Notes: generated by a model not told the origin, from the letters alone. A DNA stretch of 64,000 nucleotides from an uncultured Acidobacteriota bacterium (GCA_963741955.1 CAVUKB010000007.1:1235628-1299627); one strand, 5' to 3'. Numbered from the stretch's first letter, positions 1 to 64,000 are shown. Translations and numbers: made by a program.

Positions 1-1
1 G

Positions 2-2301
<2,300 letters not shown>

Positions 2302-2330
2302 CATCGCGGCATCTCGCGCAGAGCCCCTCC

Positions 2331-3750
2331 CAGTGGGTCGTGCGTCGCGCACGAGGCTCCCCGGCATCATGCCGGGGAGCGATGGCGTGGATGAGACGCG
2401 AGTCGCTCTTCTTGCGTTGCAGTGAGTGTCGGGTCGCGGTCTTCGGGAGGATCGCGGGTTTCGTCGCGGAACAGGGCGGCGCGGGACGCCGCCCTGCATC
2501 GGACGAGACGTCCAACCCACAGCCGCCCTGCATCGGACGAGACGTCCAACCCACTACAGTGGGTCGTGCGTCCCGCACGAGGCTCCCCGGCATCATGCCG
2601 GGGAGCGATGGCGTGGATGAGACGCGAATCGTACTTCTCGCGCTGCAGTGAGTTCGGGTGTCGGTCTTCGGGGAGATCGCGGGTTTCGTCGCGGAACAGT
2701 GCGGCGCGGGACGCCGCCCTGCATCGGACGAGACGTCCAACCCACAGCCGCCCTGCATCGGACGGGACGTCCAACCCACTACAGTGGGTCGTGCGTCCCG
2801 CACGAGGCTCCTCGGCATCATGCCGGGGAGCGATGGCGTGGATGAAACGCGAGTCGCTCTTCTCGCGCTGCAGTGAGTTCGGGTCTCGGTCTTCGGGGAG
2901 ATCGCGGGTTTCGTCGCGGAACAGGGCGGCGCGGGACGCCGCCCTGCATCGGACGGGACGTCCAACCCACAGCCGCCCTGCATCGGACGGGACGTCCAAC
3001 CCACTACAGTGGGTCGTGCGTCCCGCACGAGGCTCCCCGGCATCATGCCGGGGAGCGATGGCGTGGATGAGACGCGAGTCGCTCTTCTCGCGTTGCAGTG
3101 AGTTCGGGTGTCGGTCTTGGGGGAGATCGCAGGTTTCGTCGCGGAACAGGGCGGCGCGGGACGCCGCCCTGCATCGGACGAGACGTCCAACCCACAGACG
3201 CCCTGCATCGGACGAGACGTCCAACCCACTACAGTGGGTCGTGCGTCCCGCACGAGGCTCCCCGGCATCATGCCGGGGAGCGATGGCGTGGATCAGACGC
3301 GAGTCGCTCTTCTCGCGTTGCAGTGAGTTTCGGGTCGCGGTCTTCGGGGAGATCGCGGGTTTCGTCGCGGAACAGGGCGGCGCGGGACGCCGCCCTGCAT
3401 CGGACGAGACGTCCAACCCACAGACGCCCTGCATCGGACGAGACGTCCAACCCACTACAGTGGGTCGTGCGTCCCGCACGAGGCTCCCCGGCATCATGCC
3501 GGGGAGCGATGGCGTGGATGAAACGCGAGTCGCTCTTCTCGCGCTGCAGTGAGTTCGGGTGTCGGTCTTGGGGAGGATCGCGGGTTTCGTCGCGGAACAG
3601 GGCGGCGCGGGACGCCGCCCTGCATCGGACGAGACGTCCAACCCACAGCCGCCCTGCATCGGACGAGACGTCCAACCCACAGCCGCCCTGCATCGGACGA
3701 GACGTCCAACCCACAGCCGCCCTGCATCGGACGGGACGTCCAACCCACAG
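2331..3750. repeat. Tandem array A: 6 units of 225-226 bp built from REP-like hairpins
   Basis: Unit start CAGTGGGTCGTGCGTC at 2331, 2557, 2782, 3007, 3232, 3458. Units 1-5 end in two copies of a ~34-bp subrepeat (GCCGCCCTGCATCGGACGAGACGTCCAACCCAC); the last unit has four. Confidence 0.95.
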
Positions 3751-4093
3751 AGAGTGTCCGGGCGGTCACGCCGCGTGCAGAACGTTCGTTCATGTGAAGG
3801 CCCGGGCTGCGCGGGCACGCGTCGCGCCCGCCTCGATCCTCGAGGAAGGGAAAGAAGCTTGTGTTTGCCGGCGCAGTGAGCGGGCGAGTGTTGCTCCGGT
3901 ACGAATATTGCTTGAGCTCGTGCGAAAGGGTTCGAGCCAATGCGCGTCAGGAGACAGAAAGACGCACCTGCGAGAATCTCGACGCCTCTTCGTTCGTCCA
4001 ATCCGACGCCCCAATCTGAAGGCGGTCGTCCCGCCTGAAACGTCTTCATCTTCGTGGAAGTCCTTTCCGAACGGATGCTGGGAGTGAACAGCC

Positions 4094-5287
4094 GTGAGAA
4101 TTCTTTATTGCGCCTCGATCGCATTCATCCTGTTTGCTGAAGGAACCGCCTATGCCCTCCCCGCCTTTGCCCGGCGAGAGGGCGTGAAGTGTCAAATGTG
4201 CCACTTCCGGTTACCTGAGCTCAATGAGGATGGACATGCTTACGTTCGCCGAGGTCTCCGGGAGGAACCAAGGAGCAAGATGAGCGAAGGAGAGGCTGGC
4301 TCCGGGGAGGAGATGGGGCAGCCGACGAAGACGCCGGCAGCGGCGGTTCGCCGGAAGTTGGGAGAGCCGCTGCCGCTGCAGTGGGCCGACTACTTCACAG
4401 TCATGGGCCACCACATGGTGACGCAGAATCGCGGAAGCCGGACCCGGTTCGATGCAGGTCGCATCGATCTCTGGATGGGAGGCCCAATCGATCGGCATTG
4501 GTCAGGACTGGTAAATCCGACCGCGGACATTGAAGAAGGCGGCCTGGACGTCGAGCAAGCATATGTGCATTACGACTCGCACTGGAATGAGAGATTCGTG
4601 TCGGCCCGAGTAGGACAGATCATGCCGTTTGCGATTCTTTTCAACCAGGGCGGTCCTGGCATGTCGTTGAGCGCCCCGGTCGTGCTCACCACGGCAGCCG
4701 ACACGGGAACGACGTGGACGCCGACCACATTGATGCGCGGCGCTGAAATTGGGGCGGTGAACCTGCCGCGGTGGAATGTCTATGCGGGAGTGGTGCAGCC
4801 GAATCGCGAGGGCTCGCAGACCACCGACCCCCACACTGACGCATATGCGAGTGCCGAATACCTGATCGGAAAACGAGGCGATTCGCTCACTGCGTACGGC
4901 TACTGGGGGAAGGCGACGGGGCTGGATGCTCACGACCGCGGATTTCACCGGATCGGATTATTCGCAAATGCGTATGCGAAGAGCACGAAAGCGACGGCGG
5001 GATATCTGACGGGGTCGGATGATTCCGTCGGGCGTTCGCTCGACAACTGGGGCTATTTCGTGCAGGCGGAGCAGCTTCTCTCGGAACAGTGGGCCGCGTA
5101 CGTACGCTACGACCGCTTCCGCCAGGACCTGGCGGCCGGGGGTGCTCGCAGCATCGATGGACCGTCGGTCGGAGTGTCGTGGTGGGCGCAGTCCCAGATT
5201 CGCCTGACGCTGGAAGGACGAGTCCTCGAGACGTCAGGAGAACGGAACAATCGAATGCTCATGGCCGAGTTCATGTGGGTTTTCTGA
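4094..5287 (+). CDS. Cyc2-like monoheme cytochrome c-porin fusion (outer-membrane beta-barrel)
   Basis: Signal peptide then LPAFARREGVKCQMCHFRLPELN, matching the Cyc2 N-terminal pattern PxFAR..CxxCH...PxL; alternating beta-strand pattern; C-terminal Phe (FMWVF). Confidence 0.75.
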   Translation: MRILYCASIAFILFAEGTAYALPAFARREGVKCQMCHFRLPELNEDGHAYVRRGLREEPRSKMSEGEAGSGEEMGQPTKTPAAAVRRKLGEPLPLQWADYFTVMGHHMVTQNRGSRTRFDAGRIDLWMGGPIDRHWSGLVNPTADIEEGGLDVEQAYVHYDSHWNERFVSARVGQIMPFAILFNQGGPGMSLSAPVVLTTAADTGTTWTPTTLMRGAEIGAVNLPRWNVYAGVVQPNREGSQTTDPHTDAYASAEYLIGKRGDSLTAYGYWGKATGLDAHDRGFHRIGLFANAYAKSTKATAGYLTGSDDSVGRSLDNWGYFVQAEQLLSEQWAAYVRYDRFRQDLAAGGARSIDGPSVGVSWWAQSQIRLTLEGRVLETSGERNNRMLMAEFMWVF

Positions 5288-5479
5288 GATTGCGAAGATC
5301 TTTGATCTCGCCGGGCACGAGCGGCCTTTGCCCATCGAAACCTTCCGCGTGGGGGGGGGCGGCGCCGCCAGCGCCAGGGCAGGCGAGTCTGCTTCCTCCG
5401 CTTTCCCCGACCCGTGGCACCTGGCGAGCCGGAGGAGCCACGGCTGGGCGTACCTTCCCGGCGGATGAGAGGAGGATCA

Positions 5480-6019
5480 ATGAGCAATCGTGCCGGTCTA
5501 ATCGTCGCTATCGTCCTGTTGTCTATCCCGGCCGGTGTCGTGCTCGTCTCCGCGACGGGTTGCAGTCGTCGGACCTACGCACCCCATGAAAAGAGCGAAG
5601 CGGCCTCCCCCCCTTTCTCGTTTCGGTCCAACGGTGAACGAATCTACTTCACGTTGACCGACGAGCGAGGCGAACGGATCTCGTTTCAGGGGGGACCGCC
5701 GTGGTTGTCGATGCATGGCGGCAGTTGCGCCGACTGCCACGGATCGGACGGGCGCGGTGGAAAACAGGTGATGATGGGAACTGCAGTCCCCGCCGACATC
5801 CGATACAGCGTCCTGACCGCGAAAGAGCATCCGGCGGGTGGAGAACATGCCGACCACCCTCCTTACACCGATCGTCTCATCAAGCGAGCGATCACAGAGG
5901 GACTCGACCCGGCAGGCGGGCGGCTCGATCAGACGATGCCGCGCTTCACCATGCCCGAGCAGGACTTGAACGACCTCGTGGACTATCTGAAACAGCTCGA
6001 TGGAAAGAGGGCGGAGTAA
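5480..6019 (+). CDS. Membrane-anchored or lipoprotein monoheme cytochrome c
   Basis: GGAGGA RBS at 5471; N-terminal hydrophobic segment ending ATGC; CADCH heme motif; distal Met in TMPRF; ends DLVDYLKQL. Confidence 0.85.
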   Translation: MSNRAGLIVAIVLLSIPAGVVLVSATGCSRRTYAPHEKSEAASPPFSFRSNGERIYFTLTDERGERISFQGGPPWLSMHGGSCADCHGSDGRGGKQVMMGTAVPADIRYSVLTAKEHPAGGEHADHPPYTDRLIKRAITEGLDPAGGRLDQTMPRFTMPEQDLNDLVDYLKQLDGKRAE

Positions 6020-6047
6020 GGTTGCGCACCTGCGACCAAAGCCGAGG

Positions 6048-8679
6048 GACGATCTGCGAGATCGACTTTCAGGGTTGCCCCTCACCCTTCCCTCTCCCCG
6101 AAGGGCGGTCCTCGGCTGAAGTTGTGTGAGTGCGGACGGGGAGAGGGTGGGCACGTGCCGCGTGCAGTTCCAGGGATTGAAATCTTCCCATCCGGATCTC
6201 GTCAATCTCCGAGCCCCGAGCCTCGCGAGAACGGTACGGCGTGCAGTCGTACGATTCGCGCAATCAACTTTCAGGGTTGCCCCTCACCCTTCCCTCTCCC
6301 CGAAGGGCGGTTCTCGGCTGAAGTTGTGTGGGTGCGGACGGGGAGAGGGTGGGCACGTGCCGCGTGCAGTTCCAGGGATTGAAATCTTCCAATTCGGATC
6401 TCGTCAATCTCCGAGCTTCGAGCTTCGAGCCTCGAGCCTCGAACCTCGAGCCTCGCGAGAACGGTACGGCGTGCAGTCGTACGATTCGCGCAATCAACTT
6501 TCAGGGTTGCCCCTCACCCTTCCCTCTCCCCGAAGGACGGTTCTCGGCTGAAGTTGTGTGAGTGCGGACGGGGAGAGGGTGGGCACGTGCCGCGTGCAGT
6601 TCCAGGGATTGAAATCTTCCAATCCGGATCTCGTCAATCTCCGAGCTTCGAGCTTCGAGCCTCGAGCCTCGAACCTCGAACCTCGAGCCTCGCGAGAACG
6701 GTACGGCGTGCAGTCGTACGATTCGCGCAATCAACTTTCAGGGTTGCCCCTCACCCTTCCCTCTCCCCGAAGGACGGTTCTCGGCTGAAGTTGTGTGAGT
6801 GCGGACGGGGAGAGGGTGGGCACGTGCCGCGTGCAGTTCCAGGGATTGAAATCTTCCAATCCGGATCTCGTCAATCTCCGAGCTTCGAGCTTCGAGCCTC
6901 GAGCCTCGAACCTCGAACCTCGAGCCTCGCGAGAACGGTACGGCGTGCAGTCGTACGATTCGCGCCATCAACTTTCAGGGTTGCCCCTCACCCTTCCCTC
7001 TCCCCGAAGGGCGGTTCTCGGCTGAAGTTGTGTGGGTGCGGACGGGGAGAGGGCGGGCACGTGCCGCGTGCAGTTCCAGGGATTGAAATCTTCCAATTCG
7101 GATCTCGTCAATCTCCGAGCTTCGAGCCTCGAGCCTCGAGCCTCGAGCCCCGCGAGAACGGTACGGCGTGCAGTCGTACGATTCGCGCCATCAACTTTCA
7201 GGGTTGCCCCTCACCCTGCCCTCTCCCCGAAGGGCGGTTCTCGGCTGAAGGTGCGTGAGTGCGGACGGGGAGAGGGTGGGCACGTGCCGCGTGCAGTTCC
7301 ATGGATTGAAATCTTCCAATCCGGATCTCGTCAATCTCCAATCTTCGAACCTCGAGCCTCGAGCCTCGAACCTCGAGCCTCGCGAGAACGGTACGGCGTG
7401 CAGTCGTACGATTCGCGCAATCAACTTTCAGGGTTGCCCCTCACCCTTCCCTCTCTCCGAAGGGCGGTCCTCGGCTGAAGTTGTGTGAGTGCGGACGGGG
7501 AGAGGGTGGGCACGTGCCGCGTGCAGTTCCAGGGATTGAAATCTTCCAATCCGGATCTCGTCATTCTCCGAGCCCCGAGCCTCGAGCCTCGAGCCTCGAG
7601 CCTCGAGCCTCGAACCTCGAGCCTCGCGAGAACGGTACGGCGTGCAGTCGTACGATTCGCGCAATCAACTTTCAGGGTTGCCCCTCACCCTTCCCTCTCC
7701 CCGAAGGGCGGTCCTCGGCTGAAGTTGTGTGAGTGCGGACGGGGAGAGGGTGGGCACGTGCCGCGTGCAGTTCCAGGGATTGAAATCTTCCAATCCGGAT
7801 CTCGTCAATCTCCGAGCTTCGAGCCTCGAACCTCGAGCCTCGAGCCTCGAGCCTCGAGCCTCGAACCTCGAGCCTCGCGAGAACGGTGCGGCGTGCAGTC
7901 GTACGATTCGCGCCATCAACTTTCAGGGTTGCCCCTCACCCTTCCCTCTCCCCGAAGGGCGGTTCTCGGCTGAAGGTGCGTGAGTGCGGACGGGGAGAGG
8001 GTGGGCACGTGCCGCGTGCAGTTCCATGGATTGAAAACTCCCAATCCGGATCTCGTCAATCTCCGAGCTTCGAGCCTCGAGCCTCGAGCCTCGAGCCTCG
8101 AGCCTCGAGCCTCGAGCCTCGAGCCTCGAGCCTCGAGCCTCGCGAGAACGGTACGGCGTGCGGTCGTACGATTCGCGCAATCAACTTTCAGGGTTGCCCC
8201 TCACCCTTCCCTCTCCCCGAAGGGCGGATCTCGGCTGAAGTTGTGTGGGTGCGGACGGGGAGAGGGTGCGCACGTGCCGCGTGCAGTTCCAGGGATTGAA
8301 ATCTTCCAATCCGGATCTCGTCAATCTCCGAGCTTCGAGCCTCGAACCTCGAGCCTCGCGAGAACGGTACGGCGTGCAGTCGTACGATTCGCGCAATCGA
8401 TCTTCAGGGTTGCCCCTCACCCTTCCCTCTCCCCGAAGGGCGGTTCTCGGCTGAAGTTGTGTGGGAGTGCGGACGGGGAGAGGGTGGGCACGTGCCGCGT
8501 GCAGTTCCAGGGATTGAAATCTTCCAATCCGGATCTCGTCATTCTTCGAGCCTCGAGCCTCGAGCCCCGCGCCTCGAGCCTCGAGCCTCGAGCCCCGAGC
8601 CTCGAGCCTCGAGCCTCGAGCCCCGCGCCCCGAGCCTCGAGCCTCGAGCCTCGAGCCCCGCGCCCCGAGCCTCGCGTTC
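6048..8679. repeat. Tandem array B: 11 units, each a ~188-bp constant block plus a variable (CGAGCCT)n tract
   Basis: Anchor (C/T)TTCAGGGTTGCCCCTCACCC at about 6066, 6268, 6498, 6735, 6972, 7195, 7425, 7669, 7920, 8185, 8401; spacings 202, 230, 237, 237, 223, 230, 244, 251, 265, 216, all differing by multiples of 7. Confidence 0.95.
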
Positions 8680-9150
8680 TCAGATCGCCGGGCCGGGGTG
8701 CTTCTTCAGCTCGAGCTTCCGCCGGCTGAGCTCCTCCCCCAGGGTGTCGAGCTCGTCGTCGCTCATCACGCTCTTCGCCTTCGGAAACATCTCGTCCTCT
8801 TCCTCGTGGATGTGGTGATGCACGAGCTCGTTGAGCACGTGGGCCTTCCCGAGGAACTCGTTGCTGTTCGGGTTGGTCTTCTTCAGCTCCGGGAGGACCA
8901 TGTCGACGACGTGGTGCTCTTCCTTCGACTCGAAGAAGAGAACCTCGTCTTCCTTCTTTTCGACCGCGTCGCGAAACGCGGGATAGAAGATCTCTTCTTC
9001 GATGGTGGTGTGGATGCGGAGCTCGCGGTCGATGCGATCGAGAAGCTCTTCGCGGTTCCTGGTCGCACTCGATTTCGTCTCGACCAGCTCGTCGAGGAGT
9101 TTCTTCACTTTCTGATGGTCTTCCTTCAGCACGTCGAGGGCGTTCGGCAT
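8680..9150 (-). CDS. Hemerythrin HHE cation-binding domain protein
   Basis: LKEDHQKV, IHTTIEEEIFYPA, EEHH and HHIHEEEDEMFP motifs; GGAGGA RBS before the ATG at 9150. Confidence 0.9.
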   Translation of the reverse strand: MPNALDVLKEDHQKVKKLLDELVETKSSATRNREELLDRIDRELRIHTTIEEEIFYPAFRDAVEKKEDEVLFFESKEEHHVVDMVLPELKKTNPNSNEFLGKAHVLNELVHHHIHEEEDEMFPKAKSVMSDDELDTLGEELSRRKLELKKHPGPAI

Positions 9151-9214
9151 TGGATCCTCCTGCCGTTCAACGTCGCAAGAGCGGTGCCGGAGCGCGGGGC
9201 GTTGCCGCGCGGCT

Positions 9215-9691
9215 CTACTTCCCCTGATCGGCGAGGTCCTGCGCCTGGTCGAGGGTCGTATCGATCGATTCCTGCCGCTGGACCACGTCTCCCGGGAGTG
9301 AGCCGCCGGTGCGGATTGCGGAGTCGAATTCGCCGGTGAGGCTGCGGAGTGCGTCGACGGCGTCTCGAGCCTTCGAGCAGGAGTCGTCCGGGCAGGAGCA
9401 GTCGGAGGAGGCGCGGGAGATCGCGCCATCGACGTCGGAGCGGAATGCGTCCCACGCGCCGAGGTCCGGAGAAGGGTTGGCAAAGCGCCCGATGCCGCCG
9501 CCCCAGAGCTCGCTCGCGGCTCGTGCGGATGCCACACACGGCGACGAGCCGGCCACGCCGGCCTCAGTGTGTGAAGCGCTGCTCCTGGAAAAATGCGAGC
9601 GGAACCAGGGGGAGCCGTAGCGAACGCCGACGACGACTGCGACGACGAGGACGACGAGGCGGATCAGAGTGCTGGAAGCCGATCGTGCCAT
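9215..9691 (-). CDS. Hypothetical exported protein with Cys cluster (CSC-x4-C)
   Basis: N-terminal TM segment and helical composition; same strand as its neighbours. Confidence 0.65.
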   Translation of the reverse strand: MARSASSTLIRLVVLVVAVVVGVRYGSPWFRSHFSRSSASHTEAGVAGSSPCVASARAASELWGGGIGRFANPSPDLGAWDAFRSDVDGAISRASSDCSCPDDSCSKARDAVDALRSLTGEFDSAIRTGGSLPGDVVQRQESIDTTLDQAQDLADQGK

Positions 9692-9715
9692 AGCGGAACG
9701 ATCATACGCCGATCA

Positions 9716-10852
9716 TCAGGAACCTGATGTCTTCTGGGCGAACGCGACCCGCATGAATCCGCGCGTCTCGGGATCTGCCATCGCGTAGGAACGGCAGAGG
9801 AGCTCCACCTCTTCGGGGTCGTCCGGATCTTCGACCGTGAATCCGTCCTCCGGCTGCGTGGGCGTGTCGACCGGGCGAGTGGTCCATTCGCCATCGGCCG
9901 AGAAGCGACACTCGATGAACGGCTTTCGTGGAGGAGGGGAGGTCGGCGCGGCCGCTTCGAGCGCCATGTCGAGCTCGAGCTCGAGCGACGTGTCGGTCTC
10001 GACCTCATCGTCAGTCGGGAGCTCGTCGAACCGGCTCCGCGCCGGGGGCGGCTGGCTCGACGGCGGCGTGGTCTCCGGAGCGGGAGTCTCGAGCTCGAGG
10101 GAGAGGTCGGGAGCCTCTTCCGGCGTCGCGGATTCCTCCGGCTGCACGGCGTCCGGTTCTTCTGCCTGCACTTCGAGTTTCTCTTCGATTTCTTCGGGGT
10201 GCGTTCCGGAGTCGTTCCCGGCGGGCTCCGCGTCGATCTCGAGCGGGATCTCCGGCTCGCTCTCGAACGAGATCTCGATCTCGGGCGAGGTTGCGAACGC
10301 TCCGGAGTCTGCTGCGAGGTCGCTCTCGATCTCGACGGACTCCTCGGTTACGGAGGAGATCTCCGGTTCGCTCTCGAATGAGATCTCGAGCTCCGGCGGG
10401 GCGAAGGCTCCGGACTCTGTTGCGAGGTCGCTCTCGATCTCCGGCTCCGAAAGTTCGGGCGCCTCGGGAGGGGGAGGGGGTGGTGGTGCGGAGCGACGCT
10501 TTTTCGGATCGCGTTCGTCGGGACAGACCGCCGATTCGTCGAGCTGTTGCAGTCTCTCTTGCAGATTCTCCTTCGAAGGTCCGATGCCCTCGACCAGGAG
10601 GAGTCCGGAGTGGTAGATCAGCTTCTCGCCGCTTCTCCCTCCGATCTGGCTGCGGACCACTTTCACCCGGAACGCGTAGAGCTCTTCGTTCCAGTCGAAC
10701 TCGAGACGGTGCAGAGTGCCGGGAGCGAGTTTGCCGTCGTGGAGAATGCGGAAGCCGGCGAGTGAGACGTCGACCACCGTGATCCGCTCCTTCCCCAGCA
10801 GGCCGGGAACGTGGACGAAGTAACGCGGTGAGCCTCTCCGTTCAGGATTCAA
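9716..10852 (-). CDS. PilZ-domain protein with long acidic Pro/Glu linker
   Basis: ERRGSPRY (RxxxR) and DVSLAG (DxSxxG) PilZ motifs; duplicated ~40-aa acidic repeat; compact C-terminal domain. Confidence 0.8.
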   Translation of the reverse strand: MNPERRGSPRYFVHVPGLLGKERITVVDVSLAGFRILHDGKLAPGTLHRLEFDWNEELYAFRVKVVRSQIGGRSGEKLIYHSGLLLVEGIGPSKENLQERLQQLDESAVCPDERDPKKRRSAPPPPPPPEAPELSEPEIESDLATESGAFAPPELEISFESEPEISSVTEESVEIESDLAADSGAFATSPEIEISFESEPEIPLEIDAEPAGNDSGTHPEEIEEKLEVQAEEPDAVQPEESATPEEAPDLSLELETPAPETTPPSSQPPPARSRFDELPTDDEVETDTSLELELDMALEAAAPTSPPPRKPFIECRFSADGEWTTRPVDTPTQPEDGFTVEDPDDPEEVELLCRSYAMADPETRGFMRVAFAQKTSGS

Positions 10853-10973
10853 CGTGACGTAGCTCTCTCATCGAAGTTCGGCCGTGAATCGCGAGGCGGC
10901 CGGGATCGGTTCATTGTAGGACGGCGCGGCGAAGATTTCGAATCCGCTGAGCCGCGGAGAGACTCCGAGCGCG

Positions 10974-11300
10974 CTATTCACGGAATTCATCCGCAACCCG
11001 GCGCTCGTTCCGGACCGACTCCATCACCACCTCGACGCGTCGAGGATCGTAGTCGAACGGGAGGAGCCCGAGGAATCGGAGCTGCTGGCGGAGCTCGGGG
11101 GTCGCGCTCTTCACGAAGAGGCGGTTCCAGGTCCAGAAGTCGGTCGGATGGAACCAGAGGGTCCGTTCACCTTCCGCCGCCGCGATGGCGGGCCGTTTGA
11201 AGAGTCTGAGAAAACCGTACTTCTGATCCCTCAGCTCCGCGCTCCCTTCGTGGACCACCGGCTCTCCGGCGGGATCGACCTCGATCCATACGACTTCCAT
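10974..11300 (-). CDS. Hypothetical protein
   Basis: 108-aa ORF with natural-looking composition, divergent from gdhA. Confidence 0.55.
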   Translation of the reverse strand: MEVVWIEVDPAGEPVVHEGSAELRDQKYGFLRLFKRPAIAAAEGERTLWFHPTDFWTWNRLFVKSATPELRQQLRFLGLLPFDYDPRRVEVVMESVRNERRVADEFRE

Positions 11301-11404
11301 CGCTCGATTTTACCCGTCGATTAGGTGCTGCGCTCGCATTCTCTCTTCGATGTGCTTATCTTTAGTACGGACTTCCGAGAACTCCCGTGCATTGACAACC
11401 CTGA

Positions 11405-12856
<1,452 letters not shown>

Positions 12857-12879
12857 GCCGTTGCCGGATCTCTCGAATC

Positions 12880-12920
12880 GGGCGATGAGGCGCACGGTGC
12901 GCTTCATCGCCCCTCTTTTT
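12880..12920 (+). terminator. Probable intrinsic terminator after gdhA
   Basis: GGGCGATGAGGCGCA-CGG-TGCGCTTCATCGCCC stem (one G-U pair) followed by CTCTTTTT. Confidence 0.7.
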
Positions 12921-12965
12921 GCGGCGGGAGATCGTCGGAACCGATAGCGAAGGGAGTGGGCGCTC

Positions 12966-15944
12966 ATGAGGCACGAGCTGTTCGAGCCGGTCTGGACGGA
13001 GCACGGATTCGGCACACGGCTGCAGGATTTCCAGCAGCTGATGCGGCATCGGATCCGAGACGTCCTGCTGGTCTCCAGTCTCTTCGACCTCTTCCTGTTC
13101 GAGGAAGAGGGTCTCCTCTACGAGCAGATCGAGGACGAGTATCAGGGGCTCGCGCTGACTCACATCCCGGAGTTCACCCGCGTCTCGAGCGGGACTGCGG
13201 CCCTGGAGGCCTTTCAGGACGAGCCGCACATCGATCTGGTCCTCGCGACGTTGCATATCGAAGACATGACCCCGTTGCGGCTCGCGCGGATGATCCGGGA
13301 GAAGGGGTTCGACGTCCCGATCGTTCTCCTGGCGTACGACAATCAGGAGCTGAACGACCTCCTCACCCGGCAGGACATCTCCATCCTCGACCGGATCTGG
13401 GTCTGGCAGGGCGACTTCCGGGTGCTGATCGCCGCGGTCAAGGATCTGGAGGACCGGCTCAACGTGGAGCGCGACACCGCCCTGTTCGGCGTGCAGTGCA
13501 TCGTGGTGATCGAAGACAGCATCCGCTACTACTCGACGCTGATGCCGCTGCTCTATTCGGAGGTGATGCGCCATTCGCACCGTTTGATCGCCGAGGGAGT
13601 GAACTCCGCGCATCGCTCGCTGAGAATGCGTGCGCGTCCGAAACTTCTCCTCTCCACCAACTGGGAGGAGGCGTGGAACTACTTCCAGCGGTATCAGCAG
13701 CACATCATCGGGGTGATCTCCGACGTCGGGTTCCCCCGTGACGGCGAGATGGACGAGAGAGCGGGACTCGATTTCGCGAAGGCGGTCCGCTCCCGCTGGT
13801 TCGACATCGCCATTCTGCTGCAGTCGACCACCGATGAATTCGAGCAGGAGGCGCGGGACACCGGCAACATCTTCATCTCCAAGAGCTCACCGACGGTGGT
13901 CGAGGATCTGCGGCGGATTCTGCACGACACGTTCAGTTTCGGCGATTTCATCTTCCGCACGCCGGACGGGAAGGAAGTCGGTCGTGCCACGGATCTCCGC
14001 TCTCTCGAGGAGCAGCTCCGGGTCGTCCCCGACGAGAGCCTTCTCTATCACGCGGAGCGCAATCATTTCTCGAACTGGCTGAAGGCACGGACGGAGTTCC
14101 GCCTCGCGTACCATCTCCGCCCGCGGAAGGTCACGGACTACGATTCGGCCGACGATCTGCGCGGCGACGTGATCGACCAGCTCCACGAGCACCGCTCGAT
14201 CCGGCAGCGGGGAATGCTGGCGGAGTTCTCCCGGGACACGTTCGATCCGAGCAGCTCGTTCGCGCGGATCGGCGGGGGATCGCTGGGAGGGAAGGCGCGA
14301 GGGCTCGCGTTCGTGAACGCGCTTCTGTCGAGCTATATGGTGAGGAACCGGTTTCCCGACGTGGAGATCGAGGTTCCGCCGGCAGTGGTGGTCGGCACCG
14401 ACGCGTTCGACGAGTTCGTGGAGCGCAACGATCTCTACCGCTTCGCCCTCGAGTGCGGCGACGACCTGGCGATCATGCAGCGCTTCGTCGACGCGCCCTG
14501 GTTCCCTCCGTCGGTGGAAGAGGCGCTGGCCGGTTTCCTCGATCTCTGCCGCGAGCCTCTCGCCGTCCGCTCGTCCAGTCTCCTCGAGGATTCGCAGTTC
14601 CACCCTTTCGCCGGCGTCTATCAGACCTACATGCTGCCCAACAGCCACCCCGATCCGCGGGAGCGGCTTCGCGAGCTGACCCTGGCGATACGGCGTGTTT
14701 ATGCGTCGACCTTCTACCATGCCGCGCGCGAATACATCAAAGTCACCTCGCTCCGGGTGGAAGACGAGAAGATGGCGGTGATGGTTCAGAAGATCGCCGG
14801 AGCGAGACACGGTGATCGTTTCTATCCGGAGGTCTCCGGAGTCGCCCGCTCGTACAACTTCTATCCGGTGGGTCCGCAGCGGCCGGAAGATGGCGTGGCC
14901 TCGGTGGCACTCGGGCTGGGGCGGATGATCGTGGAGGGAGGGCCGACGGTGCGGTTCTGTCCGCGCTATCCGGACCATCTTCAGCAGTTCTTTTCCGCGC
15001 GCGACACGCTCCGGCACAACCAGCGCGAGTTCTACGCCCTCGAGATGTCGGACGAAGTGCCGGTCCCCAGGTCGGTGAACGACGAGAGGGTCAGGTCTTT
15101 CCCTCTCGAGCTGGCGGAAAAGGATGGAACTCTCCAGTCGGTTGCATCGACGTATTCCGCGGAGAACGATGCTCTCTACGAGGGCGTCTCCCGCGCGGGG
15201 ATGCGGGTGGTGACGTTCGCTCCGATCCTCCGGAGCCATCTGGTGCCGCTTCCGCAGGCGCTGGAGTTTCTCTGTGAGCTCGGAAGCTGGGGGATGGGAA
15301 ACCCGATCGAGATCGAGATGGCGATGAACCTCTCGGTGCCTCCGGACGAGCGGAAGAAGCTCGCGGTGCTCCAGATGCGGCCTCTGGTGCTCAACCTGGA
15401 GAGTGAGGAGCTCGAGATCGGAGAAGTCCCGATCGAGCGTCTCCTCTGTGCCAGTGGCCAGGTGCTCGGTCACGGTGCGATACACGAGATCCGCGACGTC
15501 GTGGTGGTCGACTTCGGGACGTTCGACCGTGCGCGCAGCCGCGAGGCGGCGGCGGAAGTGGCGAGGGTCAACGACCGGCTGATCGAAGAGGGGCGCGCGT
15601 ATCTCCTGATCGGTCCGGGGCGGTGGGGGACGCTCGATCCGTGGCTCGGCGTTCCGGTGAAGTGGGATCAGATCTGCGGGGCACGTGCGATCATCGAAGC
15701 GGGATTGCGCGACGTCAGCGTCGATCCCTCACAGGGCTCGCATTTCTTCCAGAACCTCACTTCGTTCCAGATCGGCTACTTCACCGTCTCCGAACGTCAC
15801 CCGGGAAGCTTCGTGGATTGGGAGTGGCTGTCGGAGCAGCGGGCGTTCTTCGAGAGCGGATGCGTGCGGCATCTCCGCTTCGACGAGCCGGTGATGGTGA
15901 AGATGAACGGCCACCAGAGGCGGGGCGTGGTCTACAAGCCGTGA
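12966..15944 (+). CDS. Receiver-like domains plus PEP/pyruvate-binding (PPDK_N, ATP-grasp) domain protein
   Basis: GSLGGKARGLAF, LAVRSSSLLEDSQFHPFAGVYQT and EIEMA ATP-grasp motifs; N-terminal CheY-like segments (VVIEDS, GVISDV); C-terminal PSQGSHFFQNLTS. Confidence 0.85.
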   Translation: MRHELFEPVWTEHGFGTRLQDFQQLMRHRIRDVLLVSSLFDLFLFEEEGLLYEQIEDEYQGLALTHIPEFTRVSSGTAALEAFQDEPHIDLVLATLHIEDMTPLRLARMIREKGFDVPIVLLAYDNQELNDLLTRQDISILDRIWVWQGDFRVLIAAVKDLEDRLNVERDTALFGVQCIVVIEDSIRYYSTLMPLLYSEVMRHSHRLIAEGVNSAHRSLRMRARPKLLLSTNWEEAWNYFQRYQQHIIGVISDVGFPRDGEMDERAGLDFAKAVRSRWFDIAILLQSTTDEFEQEARDTGNIFISKSSPTVVEDLRRILHDTFSFGDFIFRTPDGKEVGRATDLRSLEEQLRVVPDESLLYHAERNHFSNWLKARTEFRLAYHLRPRKVTDYDSADDLRGDVIDQLHEHRSIRQRGMLAEFSRDTFDPSSSFARIGGGSLGGKARGLAFVNALLSSYMVRNRFPDVEIEVPPAVVVGTDAFDEFVERNDLYRFALECGDDLAIMQRFVDAPWFPPSVEEALAGFLDLCREPLAVRSSSLLEDSQFHPFAGVYQTYMLPNSHPDPRERLRELTLAIRRVYASTFYHAAREYIKVTSLRVEDEKMAVMVQKIAGARHGDRFYPEVSGVARSYNFYPVGPQRPEDGVASVALGLGRMIVEGGPTVRFCPRYPDHLQQFFSARDTLRHNQREFYALEMSDEVPVPRSVNDERVRSFPLELAEKDGTLQSVASTYSAENDALYEGVSRAGMRVVTFAPILRSHLVPLPQALEFLCELGSWGMGNPIEIEMAMNLSVPPDERKKLAVLQMRPLVLNLESEELEIGEVPIERLLCASGQVLGHGAIHEIRDVVVVDFGTFDRARSREAAAEVARVNDRLIEEGRAYLLIGPGRWGTLDPWLGVPVKWDQICGARAIIEAGLRDVSVDPSQGSHFFQNLTSFQIGYFTVSERHPGSFVDWEWLSEQRAFFESGCVRHLRFDEPVMVKMNGHQRRGVVYKP

Positions 15945-16006
15945 GAGAGCATCTGCGAGCGCGAGAATGCAGCGCATACGCTGAGCTGTTGTGACCAGCT
16001 GACACC

Positions 16007-16738
16007 ATGCCTGCCGAGACCGTGAATGACGACGCCGTCCTGATCGCCCGATTCGTCTCCATTCCCGACGCGGAAGGGGCGCGCAGCGCGCTGGGGGCGT
16101 CCGGCGTCGAGGCGTTCCTCGCGGACGAGAACATGGTGGCGATGAACTGGCTCTACTCGAACGCGATCGGCGGAATCCGTCTGTTCGTTCGAAGAGAGGA
16201 TGCAGAGCGCGCGCGGGAGGTTCTCGAGCTCGCGCCATCTGCGGAATCCGAAGAAGAGCCTGAAGCGTACTCCGCGGAAGTGACGGCTCCGGCGGCTCCG
16301 ATCGCGATCCGCTGTCCCGATTGCGGATCGACGGACGTGCGGTCGATTCCGAAGGTGACGATCGTGGCGGTCGCGGTGGTCATCGGCGCCGTCCTCGCGC
16401 TCACCACTCCGTTCTCCGATCTCGCTGCGCTGATCGTCGTCATCGCGGCGGGTCTGGTGCTCCTCACTCCGTCGCACAAGTGCCGTCAGTGCTCGCGGGC
16501 GTTCACTCCCGCCGAGCCGGAGGAGGAGGACGAGCTCGAGCTTCCAGCCGAGGAGGGGGAACCGGAGCAGCCGTGTCCACGATGCGGCACGCTGGAGACG
16601 GGGCGGATCGACTGGTTCCGCACGCGGCGGCTGATGTTCGTCTTCACCGCTTTCAACCTGCTGCTGTGGATTCCTCTCGCCATCGCGTGGCCGTTTCTGA
16701 AGAAGCACGAGTGCACGGTGTGCGGCGCGCGCTGGTAG
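16007..16738 (+). CDS. DUF2007-like N-terminal domain, zinc-ribbon membrane protein
   Basis: GVEAFLADEN..GGIRLFVRREDAERAREVL; four CxxC pairs (CPDC, CRQC, CPRC, CTVC) flanking TM segments. Confidence 0.75.
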   Translation: MPAETVNDDAVLIARFVSIPDAEGARSALGASGVEAFLADENMVAMNWLYSNAIGGIRLFVRREDAERAREVLELAPSAESEEEPEAYSAEVTAPAAPIAIRCPDCGSTDVRSIPKVTIVAVAVVIGAVLALTTPFSDLAALIVVIAAGLVLLTPSHKCRQCSRAFTPAEPEEEDELELPAEEGEPEQPCPRCGTLETGRIDWFRTRRLMFVFTAFNLLLWIPLAIAWPFLKKHECTVCGARW

Positions 16739-17017
16739 GGTCTCGCGAAGCGTCGGTGATGCTTGCGACGCGCTTTGCTTCTGCCGCATGGCGAGGAGCG
16801 GCACGGCTTCCGCCGTGCCGGCCGCGGCGGCAGCCGCGGCGCCCCTCGGCGCGCGAACGGCGCGTCTTCCTGGACTGTGGGTCACGCGAAGCGTCGGTGA
16901 TGCTGGCGGCGCCTCCCCCGGGCGTGCGAGACTCGCGTCGCGCGCGATCACCGTGCGATAATGAGCGGCACATTCTCCAAAGACGTGACGCCGTGGGGGG
17001 CACACAGGAGTCACGAG

Positions 17018-17692
17018 ATGCGTGAAGGTCTCAGTAACGATACGCTCCAGTCGATCTATCGCCGTGTCGCGGGGCATTACGATTTCCAGCATGGGCTTCT
17101 AACGGCGAAGTCGGACGCGCGCGGACGGCGCCTCGTGGTCGAGCAGACCGTCCGCGAAGGAAACAAGGTTCTCGACTGCGGGTCGGGGACGGGCTCGACC
17201 GGACTGATGGCGGCGCAGAAGGCCGGGCCTTCCGGTCACGTCACCCTCTTCGATCTCAGCGCGGACATGCTCGCGGTGGCGGAGAAGAAGGCGGTGCAAC
17301 AGAATCTGCGCGACCGCATCGACCTGCAGACCGGCGACATGCTGCATCTCCCGTTCGACGAAGGTACGTTCGACGTCGTCCTCTCCACGTACAGTCTCTG
17401 TCCGATCTACGACCCGGCGAAGGGAGCGCTCGAGCTCTACCGCGTGGTGCGTCCGGGAGGGCTGGTGGGGATCGCCCATTCCGCGGAAGCCGATGGCGCG
17501 GTCGTCAAGCCGCTCGCGGATGCCGTGGAGAGCGTCGTCTGGCGCATGCACCTGATCTCGATCGGTTGCCGCGCGGTCGAAGTGCTTCCCGCTCTCGAGC
17601 GCGCCGGAGGCGAGGTGGTCTTCTCGAAGAAGATCGGAGTTCCGCTCTGGCCGTTCGCAGTCTTCGTGGTGCGCAAGCCGATGGAGCACTAA
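17018..17692 (+). CDS. Class I SAM-dependent methyltransferase (UbiE/MenG-like)
   Basis: VLDCGSGTG, DLSADML, LPFDEGTFDVV and RVVRPGG; AGGAG RBS at 17006 (alternative start 16961). Confidence 0.85.
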   Translation: MREGLSNDTLQSIYRRVAGHYDFQHGLLTAKSDARGRRLVVEQTVREGNKVLDCGSGTGSTGLMAAQKAGPSGHVTLFDLSADMLAVAEKKAVQQNLRDRIDLQTGDMLHLPFDEGTFDVVLSTYSLCPIYDPAKGALELYRVVRPGGLVGIAHSAEADGAVVKPLADAVESVVWRMHLISIGCRAVEVLPALERAGGEVVFSKKIGVPLWPFAVFVVRKPMEH

Positions 17693-17696
17693 AGGC

Positions 17697-17976
17697 ATCG
17701 AGGATCGAGGATCGGGGATCGAGGATCGAGGATCGGGGATCGAGGATCGGGGATCGGGGATCGAGGATCGAGGATCGAGGATCGGGGATCGGGGATCGAG
17801 GATCGAGGATCGAGGATCGGGGATCGGGGATCGGGGATCGAGGATCGAGGATCGAGGATCGAGGATCGGGGATCGAGGATCAGGGATCAGGGATCGAGGA
17901 TCGAGGATCGAGGATCGGGGATCGGGGATCGGGGACCGGGGACCGGGGATCGGGGATCGGGGATCGAGGATCGGGG
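17697..17976 (+). repeat. Heptamer microsatellite ATCG(A/G)GG x40
   Basis: 280 bp of in-phase ATCGAGG/ATCGGGG units with a few ATCAGGG and ACCGGGG variants. Confidence 0.97.
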
Positions 17977-18095
17977 AGTGCGGATCGTCAGCCGCGGTTC
18001 GCCCGGTAGAATCGAGGGTCTACGATCTACGAAAAGAGAACGCCACGACTGGAGTCGTGGCCTGGAGTTTGGCGGAACTCGGAGTCGTTGGGCGG

Positions 18096-18122
18096 AAGTC
18101 CAGGAATTCTGGACTTTTTTTT
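18096..18122 (+). terminator. Intrinsic terminator inside the IS left end
   Basis: AAGTCCAG-GAATT-CTGGACTT hairpin running into a T8 tract. Confidence 0.7.
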
Positions 18123-18168
18123 CGTCCCGTGGTATCTAGTTATATCACTAGACCAGAAGGAGGTCACC

Positions 18169-18378
18169 ATGGGATTTCCAACCAAAGTGCAGCTGATCGC
18201 TCGTGCAAAGAGCAGGCAGTGGTACGTGAACCTTCCCGCGGCCGTGGCCCAAGCTTGTGAATTCATTCGCGGTGAGATCGTCGAATGGGTCATCGAGGAC
18301 AAGCGAACGCTGATCCTCAAGCGGGCAAAGGATCCGACCGGAACCGTCGAAGCGAAGCGGGTCAAAAAAAAACGCTGA
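18169..18378 (+). CDS. Small IS-encoded AbrB/MazE-like DNA-binding protein (orfA)
   Basis: GGAGG RBS at 18159; MGFPTKVQLIARAKSRQWYVNLPAAVAQACEFIRGEIVEWVIEDKRTLILKR shows a swapped-hairpin pattern; ends in an A9 run (VKKKR*). Confidence 0.7.
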   Translation: MGFPTKVQLIARAKSRQWYVNLPAAVAQACEFIRGEIVEWVIEDKRTLILKRAKDPTGTVEAKRVKKKR

Positions 18379-18418
18379 TCGAAATCTTCTTCGCTCATTC
18401 AACGCGATCTTCGACGAA

Positions 18419-19831
18419 TTGAATGGATCCTGTGATGCTCGGGTGCTTCAGCGGGTTCGTGGGTTGGCCATCGGCCTGCTCAACTGCACCGGGCGACACA
18501 CGGTAAGCGGAATGATTGAAGCAGGCCGCGATCCGCAGCAGGACTGGTCGGCAGACTATCGCGTTTTCTCGGAGGGTCGGTTCGATGTGAGCGAGATGTT
18601 CAGAGTCATCGAACGACACCTGCTCGCGTACTTGCCGCTCGACGCACCGCTGGTGCTGCCGCTGGATGACACGAAGTTGCGCAAGACGGGCATGAAGATC
18701 CCAGGCGTGAGTTATCAGCGCGATCCGATGTCGCCGCCTTTCCACACGAACTTGATCCGCGCCCAACGGTTCATTCAGGCTGCGATCAGTGTTCCTTTAA
18801 CTGGCCAGTCTGCCGGTCCGGCGCGCAGCTTCCCGATCCGGTTCAATCACCAGCCTCCGGCGGTTCGCCCGGGGGCCGGAGCAACCGAGCAGGAACGTGC
18901 CGAGTATCGTCGCCAGCAGAAAGAGCAGAATCTTTCCATCGGTGCAACGCGTCTGCTGATCCAAACTCGCAAGGACTTTGACCAGCTCGGAGCGAGCGAG
19001 CGCGTGCTGATGCCGGTGGTTGACGGCGGTTACACCAACCGTACGGTTCTGCGGAACTTGCCGGAACGAACGATCCTGATCGGTCGCATCCGAGGCGACG
19101 CGAAGCTGTTCTTTCCTCCAAACTCTCAACCGCTTCGCGGACGCAAGCGCTGGTATGGCGATCAGGCCCCAACACCCGATCAACTCCGCGTGGACCAATC
19201 CATCGACTGGCAACAGGTCCAAGTCTGGGCCTCGGGTCGTGAACACGCCTGTTCGATCAAGACCATCGGTCCCGTGCTTTGGAAAACTTCGGGTTATGAA
19301 CTGCCTCTGCGGCTCGTCGTGATCCGGCCACTGGGCTATCGGCTCCGCAAGAAATCACGCCTGCTGTATCGCAAACCGGCGTTCCTGATCTGTACCGACC
19401 TGAAACTCTCGCTCGTCGAGCTCGTCCAAGCCTACTTCCGCCGCTGGGATATCGAGGTCAATCACCGCGACGAAAAGCAGATCTTCGGTGTCGGCCAGGC
19501 GCAGGTGCGCAACCGGCGATCGGTCGACTCGCTGCCCGCTTTCGCCGTAGCCGTCTACTCGATGATGCTCCTCGCTGCCGCCGATTGCTTCGGCCTCGGC
19601 TCCACTGCGCCCCCCGAACTGATGCCCAAGTGGAGAGACAACGATATCCCCGATCAGTGGCGAATACCCACCGGCCAGTACCTTCGCGCGATGCGATCCG
19701 CCTGCATTCGCCACATCCGCAACTTCGAACCCCCCAATTTCACCGACTTCCAGACCCCCGTCGCACGACACCTGAAGCGCTCGAAATCCGCTGTCACCCC
19801 CGAAATGGCTGTCCAGTACGCCACTTCGTAG
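18419..19831 (+). CDS. DDE transposase (DDE_5 / IS701-like); true N-terminus uncertain
   Basis: LPLDDTKLRKTG, VVDGGY and YFRRWDIEVNHRDEKQ (Y-x2-R-W-x-I-E-x6-K) motifs. Confidence 0.9.
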   Translation: MNGSCDARVLQRVRGLAIGLLNCTGRHTVSGMIEAGRDPQQDWSADYRVFSEGRFDVSEMFRVIERHLLAYLPLDAPLVLPLDDTKLRKTGMKIPGVSYQRDPMSPPFHTNLIRAQRFIQAAISVPLTGQSAGPARSFPIRFNHQPPAVRPGAGATEQERAEYRRQQKEQNLSIGATRLLIQTRKDFDQLGASERVLMPVVDGGYTNRTVLRNLPERTILIGRIRGDAKLFFPPNSQPLRGRKRWYGDQAPTPDQLRVDQSIDWQQVQVWASGREHACSIKTIGPVLWKTSGYELPLRLVVIRPLGYRLRKKSRLLYRKPAFLICTDLKLSLVELVQAYFRRWDIEVNHRDEKQIFGVGQAQVRNRRSVDSLPAFAVAVYSMMLLAAADCFGLGSTAPPELMPKWRDNDIPDQWRIPTGQYLRAMRSACIRHIRNFEPPNFTDFQTPVARHLKRSKSAVTPEMAVQYATS

Positions 19832-19964
19832 CTCGCGCCTTGCTCGAGAAACGCCAAACTCCAGGCCACGACTGGAGTCGTGGCGCCCCTCGAGGTCGTG
19901 GTGCGCCTCGCTCTTCAGATCCACAATCCGCGATCCACGATGCCTTTCAGATCCACGATGCCTT

Positions 19965-22900
19965 TCACACCTCGAGACGGTCTGCGGGCCGCGCGACGAG
20001 CGCATACAGCGCCGGCATCAGAAAGACGCTGATCAGAAGCCGTGAGAAGAGACCTCCCACGATCACCAGAGCGAACGGCCGCTGCGTATCCGAGCCGATG
20101 CCGGTCGCGAGTGCCGCCGGCAGCAGACCGAATGCTGCGACGAGCGCCGTCATCATGATCGGACGGAGACGAAGGATGGCCGCCTCACGTGTGGCAGTGA
20201 AGATCTCCAGACCATCCTTTCGCAGCTCGTTCGCATACGAGATGTAGATCACCGCCGTCTGCACCGACACGCCGAAGAGGGCGAGGAATCCGATTCCCGA
20301 CGAGACGCTGAACGGCGTCCCGGAGAGCTTCAACGCGATCAGGCCTCCGACCGGACTCGAAAGGACCACCGCGAGCACCGTGATCAGCGGAAATTTGAAA
20401 TTCGCGTACAACATGAAGAGGAGGAGGAAGATCAGCAGCAGAGTGAGCGGGAGGATCACCGCGAGCTGTCTCCGCGACGCGGTGTACTCCTGGTACTCGC
20501 CGCCCCAGACCACCCGGTATCCCGGCGGCATCTTCACTTTCGCGGCGACCTGCCGCTGAGCATCCTCGACCGCTCCCGCGAGATCGCGCCCTCCGATCGA
20601 GTACTGGACGCCGATGTAGCGTGAGTTGTTCTCGCGGTAAATGAACGACGCCCCGCTCGCGACCCGGATGTCGGCGAGCTCTTCGAGCGGAACCTGCTGC
20701 CCGTCCGGCGTCGCCACCAGAATCTTCCCGATCGCTTCCGGTGATTCGCGGTACTGCGGCTCGAGCCGCACCACGAGATCGAACAGCCTCTCCCCCTGCA
20801 CGACCTGGGTTGCCACCGCGCCGCCGACCGCGGCTTCGATCAGGCCGTTGATGTCCGCGACGTTCAATCCGTAACGCGCGATCTTCTCCCGATCCACCCG
20901 GATGGTGAGACTCGGCTGGCCGAGTTGCCGGACCACCGAGATCTCGCCGATCCCGCGTACCCCCTCCAGAACTTTCCGGATCGCGTTTCCGCGGTCTTCC
21001 AGCACCGAGAGATCCGGACCGAAGATCTTCACTGCCAGCGCGCTCTTCAGCCCCGTCTCCGCTTCGTCGACTGCATCTTCGGCGGGCTGCGTGAAGTTGA
21101 ATACGATCCCCGGGAACGCCTTCAGCTTCTCGTTCACGGCCTCGATCAGCTGCTGCTTCGTCCGGTACTTTCCTTTCCACTGCGAGTACGGTTCGAGCCC
21201 GACGAAGAACTCGTCGTTGAAGAAGCCGGTCGGATCCGTTCCGTCATCCGGTCGTCCCAGCTCGTTCGCCACGACGGTCACTTCGGGGAAGGAGCGAAGG
21301 ATCGAACGGACTTTCGGCGAGATCTTCGATGCCTCTTCGAAGGAGATGGTCGACGGCATGGTCGCCCGGATCCAGAGCGATCCTTCATCGAGGTGCGGCA
21401 TGAACTCCGCGCCGATCCCCGGAATCAGAAGGAGCGATGCGATGAAGATGACGAATGATACGACCGTCGTTCCCCACGGATGCGCGAGGCAGCGGTCGAG
21501 TCCCCAGGTGTAAGCCTGGAGGATCTTTTCGAAGATCACGTTGCGCCGTTCGCGCACGCCGCGCCGCAATGCCCAGGAGGAGAGAACGGGGAGGAGTGTG
21601 AGTGCGATGACCAGCGCGCCGACGAGAGCGAAGATGGTGGTGTCGGCCATCGGCTTGAAGAGGTCACCCGAAGGACCGGTGAGGGCGTAGATCGGAAGGA
21701 ATCCCGCCACGATGACTGCCACCGCGTAGAAGATCGGCCGGTCGACTTCCGCTGCGGCCCGAATGATCACTTCCCGGACGCTGAGCTTCCCTTCGTTCAG
21801 CGCGAGCCTGCGGAAGATGTTCTCCACCATCACCACCGCGCCGTCGACGAGGATGCCGAAGTCGATCGCACCGATGGAGAGAAGATTCGCCGGGACGTGC
21901 TCGAGGTCGAGACAGACGAACGCGAAGAGGAGTGACAGTGGAATGGTCACTGCCACGATCAGCCCGGAGCGGAAGTCGTAGAGAAAGAAGACCAGGACCA
22001 CCAGCACCAGGAGCATCCCGCGCAGCAGGTTGTCCTCGACCGTGCGGGTGGTGAGCGCGATCAGATCGCTCCGGTCGTAGAACGGATGGATCTTCACGTC
22101 CTTCGGCAGGACCGAATCATTGAGCTCTTTCGTTTTCTGCTCGACGCGCTTCAGGACGACCTGGGCCTGCTCGCCGCGACGCATCAGGATCACGCCTTCG
22201 ACGGCTTCGTCGCGGTCGTTGAATCCGAACTGCCCGAGCCGCGGTGCGATGCCGATCACCACTCGTCCGATGTCCTTGATCAGCACCGGCGTGCCGTCGT
22301 GCACCGCGACGACGACGTTGCCGATGTCTTCCAGCGTGGTCAGCCGCCCCAGTCCGCGGACGTAATAGAACTGCCCACCCTGCGAGTAGAAGCCACCTCC
22401 GGTGTTTCCGTTGCTCGCTTCGAGCGATGCCTGGATCGCCGGAACGGAGAGTCCCACCGCGGCGACTTTCGCCGGATCGAGGAGGACCTGGTACTGCATG
22501 GTCGGTCCACCCAGTCCGGAGTCGTCCGCGACTCCCGGGACCGACTTGTACTGACGCTCGATGACCCAGTCCTCGAGATTCTTCAGATCCATCGGGGAGC
22601 GGTCGGGGCTGTCGAGAACGTACCGGTAGATCAGCCCGGAGGGAGAGAAGAGGGGAGCGACGTCGGAGGAGACGCCGTCCGGAAGCTCGACGTCTCGAAG
22701 CCGCTGGAAGACGCGCTCGCGCGCGAGATTGATGTCCGTGCCGTGAGCGAACGTCAGCCGGACGTCGGAGAGACCGTACAGCGAGATCGAGCGGACCACG
22801 GCGACGTCGGGAATTCCGTTCATCTCCACTTCCACCGGCACCGTGATCAGTCGCTCGACTTCCTCCGCGGCCTGACCCTGCCACTGCGTCGAGATCTCCA

Positions 22901-23081
22901 CCATCGGAGGTGAGAGATCGGGGTACGCGTCGACCGGAAGGCGGCGGAAGGAGTGGATGCCGCCGCCGATGAGGAGTGCGGTCAGGAAGAGAATCAGGAA
23001 TCGCTGACGCAGTGCCGTTGCGACGACGCGGTTGATCAGCGATCCGGAGACGGGAACTTTGTCCGGTTCGAGCGTCGTCAT
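19965..23081 (-). CDS. CusA/CzcA heavy-metal RND efflux permease
   Basis: LPVDAYPDLS, GAIDFGILVDGAVVMVEN and RLRPIMMTALVAAFGLLPAA; 1038 aa. Confidence 0.95.
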   Translation of the reverse strand: MTTLEPDKVPVSGSLINRVVATALRQRFLILFLTALLIGGGIHSFRRLPVDAYPDLSPPMVEISTQWQGQAAEEVERLITVPVEVEMNGIPDVAVVRSISLYGLSDVRLTFAHGTDINLARERVFQRLRDVELPDGVSSDVAPLFSPSGLIYRYVLDSPDRSPMDLKNLEDWVIERQYKSVPGVADDSGLGGPTMQYQVLLDPAKVAAVGLSVPAIQASLEASNGNTGGGFYSQGGQFYYVRGLGRLTTLEDIGNVVVAVHDGTPVLIKDIGRVVIGIAPRLGQFGFNDRDEAVEGVILMRRGEQAQVVLKRVEQKTKELNDSVLPKDVKIHPFYDRSDLIALTTRTVEDNLLRGMLLVLVVLVFFLYDFRSGLIVAVTIPLSLLFAFVCLDLEHVPANLLSIGAIDFGILVDGAVVMVENIFRRLALNEGKLSVREVIIRAAAEVDRPIFYAVAVIVAGFLPIYALTGPSGDLFKPMADTTIFALVGALVIALTLLPVLSSWALRRGVRERRNVIFEKILQAYTWGLDRCLAHPWGTTVVSFVIFIASLLLIPGIGAEFMPHLDEGSLWIRATMPSTISFEEASKISPKVRSILRSFPEVTVVANELGRPDDGTDPTGFFNDEFFVGLEPYSQWKGKYRTKQQLIEAVNEKLKAFPGIVFNFTQPAEDAVDEAETGLKSALAVKIFGPDLSVLEDRGNAIRKVLEGVRGIGEISVVRQLGQPSLTIRVDREKIARYGLNVADINGLIEAAVGGAVATQVVQGERLFDLVVRLEPQYRESPEAIGKILVATPDGQQVPLEELADIRVASGASFIYRENNSRYIGVQYSIGGRDLAGAVEDAQRQVAAKVKMPPGYRVVWGGEYQEYTASRRQLAVILPLTLLLIFLLLFMLYANFKFPLITVLAVVLSSPVGGLIALKLSGTPFSVSSGIGFLALFGVSVQTAVIYISYANELRKDGLEIFTATREAAILRLRPIMMTALVAAFGLLPAALATGIGSDTQRPFALVIVGGLFSRLLISVFLMPALYALVARPADRLEV

Positions 23082-24232
23082 GAATGCTCCACCGTTCCGA
23101 GAAAGAGCGCTCCTTCGACCACGATGTTCTCGCCCGCGGAGAGTCCGGACGTGATCTCGATGTGGTCATCCATCCGCTGTCCGGTTTCCACCCGCTGGCG
23201 GACGAACGTCCCTCCCGATCTTCCGACGAAGACGAAGGGAAGATTCTCCTCGTCGCGGAGCACCGCAGAGACGGGAACCACGATTCCCTTCGCCGCCGTC
23301 TTCGACTCGATCAGCGTCCTCACGTACATGTCGCGCTTGAGGATCCCTCCCGGATTCGCGGCGGTGAGGCGTACCGATACCGCGCGCGTGCTCGGATCGA
23401 CCATCGCTGCGATGTACTGGACGGTCGCCGGAATCTTCGTCCCCCCCACCAGAACCTCGGCAGGATCGCCGGCGGCGACGCCGGGGAGATCTTTCTCGAA
23501 GACGTTCGCGATCACCCACACCTTCGAAAGATCGGCCACGGTGAAGCAGGGACTCCCCCCAGCGGAGAGGAGCTGCCCGGGCGTGATGAGGCGTTCGACC
23601 ACCGTCCCTTCGATCGGAGAGCGAATCACACCGCCCGAAATGGTGACCGGCTGTCCCGCCGCGATCCGGTCGAGCGTCTTCTCGTCCACCCCGAGAGATC
23701 GGAGCTGCTGCCGGGCGGCGTCCTCGTCCGCAGTTGCGTTCGACGCGTCCGTCTCGGCGTTCTCCACGTCGACGCGCGAGATCGCGTCGTTGGCGAAGAG
23801 CTCTTTGTCGCGGTCGGCGATGCGGCGGGTATTCACTGCGGTCGCCGCGGCCTTTCTCAGGTTGCTCAGCGCGTCGGCGAAATCGGGAGAGGCTATCACC
23901 GCGAGCGCATCACCGCGTCTCACCCGCGCGCCGACGTCGACCAGGATCTTCGACACCGGACCGGAGATCGGCGCGAGGACTTCGGTCGACCGGTTCTGGT
24001 CGAACGCGACGGTGCCGGTCGCCTCGATGGTGCGGTGAAACGAGGTGAGCTCGACCGGCGCAGTTCGTATTCCTCTGACCTGCTCCGGAGTGAGCCGGAT
24101 GGCATCCGACGGATCGTTCGCCGGAACGGGGGCCGCTTGGTCACTTCCCTGGCAACCGGCCATCGGAAGGATCAGAAGAGCCGCGACCGAGAGAAGCTGA
24201 AGGATCTCGAAAACTCGCTTTTGACTGTTCAT
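23078..24232 (-). CDS. RND periplasmic adaptor (CzcB/CusB-like), lipoprotein
   Basis: Lipobox MAGC; APISGPV, IRSPIEGTVVER, ADLSKVWVIANVFE and VPVSAV motifs; overlaps the permease start. Confidence 0.93.
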   Translation of the reverse strand: MNSQKRVFEILQLLSVAALLILPMAGCQGSDQAAPVPANDPSDAIRLTPEQVRGIRTAPVELTSFHRTIEATGTVAFDQNRSTEVLAPISGPVSKILVDVGARVRRGDALAVIASPDFADALSNLRKAAATAVNTRRIADRDKELFANDAISRVDVENAETDASNATADEDAARQQLRSLGVDEKTLDRIAAGQPVTISGGVIRSPIEGTVVERLITPGQLLSAGGSPCFTVADLSKVWVIANVFEKDLPGVAAGDPAEVLVGGTKIPATVQYIAAMVDPSTRAVSVRLTAANPGGILKRDMYVRTLIESKTAAKGIVVPVSAVLRDEENLPFVFVGRSGGTFVRQRVETGQRMDDHIEITSGLSAGENIVVEGALFLGTVEHS

Positions 24233-25509
24233 TGCTGATCTCCGTCGTTGGCTTCGGGAAGAGGTGCGCCGATCGCGAGCTCCAGGGCCGCGCGTGCGTC
24301 GTTCGCCGCGCCGAGCGCCTCGGCGTACTGGCTTTCGGCATCGAGGAGAACCCGTTTGGCGTCGAGCAGCTCCAGTGCGGAAGAGCCGCCGAGGCCGTAG
24401 CTGACCGACGCGACGCGATAGACCTCGCGCGCCTCGGGGAGGAGGTGGTCGCGGATGAAGATCGCCTGCCGGAGCGCGGTCGATGCGCTGGTCCAGGCGT
24501 TCTCGACTTCGAGACTGATCTCGGCGCGGAGATCGGCGACGTCGGCCGCGAGCTCCCGCTCTCGGTGCCGCGCCGAGGCCACTTCACCGCGCTGGTGCTG
24601 CCAGAAGAAGAGAGGGACGCCGAAGCCGACCGAGGTGGTGTAGGACGCCGGCACGCCGTCGGCACCGTTGCGCTCGAGTCCGACATCGATGTCGGGAGCC
24701 CAGTACTCGCGTGCGAGGCGGGTCGCAGTGTGTGCCCCCTGCAGTTGCGCAGCGAGACCCTGAATTTCGGGACGTGACGCTTCGGCCAGTTTCTGCAGCT
24801 CTTCGCCGGGGGGGAGCGGCGGTGGAACGTCGAGGGTGTCGGTGACGGTGAGAGGTGCGGCGCCCGATCTTCCCATGATCCGATTGAGCGTGGCGCGCGC
24901 TGTGTCGACCGCACGCTCGCTCGCGATCAGATCGTTCCCGGCCTGGGAAACGTCCACTTCCGCTTTGAGCACGTCGAGCTTCGGAACCGTTCCGGCTTTG
25001 AAGCGATGCTCCGTCTTCGCCAGGAAGTCGTTTGCGAGATCACGGCTCTGGCGGATGTCGTCGCGGTGCTGCATGGCGACGAGGATCGCGTCGTATGCCT
25101 GTGCGGCATCCGAAGCGATCTGCTGGCGCAGCTGATCGAGGCTGAATTCGGATGCGCGGAGATCCGCAGTGGCGACGGCGCGGCGCATGCCGGTCTTTCC
25201 CGGGAACGGTACGGTCCATCCGATCCCGGCGTCGTTCGCGTTTCCGGATCCGAGAGAGAGAGCCCGGGTCTGTCCCGCCACGTCGAGGGCGATGGAGGGA
25301 TCGGCGAACGCCCCGGCGATGACCACTCCGGCCCGCGCCTGGGCGACCTGCTCCCTCGCTGCTGCAAGCGCAGGGTTGTGGCTGAGAGCCTGGCGGACGG
25401 CGTCGGCTCTCGAGAGCTGCAGGCCGGTGGTGTTTGTCGAGACCTGACCCCGGAGAGTGACCGTGAATAGTGAGAGCGTAAAGAAGCAGAGCAATGAACT
25501 CCTGACCAC
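24229..25509 (-). CDS. TolC/CzcC outer-membrane factor
   Basis: Signal peptide; OEP repeats (ALSHNPAL, RFKAGTVPKLDVL, YGLGGSSALELLDAKR). Confidence 0.92.
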   Translation of the reverse strand: MVRSSLLCFFTLSLFTVTLRGQVSTNTTGLQLSRADAVRQALSHNPALAAAREQVAQARAGVVIAGAFADPSIALDVAGQTRALSLGSGNANDAGIGWTVPFPGKTGMRRAVATADLRASEFSLDQLRQQIASDAAQAYDAILVAMQHRDDIRQSRDLANDFLAKTEHRFKAGTVPKLDVLKAEVDVSQAGNDLIASERAVDTARATLNRIMGRSGAAPLTVTDTLDVPPPLPPGEELQKLAEASRPEIQGLAAQLQGAHTATRLAREYWAPDIDVGLERNGADGVPASYTTSVGFGVPLFFWQHQRGEVASARHRERELAADVADLRAEISLEVENAWTSASTALRQAIFIRDHLLPEAREVYRVASVSYGLGGSSALELLDAKRVLLDAESQYAEALGAANDARAALELAIGAPLPEANDGDQQ

Positions 25510-25564
25510 AGAGCCTCCTGGACGCTCCTGATGCGGAGAAAATACGAGTCGGGTGGGGGAGGGC

Positions 25565-25888
25565 TCAGGCAGCAGGAGGGGCGCGGCCGAAGACGCCGTC
25601 GAGCCGGACGGGGGTGACGAAGGAGGGTGCAGCGACGGCGATGCGGAGGGAGAGTGCGGCGGGAAGAGGAACTCTCGGGCCGGAGGACACCGCGACGACG
25701 AGGTTCGCGATGCGGCAGGCGAGGCAGTCGACCGGCCGCTGCGAGACGGCGGCGCGGGTGATCACCGTCGTGGTGGAGCCGCCGATGTCGACCGGGTGGT
25801 TGTGGAGCTCGGGCGCGGCCGCAAAGATCTCCACGGCCGAGAAGACGACCAGGAGAAACGCGGCGATCCTGACGCGCCAGCGAGACAT
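25565..25888 (-). CDS. DUF2946/CzcI-like leader protein with CxxC and C-terminal RAPP
   Basis: N-terminal TM or signal, HNH, DCLAC, ends GRAPPAA; directly upstream of the RND operon. Confidence 0.75.
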   Translation of the reverse strand: MSRWRVRIAAFLLVVFSAVEIFAAAPELHNHPVDIGGSTTTVITRAAVSQRPVDCLACRIANLVVAVSSGPRVPLPAALSLRIAVAAPSFVTPVRLDGVFGRAPPAA

Positions 25889-26299
25889 AGCCGGGGAAGA
25901 TAGCACAGGGATCGTCGCGCCGATTGCAGTCTTACCGGATTGTCATTTGCGGGTGGCTCATACAGGGAGGCGTGAGACTCCCGCATCGCGATTTCCGAGA
26001 GCGTCCTTTCCGGGCAAAGGGTCAACCCTTGCGCGCGGCGGCAGAAGCTGACCCGCCGCGCGGGAGCGATTCTCGAATTCGTGCGCAGCAATTGACCCTG
26101 CACGGTGAGACGAAGAGAGGCATCTCTTCTCTTTTCAGGAGCTTCCCGATCCGGGAGTCAATGGCATATCGATTGATACGATCCCGCGCCCGTGGCCGCT
26201 CGATTCTCGCGCTCTTCACATCAGCTGCATCGAGGCATCACTCGTCTCTGCGATGATTCGAGACGTCCGGCACATACACACTCTTTGAATGGAGGATTC

Positions 26300-28024
26300 A
26301 TGAACCGCTCTTTCAGACTGCTCCTCGCGATTCTTCTTCTCCTCGTCTCGATCGACGGCTTCGCACAGCAGAAGTCGGTTCTCTTCGACGCCGCACACGC
26401 GCAGACGGCGGGCAACGCCGACTGGACTCTGGACGAGGACAGCTGCGGAACTGCGCAGCGGTTCCCCACTCCCGATCAGTCGGGAATCACTTCGTCGACC
26501 TCCGAGTCGTACTGGTCGGGCGGGATGTCGGCGTTCGGCGTCGATCTGGTGAAGAAGGGCTTCCACGTGGAGAGTCTTCCGATCGGCGCGCGGATCAGCT
26601 GGGGAGATTCGTCGAATCCGCAGGATCTGAGCAACTACGACGTCTTCGTGGTTCCGGAGCCGAACGTCCGCTTCACGTCATCGGAGATCACCGCGATCCG
26701 AAACTTCGTCTGGAACGGCGGCGGACTGATGATGATCGCCGACCACGCCGGAGCCGACCGGAACAACGACGGCTGGGATGCCGCGGGTATCTTCGACGAT
26801 CTGATGGGAAGCCCGAGCGTATTCGGGATCACGTTCGACGACAACAAGAGCGATACGACCTATGGCTGGTTCAACGACCATCCGGACGGAAACTTCACCA
26901 CCGATCCGTCCTCTCCGATCATTTACGCGGGGGCATTCGGCGTGCCGGCCTCCAGTAAGGGCCTCGGGCTCTTCGGCGCCTCCGCGGTGACCCTCAGCGG
27001 CGCGGCGAAGGGTCACGTCTGGAGAACGGTCGCGACGCACGACACCTCCACCGGCGTCACGTTCGCGACGTCGACGTACGGCAGCGGCCGCGTCGCCGCC
27101 GTCGGTGACTCCTCGACTGCGGAAGATGCCACCAACGGCTGCGGCCACAAGACGTACGCCGGTTACGAAGATCCCTCCTACGACAACGGCCTGATCATCG
27201 CGAACGCGATCGCGTGGCTCGGGAACGGTTCGACGAGCGGCGGTGGTGGCGGCACCGACACCCAGGCTCCTGCCACGTCCGTGACGTGGCCGTCGAACGG
27301 CGTGACGGTCGCCGGTACGGTGACCATCACTGCGAGCGCCACCGACGATACCGGCGTGACGAAGATGGAGATCTGGGTCGACGGAGCGCTCCGGACGTCG
27401 AATGCGAACTCAACGTCGATCTCTTGGGCGTGGGACACCACGAAATTCGCGAACTCGTCGCACACCATCGCTTCGAAGGCGTACGACGCGGCCGGAAACA
27501 AGGGGCAGTCGTCGAACGTCACGGTGACCGTCGCCAACGGCGCCCCTCAGCCGCAGCAGCTTCTCGGCAATCCCGGATTCGAGAACGGCTCGTCGAATCC
27601 CGCGCCCTGGTCCGCGACGTCGGGCGTGATCGACAACTCGGCTTCCGAAGCGGCGCATTCGGGAAGCTGGAAGGCGTGGCTCGACGGATACGGCTCGACG
27701 CACACCGACTCGGTTCGGCAGACGGTGAGCATCCCTTCCGGGATCTCCACTGCGACACTCTCATTCTGGCTGCACATCGACACGAACGAGAGCGGATCGA
27801 CGGCGTACGACAAGCTGAAGGTCCAGCTCCGCAATTCGTCAGGAAGCGTTCTCACCACTCTCGCGACGTATTCGAACGTGAATGCGGCGAGTGGATACGT
27901 CAAGAAGAGCTTCGACGTGTCGAGCTATGGCGGACAGACCGTTCAGGTCTATCTGGTCGGAACCGAGGATTCGATGTACGCCACCTCGTTCGTGGTGGAC
28001 GACTTCGCACTGAACGTGCAGTAG
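26300..28024 (+). CDS. Secreted multidomain protein: uncharacterised N-terminal alpha/beta domain, Ig-like domain, C-terminal CBM-like jelly-roll
   Basis: GGAGGA RBS; signal peptide; VLFDAAHAQTAGNADW, DLSNYDVFVVPEPN and GGGLMMIADH; Ig motif KAYDAAGN; LLGNPGFENG..SFVVDDFAL. Confidence 0.8.
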   Translation: MNRSFRLLLAILLLLVSIDGFAQQKSVLFDAAHAQTAGNADWTLDEDSCGTAQRFPTPDQSGITSSTSESYWSGGMSAFGVDLVKKGFHVESLPIGARISWGDSSNPQDLSNYDVFVVPEPNVRFTSSEITAIRNFVWNGGGLMMIADHAGADRNNDGWDAAGIFDDLMGSPSVFGITFDDNKSDTTYGWFNDHPDGNFTTDPSSPIIYAGAFGVPASSKGLGLFGASAVTLSGAAKGHVWRTVATHDTSTGVTFATSTYGSGRVAAVGDSSTAEDATNGCGHKTYAGYEDPSYDNGLIIANAIAWLGNGSTSGGGGGTDTQAPATSVTWPSNGVTVAGTVTITASATDDTGVTKMEIWVDGALRTSNANSTSISWAWDTTKFANSSHTIASKAYDAAGNKGQSSNVTVTVANGAPQPQQLLGNPGFENGSSNPAPWSATSGVIDNSASEAAHSGSWKAWLDGYGSTHTDSVRQTVSIPSGISTATLSFWLHIDTNESGSTAYDKLKVQLRNSSGSVLTTLATYSNVNAASGYVKKSFDVSSYGGQTVQVYLVGTEDSMYATSFVVDDFALNVQ

Positions 28025-28078
28025 ATGTTTCCGCGGACTCCGGGGAAGCCCCGGGTTCCGCGGAGCGAAACGAGCGCC

Positions 28079-28383
28079 GAGGGGTGCGGATCCTCCGATC
28101 CGCCGCGCAAAACGTAATCGGAGCGGATCGAGACAGTATCTGTGGCAGAGGCGAAGCAAATGGGAGTCGACGCTCCGCATGTGGCCACAGGCGCGGTCTT
28201 CATCGCGTACAACACGATCGACGCGGCGGATCGGAGGATCCGCACCCCTCGGGATCCGCACCCCTTGGCAGAGGCGCAGCGAATGAGTACCGACGCTTCG
28301 CGTGTGGCCACAGGCGCGGTCTTCATCGCATACAACACGATCGACGATGCGGATCGGAGGATCCGCACCCCTCGGCAGAGGCG
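28079..28383. repeat. REP/BIME-like cluster between convergent genes
   Basis: GAGGGGTGCGGATCCTCCGATCCGC at 28079 and two inverted copies (about 28226 and 28349) inside two ~110-bp direct repeats starting near 28144 and 28267. Confidence 0.75.
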
Positions 28384-28401
28384 GGCCAGCTTCCCCGCCG
28401 A

Positions 28402-29358
28402 CTACCTGCCGAGGTTCCCCGCAATCTTCGTCAGGGGCGGCGCCGAGTGTGCGGCACGGCGCGACTCCGTTCGGGCGAGCGCCTCCTTCCCTTCGTGCGC
28501 GTAGATCTCCGCGAGGAGCCATCGCGCGGTGGCGAGATCGGGCTCCGTGTACGTGGGACGGTAGTCGAGGTACTTCTGCAGCGCCTTCTCGCCGCGCTCC
28601 AGATTCCGGCCCGAGCGGGAAGCGACTTTTCCGATTCCGAACCACGCCGGCATGTATCCCGGACTGATGCGCACCGCGTTCTCGAGCTCTGCGAACGCGG
28701 CGTCATACTCATTGCGGTTCGCGTCGAACATCGCCAGCCAGTAATGAGGTCGCGGATCGTCGGGGTATCGCTCGATCGCTTCCTGGTATTTCTGCTTCGC
28801 CTGAGCGTACTTCTTCTGGTGCTGGAGGATCGTCGCCCAGGCGTCATAACCGCGGGCGGGGTCACGCTTCTGGATCTCTCGCGCCTGATCGACCGCCCGG
28901 TCGACTCCTCCGCCCATGAATCCGGGCGCCATAACGTCATACAGCATCAGCGCGAAGCGTGCATCGAGATGATCCGGATTCATCTCGATGGCCCGCTCGA
29001 AGTTGTTGTGGATGTGATGCGCGAGAAAAGCTTTGTGGACCACGTTCGCGCGCATCGTCTTCAGTCCGTACGCAACGCCCAGCCAGTAGTACTCATCCGA
29101 GGTGGGATGAATCTTCACCGCCTTCTCGAGAGAGTCGATGGCCTGGTCGAACTTGCCGAGGCGGACCTGGGCGAGACCGAGATTGAAAAGGAGCCGGGAG
29201 TTGGTTCCTGCCGGCGCGAGCGGCGCCAGGGTTTCTTCCGCCGCAGCCGGATCACCGGAGCGGAGAAGTGCGATGCCCTGGTCGAGCGAGCTCGCCTCGG
29301 CGGCGGCTGCGAACACCAGCAGGAGGATGCCGGCGTGAATGATTGTCGATTTTCGCAT
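28402..29358 (-). CDS. Exported tetratricopeptide repeat protein
   Basis: Signal peptide; multiple TPR motifs (LFNLGLAQVRLGKFDQAIDSLEKAVKIHP). Confidence 0.88.
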   Translation of the reverse strand: MRKSTIIHAGILLLVFAAAAEASSLDQGIALLRSGDPAAAEETLAPLAPAGTNSRLLFNLGLAQVRLGKFDQAIDSLEKAVKIHPTSDEYYWLGVAYGLKTMRANVVHKAFLAHHIHNNFERAIEMNPDHLDARFALMLYDVMAPGFMGGGVDRAVDQAREIQKRDPARGYDAWATILQHQKKYAQAKQKYQEAIERYPDDPRPHYWLAMFDANRNEYDAAFAELENAVRISPGYMPAWFGIGKVASRSGRNLERGEKALQKYLDYRPTYTEPDLATARWLLAEIYAHEGKEALARTESRRAAHSAPPLTKIAGNLGR

Positions 29359-29727
29359 CTGCGAATCTCCTCATCGGGGTCGTGCCGTCGATCCGGGGAT
29401 CGACGTATGACTCCTGCCTGTCGATGTTTACGCACAGGACCAGTCGCCACGAATGGAAACTTTTGCAGGATTCGTGACAATTATGAGGAGAACGTGGGGG
29501 GAGGTTCGGGTTGCGGGTTGTGGGTCGAAAAGGGGAATAGTTTCCAACTCGTCAAGGAGACGGAAGCCCGGATTTCACACCAGTCTCTGCTGCGGAGACG
29601 TATCGCAGCCTCTCTCCCGTGTCGGGTCAGGAGCCGGCTCAGCAGAGACAGCCCGGAGTTCCTGCAGCCGCTGCCGGCGCCTGCTCGAATGCGACCCGTG
29701 AACCGTCAGTTCACGACCCGGGACGGC

Positions 29728-32298
29728 TCACGATCGCGTCTTCTCTGCGCGCGGAGGACACAACACCTTTCCCTCCGAAGCGGGAACGAGCCGGACGTTC
29801 GAGAGGCGAAGGCCGAGCGTTCCATCGGTGGAGATCTGGAGCGGACGGTTGATGCGCGTCATCTCCGCTCCCGCCTCTTCGAGACAGCGGAGACGGATCC
29901 TGACCGTCTTCCACTCCCGTGGCGGGAGCGTGCGCAGAATCGCGCTGACGTCCACCGAGCCGCGGCACTCCTCTCCGCATCCCATCGAGAGAATCGTCTT
30001 CGCTTTCGGAGGCTGTTCGATGAAGACGTCGAAGCTGAGGGCGAGCTCGCCGTTCGATTCCCGGGTCAGGTCGACCGGAGTCGCGGCCTGAATGAACAGC
30101 CAGGCCTTTCCACTGCCGTCCCATCGAGCGCGCAGTGCGTCGCTCTGCATCGCTCGATCGACCGGCTGAACCACCAGGCGGGTCGAGTTCACGGTGGACG
30201 TTCGCGTTCCCACGACCTCGAGCGCCGGGTTCTCCTGGTCGTCGCCGACGTACACGCGCCAGGGTGCGACGGGACCGGCATCGAAGTAGACAGTCCGGCT
30301 CACCGCATCGGCCGTCGTGTTTCCCGTCGACTCGGGGAGTTGGGGAAGAGCACCGTCGTCGGCGTAGGTCAGGCCGAAGCCGTATGCGAAGAGCGGGTCG
30401 TATTTCGCGTCTCCGCGATTGAGCACGGTCTGGCTGATGCTCCGCGGCCACGAGTACGCGAGCTTGCCGTGGAAGTCGTGATCGATCTCTCCGTCCGCCT
30501 TCCGGAAAAGGACGTCTGCCACCGCGGAGCCCTCGGTACCGGGAAGCCAGGCAGCGACGAACGCGTCGGAGGCGTTGAACTCCGGGTTGACCCATAGAGG
30601 CCGTCCGCTCAGGAAGATTGAAACGACTTTCACTCCGCTCTTTTTCAACTTCCGCAGCAGCTCTCCGTCATCGGAGTGGATGCGCTGGTACTCGATCGTG
30701 TCGAGATCTCCGCGGAACTCCGCGTAGGGCTCCTCACCGAAGACTGCGATCGCGACATCGACGGGAGCTCCGACGTTCCCCTCTTCTGCGAGGATCGCGG
30801 TTCCTCCGGATGCCTCGACGGCGGCGCGAATGCCGTCCCAGATCGACGAGCCGCCGGGGAAGTCGCTGTTCACGTTTCCGCTTCCCTGCCAGTTGAGCGT
30901 CCATCCACCGGTCTGCATCGGGATGCTGTTCGCTCCGCGGCCGACGACCGCGACGCGCTGGTCGCGTCGCAGCGGAAGAAGGTGACCCGAATTTTTCAGA
31001 AGCACCAGCGACTCACGAACCGCCCGGGCTGCGACCGCGCGGTTCCCGGCGCTCCCGAGCTCCTCGCTCTTACCGGCCAGCGGACGGCTCGACGGTTTCC
31101 CGCGGTCGAACAATCCCGCGCGCATCTTCACCCGCAGGATGCGGCGAACTGCGTCGTCGAGCCGAGCCATCGGGATCACGCCCGCGTTCACCTGGGCGAG
31201 GGTGTTTGTCCAGAGCTCCTTCCAATCCTCCGGCACCATGAACATGTCGACGCCCGCGTTGAACGCCGCGGCGCAGTTCCCGGTGGTACATCCTTCGAGC
31301 TGTCCGTGCGCGTTCCAGTCGCCGACCACGAATCCGTCGAACCCCATCCGATCCTTGAGCACCGCAGTGAGCAGATCGTGGTTGCCATGCATCTTCCGTC
31401 CATGCCAGCTCGAGAACGATGCCATCACCGTCTGTACACCCTCGCCGAGAGCACCGACGTATCCCGCGCCATGAATGTCCCGGAGCTCCTTTTCGGTGGA
31501 GAGGTTGTCGCCCTGGTCACGGCCATCGAGATTGCCGCCGTCGCCGAGGAAGTGTTTGGCCGTGGAGATGACGTGGTAAGCATCGAGGAACTCCGGCGTG
31601 CCGGGATCACCCTGAAGCCCGCGGACCATCGCCGCGGCGTACGCGCGGACGATCTCCGGATCTTCGGAGTAGCCTTCGTAGGTGCGTCCCCATCGGTCAT
31701 TGCGGACCACGGCGACGGTGGGTCCGAAGTCCCAGTCGAGACCGGTGACTGCCATTTCCCGCGCGGTGACTTCGCCGACTCTGCGGATCAGATCCGGATC
31801 GTGCGTCGCGCCGAGTCCCACGTTGTGGGGAAAGATGGTGGCGCCAGTGATGTGTGAGTGGCCGTGGACTGCGTCGGCTCCCCATATGATCGGAATCGCG
31901 ACTCCCCCTTTCGGAGGAGTCATGGATGCGTCCCAGAACGCATCGGCGACCGCGACCCAGTCGGCGGGCGTGGTGTGTTTCACTCCGTTCGGGTGCGAGT
32001 CGCCTCCGCTGAGGACCGACCCAAGGTGGTATCGGCGTACGTCATCGGGGGTGACGTGGAGGATCTCGGCCTGGATGACCTGACCGACCTTCTCCTCCAC
32101 GGACATCCGTGCAAGGAGATCGCTGACCTTCCGTTCGAGCTGGGGATCACTCGCCACGGGCGAGGGAACGACCGGCCAGAGATTCGGATGGATCACCGGG
32201 GGAGGGGTGGTGGTCCGGGGATGTTCGGGAGGGGCGGAAAAGACCGCCGGAATCGCGAGAGTGAGCAGCGTCGCAGCCACGAGGATTCGCGTGCGCAT
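29728..32298 (-). CDS. GH3 beta-glucosidase / exo-beta-glucanase with C-terminal galactose-binding-like domain
   Basis: DAVHGH, RWGRTYEGYSEDP, AKHFLGDG, MASFSSWHG, GFVVGDWN (nucleophile) and GEEPYAE; signal peptide from the ATG at 32298. Confidence 0.93.
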   Translation of the reverse strand: MRTRILVAATLLTLAIPAVFSAPPEHPRTTTPPPVIHPNLWPVVPSPVASDPQLERKVSDLLARMSVEEKVGQVIQAEILHVTPDDVRRYHLGSVLSGGDSHPNGVKHTTPADWVAVADAFWDASMTPPKGGVAIPIIWGADAVHGHSHITGATIFPHNVGLGATHDPDLIRRVGEVTAREMAVTGLDWDFGPTVAVVRNDRWGRTYEGYSEDPEIVRAYAAAMVRGLQGDPGTPEFLDAYHVISTAKHFLGDGGNLDGRDQGDNLSTEKELRDIHGAGYVGALGEGVQTVMASFSSWHGRKMHGNHDLLTAVLKDRMGFDGFVVGDWNAHGQLEGCTTGNCAAAFNAGVDMFMVPEDWKELWTNTLAQVNAGVIPMARLDDAVRRILRVKMRAGLFDRGKPSSRPLAGKSEELGSAGNRAVAARAVRESLVLLKNSGHLLPLRRDQRVAVVGRGANSIPMQTGGWTLNWQGSGNVNSDFPGGSSIWDGIRAAVEASGGTAILAEEGNVGAPVDVAIAVFGEEPYAEFRGDLDTIEYQRIHSDDGELLRKLKKSGVKVVSIFLSGRPLWVNPEFNASDAFVAAWLPGTEGSAVADVLFRKADGEIDHDFHGKLAYSWPRSISQTVLNRGDAKYDPLFAYGFGLTYADDGALPQLPESTGNTTADAVSRTVYFDAGPVAPWRVYVGDDQENPALEVVGTRTSTVNSTRLVVQPVDRAMQSDALRARWDGSGKAWLFIQAATPVDLTRESNGELALSFDVFIEQPPKAKTILSMGCGEECRGSVDVSAILRTLPPREWKTVRIRLRCLEEAGAEMTRINRPLQISTDGTLGLRLSNVRLVPASEGKVLCPPRAEKTRS

Positions 32299-32329
32299 GA
32301 TTCCTCCATCCGAAGGATGCTCGACCTCT

Positions 32330-33535
32330 TCACCGAAGAGGAGCGGGGTCACGTATCCAGTCGAGCAGTTGTCTTGCCGAGACGACCCGCACTTCGGGGC
32401 GGCTCAGTGCATCGTCGACGATCCGGAGCAGTGCCTCGCGGCGCTGCTCCGCAGTGGTGGGAAGTGTCTCCGGATACTGTTCCGAGTAGAGGTCGCTGTG
32501 GGCGCCGAACGTCAGAGGGGCGCGGTTGCCGTGGAGGCGCTGGTCGAGCGTGTATCGGAACGTCGCGACGACTTCCTCCGGCTTCATCCCGAACTCGACC
32601 CACAGGTTCCAGTCGAATCCGGTGATCTTTCCGTCCGCTGGATTGAAGTAGTCGCGAACGGCATGGAGGCGGTCGCGGAGACCCGGTTCGACGCCGTAGC
32701 GCGCGCACTCGGCATCCGGAGGGACGATCAGCGCGTAGACGGGAATCTCCCACAGCACGTCCTCGCGGGACGAACGCCCGCCGTACGACGGGTCGATCGC
32801 GTAAGGCCAGTAGAAGTTCTGCGCGTCGAACTGCGGGTCGAATCCTTCCTCGATGCTGCAGTCGTAAGAGATGCCGGCATCGCGAAGAGCGGGGAAGAGC
32901 GGCTTGCCATGTTCGAGATACGGGGTGCGGAATCCGACGATCTCCGCGACGTCGAGTCCGAGTCCGCTGGCGGGGTCGGATTCCGGTCCGGTGGTCAGCC
33001 AGCGCCGGCACGTCTCGATCTCGTTTCGCCACGCCGCTGTGGAAAGCTCTGCCCCGTGGGGATGCGTATGGGTGTGGAGAGCGATCTCGTGGCCCGCGTC
33101 CGCCATCGCGCGCCACGCCGCGCGGACGAATCGCGGCGAGTCGATGTCGGGAGCGGCGATGTAGCGGGTGACGACGTAGAGAGAAGTCCGGGCCGGGGCG
33201 CCGTCGAACGTCCGTGCACGCCCCTGGCCTTCGGGGTTCTTCTTTCCGGCGAAGAGCTCCTGCACGAACCGGATTCCCCCGGTCGTTCCCGAACCTTCGG
33301 CTCCGGAGATGGAGTTGTCGTCGAAGCCGAACTGGACGAACTGCGGCACGCGCTCCGGCGAGAGTCCGGCGGGCGGGAGCTGTGACGCGGATCCACCGCT
33401 CGGGTGGGCCGCAACCGCCGGCTGCGCCGGAGATCCGGGTCGCGGGGCCGCGGAGCAGGCTGCGAAAAGGAGGCCGATGGCGAGCGCGCCGGCGGCAGAT
33501 CCGAAGAAAGGATGACTCTTGCTCATTGTGGCCAT
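32330..33535 (-). CDS. Polysaccharide deacetylase (CE4/NodB-like) lipoprotein
   Basis: Lipobox FAAC; FGFDDN, HEIALHTHTH, GFRTPYL and YDCSI motifs. Confidence 0.85.
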   Translation of the reverse strand: MATMSKSHPFFGSAAGALAIGLLFAACSAAPRPGSPAQPAVAAHPSGGSASQLPPAGLSPERVPQFVQFGFDDNSISGAEGSGTTGGIRFVQELFAGKKNPEGQGRARTFDGAPARTSLYVVTRYIAAPDIDSPRFVRAAWRAMADAGHEIALHTHTHPHGAELSTAAWRNEIETCRRWLTTGPESDPASGLGLDVAEIVGFRTPYLEHGKPLFPALRDAGISYDCSIEEGFDPQFDAQNFYWPYAIDPSYGGRSSREDVLWEIPVYALIVPPDAECARYGVEPGLRDRLHAVRDYFNPADGKITGFDWNLWVEFGMKPEEVVATFRYTLDQRLHGNRAPLTFGAHSDLYSEQYPETLPTTAEQRREALLRIVDDALSRPEVRVVSARQLLDWIRDPAPLR

Positions 33536-33544
33536 ATCATATGA

Positions 33545-33558
33545 CTAAATCGTTTAAG
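33545..33558. promoter_or_regulatory. LacI-family operator, copy 1
   Basis: CTAAATCGTTTAAG (reverse complement CTTAAACGATTTAG) in the 31-bp gap between two divergent deacetylase genes. Confidence 0.75.
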
Positions 33559-33566
33559 GAGCCAGG

Positions 33567-34802
33567 ATGAATCGAGTTCATATCGCTCTGGTCCTCCTCG
33601 TTCTCCCCGGGCTGATCCTCTCCTGCCGGACCGCGCCCGGAGCTGCCGGAGCGGCTGCCGCGCCGGTGGCTGCCGGCGCGATTCAGGCGACAGCCGGCGA
33701 TAGCGAAGCCCTGACCCGCTATCCCGCGCTTCTGGTGATCGCACCTCATCCCGACGACGAGTCTCTCGGATTCGCCGGTCTGGTCGACGCGTATCGAAGT
33801 GCGGGGAAGCCGGTTCGAGTGATCGTGGTCACGGACGGTGATGCGTACTGCGAAGCGTGCCGTTTCTGGAAGTCGAGCTCCGTCAACGGCCCGACCTGCG
33901 ACGCCGCGGACCTCTCGAATTTCGCAACGCCGGAAGTGGACTCCTTTGCCGAGGTGCGGCGCGCCGAGAGTGCGAAAGCGGCCGGGATCCTCGGCCTTCC
34001 TCCTCCTCTTTTCCTCGGGTATCCCGACACGGGCCTCGGCGCCGCCTGGACGAACTTTCAGGAGGGCGACGTTTCGAAGCCGCTGCGCCGCTCCGACTTC
34101 TCGCACTGCGAATCATGCGAGAGTTGTGCGGGAGGGTACGGAGAAGGGCCGGAGACGGAGCTGAGCGCGGAGACGCTGCTCCGAAGTCTGCGCGAGGAGA
34201 TCGCGTCGATGCCGGACGGGGCGCTCATTGCGACGACGCACCGGCTCGACGGACATCCGGATCACGCGGCGCTGGGAAGCTTCGTCGCGATGCTCGACCA
34301 AGAGCCGGGGGCGAGGTTCGCTCCGCATCCGGTCGCATACGCTGTGATCCACGCGCACACCGCCGGACCGAGTGCGCAGCCCGACTGCTGGTATCCCGCT
34401 CCGACCGCACCGGTGTGTCCCTGCATGGATCAGGCGCGGGCGCTCGCGGATCCGAAATGGATCGATCGTCTCGCCGCGCAGCGATTCCTTCCCGACTCTC
34501 CCGCGGCGCTGCCGGACGACGCTCCGTACGGCGAGGCGAAACAGCTGCGCCTTCCGGAACGGATGTACCGAGGCGCCGACGCGATCAAGCTGAAGGCGGT
34601 CGCGTCGTACGCGTCGCAACTCGGCCGTCGTGCGAGAGAAGGTGATCACCCCGCAGCGCTGAACGGAATCCTCGACTGCAGCGGCTATCTGATGGCGTTC
34701 GTGCGGAGCACGGAGGCATTCGTTCTGATCGAGCCGGGAGCCGCATCCAAACCCGAGGCCGGTCACGCCGCCACTCCAGCGGGGGGTTCGGATGCGGAGT
34801 GA
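33567..34802 (+). CDS. PIG-L/LmbE family N-deacetylase, Cys-rich lipoprotein
   Basis: APHPDDE, VTDGD, RRAES, LGYPD and DGHPDH motifs; lipobox ILSC. Confidence 0.88.
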   Translation: MNRVHIALVLLVLPGLILSCRTAPGAAGAAAAPVAAGAIQATAGDSEALTRYPALLVIAPHPDDESLGFAGLVDAYRSAGKPVRVIVVTDGDAYCEACRFWKSSSVNGPTCDAADLSNFATPEVDSFAEVRRAESAKAAGILGLPPPLFLGYPDTGLGAAWTNFQEGDVSKPLRRSDFSHCESCESCAGGYGEGPETELSAETLLRSLREEIASMPDGALIATTHRLDGHPDHAALGSFVAMLDQEPGARFAPHPVAYAVIHAHTAGPSAQPDCWYPAPTAPVCPCMDQARALADPKWIDRLAAQRFLPDSPAALPDDAPYGEAKQLRLPERMYRGADAIKLKAVASYASQLGRRAREGDHPAALNGILDCSGYLMAFVRSTEAFVLIEPGAASKPEAGHAATPAGGSDAE

Positions 34803-34842
34803 CCGCGCTTCCGGTCCGGTCGCAGTCCGGACCGGCACGTGG

Positions 34843-35814
34843 CTACTGCGACCACCAGGTGGGCTGCCGGTCCCACCGGTGAGCGCGAAGTGCGGCCATG
34901 ACTCCGGAACTCAGCGGACCGGAGTCGCTGGCGGCGATGTTCGCCTCGACGTGCGAGCGTTTTCGCATCCCGGGTATCGCCGTGGTCACGGCCGGATGGG
35001 AAAGGATGAAACGGAGCGCGAGCTCCGGCATGGTCATTCCTTCGGGGACCAGTGGTTTGAGTCGTTCGACGTGCTCGACCGTCGCCGAGAGATTCTCGGG
35101 AACGAAGTACGTGTTGCGCCAGTCTCCTTCCGGCCAGACCGAGTCCGCCGTGAGGCTTCCGGTCAGCGAGCCTTCGTCGAACGGAACCCTCGCGATCACC
35201 GCGACATTCATCTCGGCAGTGGCGGGGAAGAGCTCATCCTCGGGGGACTGGTCGAAGATGTTGTAGATCACCTGAACTGCATCGATCGCGCCGCTGCGGA
35301 CCGCGCGAACACCGTTCCACGCCTCCCATCGATTGATGCTGATGCCGACGCCTCCGATCAACTTCTGCCGTCGCAGCTCGTCCACGGCTCGATGCCATCG
35401 ATCGTCGTCGAGCCAGTCGTCTTCCCAGACGTGAAACTGCAGCAGATCGAATTCGTCGAGCCCGGAGCACTCCAGGCTTCGATGCAGGGATCGCTCGATG
35501 TGATCGGGAGGGAAGACCTCGTCGAGCGGGACTCCGCGGCGGCTCGGCCACTCGTCGTTGAGTGGAGGGATCTTCGTTGCGGTATGGAGGCGACGTTCGG
35601 GATGACGTCGTACGAGCTCTCCGAGCAGCCGGTCACTGTGGCCGTCGCCATAGGCGAGCGCGCTGTCGAAGAAGTTGCATCCGAGCTCCACGGCGCGGTC
35701 GAGAGAGGCGAGGGATTCGGTGTCGTCGGAACCGGTCCACTCTCCCATTCCCCACATGCCGGCGCCGATCTCGCTCACTTCCCATCCGAGGCGGCCGAAG
35801 GCGCGGTATCGCAT
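34843..35814 (-). CDS. Aldo/keto reductase
   Basis: MRYRAFGRLGWEVSEIG, FFDSALAYGDGHSD, QVIYNIFDQ and LSHPAVTTAIPG. Confidence 0.92.
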   Translation of the reverse strand: MRYRAFGRLGWEVSEIGAGMWGMGEWTGSDDTESLASLDRAVELGCNFFDSALAYGDGHSDRLLGELVRRHPERRLHTATKIPPLNDEWPSRRGVPLDEVFPPDHIERSLHRSLECSGLDEFDLLQFHVWEDDWLDDDRWHRAVDELRRQKLIGGVGISINRWEAWNGVRAVRSGAIDAVQVIYNIFDQSPEDELFPATAEMNVAVIARVPFDEGSLTGSLTADSVWPEGDWRNTYFVPENLSATVEHVERLKPLVPEGMTMPELALRFILSHPAVTTAIPGMRKRSHVEANIAASDSGPLSSGVMAALRAHRWDRQPTWWSQ

Positions 35815-35927
35815 GAGAGAGATTGTAGTGCGTTCGGAGCGCCGAGTGAATTGGTGAACGTCCGAAAACAAATCAGAGCAGTTCCCGCGGCGGCGGGGAG
35901 AGAGCTCGAGGCCGAACGGAGAACATC

Positions 35928-36878
35928 GTGAATCGATACAGAGTCGTACCTTCGATCCTCTTCCTCGCCACCCTGGCGCTGCCCTCCTTCGCGCAGCCGG
36001 CGAAGACGGTGCAGGAGAGACTCGGATATCCGGCGACGGCGCGTCTGCTGATCATCCATGCCGACGACCTCGGGATGGCGCACTCGGTGAATCGGGCGAC
36101 GTTCGAAGCGCTGGAGAATGGGTGGATCACGTCCGCGAGCATCATGGTTCCGACTCCGTGGTTCGCCGAAGCGGCGCGATGGGCTCGTGCGCATCCGGAT
36201 GCCGATCTCGGAATTCATCTGACTCTCAACTCCGAGTGGGCCGATTACCGCTGGGGTCCGGTTGCCCTGCGGGGCGAGGTCGGATCGCTGCTCGACGGCG
36301 ACGGATACTTTGAGGTGGTGGAAGAGCCGGTGGTCGAAAAGGCGCGGCCGGAAGAAGTCGAGCGTGAGCTGCGGGCGCAGGTCGACAAGGCTCGCGCGGC
36401 GGGAGTGAGGATCTCTCATCTCGATTCCCACATGGCAACCCTGTTCCGTTCGGAACCTCTGTTCGAGGTTTACCAGCGGCTCGGAAGGAGCTACGGCATT
36501 CCCCTTCTCATCGAGCGCCAGGGCGCGCGTGGGGGAGCGGAGTCGGAATCGGCGAAGGCGAAAGACGGTGCACTCGTGGACCGGGTGGTGTCGATTCAAC
36601 CCGGAGTGCCGATCTCGGAGTGGCCCGCAGCGTACGAGGCGATCCTCTCTCGACTGCCGCCCGGCGTGTACCAGCTGATCGTTCATCTCGCGTACTCGGA
36701 TCCCGAGATCCGAGGCGCGACTCGGGATCATCCCGACTGGGGAGCGGCCTGGAGGCAGGCGGATCTCGATCTCGTACGCAGCGACGGGTTTCGGCGGTTC
36801 CTGAAGGATCAGGGGTTCGTGCTGATCGGCTGGAGTGATCTCTCCCGCGCGCTCGGCACGCCTTACGACCGCCATTGA
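35928..36878 (+). CDS. YdjC/ChbG-family carbohydrate deacetylase, exported
   Basis: IIHADDLGM, GIHLTLNSEW and HLDSHM motifs; signal peptide. Confidence 0.88.
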   Translation: MNRYRVVPSILFLATLALPSFAQPAKTVQERLGYPATARLLIIHADDLGMAHSVNRATFEALENGWITSASIMVPTPWFAEAARWARAHPDADLGIHLTLNSEWADYRWGPVALRGEVGSLLDGDGYFEVVEEPVVEKARPEEVERELRAQVDKARAAGVRISHLDSHMATLFRSEPLFEVYQRLGRSYGIPLLIERQGARGGAESESAKAKDGALVDRVVSIQPGVPISEWPAAYEAILSRLPPGVYQLIVHLAYSDPEIRGATRDHPDWGAAWRQADLDLVRSDGFRRFLKDQGFVLIGWSDLSRALGTPYDRH

Positions 36879-36913
36879 GAGACATCGTCAGACACGGGTG
36901 CGGAGGAAGAGAC

Positions 36914-37834
36914 ATGACGACTCACGACGCGACTCTTGGGGCGGAGCTCGGCGGACCCGAGCTCCGGGGAGCCTCGAGCGAGGCGATCATCGGAGTGGAT
37001 CTCGGAGGAACGCGGGTCCGCGCCGGAAGAGTGAGGGATGGGAAGATCGAATGCAGTGTCTCCCACCGGATCTCCGGTGCGGAGGCGGTGGACGTCGTCC
37101 TCGGCGAGATTTTCGAAGCGATCGACGAAGTCGCCGACGGAAGTTGTGCCGGAATCGGATGCGGCGTCCCGAGCGTGGTCGACGTCGCGCACGGCATCGT
37201 CTATGCCGTCGAGAACATCCCCTCGTGGCAGGAAGTCCCGTTTCAGGACGAGCTGGAGCGGCGATATCTGGTCCCGGCGCGCATCAACAACGACGCGAAT
37301 GCATTCGCGGTCGGCGAGCTCTATTTCGGCCAGGGGCGTGGGCATCGCAATCTGGTGGGAATTACCATCGGAACCGGACTCGGTTCCGGGGTGGTGATCG
37401 ACGGCCATCTCTACAGCGGAACGAACTGCGGCGCGGGAGAGATCGGGAACATTCCCTATCGCGACGGCACGCTCGAGAGCTTCTGTTCCGGAGCATTTCT
37501 CAGGCGCGAGAGCGGGATGGACGGAGAGGCGGTGTTCGCCCGTGCACGGGACGGAGATCCGGCCGCGCTCGAGCTCTTTCGTTCACTGGGGGGTGCGGTC
37601 GGCGATGCCGTGATGATCGCACTCTACGCGTACGACCCGGAGATCGTGATTCTGGGAGGATCGGTGAGTCGCGGCTATGCCTTCTTCGAAAAGGAGATGC
37701 GCCAGCGCCTGAGGGGTTATGCTTTCGCCCATGCGCTGGGGCGGCTGCACATCGTCCGTAGTGAGATCGAAGACGTCGCACTCCTCGGGGCGGCAGCGAT
37801 CTATCTCGATTCACATTTGACTAAAACGATTTAG
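36914..37834 (+). CDS. ROK family sugar kinase
   Basis: GVDLGGT, NNDAN, IGTGLGSG and GAGEIG; no HTH. Confidence 0.9.
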   Translation: MTTHDATLGAELGGPELRGASSEAIIGVDLGGTRVRAGRVRDGKIECSVSHRISGAEAVDVVLGEIFEAIDEVADGSCAGIGCGVPSVVDVAHGIVYAVENIPSWQEVPFQDELERRYLVPARINNDANAFAVGELYFGQGRGHRNLVGITIGTGLGSGVVIDGHLYSGTNCGAGEIGNIPYRDGTLESFCSGAFLRRESGMDGEAVFARARDGDPAALELFRSLGGAVGDAVMIALYAYDPEIVILGGSVSRGYAFFEKEMRQRLRGYAFAHALGRLHIVRSEIEDVALLGAAAIYLDSHLTKTI

Positions 37835-37845
37835 CTGAGTAGGAT
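37817..37845 (+). promoter_or_regulatory. Sigma70 promoter with overlapping LacI operator (copy 2)
   Basis: TTGACT (37817-22), 17-nt spacer, TAGGAT (37840-45); operator CTAAAACGATTTAG at 37821-37834. Confidence 0.8.
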
Positions 37846-37904
37846 GCCGGAAGATTTTCATCGGCAGAAATTCATCCGGAGCGGGACCGGCAGGAGGAGT
37901 CGCA

Positions 37905-39020
37905 GTGACGGCTGGCGGTGCGAAAGCGGCACGTAAGGGGAGGGAGAAGAAGGGGCATTCCAGGCTTCCGACTCTCAAGGACGTCGCGCTTCATCTCGGG
38001 CTCTCGCCCGCGACGATCTCGCTGGTTCTGAACCAGTCTCCTGCCGCGGAGGCGATTCCGAAGGAGACGCAGGAGCGGGTCTTCGAGGCCGCGCGCGCGC
38101 TCGGATACCGGCCGAACTATCTGGCCCGGTCGCTGCGCAGCCGGCGGAGCCATTCGATCGGAGTGCTGGTCCCGGAGATCAGCGATCCGTACGCTTCGGA
38201 GATCGTGAGCGGAATCGAGAGTCATCTGCTGGGCGAGGGCTACCACTATCTGGTCACCAGTCACCGGCGCTCGACACCGGAGATCCTGGAACAGGATCTG
38301 GAACTCTTTGCGCACCGCGCAATCGACGGGATGATCCTCGTCGCGACGGAGCTGCAGCGGGCACCGGGATTTCCGGCGGTGGTGATCTCCGGTCACCGGC
38401 GTCTGAAGGGCGTGTCGAACGTCGTGATCGACCACGATCGGGCGGCGCACCTCGCGCTCTCGCATCTGATGGAGCTCGGGCATCGCCGCATCGCATTCTT
38501 CAAGGGACAGCCGGGAAGCTCCGACACCGAGGACCGCTCGCGGGCGATCGTGGAAGCGGCGGCCGCGCTCGGACTCGAGATCCGGCCCGAGCTGGTCCTG
38601 CAGCTCAGCGGAGAGGAGTCGGACGAAGTCTTCTCACCGGAAGATCCATTTCAGGAAGGGTACGCGTTCGGCCGCAAGCTGCTCGAGCGGAAGGTTCCCT
38701 TCACCGCGCTCTTCGCGTTCGACGACGCTTCGGCCATCGCTGCGGGGCGGGCATTCCTCGACGCCGGCCTCCGCGTTCCGGAAGACGTCTCCGTGGTCGG
38801 GTTCGACGACATTCAGTGCGCTGCGTTCCACAATCCCAGACTGACTACTGTGCGACAACCGCTGCGGGAGATGGGGCAGACCGCGGCACGCGTCCTCCTC
38901 GAACGCCTGACCGGCCAGGAGCGGGCCGACGATGCTTTCGTCGTGCTCGAACCGCAACTGATCGTCCGCGACTCCACCGGCCCGGTGCGACGGGAGGCGA
39001 AACGAAAAAAACGAGGATGA
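37905..39020 (+). CDS. LacI family transcriptional repressor
   Basis: TLKDVALHLGLSPATISLVLN HTH; YRPNYLARSL hinge; VPEDVSVVGFDDI and LTTVRQP. Confidence 0.96.
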   Translation: MTAGGAKAARKGREKKGHSRLPTLKDVALHLGLSPATISLVLNQSPAAEAIPKETQERVFEAARALGYRPNYLARSLRSRRSHSIGVLVPEISDPYASEIVSGIESHLLGEGYHYLVTSHRRSTPEILEQDLELFAHRAIDGMILVATELQRAPGFPAVVISGHRRLKGVSNVVIDHDRAAHLALSHLMELGHRRIAFFKGQPGSSDTEDRSRAIVEAAAALGLEIRPELVLQLSGEESDEVFSPEDPFQEGYAFGRKLLERKVPFTALFAFDDASAIAAGRAFLDAGLRVPEDVSVVGFDDIQCAAFHNPRLTTVRQPLREMGQTAARVLLERLTGQERADDAFVVLEPQLIVRDSTGPVRREAKRKKRG

Positions 39021-39024
39021 CGCA

Positions 39025-41655
39025 ATGCGAAGCAGTGCTCACTCTACCGCTCCATGGATCGTCTTCGCTCTGGCATTGTTCACCGGGTGCGCACACTGGA
39101 CGCCACCTCCCGCTCCCGGACCCATCCCTCTCGAACAGAACTGGCGGATTCAGTCCTCTGCGGCAGCTCCCGCAGAGGGAAGGGAGATCTCTTCCACCGG
39201 CTTCGACGCGTCGAGCTGGATTCCCGCGTCCGTACCATCCACCGTGTTCGCCGCCCAGCTCCGGAACGGCGACGTTCCCGACCCGTTCGAGGGGAGGAAT
39301 CTCGAGACCCTCCCCTCCGAGCCTTACGAGGTTCCCTGGTGGTACAGGAGCGAGTTCTCTCTGGAGGGAAGACCGGCGGACGGACGGCTGATCTTCGAAG
39401 GGATCAACTATCGGGCCGAAGTCTGGCTGAATGGGCGGAAGGTGGCCGGCCCGGACTCGGTGTACGGCGCATTCCGCGTATTCGACCTCGACGTCACGCG
39501 TCATCTCCGCGCGGGGAGGAACGTTCTCGCGGTGAAGGTCTTTCCTCCGCAACCGGGTGATCCGACCATCGGCTTCGTGGACTGGAACCCCGAATCGCCG
39601 GACAACTATCTCGGCATCTGGCGTCCGGTGACTCTGAAGACGACCGGCGCCGCGTCGCTCGACGCCGTCTGGGTTCGAGGTGACGTCGATCCTCGAAACC
39701 TCGAGAAGGGTCAGGTCTCCATTGGAGGAAAGCTGGTCAACCACACCTCACGGCGGCTGATGGTCACGGTGAGAGGGCGAATCGGTCCGGATCGGAAGAT
39801 CACGTTCGAGCGATCGGTCTCACTGAAACCGCGCGAGGCGCGCGATCTCGTCTTCGCTCCGGATGAAATTCCGCAGCTGGCCATCGCGTCACCCCGCCTA
39901 TGGTGGCCGAACAACCTCGGGGACCCGAATCTCTATTCGCTGCAGGTCGAAACCCTGACCGGCGACGGGATCTCCGACCGGTTCGAGACGCAGTTCGGAA
40001 TCCGGCACGTCGAGGACTACATCAACGCGGAGGGGTACCGCGGTTACAGGATCAACGGCCGCCCCCTCCTCCTGCGCGGCGGCGGATGGGCCGACGATGT
40101 CCTCCTGAGAGAAGACCCTCAGCGTCTCGAGGATCAGATCCGTTACGTGCGGCACATGAACCTGAACACCGTCCGGCTGGAAGGCTTCTGGGGAAACACC
40201 CAGCGTCTCTTCGATCTCACCGATCGCTACGGAATCATGGTCTGGGCCGGCTGGAGCTGTCAGTGGGAGTGGGAGGACTATCTCGGCCAGCCGGTGGACG
40301 AGAAGTTCGGCGGGATCGACACCGCCGAGGAGATCGATCTGATCACCCATTCGCTGCGCGATCAGGTGGTCAGACTCCGCAACCATCCCAGCGTGATTCT
40401 CTGGGTCCTGGGGAGCGACATGCTTCCCCGTCCGGAGCTCGAACGGCGCTATCTCGACGACCTCGCGCGGATCGACCCGACGCGGCCTTCGCTCAGCGCC
40501 TGCTCGGTTCGAACCAGCGAAGTGACCGGACCGAGCGGGGTGAAGATGGAGGGGCCGTACGAGTGGGTTCCGCCGAACTACTGGTTCGACGAGAAGGCAC
40601 CCGGAGGAGCGTTCGGTCTCAACACCGAGACTGGCCCCGGTGCGCAGCCGCCGGTGGCGGAGAGCCTTCGGCGGATGCTTCCAAAAGAGAGCTGGTGGCC
40701 GATCGACGAGATGTGGGCCTACCACTCGGCGCGACACGAGTTCAAGAATCTCGATCGCTACGTCGCGGCGATGAACGCGCGCTATGGGCCGGCGAAGGAT
40801 CTCGACGACTTCGCGCTCCGGGCTCAGATGGTGAACTACGAAGCGATGCGCGCGATGTTCGAATCGTTCTCGCTGCGCCGCCCGGTCGCGACCGGCATCA
40901 TCCAGTGGATGATGAACTCCGCCTGGCCGGAGATGTACTGGCAGTTCTACGACTACTACCTCGTGCCGACCGGCGCGTTCTATGCGGCGCGCGATGCGAG
41001 CCGCCCCGTTCACATCGCGTACGATCACGGCACGGGGAAGCTGGTCGGGATCAACGACACGAACCAGCCCCTCGACGCGACTGCCCGGGTGCGCGTCTAC
41101 GATGCGAGCTCGCAGCCATTGCTCGACCAGCGCGTGCCGCTCGTTCTCGCACCAGGCGAGCGACGGGCCGCTTTCGAGCTCCCGGCGGAGCTCTCGGGAG
41201 CGTTCCGGTTCGTCGACGCGAGAATCGAGGCGAACGACGGCACCCTCCTGGATCAGAACTTCTACTGGCTTCCGGCCAAACCCGACGTTCTCGATTGGGG
41301 AAAGGGTGAGTGGTTCTACACGCCGGTCAAAGAATTCGCCGATCTGACGGCGGTGAACCGGCTGCCGCCGGTGACGCTCGCAGTCGATCATCACTTCACG
41401 CGAACCGCGGATGGAACGGCGGTCGACGTGACTCTCGACAATCCGACCCCGAACATCGCGTTCTTCGTCGAGCTTTCGGTGGCGGGTGAGAAGACGGGAG
41501 CTCTCGCCGCGCCGGTGTTCTGGGATTCCAACTACGTCACTCTCGTTCCCGGAGAGAGCCGCAAACTGCACGCGACGTTCCCTTCACATGCGCTCCAGGG
41601 TGAGGAGCCGGTGCTGCACGTCCGCGGAATGAATGTCGGAGGAGCCGCACAATGA
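39025..41655 (+). CDS. GH2 exo-beta-D-glucosaminidase-like (CsxA-type) lipoprotein
   Basis: LRGGGW, NTVRLEG, NHPSVILWVLGSD (Asp acid/base context as in CsxA), KMEGPYEWVPPNYW and NTETGPG; lipobox FTGC. Confidence 0.85.
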   Translation: MRSSAHSTAPWIVFALALFTGCAHWTPPPAPGPIPLEQNWRIQSSAAAPAEGREISSTGFDASSWIPASVPSTVFAAQLRNGDVPDPFEGRNLETLPSEPYEVPWWYRSEFSLEGRPADGRLIFEGINYRAEVWLNGRKVAGPDSVYGAFRVFDLDVTRHLRAGRNVLAVKVFPPQPGDPTIGFVDWNPESPDNYLGIWRPVTLKTTGAASLDAVWVRGDVDPRNLEKGQVSIGGKLVNHTSRRLMVTVRGRIGPDRKITFERSVSLKPREARDLVFAPDEIPQLAIASPRLWWPNNLGDPNLYSLQVETLTGDGISDRFETQFGIRHVEDYINAEGYRGYRINGRPLLLRGGGWADDVLLREDPQRLEDQIRYVRHMNLNTVRLEGFWGNTQRLFDLTDRYGIMVWAGWSCQWEWEDYLGQPVDEKFGGIDTAEEIDLITHSLRDQVVRLRNHPSVILWVLGSDMLPRPELERRYLDDLARIDPTRPSLSACSVRTSEVTGPSGVKMEGPYEWVPPNYWFDEKAPGGAFGLNTETGPGAQPPVAESLRRMLPKESWWPIDEMWAYHSARHEFKNLDRYVAAMNARYGPAKDLDDFALRAQMVNYEAMRAMFESFSLRRPVATGIIQWMMNSAWPEMYWQFYDYYLVPTGAFYAARDASRPVHIAYDHGTGKLVGINDTNQPLDATARVRVYDASSQPLLDQRVPLVLAPGERRAAFELPAELSGAFRFVDARIEANDGTLLDQNFYWLPAKPDVLDWGKGEWFYTPVKEFADLTAVNRLPPVTLAVDHHFTRTADGTAVDVTLDNPTPNIAFFVELSVAGEKTGALAAPVFWDSNYVTLVPGESRKLHATFPSHALQGEEPVLHVRGMNVGGAAQ

Positions 41656-42974
41656 GCCGACGCCACCCCTGGATCGTCCTGCTGGTCTTTCTGATCTTCT
41701 TCGTCATTTCCTTTCTGACCAACATTCTCGGACCGCTGATCCCCGACATCATCAGCGGATTCCACCTCAGTCTCGCTCTGGCGGGATTCCTTCCGTTCGC
41801 GTTCTTCATCGCATACGGGGTGATGTCGATTCCGGCGGGGATGCTGCTGGAGCGCTTCCGCGAGAAGCCGGTGATGATCGCGGCGTTCGGAATCGCGTTC
41901 GCGGGCTCGCTTCTCTTCGCGTCCATGCCGACGTTTCAGGTCGCGCTGATCTCTCTCTTCATGATCGGGATCGGAATGACCATGCTGCAGGTGGCGATCA
42001 ACCCTCTCCTCCGCGTCTCCGGAGGGGAGGAGCACTTCGCCGCGAACGCGGTCGCGGCGCAGCTGGTGTTCGGGAGCGCGTCGTTCCTCAGCCCCTTCGT
42101 CTACTCGTATCTGGTGACCCATCTCCAGGCCCGGCCCGACGCGGCGGCCGCCACGCAAGGTCCGCTGCTGGGAACCCTCGCCCGGGTCGTTCCTCAGAAT
42201 CTCCCGTGGGTGTCGCTCTACTGGGTGTTCACCATCGTGACGGTTTTAATGGTCGTAGTCCTGGCGCTGATCCGAATGCCGCGCTACGAGCTCGCCGAGG
42301 ACGAGCGGATCGGTCCGTGGACGGCGCACAAGGACCTGCTCCGGAACCCGGCAGTGTTCTTCTATTTCATCGCGATCTTCTGTTACGTCGGTACCGAGCA
42401 GGGCGTAGCGAACTGGATCTCGAAATTCCTCGAGACCTACCACGGGTTCGACCCGCAGGTCGAAGGAGCGCATGCGGTGGCGATGTTCTGGGGGCTGATG
42501 ACCGTCGGTTGCGTACTCGGTCTGGTTCTCCTCAAGCTGTTCGATTCCCGCCGCGTGCTGATCGGGTTCGCGATCGCGGCACTCCTCACGCTGAGTGCGG
42601 CACTCTTCGGACCGGCGATGGTCGCCTACTACGGATTCATGATGGTGGGATTCTTCCTCTCGGTGATGTGGTCGGTGATCTTCTCGCTCGCCCTCAACTC
42701 CGCCGAACGGCATCACGGATCCTTCTCCGGAATTCTCTGTACCGCGATCATCGGAGGAGCGTTCGTTTCCCTGGCGGTCGGCTGGCTAGGCGACCGATTC
42801 GGGCTTCGCACCGGAATGCTGCTCATCTACGTGACGCTCGGATACATCCTGAGCATCGGCTTCTGGGCGAGACCGCTGATCGACAACGCCACCATGAGCT
42901 TCCGTGAGCTCACACTCGCGACGGGACGCGTACTCTCGCGCCTCTGGACGCCGCGGCCGACCACGCCGCAATGA
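41652..42974 (+). CDS. MFS sugar:H+ symporter (FucP/GluP-like)
   Basis: FFIAYGVMSIPAG, LQVAINP and YVGTEQG motifs; about 12 TM segments. Confidence 0.9.
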   Translation: MSRRHPWIVLLVFLIFFVISFLTNILGPLIPDIISGFHLSLALAGFLPFAFFIAYGVMSIPAGMLLERFREKPVMIAAFGIAFAGSLLFASMPTFQVALISLFMIGIGMTMLQVAINPLLRVSGGEEHFAANAVAAQLVFGSASFLSPFVYSYLVTHLQARPDAAAATQGPLLGTLARVVPQNLPWVSLYWVFTIVTVLMVVVLALIRMPRYELAEDERIGPWTAHKDLLRNPAVFFYFIAIFCYVGTEQGVANWISKFLETYHGFDPQVEGAHAVAMFWGLMTVGCVLGLVLLKLFDSRRVLIGFAIAALLTLSAALFGPAMVAYYGFMMVGFFLSVMWSVIFSLALNSAERHHGSFSGILCTAIIGGAFVSLAVGWLGDRFGLRTGMLLIYVTLGYILSIGFWARPLIDNATMSFRELTLATGRVLSRLWTPRPTTPQ

Positions 42975-42984
42975 GGAGATCATC

Positions 42985-44943
42985 ATGAGGCGTTCTTACT
43001 GGTTGCTCGCATTGCTCCTGACCGTTGCGTGCGCAACGACGAAAACACCTCCGCCGGCTGCGACCGCCGAAGGGGGTCATCCACATCTCGCGGTCGGCTT
43101 CCGCTACTCGGCGTACGGGCCCGACTACAATCCGGGACCGGCCTATTGGAGTGGCGTCGGAGATCGGATGGTCTCGCGCTTTCCCGGTTCGAAGCCGGCG
43201 ACGGTGTGGATCGTCGGAAGGATCGCGGGCGAGGGAACGGAGCTCAGCTTCCCCGGCTCGAGTGACGATCCGCTGATCCGCTATGCGGACCAGGACGCGA
43301 ACGAGGCGGCGTTGACGCTCTTCGATCAGCGCGGGTTCGACTGCTGGCTCCAGGTCGAGCCGGGAAACGCTTCGGTGGAGAAGCTGATCGATATCGTGCT
43401 CGACCGCTACGGAAGCCATCCATGCGTGGTCGGCATCGGGGTCGATGTCGAATGGTTCCGATCCGTGGAAGAACCGGAGGGTGACGCGGTCACGGACGCC
43501 GACGCCTCGGCGTGGCTCGCCGCGGTGCGGCGACATGACCCCGCGTACCGCCTCTTCCTCAAGCACTGGATGGAAGAGAAGATGCCGCCGACGGTTCGGG
43601 AAGGAATTCTCTTCATCGACGACAGCCAGATCTTTCCCTCCCTCGACGCGATGATCGACGAATTCACGGAATGGGGCCGCTCCTTCGCGTCGGCGCCGGT
43701 GGGGTTCCAGTTCGGTTATCCGAGCGACCGTCCGTGGTGGCAGAAGCTCGACGATCCGGCGAAGGCGATCGGGCAACCGCTGGTCGAGCGGGTGCCGAAT
43801 CTCGAAGGGCTGTATTGGGTCGACTTCACCGTGCTGGACGTCTTTCCGCCGCCTCCGGACGTCGTCGCGGCTCACATGAAGGGATCCCCCGAGTGGGCGA
43901 CGAATCCGATCGTCGGGGTCAAGATGTACGAGCTCCCCGCCGATCTCGAACAGATGTTCGCGAAGTGGAACGAGCTCGGTGTGACGACGGCGTTCGTCGG
44001 AGAGAGTGTGGCGGAAGACGACGCGTTCCGACGCGCTGCATCCGAGCGAGGGGTCGACGTCTTCATCATCGTTCCGGTGTTTCAGAATCCGGAAGCGCTG
44101 AAGGCAGATCCCGATCTCGTCGCGATCACCTCGAAAGGAGCGCCCGCGAAGGACGACTGGGTGGAATTCGTCTGTCCGTCGCGGCAGTCTTACCGGGAGG
44201 AGAGGGTGCAGCACGTGCGTGATCTCGTGACGCGCCTCCACCCCCAGGGGGTGAGTCTCGATTTCATCCGCCACTTCGTCTTCTGGGAAAAGGTCCACCC
44301 GGGAACGAAGCACGGGGACATTCCGAACGCCTGCTTCTGCGACCACTGCGTGAAGGGGTTCACCGAAAAGAGCGGCATCGTGATTCCACCCGCCCTGCAC
44401 GAGACGCCGGAGGTCGCGGCCTGGATCCTCGAGAATCACGCTCGGGAGTGGACGGAGTGGAAGGTCGCACTGATCGATTCGATGGCGGAGGAGATCGCGA
44501 GCGCCGCGCACCAGGCCGACCCGCAGATCAGGATCAACATCCACGCCGTCCCGTGGCGGCGGACGGACTTCGGAGGAGCGATCCTCCGAAGCGCCGGCCA
44601 GGATTTCGAGACGCTCTCGAAATACGCGGACTACCTCTCACCGATGACTTACGCGCACATCCAGGGGCGGATGCCGGACTGGGTCCACTCCGTCGTGGTG
44701 CGCCTGAGCGAACAGTCGTCGGCGCCGGTGCTCCCGAGCATCCAGGTCGCAGAGGCGTACCGTCCCGGCGAGCCGTTCACGGTCGAAGAATTCGAGCAGA
44801 ATCTGTACGAAGCACTGAGGATGCCGTCGCGCGGCGTCGTCTTCTGGTCGTGGGAAGCGCTCGCGGCCGATCCGGCGAAGTTCCGGGTTGCGGTGGAGAT
44901 GATCGGAACCCGAACTGGAAAGAGAGGACGCGCAGGTTCATAG
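42985..44943 (+). CDS. Two-domain lipoprotein, putative glycoside hydrolase (C-terminal GHL10-like barrel)
   Basis: GAGGAG RBS; lipobox TVAC; C-terminal FVCPS, GVSLDFIRH, CFCDHC and DYLSPMTY; N-terminal unassigned domain with GVDVEW. Confidence 0.7.
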   Translation: MRRSYWLLALLLTVACATTKTPPPAATAEGGHPHLAVGFRYSAYGPDYNPGPAYWSGVGDRMVSRFPGSKPATVWIVGRIAGEGTELSFPGSSDDPLIRYADQDANEAALTLFDQRGFDCWLQVEPGNASVEKLIDIVLDRYGSHPCVVGIGVDVEWFRSVEEPEGDAVTDADASAWLAAVRRHDPAYRLFLKHWMEEKMPPTVREGILFIDDSQIFPSLDAMIDEFTEWGRSFASAPVGFQFGYPSDRPWWQKLDDPAKAIGQPLVERVPNLEGLYWVDFTVLDVFPPPPDVVAAHMKGSPEWATNPIVGVKMYELPADLEQMFAKWNELGVTTAFVGESVAEDDAFRRAASERGVDVFIIVPVFQNPEALKADPDLVAITSKGAPAKDDWVEFVCPSRQSYREERVQHVRDLVTRLHPQGVSLDFIRHFVFWEKVHPGTKHGDIPNACFCDHCVKGFTEKSGIVIPPALHETPEVAAWILENHAREWTEWKVALIDSMAEEIASAAHQADPQIRINIHAVPWRRTDFGGAILRSAGQDFETLSKYADYLSPMTYAHIQGRMPDWVHSVVVRLSEQSSAPVLPSIQVAEAYRPGEPFTVEEFEQNLYEALRMPSRGVVFWSWEALAADPAKFRVAVEMIGTRTGKRGRAGS

Positions 44944-45123
44944 TCGGGATCACGGCCTGCGCTCACCGGGTCACGATCGGAGCTCGTGATTGGAAGCAGC
45001 CACCGGTTCCGAGAGAGGGATCCCGCGGTCGCGGACGATCCGCTCGTGGATCCCGAGCGCAAACGATGAGCCTGTGCTGCTACGCAGTCATACTGGGGGC
45101 ATCCCCATCCTGGAGGTCTCTCG

Positions 45124-47403
45124 ATGCGCAGTACTCTCGCTGTTCTCGTCCTCGCGATGTTCGCAACCACACTCGCCGCCGCAGACCGGCAGCAGAGCGA
45201 GAAATTCTTCCCGATGGCGGTCTGGTATGGCGGAGGAACGGCGCGGGCGCCGATGCTCGAGCCCGACCCGGTCGCGAAGAAGGAGGCGTGGCGGAAGGAC
45301 GTACGGCAGATCCGCGCGCTCGGCTTCAACACCATCCGAGCGTGGGTCGACTGGGCCAGCGCGGAGCCGGAGGAAGGAGTGTTCGACTTCCGCACCATCG
45401 AGACGCTCGCGGATCTCGCACACGAAGAGGGTTTGCGGCTGGAGGTGCAGGTCTACATGGATTCCGCGCCGGCCTGGGTCGGACAGAAGTACCCCGACTC
45501 GCACTTCGTCTCCATCAGCGGAGAAGTCATGCCGTCGGAATCCGCTCCCGGCTACTGTTTCGACCATCCCGGCGTCCGGGCTGCGATGTTGAACTTCTAC
45601 TCGAAAGCTGCTGAGGCGATGAAGAGCAAGCCGGCGTTTCTAGCCTGGGATCTCTGGAGTGAGCCTCACATCATCAACTGGGCATACGAACCATGGGCGG
45701 AGAACACCGAGTACTGCTTCTGCCCTTACTCCGTGGCGCGGTTCCGCGACTGGGTCCGGACGAAGTACGGAACGCTCGACGCGCTGAACAAGGCGTGGTA
45801 CCGCCGCTTCAAGAGCTGGGACGAAGTGCGTCCGAACCGGCTCGGAACCATCCTCTCCTACACCGACTTCATCGACTGGCGGATGTTCATCCGTCAGAAG
45901 CTGGCCGGGGATCTCGCGGCGCGATACGAAGCAGTGAAGAGCGTGCTGCCCGACAAACTGGCGACGAGTCACGCCGCGATCCCGAACCTCTTCACCTCGC
46001 CACGGGCGGGCGATGGAAGTCCCGACGACCTGAAGATGACCGAGGTGGTCGACTACTTCGGGACGTCGTTCTATCCGAAGCATTCCATGCCGGTGGGGCA
46101 CGATCCGGCCTGGTGCGCAGCGCTCCTCGATTTCGCGAAGTCGAGCGGTTACGCGCGGCGGGACGGTTTCTGGATCGGCGAGCTGCAGGCGGGGTTCGGG
46201 ACCATTGCGTTGCACGTGAGCGCGCCGGTGACGCCTCAGGACGAGTCGATCTGGATCTGGAGCGCACTCGCTCGAGGCGCAAAAGCAGTGAACGTCTACG
46301 CGTACTACCCGATGAGCTCCGGATACGAATCGGGAGGATTCGGCCTGATCAATCTCGACGGAACCGTCACTCCGCGGGCGAAAGCGGCGGGAGCAGTCGC
46401 AGCGGCGGTCGACCGGAATCAGGAATTGTTTCTGAAGGCGCGGCCGATCCCGGCCGAAGTGGCGATCGTGTTCAATCCGCTCTCGTACATGGTGGGCGGT
46501 CGTCGTCCGCTCTGGGGTGGTGGGAGCGAAGCGGATCTCGCAGGCATCGAGACGCGCTCGATGCTCGGTCCGTACCGTGCTCTCTTCCCGACCAACGTCC
46601 CGCTGGATTTCATCCACGTCGACCAGATCGCGAAGGGAGAGGCGTCGAAGTACAAACTGATCATCCTTCCGTATCCGCTCATGCTCTCGCAGCCGGTCAG
46701 TGCCGCGCTGATCGAGTTCGTCCGGGCGGGAGGGACGCTGGTGACGGAAGCGCGTCCGGCCTGGAACGACGAGCGTGGGTACGCCACGGCGGTGATCCCC
46801 GGATCCGGTCTGGCCGAGGTCTGCGCCTGCCGTGAGGAGTCGGTGCAGAACACCCCGAGCGGAAAAACGGAGATGACGGTGGATGCCACCGGTTTCCCCG
46901 GCCTGGAGAAAGGGAACGTCCTCACGGGTTCCGTGTACCAGGAAGTTCTGGTGCCGGAATCGGGGCGTGCGCAGATTCTCGCGCGGTGGGCGAACGGGAA
47001 GCCGGCCATGATCGCATCGAGCTTCGGGAAGGGAAAGATGCTCACCATCGGAACGTTCTTCGGCGCCGGGTACGAGAGAAATCCGACCGCGATGATGGAT
47101 TCGTTCTACCGGGGGCTTCTCGACTGGGCGAAGATCGCGAATCCGGTCACTGCGAGCGACGGAGTGGAAGTCCGGATCCTGGAGAGCGGTCGCGATCGGA
47201 TCGCGGTGATAGTGAATCATGGAACTGAAGAAGTGACCCCAACCGTGCGGCTGGAAGGATTCACCGGGACGGCCGCGCGTGACCTGATGAGCGGTGAGCC
47301 GGTCGCATTGAAAAGCGACGGCGGCGCCATCGTGATTCAGCCGCGCATGGCCCCGGAGAGCGTTCTCGCGATCCACATCGGTGGTGCAGGCTCTGCGCGA
47401 TGA
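45124..47403 (+). CDS. GH42-like glycoside hydrolase, exported
   Basis: GFNTIRAW, EPEEGVFDF, YCFDHP, WDLWSEP, YGTLDALNKAW and WIGELQAG; C-terminal trimerisation domain (FVRAGGTLV). Confidence 0.85.
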   Translation: MRSTLAVLVLAMFATTLAAADRQQSEKFFPMAVWYGGGTARAPMLEPDPVAKKEAWRKDVRQIRALGFNTIRAWVDWASAEPEEGVFDFRTIETLADLAHEEGLRLEVQVYMDSAPAWVGQKYPDSHFVSISGEVMPSESAPGYCFDHPGVRAAMLNFYSKAAEAMKSKPAFLAWDLWSEPHIINWAYEPWAENTEYCFCPYSVARFRDWVRTKYGTLDALNKAWYRRFKSWDEVRPNRLGTILSYTDFIDWRMFIRQKLAGDLAARYEAVKSVLPDKLATSHAAIPNLFTSPRAGDGSPDDLKMTEVVDYFGTSFYPKHSMPVGHDPAWCAALLDFAKSSGYARRDGFWIGELQAGFGTIALHVSAPVTPQDESIWIWSALARGAKAVNVYAYYPMSSGYESGGFGLINLDGTVTPRAKAAGAVAAAVDRNQELFLKARPIPAEVAIVFNPLSYMVGGRRPLWGGGSEADLAGIETRSMLGPYRALFPTNVPLDFIHVDQIAKGEASKYKLIILPYPLMLSQPVSAALIEFVRAGGTLVTEARPAWNDERGYATAVIPGSGLAEVCACREESVQNTPSGKTEMTVDATGFPGLEKGNVLTGSVYQEVLVPESGRAQILARWANGKPAMIASSFGKGKMLTIGTFFGAGYERNPTAMMDSFYRGLLDWAKIANPVTASDGVEVRILESGRDRIAVIVNHGTEEVTPTVRLEGFTGTAARDLMSGEPVALKSDGGAIVIQPRMAPESVLAIHIGGAGSAR

Positions 47404-48332
47404 CTCGTCGAAAGGAGTCTCCCCGGGTCCTGGCGGTGGACCTCGGCGGGACGAAAATCGCAACCGCGGTGGTCGGTTCGACCGGCCGGCTCACTCAGGA
47501 GCACGAACAACCCGTCGACACGAGCTCTCCCGAATCACCGATCGACCAGATCGTCGCGTTGTACAGGGACACGGCGAGGACGAAAACCTCCGTCACGGCG
47601 ATCGGCATCGCAGTCCCCGGTCTGGTGCGACGTGACGGCACGGTGTGGGCGCCGAATCTCACCGGGTGGGATGCCGTGCCGCTCGCCCGTGAGCTTCGGC
47701 AGCGTCTCCGGCTCCCGGTTGCAGTGGAGAGCGACAGGAATGCAGCGGTGCTGGGTGAATCGTGGCGCGGCGCCGCCCGTGGAAAGAGTGACGTGATCGT
47801 GCTGATCGTCGGGACGGGAATCGGCGCGGGCATTCTCAGCGGCGGACGGCTGGTGCGTGGCGCGCACGAGCTGTCGGGCTGCGTTGGATGGATGGTGGTG
47901 ACCGATGCGCGGAGCGAGGAAGGAAAGCGCGTCGGATCACTCGAGGCGCTGGTCGGGGGACCTGCGCTCGCGCGTGCGGCGAACCTGAATGGCGCGGGCG
48001 CGGTGTCGGTCGCCGAGGCGGCTCGCAATGGGGACGAGGGTGCACGGGACGTGTTTCTGCAGGGAGGGTGGCGGCTCGGATTGGCCGTGGCGAATCTGGT
48101 GAGCCTGTTCGATCCGGAAGTGATCGTGCTCACTGGAGGCGTGACCAGTGCAGCCGATCTCTTCCTCGTCGAAACGAGACGGAGCGCGAACGAGTACGCG
48201 CAGCCGCTTTCGATGCCCGAAGTGGAGATCGTCGTCTCCGAGCTCGGTTCACGGGCGAACCTTCTCGGAGCCGCACGGCTCGCATTCGACGCGGCGACGG
48301 AAAAGAGAACCGGACGAAGGAGTCGAAGATGA
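47400..48332 (+). CDS. ROK family sugar kinase
   Basis: AVDLGGTKI, GIAVPG, ESDRNAA and VGTGIGAG. Confidence 0.9.
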   Translation: MTRRKESPRVLAVDLGGTKIATAVVGSTGRLTQEHEQPVDTSSPESPIDQIVALYRDTARTKTSVTAIGIAVPGLVRRDGTVWAPNLTGWDAVPLARELRQRLRLPVAVESDRNAAVLGESWRGAARGKSDVIVLIVGTGIGAGILSGGRLVRGAHELSGCVGWMVVTDARSEEGKRVGSLEALVGGPALARAANLNGAGAVSVAEAARNGDEGARDVFLQGGWRLGLAVANLVSLFDPEVIVLTGGVTSAADLFLVETRRSANEYAQPLSMPEVEIVVSELGSRANLLGAARLAFDAATEKRTGRRSRR

Positions 48333-49078
48333 GTGTGGAAGCTTTCTCAGCTGCGATCACCACGGTGCTGGAGCGGGTATGGGAGACTCAGTCGGGCGCG
48401 ATCCGGAGAGCTGCGGGCATGATGGCCGACACCGCGGAGAGGGGCGGGCTGGTGCATCTGTTCGGCAGTGGCCACTCGGTTCTTCCGGTGCAGGACGTCT
48501 TCCCTCGATATGGGAGCTTTCCGGTTTTCCACCCGCTGATGGACTCACGCCTGATGTGGCAGACGGTGCTCGGTTCGGGCGGCGCACGCGGGCTCTTATG
48601 GCTGGAACGGCAGGAAGGCTACGCTTCGGTACTGTTCGAGAATGAGCCGATCCAGGAAGGCGACGTGATGATCGTTTTCTCTCACGGCGGGCTGAACGCG
48701 GCGGGAATCGAAGTCGCGACGGAATCGCGGAAGAGAGGACTGCGTGTGGTCGCGATCACGTCGATGGACAACCAGCGGAGCCGCGAAGCGACGCATTCCA
48801 GCGGAAAGAAGCTGTCGGACCTCGCCGACGTCGTGATCGACAACTGCGTCCCGGCGCGGGATGCGCTGGTCGACGTCGACGGATGGAAAGCTCCGGTCGC
48901 AGCCGGATCCACGGTCGCCACGACTGCGATCGCCATGGCCATCGTCGCAGAGGTCGCGTCGGAGCTGGCGAAGCGCGGGATCATCCTGCCGGTATTCGTC
49001 TCGCCGAACGTCAAGGACATTCCGCAGGACAACAACGCGAAGGTGTTCGCGGCATACGAAAAGGCGGTGAAGCGATGA
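48329..49078 (+). CDS. Single SIS-domain sugar-phosphate isomerase-like protein
   Basis: LFGSGHS, FSHGG, VAITS and ADVVIDNCVP; ATGA overlaps with both neighbours. Confidence 0.85.
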   Translation: MSVEAFSAAITTVLERVWETQSGAIRRAAGMMADTAERGGLVHLFGSGHSVLPVQDVFPRYGSFPVFHPLMDSRLMWQTVLGSGGARGLLWLERQEGYASVLFENEPIQEGDVMIVFSHGGLNAAGIEVATESRKRGLRVVAITSMDNQRSREATHSSGKKLSDLADVVIDNCVPARDALVDVDGWKAPVAAGSTVATTAIAMAIVAEVASELAKRGIILPVFVSPNVKDIPQDNNAKVFAAYEKAVKR

Positions 49079-50253
49079 ACGACACCGCCGCGACGTCGAG
49101 GGCTCCGCTCTTCTGGTCCGCGGCAGGAGGGATGTTCGTCTTCGGCATCGTCCTCGCGATCCTCGGGGCGCTCTTCGGGCTTCCGGAGATGCGCGAGCGC
49201 CTGGGGATCGACCTCGCCCAGCAGGGGAATGTCTTTCTTCTCCTCTTTTTCGGCGTCTTTCTCGCGACCGTCTTCGCGGGTCCCGCGATCGACAGCTTCG
49301 GGAACAAGTATGTCCTGACACTCTCCTCCGCGCTGGTCACGGCAGGATTGATCGTCTTCGTGTTCGCCGGCTCGTACCGGGCGGCGCTCGTGGCCGCGTT
49401 CGTCCTCGGGTTCGGTGGAGGAGGATTGAACACGTCGACCAACGCGATGGTCTCCGACATCTACGCCGAGAGACGCGGAGCGATGCTGAATCTTCTCGGC
49501 GTCTTCTTCGGATTCGGCGCGCTCTTCATCCCGCTCCTCGCCGCAGTGATCCTCGGTGTCGTCGGTCCGGTGCAACTCCTCTGGATCGCGGCCGCGCTCG
49601 CGGCGCTCTCTTTCGTGGCGTATGCCCTGCTGCGCTTTCCTCCTGCGAGGGAGCGCGTGGCGTTTTCGCCGCTCGGTGTGCTCAGGGCGGCCCGGCATCC
49701 CGGCGTGCTTCTGATTGCTGCGATGCTTTTCTTCCAGTCGGGGAACGAGGCATCGATCGGAGGGTGGACCTCGACATATCTCGGATCGACCGGCGCGTCT
49801 GCGCGCATCGCGACGTGGATTCTGGCCGGCTACTGGGCCGCGATGATGGCGGGCCGGGCCCTGAGTGCGAAACTTCTCGGCTCGATGAGCAAGACGACTC
49901 TGGTGCTCGCGAGCGCGATCGGCTCCGCCATCGGCGCGCTGGTGCTCCTCGTCTCGACCTCAATTCCGGTGATGGCCGCAGGGGCGGTCCTGATCGGACT
50001 CTCCTTCGCCGCAATCTATCCGACCATCCTCGCCATCGCGGGCGACCGGTATCCCGAAGACACGGGAAGCGTGTTCGGTCTTCTCTTCGCGATCGGTCTT
50101 CTCGGAGGGATGGCCTTTCCGTGGGGAGTGGGACAGATCTCGGAGGCGTGGGGCGTTCGGATGGGGATGGTGCTGCCGCTCATCGGCGCGTCGTTCATCG
50201 CGGTGCTGATTGCTTTCGTGGGGTCGAAACGCTCCGCATCGGTTCCAGCCTGA
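49075..50253 (+). CDS. MFS transporter
   Basis: GPAIDSFGNK loop and FFGFGA; about 12 TM segments. Confidence 0.9.
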   Translation: MNDTAATSRAPLFWSAAGGMFVFGIVLAILGALFGLPEMRERLGIDLAQQGNVFLLLFFGVFLATVFAGPAIDSFGNKYVLTLSSALVTAGLIVFVFAGSYRAALVAAFVLGFGGGGLNTSTNAMVSDIYAERRGAMLNLLGVFFGFGALFIPLLAAVILGVVGPVQLLWIAAALAALSFVAYALLRFPPARERVAFSPLGVLRAARHPGVLLIAAMLFFQSGNEASIGGWTSTYLGSTGASARIATWILAGYWAAMMAGRALSAKLLGSMSKTTLVLASAIGSAIGALVLLVSTSIPVMAAGAVLIGLSFAAIYPTILAIAGDRYPEDTGSVFGLLFAIGLLGGMAFPWGVGQISEAWGVRMGMVLPLIGASFIAVLIAFVGSKRSASVPA

Positions 50254-50301
50254 CCCAGGGCTCACGCCCTGGCTACAGGTATTTCGTCCGCTTCGCGGAC
50301 T
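50254..50301. repeat. Single REP-like element between convergent genes
   Basis: CCAGGGC-TCAC-GCCCTGG hairpin followed by CTAC (GTAG on the minus strand), then GTCCGC-TTC-GCGGAC. Confidence 0.6.
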
Positions 50302-50330
50302 CCGACGGATTACGACGGATCCGGCACGAC

Positions 50331-52058
50331 TCACTCCGACACCCCCGCGAGGACGAACACCAGAGGCGCGTTCCAGTTGATGGCGATCTCGTTGCTCGCA
50401 TACGAAGGCTCGTCATCCACATACATCTTTCCCGGAGGCGTACCGCGGGGCATCCGCTTCAGCGACGGATCCTGGCGGTTCCGGTTCGGACCGCCGGCGA
50501 GGAGTCCCGGCCAGGGTGCGAGGTTGTCGTCGGCGACGCTCGGTGCGTGGTGGGGATGCATGACCGGTCGCGCTCCGGCTCCGGTGACCCACGAGAGCGA
50601 GAACGGATTGCGGCCGAGGAGGTAGTGCACGATCTCGAGTGCGGCTTCGCGGTATGAGGAGTCGGGCTCGAGCTCGTTCGCGACGAGAAGCTGCACGCCG
50701 TATTCTGCGGCGACACCATTGGAGCCCCATACATAGTCGTCCGTCTGAAGCGGGATGTGATAGCCGTGCTTCCTGGAGCGCTCGACGATCGCATGCGCCG
50801 CGCGCAGCGAGCGTTCGCGAATCGTGGCGACGGTCGCCGCATCGCCCTTCCCGCTCAATGCGTACGTCCATGCCGCCATGGCGCCGACCTCGCGCCAGTT
50901 CGGGGGATTGTCTTCCTCGATGGAGTCGATCGCATCCTTCGAGTGCGCGACGAACCACCTGCCGACCGCTTCGTCCCCGGTGGTTCGCCAGATCTCTGCT
51001 GCTGCCCAGAGGCGCTCGTCGCTGCAATCGCGATCGGCGTATTCGCCGGTGACGACGCCACGCGGATTGCGGCGAAATGCGACATTCGGATGTTTCTCCA
51101 GCCAGTTCCACGCGCTCATCGCCGCGTCGCGCGTGCGGGAGGCGAACGCGTCGTCGAATGGAGCGTAGACCCGCGACGCGATGGCCATTGTCGACGCGAA
51201 TTCCGCAGTCGCACAGGAGCTCTTGTACGGCGCCGATCCGGTGCCGACGACGTAGCTGATCCACGGATCTTCGTCCGGTGCAGTCTCGAGTGTGGCGAAA
51301 TCCTCACTGGTCTGTTTGTGCCAGACTCCGCCGTCTTTGTCCTGCATCGACAGCATCCACTCGAGATTCCAGCGAACCTCGTCGAGAAAGTCGGGAACGT
51401 CGTTGTTCGATTCGGGAATTGCGAGGTCGAGATCACGAAGCGCGGCGGGGAAGATCTCCCACGCCCAGAGGAGCGTTCCGGTACTGATCCCGGAGTTCAC
51501 GACGTAGCGGCCGTAGTCGCCCGCGTCGTGCCATCCTCCTGCGGACGGATGTTCACCCTTCCGACCGGAGCTCGCATGGTATCCGCCGGAGAGATGACAC
51601 GCCGCGTGTTCGTAGCCCGGAAATTCGGGCGCGAGGTCGACGGCGATCCCGCAGCGCTGGCCGTAGTAGCTTCGGGTCGCGAGCCGCAGGAGATTCGAAT
51701 AGGGGGCAGTGCTGATCGTGAACGGATCGCTCGATCCCACTCCTTCGATCCGCAGCTCGTAGACCCCTTCCGACGTCAGGGGAGAGAAGTCGGCCAGACG
51801 AATCGTCTCGCCCGAGTCGCGGGCGTTGATCGCATCACCGAGCGAGCCGCGGTAGACGGTCTCGCCGTCGCTCACGCGGTGGACCGAGAATTCCGATCCG
51901 GCAGCAGGATGTACGACCGCCGCGAGTTTGGGAGCGTTTGCGGGATAGCCGATCTGGTCGATGCGAATCGCAGACGGCGGCTGTTCCGCTGCGAAGAGGC
52001 CGAGAGAGAAGAACGAAAGAAGAGCCGCGAACCCGAACGCTGATGGTCGCATCAACAT
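50331..52058 (-). CDS. GH9 glycoside hydrolase with N-terminal Ig-like domain
   Basis: IDQIGY, GGWHDAGDYGRY, YLLGRNP and SYASNEIAINWNA; signal peptide. Confidence 0.93.
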   Translation of the reverse strand: MLMRPSAFGFAALLSFFSLGLFAAEQPPSAIRIDQIGYPANAPKLAAVVHPAAGSEFSVHRVSDGETVYRGSLGDAINARDSGETIRLADFSPLTSEGVYELRIEGVGSSDPFTISTAPYSNLLRLATRSYYGQRCGIAVDLAPEFPGYEHAACHLSGGYHASSGRKGEHPSAGGWHDAGDYGRYVVNSGISTGTLLWAWEIFPAALRDLDLAIPESNNDVPDFLDEVRWNLEWMLSMQDKDGGVWHKQTSEDFATLETAPDEDPWISYVVGTGSAPYKSSCATAEFASTMAIASRVYAPFDDAFASRTRDAAMSAWNWLEKHPNVAFRRNPRGVVTGEYADRDCSDERLWAAAEIWRTTGDEAVGRWFVAHSKDAIDSIEEDNPPNWREVGAMAAWTYALSGKGDAATVATIRERSLRAAHAIVERSRKHGYHIPLQTDDYVWGSNGVAAEYGVQLLVANELEPDSSYREAALEIVHYLLGRNPFSLSWVTGAGARPVMHPHHAPSVADDNLAPWPGLLAGGPNRNRQDPSLKRMPRGTPPGKMYVDDEPSYASNEIAINWNAPLVFVLAGVSE

Positions 52059-54427
52059 TACTCCTCGAGGTTCGCTCCCGCCGTGCCCGTCGTGGAATGG
52101 AGAAAAGCCTGATGGTAACGGGCCTGACGAAGCGCCTCGTCCAGTGCTGCTTTGTCGCCGTTGCGTGAGTCGATGTCTGCGAGGAGGAACCAGGCGAGGG
52201 CCTTCATCTCGTGGTCCTTCGCCCGTTCGAGGCCGAGCCGGGCGTACTTCGCGGCTTCTGCGACACGGCCGGGCTGATCGAGAAGAACGCGCGCCAGCAT
52301 CAGAGGCGGACGCGCGCCGTGCTCCGGATCGTTGTCGACCACGACGCGAATCACGGATTCGGCTCCGGCCCGGTCCCCGAGACGGAAGAGGAGCTCAGCC
52401 AGGTTGAACCTCGCCACCATCTCCTTCGGCTGCGCCTCGATCTCCGCGTGGTACGCGGCAGTTGCTTCCACGAAACGCTTCTGCTGCTCGCGGAGGAGCG
52501 CGAGGTGATAGTGGGCGAGGGGAAACTTCGGATATTCGCTGATGATGTCGGTGAGAATCCGTTCGGCTTCGTCCAGGTGTCCGGTTCCGATCAGACACGC
52601 CGCGAGGTTGTTGCGGCTGCGGGTGAGCTTCGGCTGGATCTCGACGACCTTCCGGAGGAGCGGGAGGGCGGCGGTGTGGTCGTTGCGGCTGATGTAAACG
52701 TCCGCCATCAGTTCCCAGGCCCGGGCGTTCTTCTCGTCCCTGGCGAGAGCGGTGCGGCAGATCGCGATGACGTCGTCGTCTCGTCCTTCATCCGAGAGGA
52801 TCTCGGCCATGGAGATCAGAGCCTGCGGATTCCCCGGGTCCCTCTTCAGGTAGCGATCGAGAATCGCCTTTGCCTTTCCGATCTCCTTCGTCTTCCGGTA
52901 GACGGAAGCGAGGAGGATCTGGGCCTGTGGGACATCGGGATCCTCGCTCAACACCTTCTGCAGGACCTCGGAAGCCTCGGTGTACTCATTCCTGAAGATC
53001 AGTTGTGCCGCATAGCCGACACCTTCATAGAGAACCAGTTTGTCTTTCGGGTCGGCGAGTTTGCTTTCGTCTTCGGTGCGGGCGGAACCTCCGCCGAGGT
53101 ATCCGAGTGAGGAGAGCTTCGCCATCGTCTCCGCATCGAGATTGGCCTCGGCGGCTTCGGGCGCTCCTTCTTCGATCTTCGTGCGCATCGTAGTGAGAGT
53201 GGCGCGGAGCTCATGCGCGACGCGGCGCTGGTCGTCGAGATGGTTGGCTTTCTCGTCGGGATCACTACGAAGGTCGTAGAGCTCGGCGCGGGGAGCCTCG
53301 ATGTACTTGTAGTCGTTGGTGCGAATGCTGTAGAGGCCACTCCAACCGTACTGGAGCTTCGTCGCCACCGATTCGCTGTACGCATAGCGGGGTGCAGCGG
53401 GCTCACCGCCATCGATCAGGGAGGCGAACGACTCGCCCTGGACGCTCTTTACGGGCTCGTCCCCGAGAAACTCGAGAATGGTGGGGAAGATGTCGACGGT
53501 ACTGACCTGTGCGGCCACTCGTTTTCCGCCGCTGCCGTTCGAGGGGAGGTGGACCAGGAGAGGGACGTGAACGGCGTAGTCGTAGATGAAGTAGCCATGC
53601 TCCGATTCGCCGTGACTCCCGAGGCCTTCGCCGTGATCTCCGACTACCACCACGATGGTGTCTTTGGCGAGGCCGCGGGCAGAGAGGGCGTCAAGGAGGC
53701 GTCCGACCTGGGAATCGACGAACGCGATCTCGCCGTCGTAGAGAGAGCTCGGATCGTCCGACGTGAAGCGTGAACGGAACGGCTCGGGAGGTTCGTAAGG
53801 GGTGTGTGCATCGTAGAGATGCACCCACGCGAAGAACGGTTTGGGACCCGGCTCGTCGAGCCATTTCAGCGCGGCGTCGACGACCTGATTCGCGGGACGT
53901 TGAACTCCGGCGAGATCGAGACGCTGGTCCGCTCCGATCTGGAAATCGTCGTCGTAGCGATCGAATCCCTGATTGAGGCCCCACCGTCCGTCGAGCACGA
54001 ATGCGCCGACGAACCCGCCGGTGCGGTAGCCGTCCTGCCGAAGCCGTTCCGCCATGGTCACGTTCGCCTCTGCGAGCCCGGCGTTCCCGTTGATCCGGAC
54101 TCCATGGTAAGGAGGGTAGGTTCCGGTCATGATCGACGAGTGTGACGGGAGAGTGTAGGCAGTCGGAGTGATGCAGTGCTCGAAGAGAATGCCTTCGCGG
54201 GCGAGACGATCGAGGCGGGGCGTCTCCGCACGGGTGTCGCCGTAGCAGCCGAGATGGTCCGCGCGGGTGGTGTCGAGAGTGATCAGGAGGATGTTCGCCT
54301 TCCGGTAGATCGCAGCCTGGCTCCGGTTCACGGTCAGAGGAGTGCGGCGCCAGAGAAACGACCACGCGCCGACGACGACCACCAGCAATGCGACTGCGAA
54401 TATCCAGATGCGTCGTGACGAGATCAT
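52058..54427 (-). CDS. Sulfatase-like (alkaline phosphatase superfamily) hydrolase with C-terminal TPRs
   Basis: NILLITLDTTRADH, TLPSHSSIMTG, HLYDAHTPY, VGDHGE and ELYDL; TPR tail; stop overlaps the GH9 start (TAATG). Confidence 0.9.
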   Translation of the reverse strand: MISSRRIWIFAVALLVVVVGAWSFLWRRTPLTVNRSQAAIYRKANILLITLDTTRADHLGCYGDTRAETPRLDRLAREGILFEHCITPTAYTLPSHSSIMTGTYPPYHGVRINGNAGLAEANVTMAERLRQDGYRTGGFVGAFVLDGRWGLNQGFDRYDDDFQIGADQRLDLAGVQRPANQVVDAALKWLDEPGPKPFFAWVHLYDAHTPYEPPEPFRSRFTSDDPSSLYDGEIAFVDSQVGRLLDALSARGLAKDTIVVVVGDHGEGLGSHGESEHGYFIYDYAVHVPLLVHLPSNGSGGKRVAAQVSTVDIFPTILEFLGDEPVKSVQGESFASLIDGGEPAAPRYAYSESVATKLQYGWSGLYSIRTNDYKYIEAPRAELYDLRSDPDEKANHLDDQRRVAHELRATLTTMRTKIEEGAPEAAEANLDAETMAKLSSLGYLGGGSARTEDESKLADPKDKLVLYEGVGYAAQLIFRNEYTEASEVLQKVLSEDPDVPQAQILLASVYRKTKEIGKAKAILDRYLKRDPGNPQALISMAEILSDEGRDDDVIAICRTALARDEKNARAWELMADVYISRNDHTAALPLLRKVVEIQPKLTRSRNNLAACLIGTGHLDEAERILTDIISEYPKFPLAHYHLALLREQQKRFVEATAAYHAEIEAQPKEMVARFNLAELLFRLGDRAGAESVIRVVVDNDPEHGARPPLMLARVLLDQPGRVAEAAKYARLGLERAKDHEMKALAWFLLADIDSRNGDKAALDEALRQARYHQAFLHSTTGTAGANLEE

Positions 54428-54600
54428 CTCGGGGCCCGGCTCTATTCTCTTCGATTTCTTGTGGAGAGGCTGGGATTTTCGTTCACCCGCGCGAAGAGCG
54501 CGTCGGAGGATCGGTCGAGGATGCCGGCTTCCGTCGTCTTGCTGCGCTCGCGTATTCGAGCACGATCTCGTCCCGCTCCGCGGACGAGAGAGGGGAGAGG

Positions 54601-54628
54601 AGGGGAGGATCCCGAAGGATCCTCCCCT
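54601..54628 (-). terminator. Strong hairpin with cUUCGg tetraloop after the TonB receptor gene
   Basis: Minus strand AGGGGAGGATCC-TTCG-GGATCCTCCCCT; no U-tract, so it may stabilise the transcript or only partly terminate. Confidence 0.6.
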
Positions 54629-54634
54629 GATGAA

Positions 54635-57600
54635 TCAGCCTCCGAACGAGTACTTCACTCCCATGCGATACGTCCGTGGCTGCACGATCGAATAGACACG
54701 GCCGTAATCTCCCTCGTAGAAACCGACCTTGTTCGGCGAGTTCTCGTTGAACGCATTCAGTACGTCGAACGAGATTCTCAGCGCGCCGAAGCCGCCGGCT
54801 TTGAGGCTCTTGGAAAGACTCAGGTCGACGATGGACGTCGACGGGAGCCAATCGGGATGTTTCGGATCACTGGCGACCATGCCGCCGTCGCCCGGTCCGA
54901 GATAGACACCTTCCGGGATCTCGCTCATCCAGGTCGCGAAGACCGGGATGGTCTGGATCGGGAAGATCGGGCGTCCGCTATCGTAGCGGTACCGCAGTCC
55001 GAAGTCCGTCTCGATCATTGGCAGAGTGTAGTTGCCGGAGATCTTGACCATCCACTTCGGGGTCATCGGCAGCGGCCCTTCCATGTTGTTCTGGAAGTGA
55101 TTTCTCGAGCTGCCGAACGGGGTATCCATCACCATCGGTCCATCGATGTACCAGTTCTGATCGACGGTCCTGGGTGCGATCCCGTTGCTGCGGTTCCAGT
55201 TGATGGAAGCCATTCCCTGCCAGCGGTCGGAATAGCGTTTGGTGAAGACGGTCTGCAGGCCGTCGTATGTGCGAGTGGCGTCCTGTCCCGCGAAGTCCTG
55301 AACGTTGACCGCGCGGTACCTCAGGTGATTGGACACGAAGACCGCGTCCTGGACGTCCGCCACGCCGTCGCCGTTGTAGTCCTGGAGCTGGATGCTCCAG
55401 ACCTGGGTGTTGTAGCCCGTCCAGGTGGTGAACGGCAGCGACTCCCACTGGTAGAACTCACCGGTGGCCGTGTTGTACGGCTCGAGCGAGATCATGTCGT
55501 TGGTTTTCTTGTGGATGTATCCGAACTCCACGGCGAACTTGCTGCCGATCTGTCTCTGGATGGAGAGGTTGTACTGATCGGTGTAAGGGCTGCGGGTTCC
55601 GGGATCGACCTGCAGATACCAGCTCGGATCCGAGACGTTGCTCGACATCAGCGACGAGGGATCGTACTTGTTGAGCAGGCGCGTCGCCGGTCGCACCTCT
55701 TCGAAATCGACCATCCCGTTTCCGTTGAGGTCGACCTCCGACATCGGCAGAAGGTACAGCCAGGTCTCGGTCAGAGACGGTTCCATGTCCGGACCGAAGC
55801 GACGCAGCGCTTCGACCCCCATCGGCGCGTAGTAGCGACCGACGTGTCCTCGCAGGACGGTCTTGTTGTCTCCGGTGATGTTCCATGCAAATCCGAGTCG
55901 AGGAGACCACGTCTTGAAGTCGAAGACGTTGCCGGTTCCAGCCCGGTTTCTGAGAACGGTGGGATTGTTGATGTCCGCCGGCGTGGTGGGCATCTCGTAG
56001 ACCTTCCCTTCGCCGTACTTCGCGGTCATCTCGTCGTAGCGGAGTCCGACGTTGAGGGTGAGCCGGTCGTTGAGGTCCCACGTGTCATCGAAGAACGCCC
56101 CGGTGGATCCCGACTTCCGGACGGTGAGCCACGGGTTGCGGTAGATCTTGTTCACGTACATCGGGAAAACCGGATTCTCGTCGGTTCCCCACTGCCATGA
56201 CTCGGGACCGTTCCACCACCAGTCTTTCGCCGGACCGTAGTCCCACGGATAGGGGTAGGCGAAGTTGGCGTAGCCCTGGAAGTAGCCGCCTTCCCAGTTT
56301 CCTTCGGCCTTGGTGTACTGGACGCCGAATTTCATCTCATGTTCGCCGAGGAAATGCTCGGCGTAGTGAGTGATGTCGGCCTGGAGCGTCTGGCGTTTCG
56401 ACTTCTGCGCTTCGACGAAGGGGAAATCACCACCGAGCCCGATGCTCTGGGCGCCGATCCACTTCCACCAGTTGACCCAGCCGGGATGTCCGTACTCGGC
56501 GGGGATGGTGGGATCCTGTTTGGTGTCGTAACCGAGAAGCTTACCCGAGACGAGATCGTGGCTCGAGATCATCCATTGATACTCGGCCTGAAGGGTCTGG
56601 TTCTTCTGGGGCGAGGTGTAGACCATGCTCGCATCCCAGGTGTCGCCCCAGGACGTGTTGTCGGACTGTGTATCTTCGCCGTGATACGCGAGCCAGGCCC
56701 GGTGATTCATGGCGAACTCGCCGGTGAACTTCAGGTCGTACAACTTCGCCTTCCAGATCGCCAGCGGCTCGAAGAGCGGCGTGTCGGTCTTGGAGCGGAC
56801 ATCGTTGTATGCGGCGAAGAACCACAGCTTGTTCTTCAGAACCGGTCCGCCGAACGTGATGCTCGCGTCGTCACTGTCGACCGGACGAGTCATCAGCGCG
56901 GCGTCGGGGGCGGCGTAATAGATCCCCCCGAAGTTGGTGGTCATGTTGTCGCTCGCGTTCCCCACCATCCCGTAGTAGGCGAGGTCGCCCATGAAGTCGT
57001 TGCCGCCGGACTTGGTCAGCACGTCGATGGCCGCGCCGGAGAAGCTCCCGTACTCGGCCTTCGACCCGGTGGCGATGATCTTCACTTCCTGCACCGTGTT
57101 GTAGTTGACGTTGACCAGCGAGCCCCACGAAGCGCCGCGAGGATTCGTGGCATTGACGCCGTTGACCAGGAAGATGTTCTCGTTCGCCGCACTACCGAGT
57201 ACCGAGGGGCTCGGTAGCCACGACTCTTCCTTCCCGACCGGAGCGACACCGGGAGCGCTCGTCGCGAGGTCGTAGAACGCGCTCCTGCCGGTCGGTACGA
57301 CCTCCAGAAGCTCTTTCGAGAAGGTTGTGTCGGTCGTCGCCGAGCGGGTGTCGAACACCGGCGAGTCAGCGGTCACGATGATCGTCTCTTCGTACGAGCC
57401 GGGCTCGAGCCTCACCTTGAAAGAGGCCTTGTCGCCGGCCCGGATCACGATCCCCTTCTGCGAATACGTGGAGAAGCCGTCGAGGCTCGCCCTCAGTTCA
57501 TAACTTCCGGGAGGAATGGAGAGAAAGACGAATCGTCCTTCGTCATCGGAGACCATCATCCGCTCTCCCGAGACCAGCGCGGGGCTGATGATCGTGACAG

Positions 57601-57754
57601 TGACCCCGGGAGCCGGCTCACCGGAGCTGAGATACACAGTTCCCGTCAGCGATCCTTCGTGGACGGCCTGCGCCCACGCCGGGCTGACGGCAACCAGCGC
57701 GAGGATCAGACAGACTCCCAGCGGGCCCGCTATTCTGTTCAGACATCTGACCAT
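54635..57754 (-). CDS. TonB-dependent receptor (Oar-like, N-terminal carboxypeptidase-regulatory-like domain)
   Basis: LTGTV..PGVTVT..GRFVF..PGSYEL; plug AEYG..GAAIDVLTKSGGN; LTLNVGLRY, SPRLGFAW and PRTYRMGVKYSF; AAGGAG RBS before the ATG at 57754. Confidence 0.93.
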   Translation of the reverse strand: MVRCLNRIAGPLGVCLILALVAVSPAWAQAVHEGSLTGTVYLSSGEPAPGVTVTIISPALVSGERMMVSDDEGRFVFLSIPPGSYELRASLDGFSTYSQKGIVIRAGDKASFKVRLEPGSYEETIIVTADSPVFDTRSATTDTTFSKELLEVVPTGRSAFYDLATSAPGVAPVGKEESWLPSPSVLGSAANENIFLVNGVNATNPRGASWGSLVNVNYNTVQEVKIIATGSKAEYGSFSGAAIDVLTKSGGNDFMGDLAYYGMVGNASDNMTTNFGGIYYAAPDAALMTRPVDSDDASITFGGPVLKNKLWFFAAYNDVRSKTDTPLFEPLAIWKAKLYDLKFTGEFAMNHRAWLAYHGEDTQSDNTSWGDTWDASMVYTSPQKNQTLQAEYQWMISSHDLVSGKLLGYDTKQDPTIPAEYGHPGWVNWWKWIGAQSIGLGGDFPFVEAQKSKRQTLQADITHYAEHFLGEHEMKFGVQYTKAEGNWEGGYFQGYANFAYPYPWDYGPAKDWWWNGPESWQWGTDENPVFPMYVNKIYRNPWLTVRKSGSTGAFFDDTWDLNDRLTLNVGLRYDEMTAKYGEGKVYEMPTTPADINNPTVLRNRAGTGNVFDFKTWSPRLGFAWNITGDNKTVLRGHVGRYYAPMGVEALRRFGPDMEPSLTETWLYLLPMSEVDLNGNGMVDFEEVRPATRLLNKYDPSSLMSSNVSDPSWYLQVDPGTRSPYTDQYNLSIQRQIGSKFAVEFGYIHKKTNDMISLEPYNTATGEFYQWESLPFTTWTGYNTQVWSIQLQDYNGDGVADVQDAVFVSNHLRYRAVNVQDFAGQDATRTYDGLQTVFTKRYSDRWQGMASINWNRSNGIAPRTVDQNWYIDGPMVMDTPFGSSRNHFQNNMEGPLPMTPKWMVKISGNYTLPMIETDFGLRYRYDSGRPIFPIQTIPVFATWMSEIPEGVYLGPGDGGMVASDPKHPDWLPSTSIVDLSLSKSLKAGGFGALRISFDVLNAFNENSPNKVGFYEGDYGRVYSIVQPRTYRMGVKYSFGG

Positions 57755-58044
57755 GATCGCTCCTTTCACGTTTTCGACAGCGGTAGAACACGATTGAAAC
57801 CTGCACCTCTATCCGCACCGCCCCGTGCGGAAAGGTGAGCTCGAAGGCTGAGGGAAACCGGCCGATCCGGAGAGACGCCGGGAGAGGGGAAACGGAGGAG
57901 GATCGGAGCCGCGCAGCTCCCGGGTCCGGCTCGCCGCCGGGCCTCCGCGTCTCGGATTCGCGGTGCCGCGAACCCGCTTTCGAATCCGTCCATCACGTCT
58001 GCTCCAGTTCACCGGGGCGTAATTCTCGAGAATGCGGGAGCTGG

Positions 58045-58095
58045 TTGATTTTGCAATCGAGGTTCTGTTACCGTGGGTTTACTTAAACGATTTAA
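58045..58095 (+). promoter_or_regulatory. Putative promoter and LacI operator (copy 3) upstream of the SSS transporter
   Basis: TTGATT (58045), TGn-TACCGT (58066-74), operator CTTAAACGATTTAA at 58082-58095. Confidence 0.7.
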
Positions 58096-58176
58096 CTGCG
58101 AGAAGGACACAAGTCAAGTTTTTTTCATGAAAACGGAATCCGGAGAGCCCTCCCTCTCTCCCTGGCGAGGTGAGAA

Positions 58177-60084
58177 ATGCCCGTTGCCGCGTCTCTCGTT
58201 CCCTTCGTCCCTCTCGACTGGATCTGGACCGCCGCCTTCATCGCTCTGATGATCGCGTGCGGGGTGATCTTCTACCGCCTCGGCAAACGGAGCGAATCCG
58301 ACTTCTTTCTCGCCGGGCGCGGACTCCCCTGGTGGCTTCCCGCGACCTCCGTCTACGCCACCCACACCGCGACCGATACGCCGATGTGGATCGGCGGGAC
58401 GATCTACCGGTGGGGGATGCGCGGGATCTGGTACCCGTTCTTCAGCGCCTGGTGCGCGGTCTCGCCGTTCGTATCCACCCGGATCTTCCGGCGCTCGATG
58501 GCGATGAGCCAGGCCGAGTGGCAGAACCTCCGCTACTCGGGACTCGGCGCGCATCTGCTGCGCGGCTGGCTGGCCGGGTGGCAGACGTTCATGAACATGT
58601 TCGTCGTCGCGTGGGTCTCGGCGGCGATGGGAAAAGTCTGCACGTACCTGTTCGGCTGGCCGCCGTGGCTCGGGATCGTCCTCTTCACCACCATCTGCGC
58701 GGTCTACGTCCTCGCCGCGGGCTACTGGGGCGTGGTGATGGCCGACTTCCAGCAGGGACTGATCAGCTTCGCGGTGATCACCCTCGTGTCGCTGTGGGGA
58801 ATCGCCGAGGCCGGCGGGCCGGCGGTGATCATCCACAAGCTCAGCGTGCTGGGTGAGGGGTGGAGGACGAATCCGTTCCACTTCGACGCGCTCTGGGGGC
58901 TCGATCCGGGGAAGTTTTACGCACTCGACGTTCTCACGCTCCTCTTCATGGCCCTCCTCGGCGGTCTGGGGATGGGGAACTTCATCGACTGGTACCCCGA
59001 AGCGCAGCGGATCCAGAGCGCGCGGACGGTGCGTGACGCCTCGTACTCCATCTGGGCGGGAGGACTCGCCGCAATCTTCCGCAACTCGTTCTGGGCGGTG
59101 TCGATCCTGGCGTTCTTCGTCCTCTTCCCGCACATCACGAGCCCCGGTACGTACGAATTCGGTTGGTTTCGCCTCGGCTTCGACTACATGCCCGCGGGAC
59201 TGATCGGGATGTTGTTCGCGGGGATCATCGCCATCCATCTCTCGACCATCTCCACCCATCTCAATCTCGGAGCGCTCTATGCGACGCGCGACCTCTACCA
59301 CCACTACGTGAATCCGAAGGCGGACGAGAATCACCTGGTGAAGGTGGGACGGGTGAACACGTTCTTCCTCCTCGTCGGGAGTTTCGTCCTCGCGCTCTCG
59401 ATGGAGTCGATCACCGCGTGGCTGATCTTCGCCCTGTGGCTGCAGGCGGCAGGGATCTGGGTTCCGTCGATCCTGCAGGTTCTCTGGTGGCGTTTCAACT
59501 CGTGGGCTTACCTCGCGAGCTGGATCGCAAATCTGGCGATGAGCTGGCTGGTGGTGTTCGTCCTCCCCGCACTGGGGATCCTGCCGGAGCTTCCGGACTG
59601 GCTGAATTTCTGGCTTCTCGCGTTTCTGGTCTCCCTGGTGTACGTGCCGGTCTGCTTCCTGACGAAGCCGGACGACATGGATCATCTGGTCGAGTACTAC
59701 GTCCAGGCCCGTCCGGCGGGATGGTGGGCTCCGGTGAGGAAGGAAGCGATCCGGCGCGGGATGATGACCCCGGAGATCTCGGAGCGGAAGGGGTGGTTCG
59801 AGCAGCAGTGGAGTCCGGAAGAGGCGGACGACTGGACGCGACACGACGTCTACGCGGCAATCCTCTCCGCGCTCTGCTACGTCCTGGTGGCGGTCGGAAT
59901 CGCCGGTGCACTGCTGCTGCAGGTCTGGGGATTCGTGGCGCTGGTCGGGAGTGTCGTCTGCGGCTGGCTGATGTACCGGATCATCGACCCGAAGCTCAGG
60001 GCACTCTCGGCCGCGTTCGAACTGAACCAGAAGGGATACCTCGATCGCATGAACCGCCGCACCCGTTGGGAGGACCCACAGTGA
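58177..60084 (+). CDS. Sodium:solute symporter family protein
   Basis: DFFLAGRGLPWW, GYWGVVMADFQQ, QRIQSAR and STISTHLN motifs. Confidence 0.92.
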   Translation: MPVAASLVPFVPLDWIWTAAFIALMIACGVIFYRLGKRSESDFFLAGRGLPWWLPATSVYATHTATDTPMWIGGTIYRWGMRGIWYPFFSAWCAVSPFVSTRIFRRSMAMSQAEWQNLRYSGLGAHLLRGWLAGWQTFMNMFVVAWVSAAMGKVCTYLFGWPPWLGIVLFTTICAVYVLAAGYWGVVMADFQQGLISFAVITLVSLWGIAEAGGPAVIIHKLSVLGEGWRTNPFHFDALWGLDPGKFYALDVLTLLFMALLGGLGMGNFIDWYPEAQRIQSARTVRDASYSIWAGGLAAIFRNSFWAVSILAFFVLFPHITSPGTYEFGWFRLGFDYMPAGLIGMLFAGIIAIHLSTISTHLNLGALYATRDLYHHYVNPKADENHLVKVGRVNTFFLLVGSFVLALSMESITAWLIFALWLQAAGIWVPSILQVLWWRFNSWAYLASWIANLAMSWLVVFVLPALGILPELPDWLNFWLLAFLVSLVYVPVCFLTKPDDMDHLVEYYVQARPAGWWAPVRKEAIRRGMMTPEISERKGWFEQQWSPEEADDWTRHDVYAAILSALCYVLVAVGIAGALLLQVWGFVALVGSVVCGWLMYRIIDPKLRALSAAFELNQKGYLDRMNRRTRWEDPQ

Positions 60085-60542
60085 TCAGCGAAGCGATGGG
60101 GAAGATTCTCGGTATGGCCATGGCGTACGCGGTGAGCGCGCTCGGTCTGCTGCTGGCGTACTACAACTACCGGAAGAGGGTGGTGAGAGCGGAGCGGGTG
60201 ATGAGCAGCACGGCGTGGACCGTGGTCGTGATCATCTTCCTGGTGATCGGAGCGGGGGGCTGGACGGTCCACCGCCTCGCGGGGAAGGCGGCAGCGGCGG
60301 CGATCTCGGAGGAGCAGCCGACGGAGGTCGCGGCAGCATCGGAAGAGACGGCGCCGATCGCGGAGGAAGCGCCGCAGGAGGGAATGCCGCGAAGGATCAC
60401 CGATCGATGGCCGTGGGTGGGGATCGCAATCCCCGCGGCGATCTTTCTCTTCGCGACGTGGGTCACCGCCGCGTTGCACCATCACTTCGCGATCCGCGTG
60501 CACGGGGGAACGCCGGGAGAAGACCGCGTCGAGAAAGAATGA
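60081..60542 (+). CDS. Hypothetical 3-TM membrane protein
   Basis: GTG start overlapping the SSS stop (GTGA); three hydrophobic segments. Confidence 0.65.
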   Translation: MISEAMGKILGMAMAYAVSALGLLLAYYNYRKRVVRAERVMSSTAWTVVVIIFLVIGAGGWTVHRLAGKAAAAAISEEQPTEVAAASEETAPIAEEAPQEGMPRRITDRWPWVGIAIPAAIFLFATWVTAALHHHFAIRVHGGTPGEDRVEKE

Positions 60543-60763
60543 CCTGACCCCGCAGGTCGTCTCCGAGCTCGCTTAACCTTCGGAGCGGTCGCCGAAGCGA
60601 GGATGGTCGGAAGCGTGCGGCAGGAACCGATTCTGCGACGCGAGACTCCTCGCGGAGCGGTCGATGGCGGACTCCATCGCCAGGTCGATGACCACACCGG
60701 TGATGTTCCGCCTCTCAGCGGAGACTGCAGCGCAGGCCAATCGGGCCCGCAATCAAAGGAAGT

Positions 60764-60967
60764 TCACGGTCGATTCGTCCTCACCTCGTCTGCCTGTGCC
60801 TCGGCGGGCGAGCGGTATTTGAATACGCCTCTGCGGATCTGCCGCGGATGAACGCGCGACCAGAATTCGAGCACGAAGTTCATTCTGCGAACGTTTTCCT
60901 CACTTCCGGGTCTCGAGCGCTGACTGACTCGAGCTTCGTCCGAGGTCCGGAATTTCTCCACCGGCAT
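60764..60967 (-). CDS. Small basic protein, partner of the nucleotidyltransferase
   Basis: GAGGAGG RBS; ATG directly after the NTase stop; MPVEKFR..GVFKYRS..EA pattern. Confidence 0.7.
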   Translation of the reverse strand: MPVEKFRTSDEARVSQRSRPGSEENVRRMNFVLEFWSRVHPRQIRRGVFKYRSPAEAQADEVRTNRP

Positions 60968-61441
60968 TCATCCCTCCTCGTCCAGGCCGAACGCTTCTTT
61001 CAAGACCTCTGCATCGATTCGATCGACGGCGCGAACCGTACCGCGTTTCATCCGAAACAGCGTTCGAGGTGTCGCAACGCGAACCCTCACACCGGCGACG
61101 TTCATCGTCTCCCACTCCAGGTCATCGAATGCGACCGCCGAACCGAGTCGCCCCAGCAGGTCGATGAAGAAGTCGCCCGTTGGGGGCCCGTAACGGATCG
61201 TCGGATAGTCGCCAGCGAGATCCTCGGCAGAGATCTCGCCGATGGATGCGTCCTGGTACACAGACCGAAGAGCATCCCGGAGATGGGCGACGTTCTCCGA
61301 AGTGGGGCGAACGAAGAGATCGACGTCGTTCGTGGCGCGCTCGAAACCGTGAAGACCGACCGCCACGCCGCCGACCAGAACGTACTCGACCTCGAAACGA
61401 TCGAGAGCGGCGAAGATCGCAAGGACGTCGTCGAACTGCAT
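60968..61441 (-). CDS. Minimal nucleotidyltransferase family protein
   Basis: YVLVGGVAVGLHGFERATNDVDLFV (GG..DxD), IDLL and MKRGTVRAVDRID. Confidence 0.85.
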   Translation of the reverse strand: MQFDDVLAIFAALDRFEVEYVLVGGVAVGLHGFERATNDVDLFVRPTSENVAHLRDALRSVYQDASIGEISAEDLAGDYPTIRYGPPTGDFFIDLLGRLGSAVAFDDLEWETMNVAGVRVRVATPRTLFRMKRGTVRAVDRIDAEVLKEAFGLDEEG

Positions 61442-61504
61442 CGTGTCATTCTCCCATGCTCTTCTCCCCGAAAAAACCGGAGCAGGGCGATGGCGCAATC
61501 CGTC

Positions 61505-61569
61505 TGACAAGGAAGTTTGACACAATCGAGGTCACGACCTACCATCCCAACTGACAAGCCGACTTGACA
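61505..61569 (+). promoter_or_regulatory. Sigma70 promoter with two TGACAAG-N4-YTTGACA operator-like boxes
   Basis: TTGACA (61517-22), 17-nt spacer, TACCAT (61540-45); boxes at 61505-61522 and 61552-61569. Confidence 0.75.
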
Positions 61570-61781
61570 TGGCGCCGACCGTAAAGAACAGGGTGAAAGA
61601 GCTCCGGACGGAGCGTGGATGGACCCAGCAGGATCTCGCGGACGCGGTCGGCGTGTCGCGCCAGAGCATCAACTCGATCGAGCGGGATCGGTACGAACCG
61701 AGCCTGGCGCTGGCGCTGAAGTTCGCGCGAGTCTTCCGCTGCGCGACGGACGACATCTTCACGCTGGAGGGGAAGAAATGA
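61569..61781 (+). CDS. XRE/HTH_3 transcriptional regulator
   Basis: NRVKELRTERGWTQQDLADAVGVSRQSINSIERDRYEPSLALA. Confidence 0.95.
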   Translation: MAPTVKNRVKELRTERGWTQQDLADAVGVSRQSINSIERDRYEPSLALALKFARVFRCATDDIFTLEGKK

Positions 61782-61999
61782 AGCTGCCGATTCTCGGATG
61801 GACGATCGACGAGCGATTCCTCACACACCGGCTGCGCTCGACGAGCATCGGCGGGATGGCGGCGGTCGTGGTCGCGGGAGGGCTCTTCTTCTACCACCTC
61901 GTCGCGGAGCACCAGACCCGGTGGGAGCTCTTCGCGATCATCGCGACGGCGGCGGTGGTGAAGATGTCGCTCATGGTCTGGTATCACATGACGGATTGA
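61778..61999 (+). CDS. Small 2-TM membrane protein (DUF2178-like)
   Basis: ATGA overlap with the XRE gene; DER motif followed by two TM helices. Confidence 0.7.
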   Translation: MKLPILGWTIDERFLTHRLRSTSIGGMAAVVVAGGLFFYHLVAEHQTRWELFAIIATAAVVKMSLMVWYHMTD

Positions 62000-62012
62000 A
62001 CTGGAGAGAAGG

Positions 62013-62237
62013 ATGATTTTTCGACGTCCCATCAGAACCGAGGCTCTGTTTTTCTTCGGTGCGCTCACTCTCGCGGTCTGGAGCACTCTGCAGCACTTCA
62101 TCGACCGCTCGGGCCACGGAACCAATACGACTGATTTCCTCCTCGGCTTCCTCTTCGGAGTGAGCGTCGGCCTCCTGATGCTGACCGCGTGGCGGATCGG
62201 AAGACGGCGACACGGCGAGCCAGACGGCTGCAAGTGA
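62013..62237 (+). CDS. Small 2-TM membrane protein
   Basis: GGAG RBS; two hydrophobic segments (DFLLGFLFGVSVGLL). Confidence 0.65.
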   Translation: MIFRRPIRTEALFFFGALTLAVWSTLQHFIDRSGHGTNTTDFLLGFLFGVSVGLLMLTAWRIGRRRHGEPDGCK

Positions 62238-62498
62238 AACGCGTGTTCGCGGTCAGCCGCGCCAGGAACTGCGTGTTCAGGCGACCCATGCAGGGTCATT
62301 CAGCCGCCAGCGGAGCCTCCACCTCCGCGCTTCGAGCCTCCCGCATCGCAGGTGGCAAAACATTGACATTTATTGATAAGTGTCTAGAACGCCTCGCCCG
62401 GATTTTCGGCGAGTCGCCACCGCTACGCACCTCGAATCCGAACAAATTTGGTCTCGCTGCTCCGCTTTCTCGCTACGGACGTTTCTATCGCGCAGACT

Positions 62499-62686
62499 CC
62501 TAGCCCGCATTTCTCACACCATCTCGTCGCGAGGAGGCGGAGAGCAGCCTGGATGCAAGGCGCACCCCGCTTCGGCGACGAAGGCATAGTGGTGACTATG
62601 TTGAGGAGCCGAAGCAGGGGTGCAACGCAGCAGACAGGCCGCTCTCCGTCTCCGCAGCAGAGATGATGTGAGAAATGCGGGCTAGG
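62499..62686. mobile_element. MITE-like element with 27-bp terminal inverted repeats and CTAG at both ends
   Basis: CCTAGCCCGCATTTCTCACACCATCTC (62499-62525) versus GAGATGATGTGAGAAATGCGGGCTAGG (62660-62686), one mismatch; no transposase. Confidence 0.8.
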
Positions 62687-62690
62687 CACG

Positions 62691-62855
62691 GTGGAGAGCA
62701 ACGGCTGGCAGGTCGGCCCAAGGTCAGGACATCGCGCCCCAGATGTCCGCCGTCGAGTGGACACGCGCCTGCGAGTCTCGCTCGCGCAAGTCAATCCCGA
62801 TTTCTCAAACGAAGCGCTCGAGGATGCGTGGCGCAAGCTCACCCGGCCGGGAAGG
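62691..62855 (+). pseudogene. Remnant of a type I restriction subunit HsdR N-terminus
   Basis: ESNGWQV..APD..RLRVSLAQVNPDFSNEALEDAWRKLTRP resembles HsdR N-termini (RLRxALxxLNP....EALEDAxRKL); it is degenerate and truncated. Confidence 0.55.
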
Positions 62856-62899
62856 AAGGCCGGTGCTGGAGCAGCGGAAAGGCTCATTTACATCGAAAC

Positions 62900-63709
62900 C
62901 TACGCTCCCACCGCAGACTCGCTCCGCTCCCACAGCTCCCGAGCGACCTCGGGATCGTGCGCCTGTTTGCTCGTGCGTGCGCGTTTCCTTCTCACGTAGT
63001 ACCCGCCCGGCGACCACCCCTCGCCCGGCGCGGTCGTGGCGAGCCACACCATGGTGTCCGCTCCCTTCTCGGGCGAGATCATGAAGAACCGGCCGATTGC
63101 GGCTTCGTAGAAGAACCGAACCAGAGGGGCGCCCTCTCTCGCGAAGCCCGTCGCAACGACGCCCGGATGGAACGAGACTCCACTCACACCGCGGAAACGG
63201 CGGTTGATCTCGGACGCATGGAGGATGTTCATCAGCTTCGCGGTCCCGTAGGCGCGCATCGCCTTGTAGTCTCGCTGGTTCTCGAAATCCGAAAAGTCGA
63301 TCCGTCCGATCCGATGTGCGCCACTGGAGGTGTCGATCACCGTCGCATTCGACTCCTCGAGCCTCTCACGCAGAAGAAGTGTCAGAAGGAATCCGCCGAG
63401 GTGGTTCACCTGGAGCGTCTTCTCGTGGCCGTCGGGTGTGACCTGGCGGGTCGCAATCACGCCGCCGACGTTGTTCGCGAGGACGTCGATCCTCGGGTAG
63501 TTCGCCAGGAGACGATCGGCGAGGGCATGGACGTCCGCGAGTTTCGCGCAATCGGCGAGGTGAGGATCCGCTCCGATCTCGCGTGCGAGCCGCTCCGTCT
63601 CGTCGGAACGTCCGGTGATCGCGACGGTCGCGCCCTGGCGCCGCAGGGCCCGCGCGGCCGCCGCTCCGATCCCGGAGCTTCCTCCCGTGATGACGACGAC
63701 TCGGCTCAT
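62900..63709 (-). CDS. Short-chain dehydrogenase/reductase (retinol dehydrogenase-like)
   Basis: TGGSSGIG, NNVGG, QVNHLG, YGTAK and HPGVVAT. Confidence 0.93.
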   Translation of the reverse strand: MSRVVVITGGSSGIGAAAARALRRQGATVAITGRSDETERLAREIGADPHLADCAKLADVHALADRLLANYPRIDVLANNVGGVIATRQVTPDGHEKTLQVNHLGGFLLTLLLRERLEESNATVIDTSSGAHRIGRIDFSDFENQRDYKAMRAYGTAKLMNILHASEINRRFRGVSGVSFHPGVVATGFAREGAPLVRFFYEAAIGRFFMISPEKGADTMVWLATTAPGEGWSPGGYYVRRKRARTSKQAHDPEVARELWERSESAVGA

Positions 63710-64000
63710 GTCGATGACGAGCGTTGCACGTTCCCGGCCGGGCCGCAAGAAGAGAGACGTTCCGCTCGCGCGGAATCCGGAGTTCGTGGACCGTAAAACT
63801 CACCGGCGAGGGAAGGTCGATGAGAATCCCCGCGCGCACGACGACCTCTGCTTCGACCTTATACGCACGGTTGTGGAAGCGTGCGGATAAGTCTCGTTAC
63901 GCTCGGAGGTTTTCCCGTCCGGATGTGGCGCACATCGAATTCGAAATCCGAAATGGGTGGTGGACCGGGCGACGAAATCCGAAATGGCCGGGAGGGGGTT

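Follow-up and report, generated by a model that had tools for sequence, protein, structure and literature searches.

A LacI-controlled locus in the genome of an Acidobacteriota-like, soil-type bacterium (5.4 Mb, 99.1% complete) probably encodes the uptake and full degradation of partially N-acetylated β-linked glucosamine (GlcN) chains, most likely chitosan or chito-oligomers, e.g., from fungal walls; we put the probability of this reading at about 0.6. Enzyme families and gene context are what point to the substrate, whether chitosan, PNAG, or another glycan. In soils and sediments, organisms equipped with GH18 and GH20 are usually given the credit for the turnover of chitin and chitosan. From this locus it appears that Acidobacteriota-type bacteria, which are widespread and mostly uncultured, can live on the deacetylated fraction, or on amino-sugar polymers of biofilms, by means of a different set of tools.

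Gene content and predicted regulation

The locus lies within a 64-kb window (the whole stretch of DNA analyzed), in which genes were called by GC3 and the ORFs then scanned against Pfam and NCBIfam (Table 1). Every component listed in an earlier, sequence-only reading of this DNA was recovered, including the SIS protein, which lay outside the ORFs initially picked, and no scanned ORF in the window matched GH18, GH19, GH20, NagA, or NagB, as that reading had claimed. Its list did not include LacI, the aldo-keto reductase (AKR), the sulfatase-like TPR protein, or the 652-aa two-barrel lipoprotein. Export signals were judged by eye, as hydrophobic N-termini; they occur on all hydrolases and deacetylases, including the three deacetylases (CE4, PIG-L, and YdjC) for which export had been claimed, and on none of the kinases, the SIS enzyme, AKR, or LacI. 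A lipobox-like Cys was seen, also by eye, in the CE4-like, PIG-L, GH2, and 652-aa proteins.

Table 1. Genes and predicted operators of the locus (positions in the 64-kb window)
Feature	Position	Strand	Evidence or context
GH3, BglX/ExoP type with Exop_C, exported	29728-32352 (also given as 29728-32298)	-	Pfam GH3 N 7e-76, GH3 C 9e-34, Exop_C 2e-42
CE4-like deacetylase lipoprotein	32330-33535	-	PF01522 1e-7
Operator O1 CTAAATCGTTTAAG (predicted)	33545-33558	.	31-bp gap between divergent CE4-like and PIG-L genes
PIG-L family deacetylase lipoprotein, 411 aa, PHPDDE motif	33567-34802	+	PF02585 9e-21
Aldo-keto reductase (AKR), cytoplasmic	34843-35871 (also given as 34843-35814)	-	PF00248 1e-45
YdjC-family carbohydrate deacetylase with signal peptide	35928-36878	+	PF04794 2e-55
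ROK1 sugar kinase	36875-37834	+	PF00480 2e-42
Operator O2 CTAAAACGATTTAG (predicted)	37821-37834	.	71 bp upstream of lacI
LacI-family repressor	37905-39020	+	LacI HTH 9e-11, Peripla_BP_3 3e-35
CsxA-type GH2 exo-β-D-glucosaminidase lipoprotein	39025-41655	+	PDB 2vzs 4e-160, Ig_GlcNase (PF18368) 2e-28
MFS1, GluP/FucP/NagP-type sugar:H+ symporter	41652-42974	+	Pfam/NCBIfam
652-aa lipoprotein, two glycosidase-type TIM barrels	42985-44943	+	Predicted structure
Exported GH42-like hydrolase, Ser-Glu replacing Asn-Glu	45124-47403	+	PF02449 3e-44, GH42M (PF08532) 9e-19
ROK2 sugar kinase	47400-48332	+	PF00480 3e-51
SIS_2/UPF0309 phosphosugar enzyme (NagS-like), 249 aa	48329-49078	+	PF13580 1e-39, PRK02947 1.5e-81
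MFS2 transporter	49075-50253	+	PF07690 3e-42
Exported GH9, N-terminal Ig domain (CelD_N), endoglucanase-like	50331-52058	-	PF00759 1e-86
Membrane-anchored sulfatase-fold protein with TPR repeats	52058-54427	-	PF00884 4e-49
TonB-dependent receptor (TBDR), N-terminal CarboxypepD_reg domain	54635-57769	-	Profile scan
Operator O3 CTTAAACGATTTAA (predicted)	58082-58095	.	82 bp upstream of SSS, 313 bp upstream of TBDR start
Sodium:solute symporter family transporter (SSS)	58177-60084	+	PF00474 4e-15
Small membrane protein downstream of SSS, 148 aa; membership in system uncertain	60096-60542	+	No Pfam match

A 14-bp palindrome, CTWAAWCGWTTWAG, occurs in the CE4/PIG-L gap, upstream of lacI-GH2, and upstream of SSS/TBDR. 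The pattern was derived from the same three locus sites that it later recovered in the window, where 0.19 sites were expected and 0 of 100 shuffles reached three. The whole genome contains four sites (two for a reversed-pattern control), and the location of three of these four in the locus points to one regulon. In a related locus (L013), a matching site lies at the equivalent place upstream of the LacI orthologue. The predicted LacI operator in three promoter regions argues for one co-regulated system and makes the regulon directly open to testing.

In SusC/SusD polysaccharide utilization loci, a SusD-like lipoprotein is found beside the TonB receptor, whereas the TBDR here has no such partner, and SusD (PF07980) was not found anywhere in the genome by a search whose Bacteroides control was positive. 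The sulfatase-like gene is located between the TBDR and GH2 genes in related loci. Its product was rejected as a formylglycine-dependent sulfatase because the C/S-x-P-x-R signature is absent from residues 1 to 450, with T-L-P-S-H at the expected place.

Proposed deacetylation and release of glucosamine

By sequence, the GH2 enzyme is a member of the CsxA-type exo-β-glucosaminidase family, as had been claimed, and not a mannosidase: residues 22 to 872 align with CsxA at 538 bits (PDB 2vzs), against 4e-42 and 148 bits for the best β-mannosidase match, 5n6u. CsxA of Amycolatopsis orientalis is a β-1,4 chitosan exo-enzyme, with D469 and E541 as its catalytic residues. Both are kept in the alignment, as is the amine-binding E394 (PMC6566704), and the motifs LGSDM, TETG, and VRLEGF align with IGSDF, SETS, and VRLEGH of CsxA. 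The homology is full length, including Ig_GlcNase, and both enzymes are exported, but the window GH2 has no CBM35-type tail (the match stops at chain residue 892 of 1032). Unlike its counterpart in actinomycete chitosan utilization, it is a Gram-negative lipoprotein behind a TonB receptor, and its partners are a zinc-less ROK kinase and an MFS importer rather than a GH46 chitosanase. ROK1 has neither an HTH domain nor the CxCGxxGC zinc motif, which is also absent from ROK2.

A whole-genome profile search did not find GH18, GH20, GH46, or GH8; GH75 and GH19 also gave no match, but neither did they in their control genomes. The lack of any endo-chitosanase from a known family counts against a chitosan-degrading locus. 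With GH18, GH19, and GH20 not found in the genome, no route past GlcNAc residues other than deacetylation is visible.

Three putative deacetylases could serve this purpose. The CE4-like protein contains FDD, HTHTH, and RTPY motifs. Its PF01522 match is weak, and CE4 also includes O-acetyl esterases. For the PIG-L protein, a PDB sequence search showed no resemblance to a solved PIG-L structure outside the N-terminal motif; TT1542 was the sole match (E value of 0.005, residues 55 to 92 only). The YdjC protein matches the NCBIfam carbohydrate deacetylase (1e-42) and ChbG (2e-19) models, both below cutoff; E. coli ChbG, of the same family, is cytoplasmic and has a phosphorylated disaccharide as its substrate.

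The proposed route is as follows. (i) Oligomers would enter the periplasm via the TonB receptor. (ii) Chains would be opened or shortened by the CE4-like deacetylase and the two-barrel lipoprotein. (iii) Remaining N-acetyl groups would be removed by the PIG-L and YdjC deacetylases. (iv) GlcN would be taken off nonreducing ends by the GH2 enzyme, assigned to its family by sequence, and the Ser-Glu GH42-like enzyme may perform the same release. (v) GlcN would be imported through MFS1 and (vi) phosphorylated by ROK1. (vii) GlcN-6P would be deaminated by NagB, encoded on another contig; in a sub-module with the GH42-like enzyme, ROK2, and MFS2, the UPF0309 SIS protein may carry out deamination or a related step. 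GH3 and GH9, in the same transcription units, would handle β-glucan or mixed linkages.

The best NCBIfam matches of GH3 are exo-β-1,3/1,6-glucosidase and BglX, both below cutoff; it has a KHFLGDGG motif and lacks the D-[ST]-H of NagZ. GH9 is closest to endoglucanases (CelD 1clc, 6e-101), and the Vibrio-type exo-glucosaminidases (6gdt, 5dgr, and 3h7l) are not among its 25 PDB matches at an E value of ≤1. The closeness of GH9 to endoglucanases and of GH3 to β-glucosidases counts against the preferred reading.

Most bacteria use a route of GH20 and NagA/NagB. The chitin pathway of Thermococcus kodakarensis, which is cytoplasmic, consists of the PIG-L deacetylase Tk-Dac, the GH35 exo-glucosaminidase GlmA, a kinase, and the SIS deaminase GlmD. 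The analogy previously drawn with this pathway holds for its logic (deacetylate, release GlcN, phosphorylate, and deaminate) and for the presence of PIG-L and SIS-fold members, but not for the type of SIS protein or GlmA orthology, and the PDB search gave no support for close PIG-L kinship. The steps would be periplasmic here; the glucosaminidase is GH2 rather than GH35; the GH42-like enzyme has Ser-Glu where GlmA has Asp-Glu; and the SIS protein is a single-domain UPF0309 member rather than GlmS-like, in a genome with a canonical NagB. The absence of NagA and NagB does not extend beyond the window, as both are encoded beside MurQ on another contig (C9; NagB above the NCBIfam cutoff).

Nor is a periplasmic deacetylase route new. 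For Chitinispirillum alkaliphilum (Fibrobacteres), exported deacetylases have been proposed to turn chito-oligomers into GlcN oligomers that are then hydrolyzed and phosphorylated (PMC4814513), and a Vibrionaceae (GlcN)2 pathway with an exo-acting GH9 has been described (PMC6096475). Exported enzymes would there similarly deacetylate chito-oligomers before hydrolysis, but (GlcN)2 is imported and split in the cytoplasm by GH9, whereas GlcN would here be released outside the cytoplasm by GH2; the organisms in question also possess GH18 chitinases, which this genome lacks. The deacetylation-first system of the sequence-only reading is retained in its logic of deacetylation followed by GlcN release, through the single predicted regulon, the glucosaminidase GH2, the CE4-barrel fusions described below, and the lack of GH18, GH19, and GH20, and finds no support in regard to NagA/NagB, the SIS type, kinship with PIG-L and GlmA, and newness.

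The two-barrel lipoprotein and its likeness to PgaB

The 652-aa protein, whose family comprises 2,308 cluster representatives, has no sequence match in Pfam, NCBIfam, or PDB. In its AF2 model (pLDDT of 89.8 for the whole chain and 95.9 for the N domain), the predicted C domain matches GH42 (1kwg; Z score, 27.0), PgaB (4p7l; 26.9), and Cwp19 (26.3), and the N domain matches Cwp19 (17.2). The C-terminal (GH153) domain of PgaB, whose catalytic Asp is D474, is the top Foldseek match of the C domain (E value, 2e-13; rmsd of 2.9 over 304 aligned residues), but as this match is tied with those to GH42 and Cwp19, it is no specific pointer to GH153.

PgaB combines a CE4 deacetylase and a GH153 hydrolase for PNAG and cleaves PNAG only in its deacetylated form (PMC5933820). 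A CE4 enzyme is also coupled here to a PgaB-C-like TIM-barrel domain: homologues P0029 and L096:7328-9493 carry both in one protein, and in P0029 the C-terminal third shares 64% identity (E value, 7e-165) with the CE4-like protein. The substrate might be a GlcN/GlcNAc-rich bacterial or fungal exopolysaccharide, e.g., partially deacetylated PNAG, with the CE4 and barrel proteins acting in PgaB-like order, deacetylation and then cleavage; the fusions mirror the PgaB architecture, and the fold match is in keeping with it. We nevertheless consider this unlikely. The PgaB match is no better than those to GH42 and Cwp19, identity to PgaB is 9 to 13%, CsxA is known for β-1,4 chitosan, and no PNAG synthase or porin family was found among the scanned locus ORFs. 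Further differences from PgaB are the catabolic context, the presence of two barrels, and the separation of deacetylase and barrel genes by 9 kb in the window.

The closest folds, PgaB and Cwp19, act on the producer's own polymers (PMC5933820), and the exported enzymes might likewise remodel the envelope or matrix glycans of the cell (biosynthetic trimming) rather than serve feeding. This is very improbable for a locus with a TonB receptor, sugar importers, kinases, and a repressor, with no glycosyltransferase family among its scanned ORFs and with a deaminase-type gene in related modules.

Conservation and the GH42-like sub-module

The TBDR, sulfatase-like protein, GH2, MFS, ROK kinase, and two-barrel protein are found as a group in other Acidobacteriota as well. 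Of 80 loci taken with the barrel protein as anchor, 18 contain a CsxA-like GH2 (at least 40% identity) and 15 contain MFS1; ROK1, following GH2-MFS1, is also present in 15, and the TBDR and sulfatase-like genes lie upstream in 8 to 10. A phylum sample of 301 genomes contains GH2 in 28, the barrel protein in 17, and both in 11, adjacent in 6. Three relatives (G100, G115, and G175) have matches to TBDR, sulfatase-like protein, GH2, MFS1, ROK1, and CE4-like protein beside the barrel match. G100, the only relative read in detail, has a two-SIS GlmS-like gene and a single 721-aa CE4-barrel ORF. The two-SIS gene has no separate counterpart in the window or among the four SIS loci compared from the genome under study (L001, L002, L004, and L005), where its best match is a 666-aa frame on contig C6 with two SIS matches, read as GlmS. 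Within the order, only 2 of 60 other genomes match the GH2 query at an E value of ≤1e-50: one is CsxA-like (G004, 66% identity), and the other, at 32% identity, is probably a different GH2. AKR is syntenic with ROK1-GH2-MFS1 in G004 (78% identity) and is also found in L019 and L099. GH20 is present in 21 of the 28 CsxA-positive genomes, within 10 kb of GH2 in three, which indicates that the module does not generally include deacetylases.

Sub-modules also occur apart, GH2-MFS1-ROK1 without GH42 and barrel-GH42-ROK2-SIS-MFS2 without GH2 (L024 and L062), and near the barrel gene GH3 is found in 1 and GH9 in 5 of the 80 loci (the latter at a median identity of 25.6%). With weak NCBIfam matches of YdjC to HpnK and of PIG-L to BshB and Mca, these observations would fit a mosaic of neighboring modules for β-glucan (GH3 and GH9), an unknown sugar (GH42-like, ROK2, SIS, and MFS2), and GlcN (GH2, MFS1, and ROK1), the deacetylases having other targets, e.g., O-acetylated hemicellulose or envelope glycolipids. 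Such a mosaic seems improbable, as the operators link the lacI-GH2 unit with the CE4/PIG-L and SSS/TBDR gaps, GH3 follows the CE4-like gene and overlaps it, GH9 adjoins the gene for the sulfatase-like protein, and other genomes encode the CE4-like and barrel proteins as one fusion. A single system for glucosamine chains remains our preferred reading.

The GH42-like enzyme has both the catalytic and the trimerization domains of GH42 β-galactosidases and shares their nucleophile Glu (IGELQ aligned with LMEQ of 9ta3). It does not share their Asn-Glu acid/base motif, which reads the C2 hydroxyl (PMC6566704) and is replaced by Ser-Glu (W-S-E-P); WDLWSEP and IGELQ are conserved in five homologues. 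It was rejected as a GlmA orthologue, with GlmA (5gsl/5gsm) matching the N-terminus only (1e-4 to 2e-3) and Ser-Glu in place of Asp-Glu.

The SIS gene is translationally coupled, its ATGA start overlapping the ROK2 stop and its own stop overlapping the MFS2 start. Its product is a single-domain UPF0309/NagS-like protein rather than a deaminase of the GlmS-like kind (PRK02947 above cutoff; PDB 9eol, 3e-35). It resembles NagS (SCO4393, the Streptomyces GlcNAc-6P dehydratase) in family and in the conservation of H53, R64, E94, D179, and N228, the first four of which are essential in NagS (PMC12680351). However, neither S91 nor S121 is kept, the homology is distant (125 bits) and below the orthologue criterion of at least 58.7% identity plus dmdR1 linkage, and the neighbors are ROK2 and MFS2 rather than dmdR1; homologues outside Streptomycetaceae that are ∼30% identical to NagS are reported to be without GlcNAc-6P dehydratase activity (PMC12680351).

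We suggest, tentatively and with more doubt than confidence, that the two-barrel lipoprotein, together with the CE4-like protein, represents a new GH family whose cleavage of hexosamine polymers depends on prior local de-N-acetylation, as a PgaB counterpart in catabolism, and, separately, that the Ser-Glu GH42-like enzyme, zinc-less ROK, and UPF0309 SIS protein form a second undescribed amino-sugar route with a new SIS phosphosugar activity. If both are true, bacteria without chitinase or hexosaminidase could live on chitin- or biofilm-derived amino-sugar polymers. Three large families would supply testable candidates for new enzymes active on carbohydrates or amino sugars: the two TIM-barrel modules, the Ser-Glu GH42-like enzymes, and non-Streptomyces UPF0309. 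Among the transporters, MFS1 is 62 to 79% identical in related modules, and SSS has a homologue of 77% identity next to the module of L045.

Gene content and predicted enzymes of the locus

From computed family assignments and conserved residues, together with co-localization, gene fusions, and operators, we infer a substrate and an order of steps: with a probability of roughly 0.6, the locus (29728-60542) serves to import partially acetylated β-glucosamine chains and break them down fully by exo-cleavage, in which deacetylation would be the route around GlcNAc residues. Because the G+C content of the window is 62 to 68%, genes were picked by third-position G+C and then scanned against Pfam and NCBIfam. 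These scans recovered every component listed in the sequence-only reading; an aldo-keto reductase (AKR), a LacI repressor, a 652-amino-acid (aa) lipoprotein, and a sulfatase-fold TPR protein were absent from that list.

Predicted genes and operators of the locus (window coordinates)
Feature	Position	Strand	Remarks
GH3 with Exop_C domain	29728-32352	-	
CE4-like deacetylase	32330-33535	-	Weak PF01522 match (1e-7); FDD, HTHTH, and RTPY motifs present
Operator O1	33545-33558		Within 31-bp gap between CE4-like and PIG-L genes
PIG-L protein	33567-34802		
Aldo-keto reductase	34843-35871	-	
YdjC protein	35928-36878		
ROK kinase, first copy (ROK1)	36875-37834		
Operator O2	37821-37834		71 bp upstream of lacI
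LacI repressor	37905-39020		
GH2 with Ig_GlcNase domain	39025-41655		
MFS transporter, first copy (MFS1)	41652-42974		
652-aa lipoprotein	42985-44943	+	No family match
GH42-like protein	45124-47403		
ROK kinase, second copy (ROK2)	47400-48332		
SIS_2/UPF0309 gene, 249 aa	48329-49078		PF13580, 1e-39; PRK02947, 1.5e-81, above cut-off
MFS transporter, second copy (MFS2)	49075-50253		
GH9 with CelD_N	50331-52058	-	
Sulfatase-fold TPR protein	52058-54427	-	Membrane-anchored
TonB receptor with CarboxypepD_reg domain	54635-57769	-	
Operator O3	58082-58095		82 bp upstream of SSS gene; 313 bp from TonB receptor start
SSS transporter	58177-60084		

Ten same-strand genes, from YdjC to MFS2 (35928-50253), overlap or are narrowly spaced. 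The GH3 and CE4-like genes overlap; following the TonB receptor gene, the sulfatase-like gene and GH9 abut. The SIS gene was first signalled by a weak match at 48644-48793 in a whole-genome SIS search and then translated; it overlaps both neighbors, its ATGA start with the stop of ROK2 and its stop with the true start of MFS2. Immediately after the SSS transporter gene comes a reading frame (60096-60542) for a 148-aa protein that has three hydrophobic segments and no Pfam match. Hydrophobic N termini, judged by eye, on the CE4-like, PIG-L, and YdjC proteins agree with the export predicted earlier for the deacetylases. Such signals are also seen on the GH3, GH2, 652-aa, GH42-like, and GH9 proteins, several signals being accompanied by a lipobox-like cysteine; by eye, none were seen on the kinases, SIS, AKR, or LacI.

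Residues 22 to 872 of the GH2 enzyme match CsxA, the exo-β-D-glucosaminidase of Amycolatopsis (PDB 2vzs), at an E value of 4e-160 in a PDB sequence search, against 4e-42 for the top β-mannosidase. Alignment shows conservation of CsxA E394 and of D469 and E541, which we take to be the catalytic residues, consistent with four one-residue PDB variants of that chain. An excerpt of PMC6566704 assigns E394 to binding of the C2 amine. As the CsxA match is far above the mannosidases and these residues are conserved, activity solely as a mannosidase, set beforehand as a refuting outcome, is very unlikely, and the predicted CsxA type stands. The GH42-like protein keeps both catalytic glutamates and has Ser-Glu at the Asn-Glu position of GH35/GH42 galactosidases; GlmA carries an Asp at that Asn/Ser position, which binds the GlcN amine (PMC6566704, excerpt), and recognition at C2 is therefore likely altered.

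Putative roles are all that we assign to the barrel (652-aa), GH42-like, SIS, AKR, GH3, GH9, SSS, and sulfatase-like proteins. The CxCGxxGC zinc motif is missing from both ROK1 and ROK2. Compared with NagS, the SIS enzyme keeps H53, R64, E94, D179, and N228 but not S91 and S121; distant NagS homologues without dehydratase activity are described in an excerpt of PMC12680351, by whose criteria NagS proper was ruled out. GH9 is closest to CelD-type endoglucanases. Three Vibrionaceae exo-glucosaminidase structures, named in an excerpt of PMC6096475, were not among its 25 PDB hits, and a Vibrio-type exo-glucosaminidase was dropped as the leading reading. GH3 is BglX/ExoP-like and has no NagZ motif. 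The sulfatase-fold protein has T-L-P-S-H where sulfatases carry C/S-x-P-x-R and was rejected as a true sulfatase because this signature is missing; it also lies between the TonB receptor and GH2 in related loci (L013, L030, L037, L038, L040, L045, L096 to L098, and L100).

Predicted operators and joint control

Reading of the intergenic DNA by eye revealed an AT-rich palindrome at three places, the predicted 14-bp LacI operators O1 to O3. The pattern CTWAAWCGWTTWAG, with ≤2 mismatches, matched the window at exactly these three sites (expected, 0.19), and 0 of 100 shuffled windows reached three matches, a count that is partly circular because the pattern was derived from the sites that it recovers. 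With O2 alone as the seed and ≤3 mismatches, only O1 and O3 were found in the window besides O2 itself. In the 5.4-Mb genome, CTWAAWCGWTTWAG with ≤1 mismatch gave four sites, three of them O1 to O3, and a reversed-pattern control gave two. The fourth site (C13:95203, on contig 13), in an AT-rich stretch between two convergent gene ends, was set aside as chance. The exact operator had no match across 95 fetched loci. A relaxed 12-mer occurred twice in the 1.35 Mb that these loci span; one occurrence, a TAAATCGATTTA site, is at the orthologous position in L013, the closest related locus, immediately upstream of the gene for the LacI orthologue. Circularity affects neither the rarity across the genome nor this orthologous site, and both argue that the genes for the deacetylases and for uptake, along with the GH2 operon, may be under joint control through these predicted operators.

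Barrel protein, CE4 fusions, and recurrent modules

The 652-aa lipoprotein had no Pfam or NCBIfam match and only a chance hit in the PDB sequence search (E = 0.058); its ESM Atlas neighbors, GHL10/DUF4015-like clusters only, served as a lead. Its AlphaFold model (pLDDT of 89.8 overall and 95.9 for the N domain) has two barrels. The C-terminal barrel (residues about 300 to 650) aligns with GH42 1kwg (Z, 27.0; rmsd, 2.7; 302 residues), the PgaB C-terminal domain 4p7l (Z, 26.9; rmsd, 2.9; 304 residues), and Cwp19 (Z, 26.3), and PgaB is its first-ranked Foldseek match; the fold searches gave no separation among GH42, GH153, and GHL10. For the N-terminal barrel, the best alignment is with Cwp19 (Z, 17.2); many GH5-type barrels come next (Z, 14 to 15), and the searches did not set Cwp19 apart from these general forms. 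Invariant acidic residues are present, as is a C...CxCxxC cluster that presumably resembles the GH42 zinc site. On the predicted model the protein is glycosidase-like, with a bond specificity not readable from the fold.

More than 416 homologues were found, those source names shown being all "hypothetical" or a deacetylase name, and a profile search returned 2308 50%-cluster representatives (717 at E ≤ 1e-30), with the two halves also occurring alone and within larger proteins. Barrel order appears to be reversed, C-type then N-type, in six Saccharicenans/Aminicenantes loci (L053, L059, L071, L047, L042, and L048), and P0003 (935 aa) appears to have two N-type barrels.

Fusion proteins connect the CE4-like enzyme with the barrel protein. 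The barrel-protein homologue P0029 (1014 aa) shows, over its last 363 residues, 64% identity (E = 7e-165) to the window's CE4-like protein across the full mature length of the latter. Genomes G100, G115, and G175 share the order TonB receptor, sulfatase-like protein, GH2, MFS1, ROK1, a gap, and a CE4-like match adjoining a barrel match; in G100, the only one in which this end was read in detail, the CE4-like and N-barrel parts form one 721-aa open reading frame. The main rival reading, suggested by this PgaB-like coupling of a CE4-like domain with a barrel, is that the locus acts on a PNAG-like or other GlcN-bearing exopolysaccharide.

A link to GlcN catabolism comes from the gap in G100, occupied by a gene of 345 aa that carries two SIS matches (L096 9373-10410), inside the related GH2 module. 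Among the four SIS loci compared from the genome studied here (L001, L002, L004, and L005), its best match, at 33% identity, is a 666-aa two-SIS frame on contig 6, read as GlmS; neither these loci nor the window contained a closer counterpart. On this basis the gene is likely a SIS-type GlcN-6P deaminase, which would tie the module to GlcN catabolism.

The 80 loci anchored on the 652-aa protein, drawn chiefly from classes of Acidobacteriota and from Aminicenantes and in part from Bacteroidota and other groups, were screened by tblastn with the window proteins; because contig ends truncate many of them, all numbers are minima. A CsxA-like GH2 (≥40% identity) was within 10 kb in at least 18 of the 80, another 4 having only a GH2 of 24 to 28% identity. 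MFS1 and ROK1 were each found in 15, the sulfatase-like protein in 10, the TonB receptor in 8, the CE4-like, YdjC, and GH9 proteins each in 5 (GH9 mostly at 22 to 28% identity), the GH42-like protein in 4, SIS and MFS2 each in 3, and PIG-L and GH3 each in 1. The recurrent module A comprises the TonB receptor, sulfatase-like protein, GH2, MFS1, ROK1, and barrel protein. Module B comprises the barrel protein, GH42-like protein, ROK2, SIS, and MFS2 and is complete in L024 and L062 and partial in L061, L087, and L089. In the window, the two modules are combined.

Among 301 genomes sampled from the phylum without an anchor, 28 contained GH2, 17 the barrel protein, and 11 both (∼1.6 expected under independence), an excess that is overstated because related genomes are not independent; the two genes lie ≤6 kb apart in 6 of the 11. 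The locus is patchy within its own order, as a search with the GH2 query (E ≤ 1e-50) gave matches in just 2 of the 60 other genomes. One, G004, has a CsxA-like enzyme (66% identity) within AKR-ROK1-GH2-MFS1, and the other match (32% identity) is probably a different GH2. The AKR (78% identity in G004) also accompanies ROK1-GH2-MFS1 in L019 and L099.

Amino-sugar enzymes in the genome and phylum

In the genome (completeness, 99.1%), GH18, GH20, GH46, and GH8 were not found, control genomes being positive for these families; GH19 and GH75 were likewise not found, their control genomes being silent. SusD is absent from the genome, in keeping with the TonB receptor without SusD noticed earlier. 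The absence of NagA and NagB proposed from sequence holds for the window but not for the genome, as both are encoded on contig 9 (288 and 263 bits, the latter above cut-off). There, MurQ, NagA, and NagB form an operon (C9:64647-67636; L094 6648-9637) next to a D-Ala-D-Ala carboxypeptidase, an arrangement that resembles a unit for recycling the amino sugars of peptidoglycan, to which the locus could supply GlcN-6P.

GH20 occurs in 120 of the 301 sampled genomes and in 21 of the 28 that are GH2 positive, lying ≤10 kb from GH2 in G092, G332, and G264. Seven GH2-positive genomes lack it: the genome studied here (G000), G100, G115, G175, G163, G132, and G213. The check for a CE4-like gene covered the first four, three of them from one family; the gene was beside the module in all four. 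It was not found in 20-kb stretches of the GH20-positive genomes G220 and G089. Small as these numbers are, the pattern fits deacetylases substituting for a hexosaminidase.

A periplasmic deacetylase route was proposed earlier from the Chitinispirillum genome (PMC4814513, excerpt), and the deacetylation-first concept is therefore not new. A literature search found no work joining three of chitooligosaccharide deacetylase, exo-glucosaminidase, glucosamine kinase, and periplasm; among the matches listed, titles and abstracts held nothing on a GH2/TonB-dependent glucosaminidase locus for chitosan utilization, nor was the name UPF0309 found. New here are the shared predicted operator, the CE4-barrel fusions, and the occurrence of such a system in a genome without any detected GH18, GH19, or GH20.

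The genes lying before ∼28 kb in the window are unrelated to the locus; they encode glutamate dehydrogenase, a transposase, and an RND efflux pump. The transposase gene (DDE_5; 18419-19831) lies ∼10 kb upstream of the locus and adjoins the RND efflux operon (19965-25509); its proximity and the patchy distribution among close relatives make horizontal acquisition of the locus possible. A 992-aa protein in this upstream part (12966-15944) has a PPDK_N (PEP-utilizing, ATP-binding) domain and also a weak match to a response-regulator receiver.
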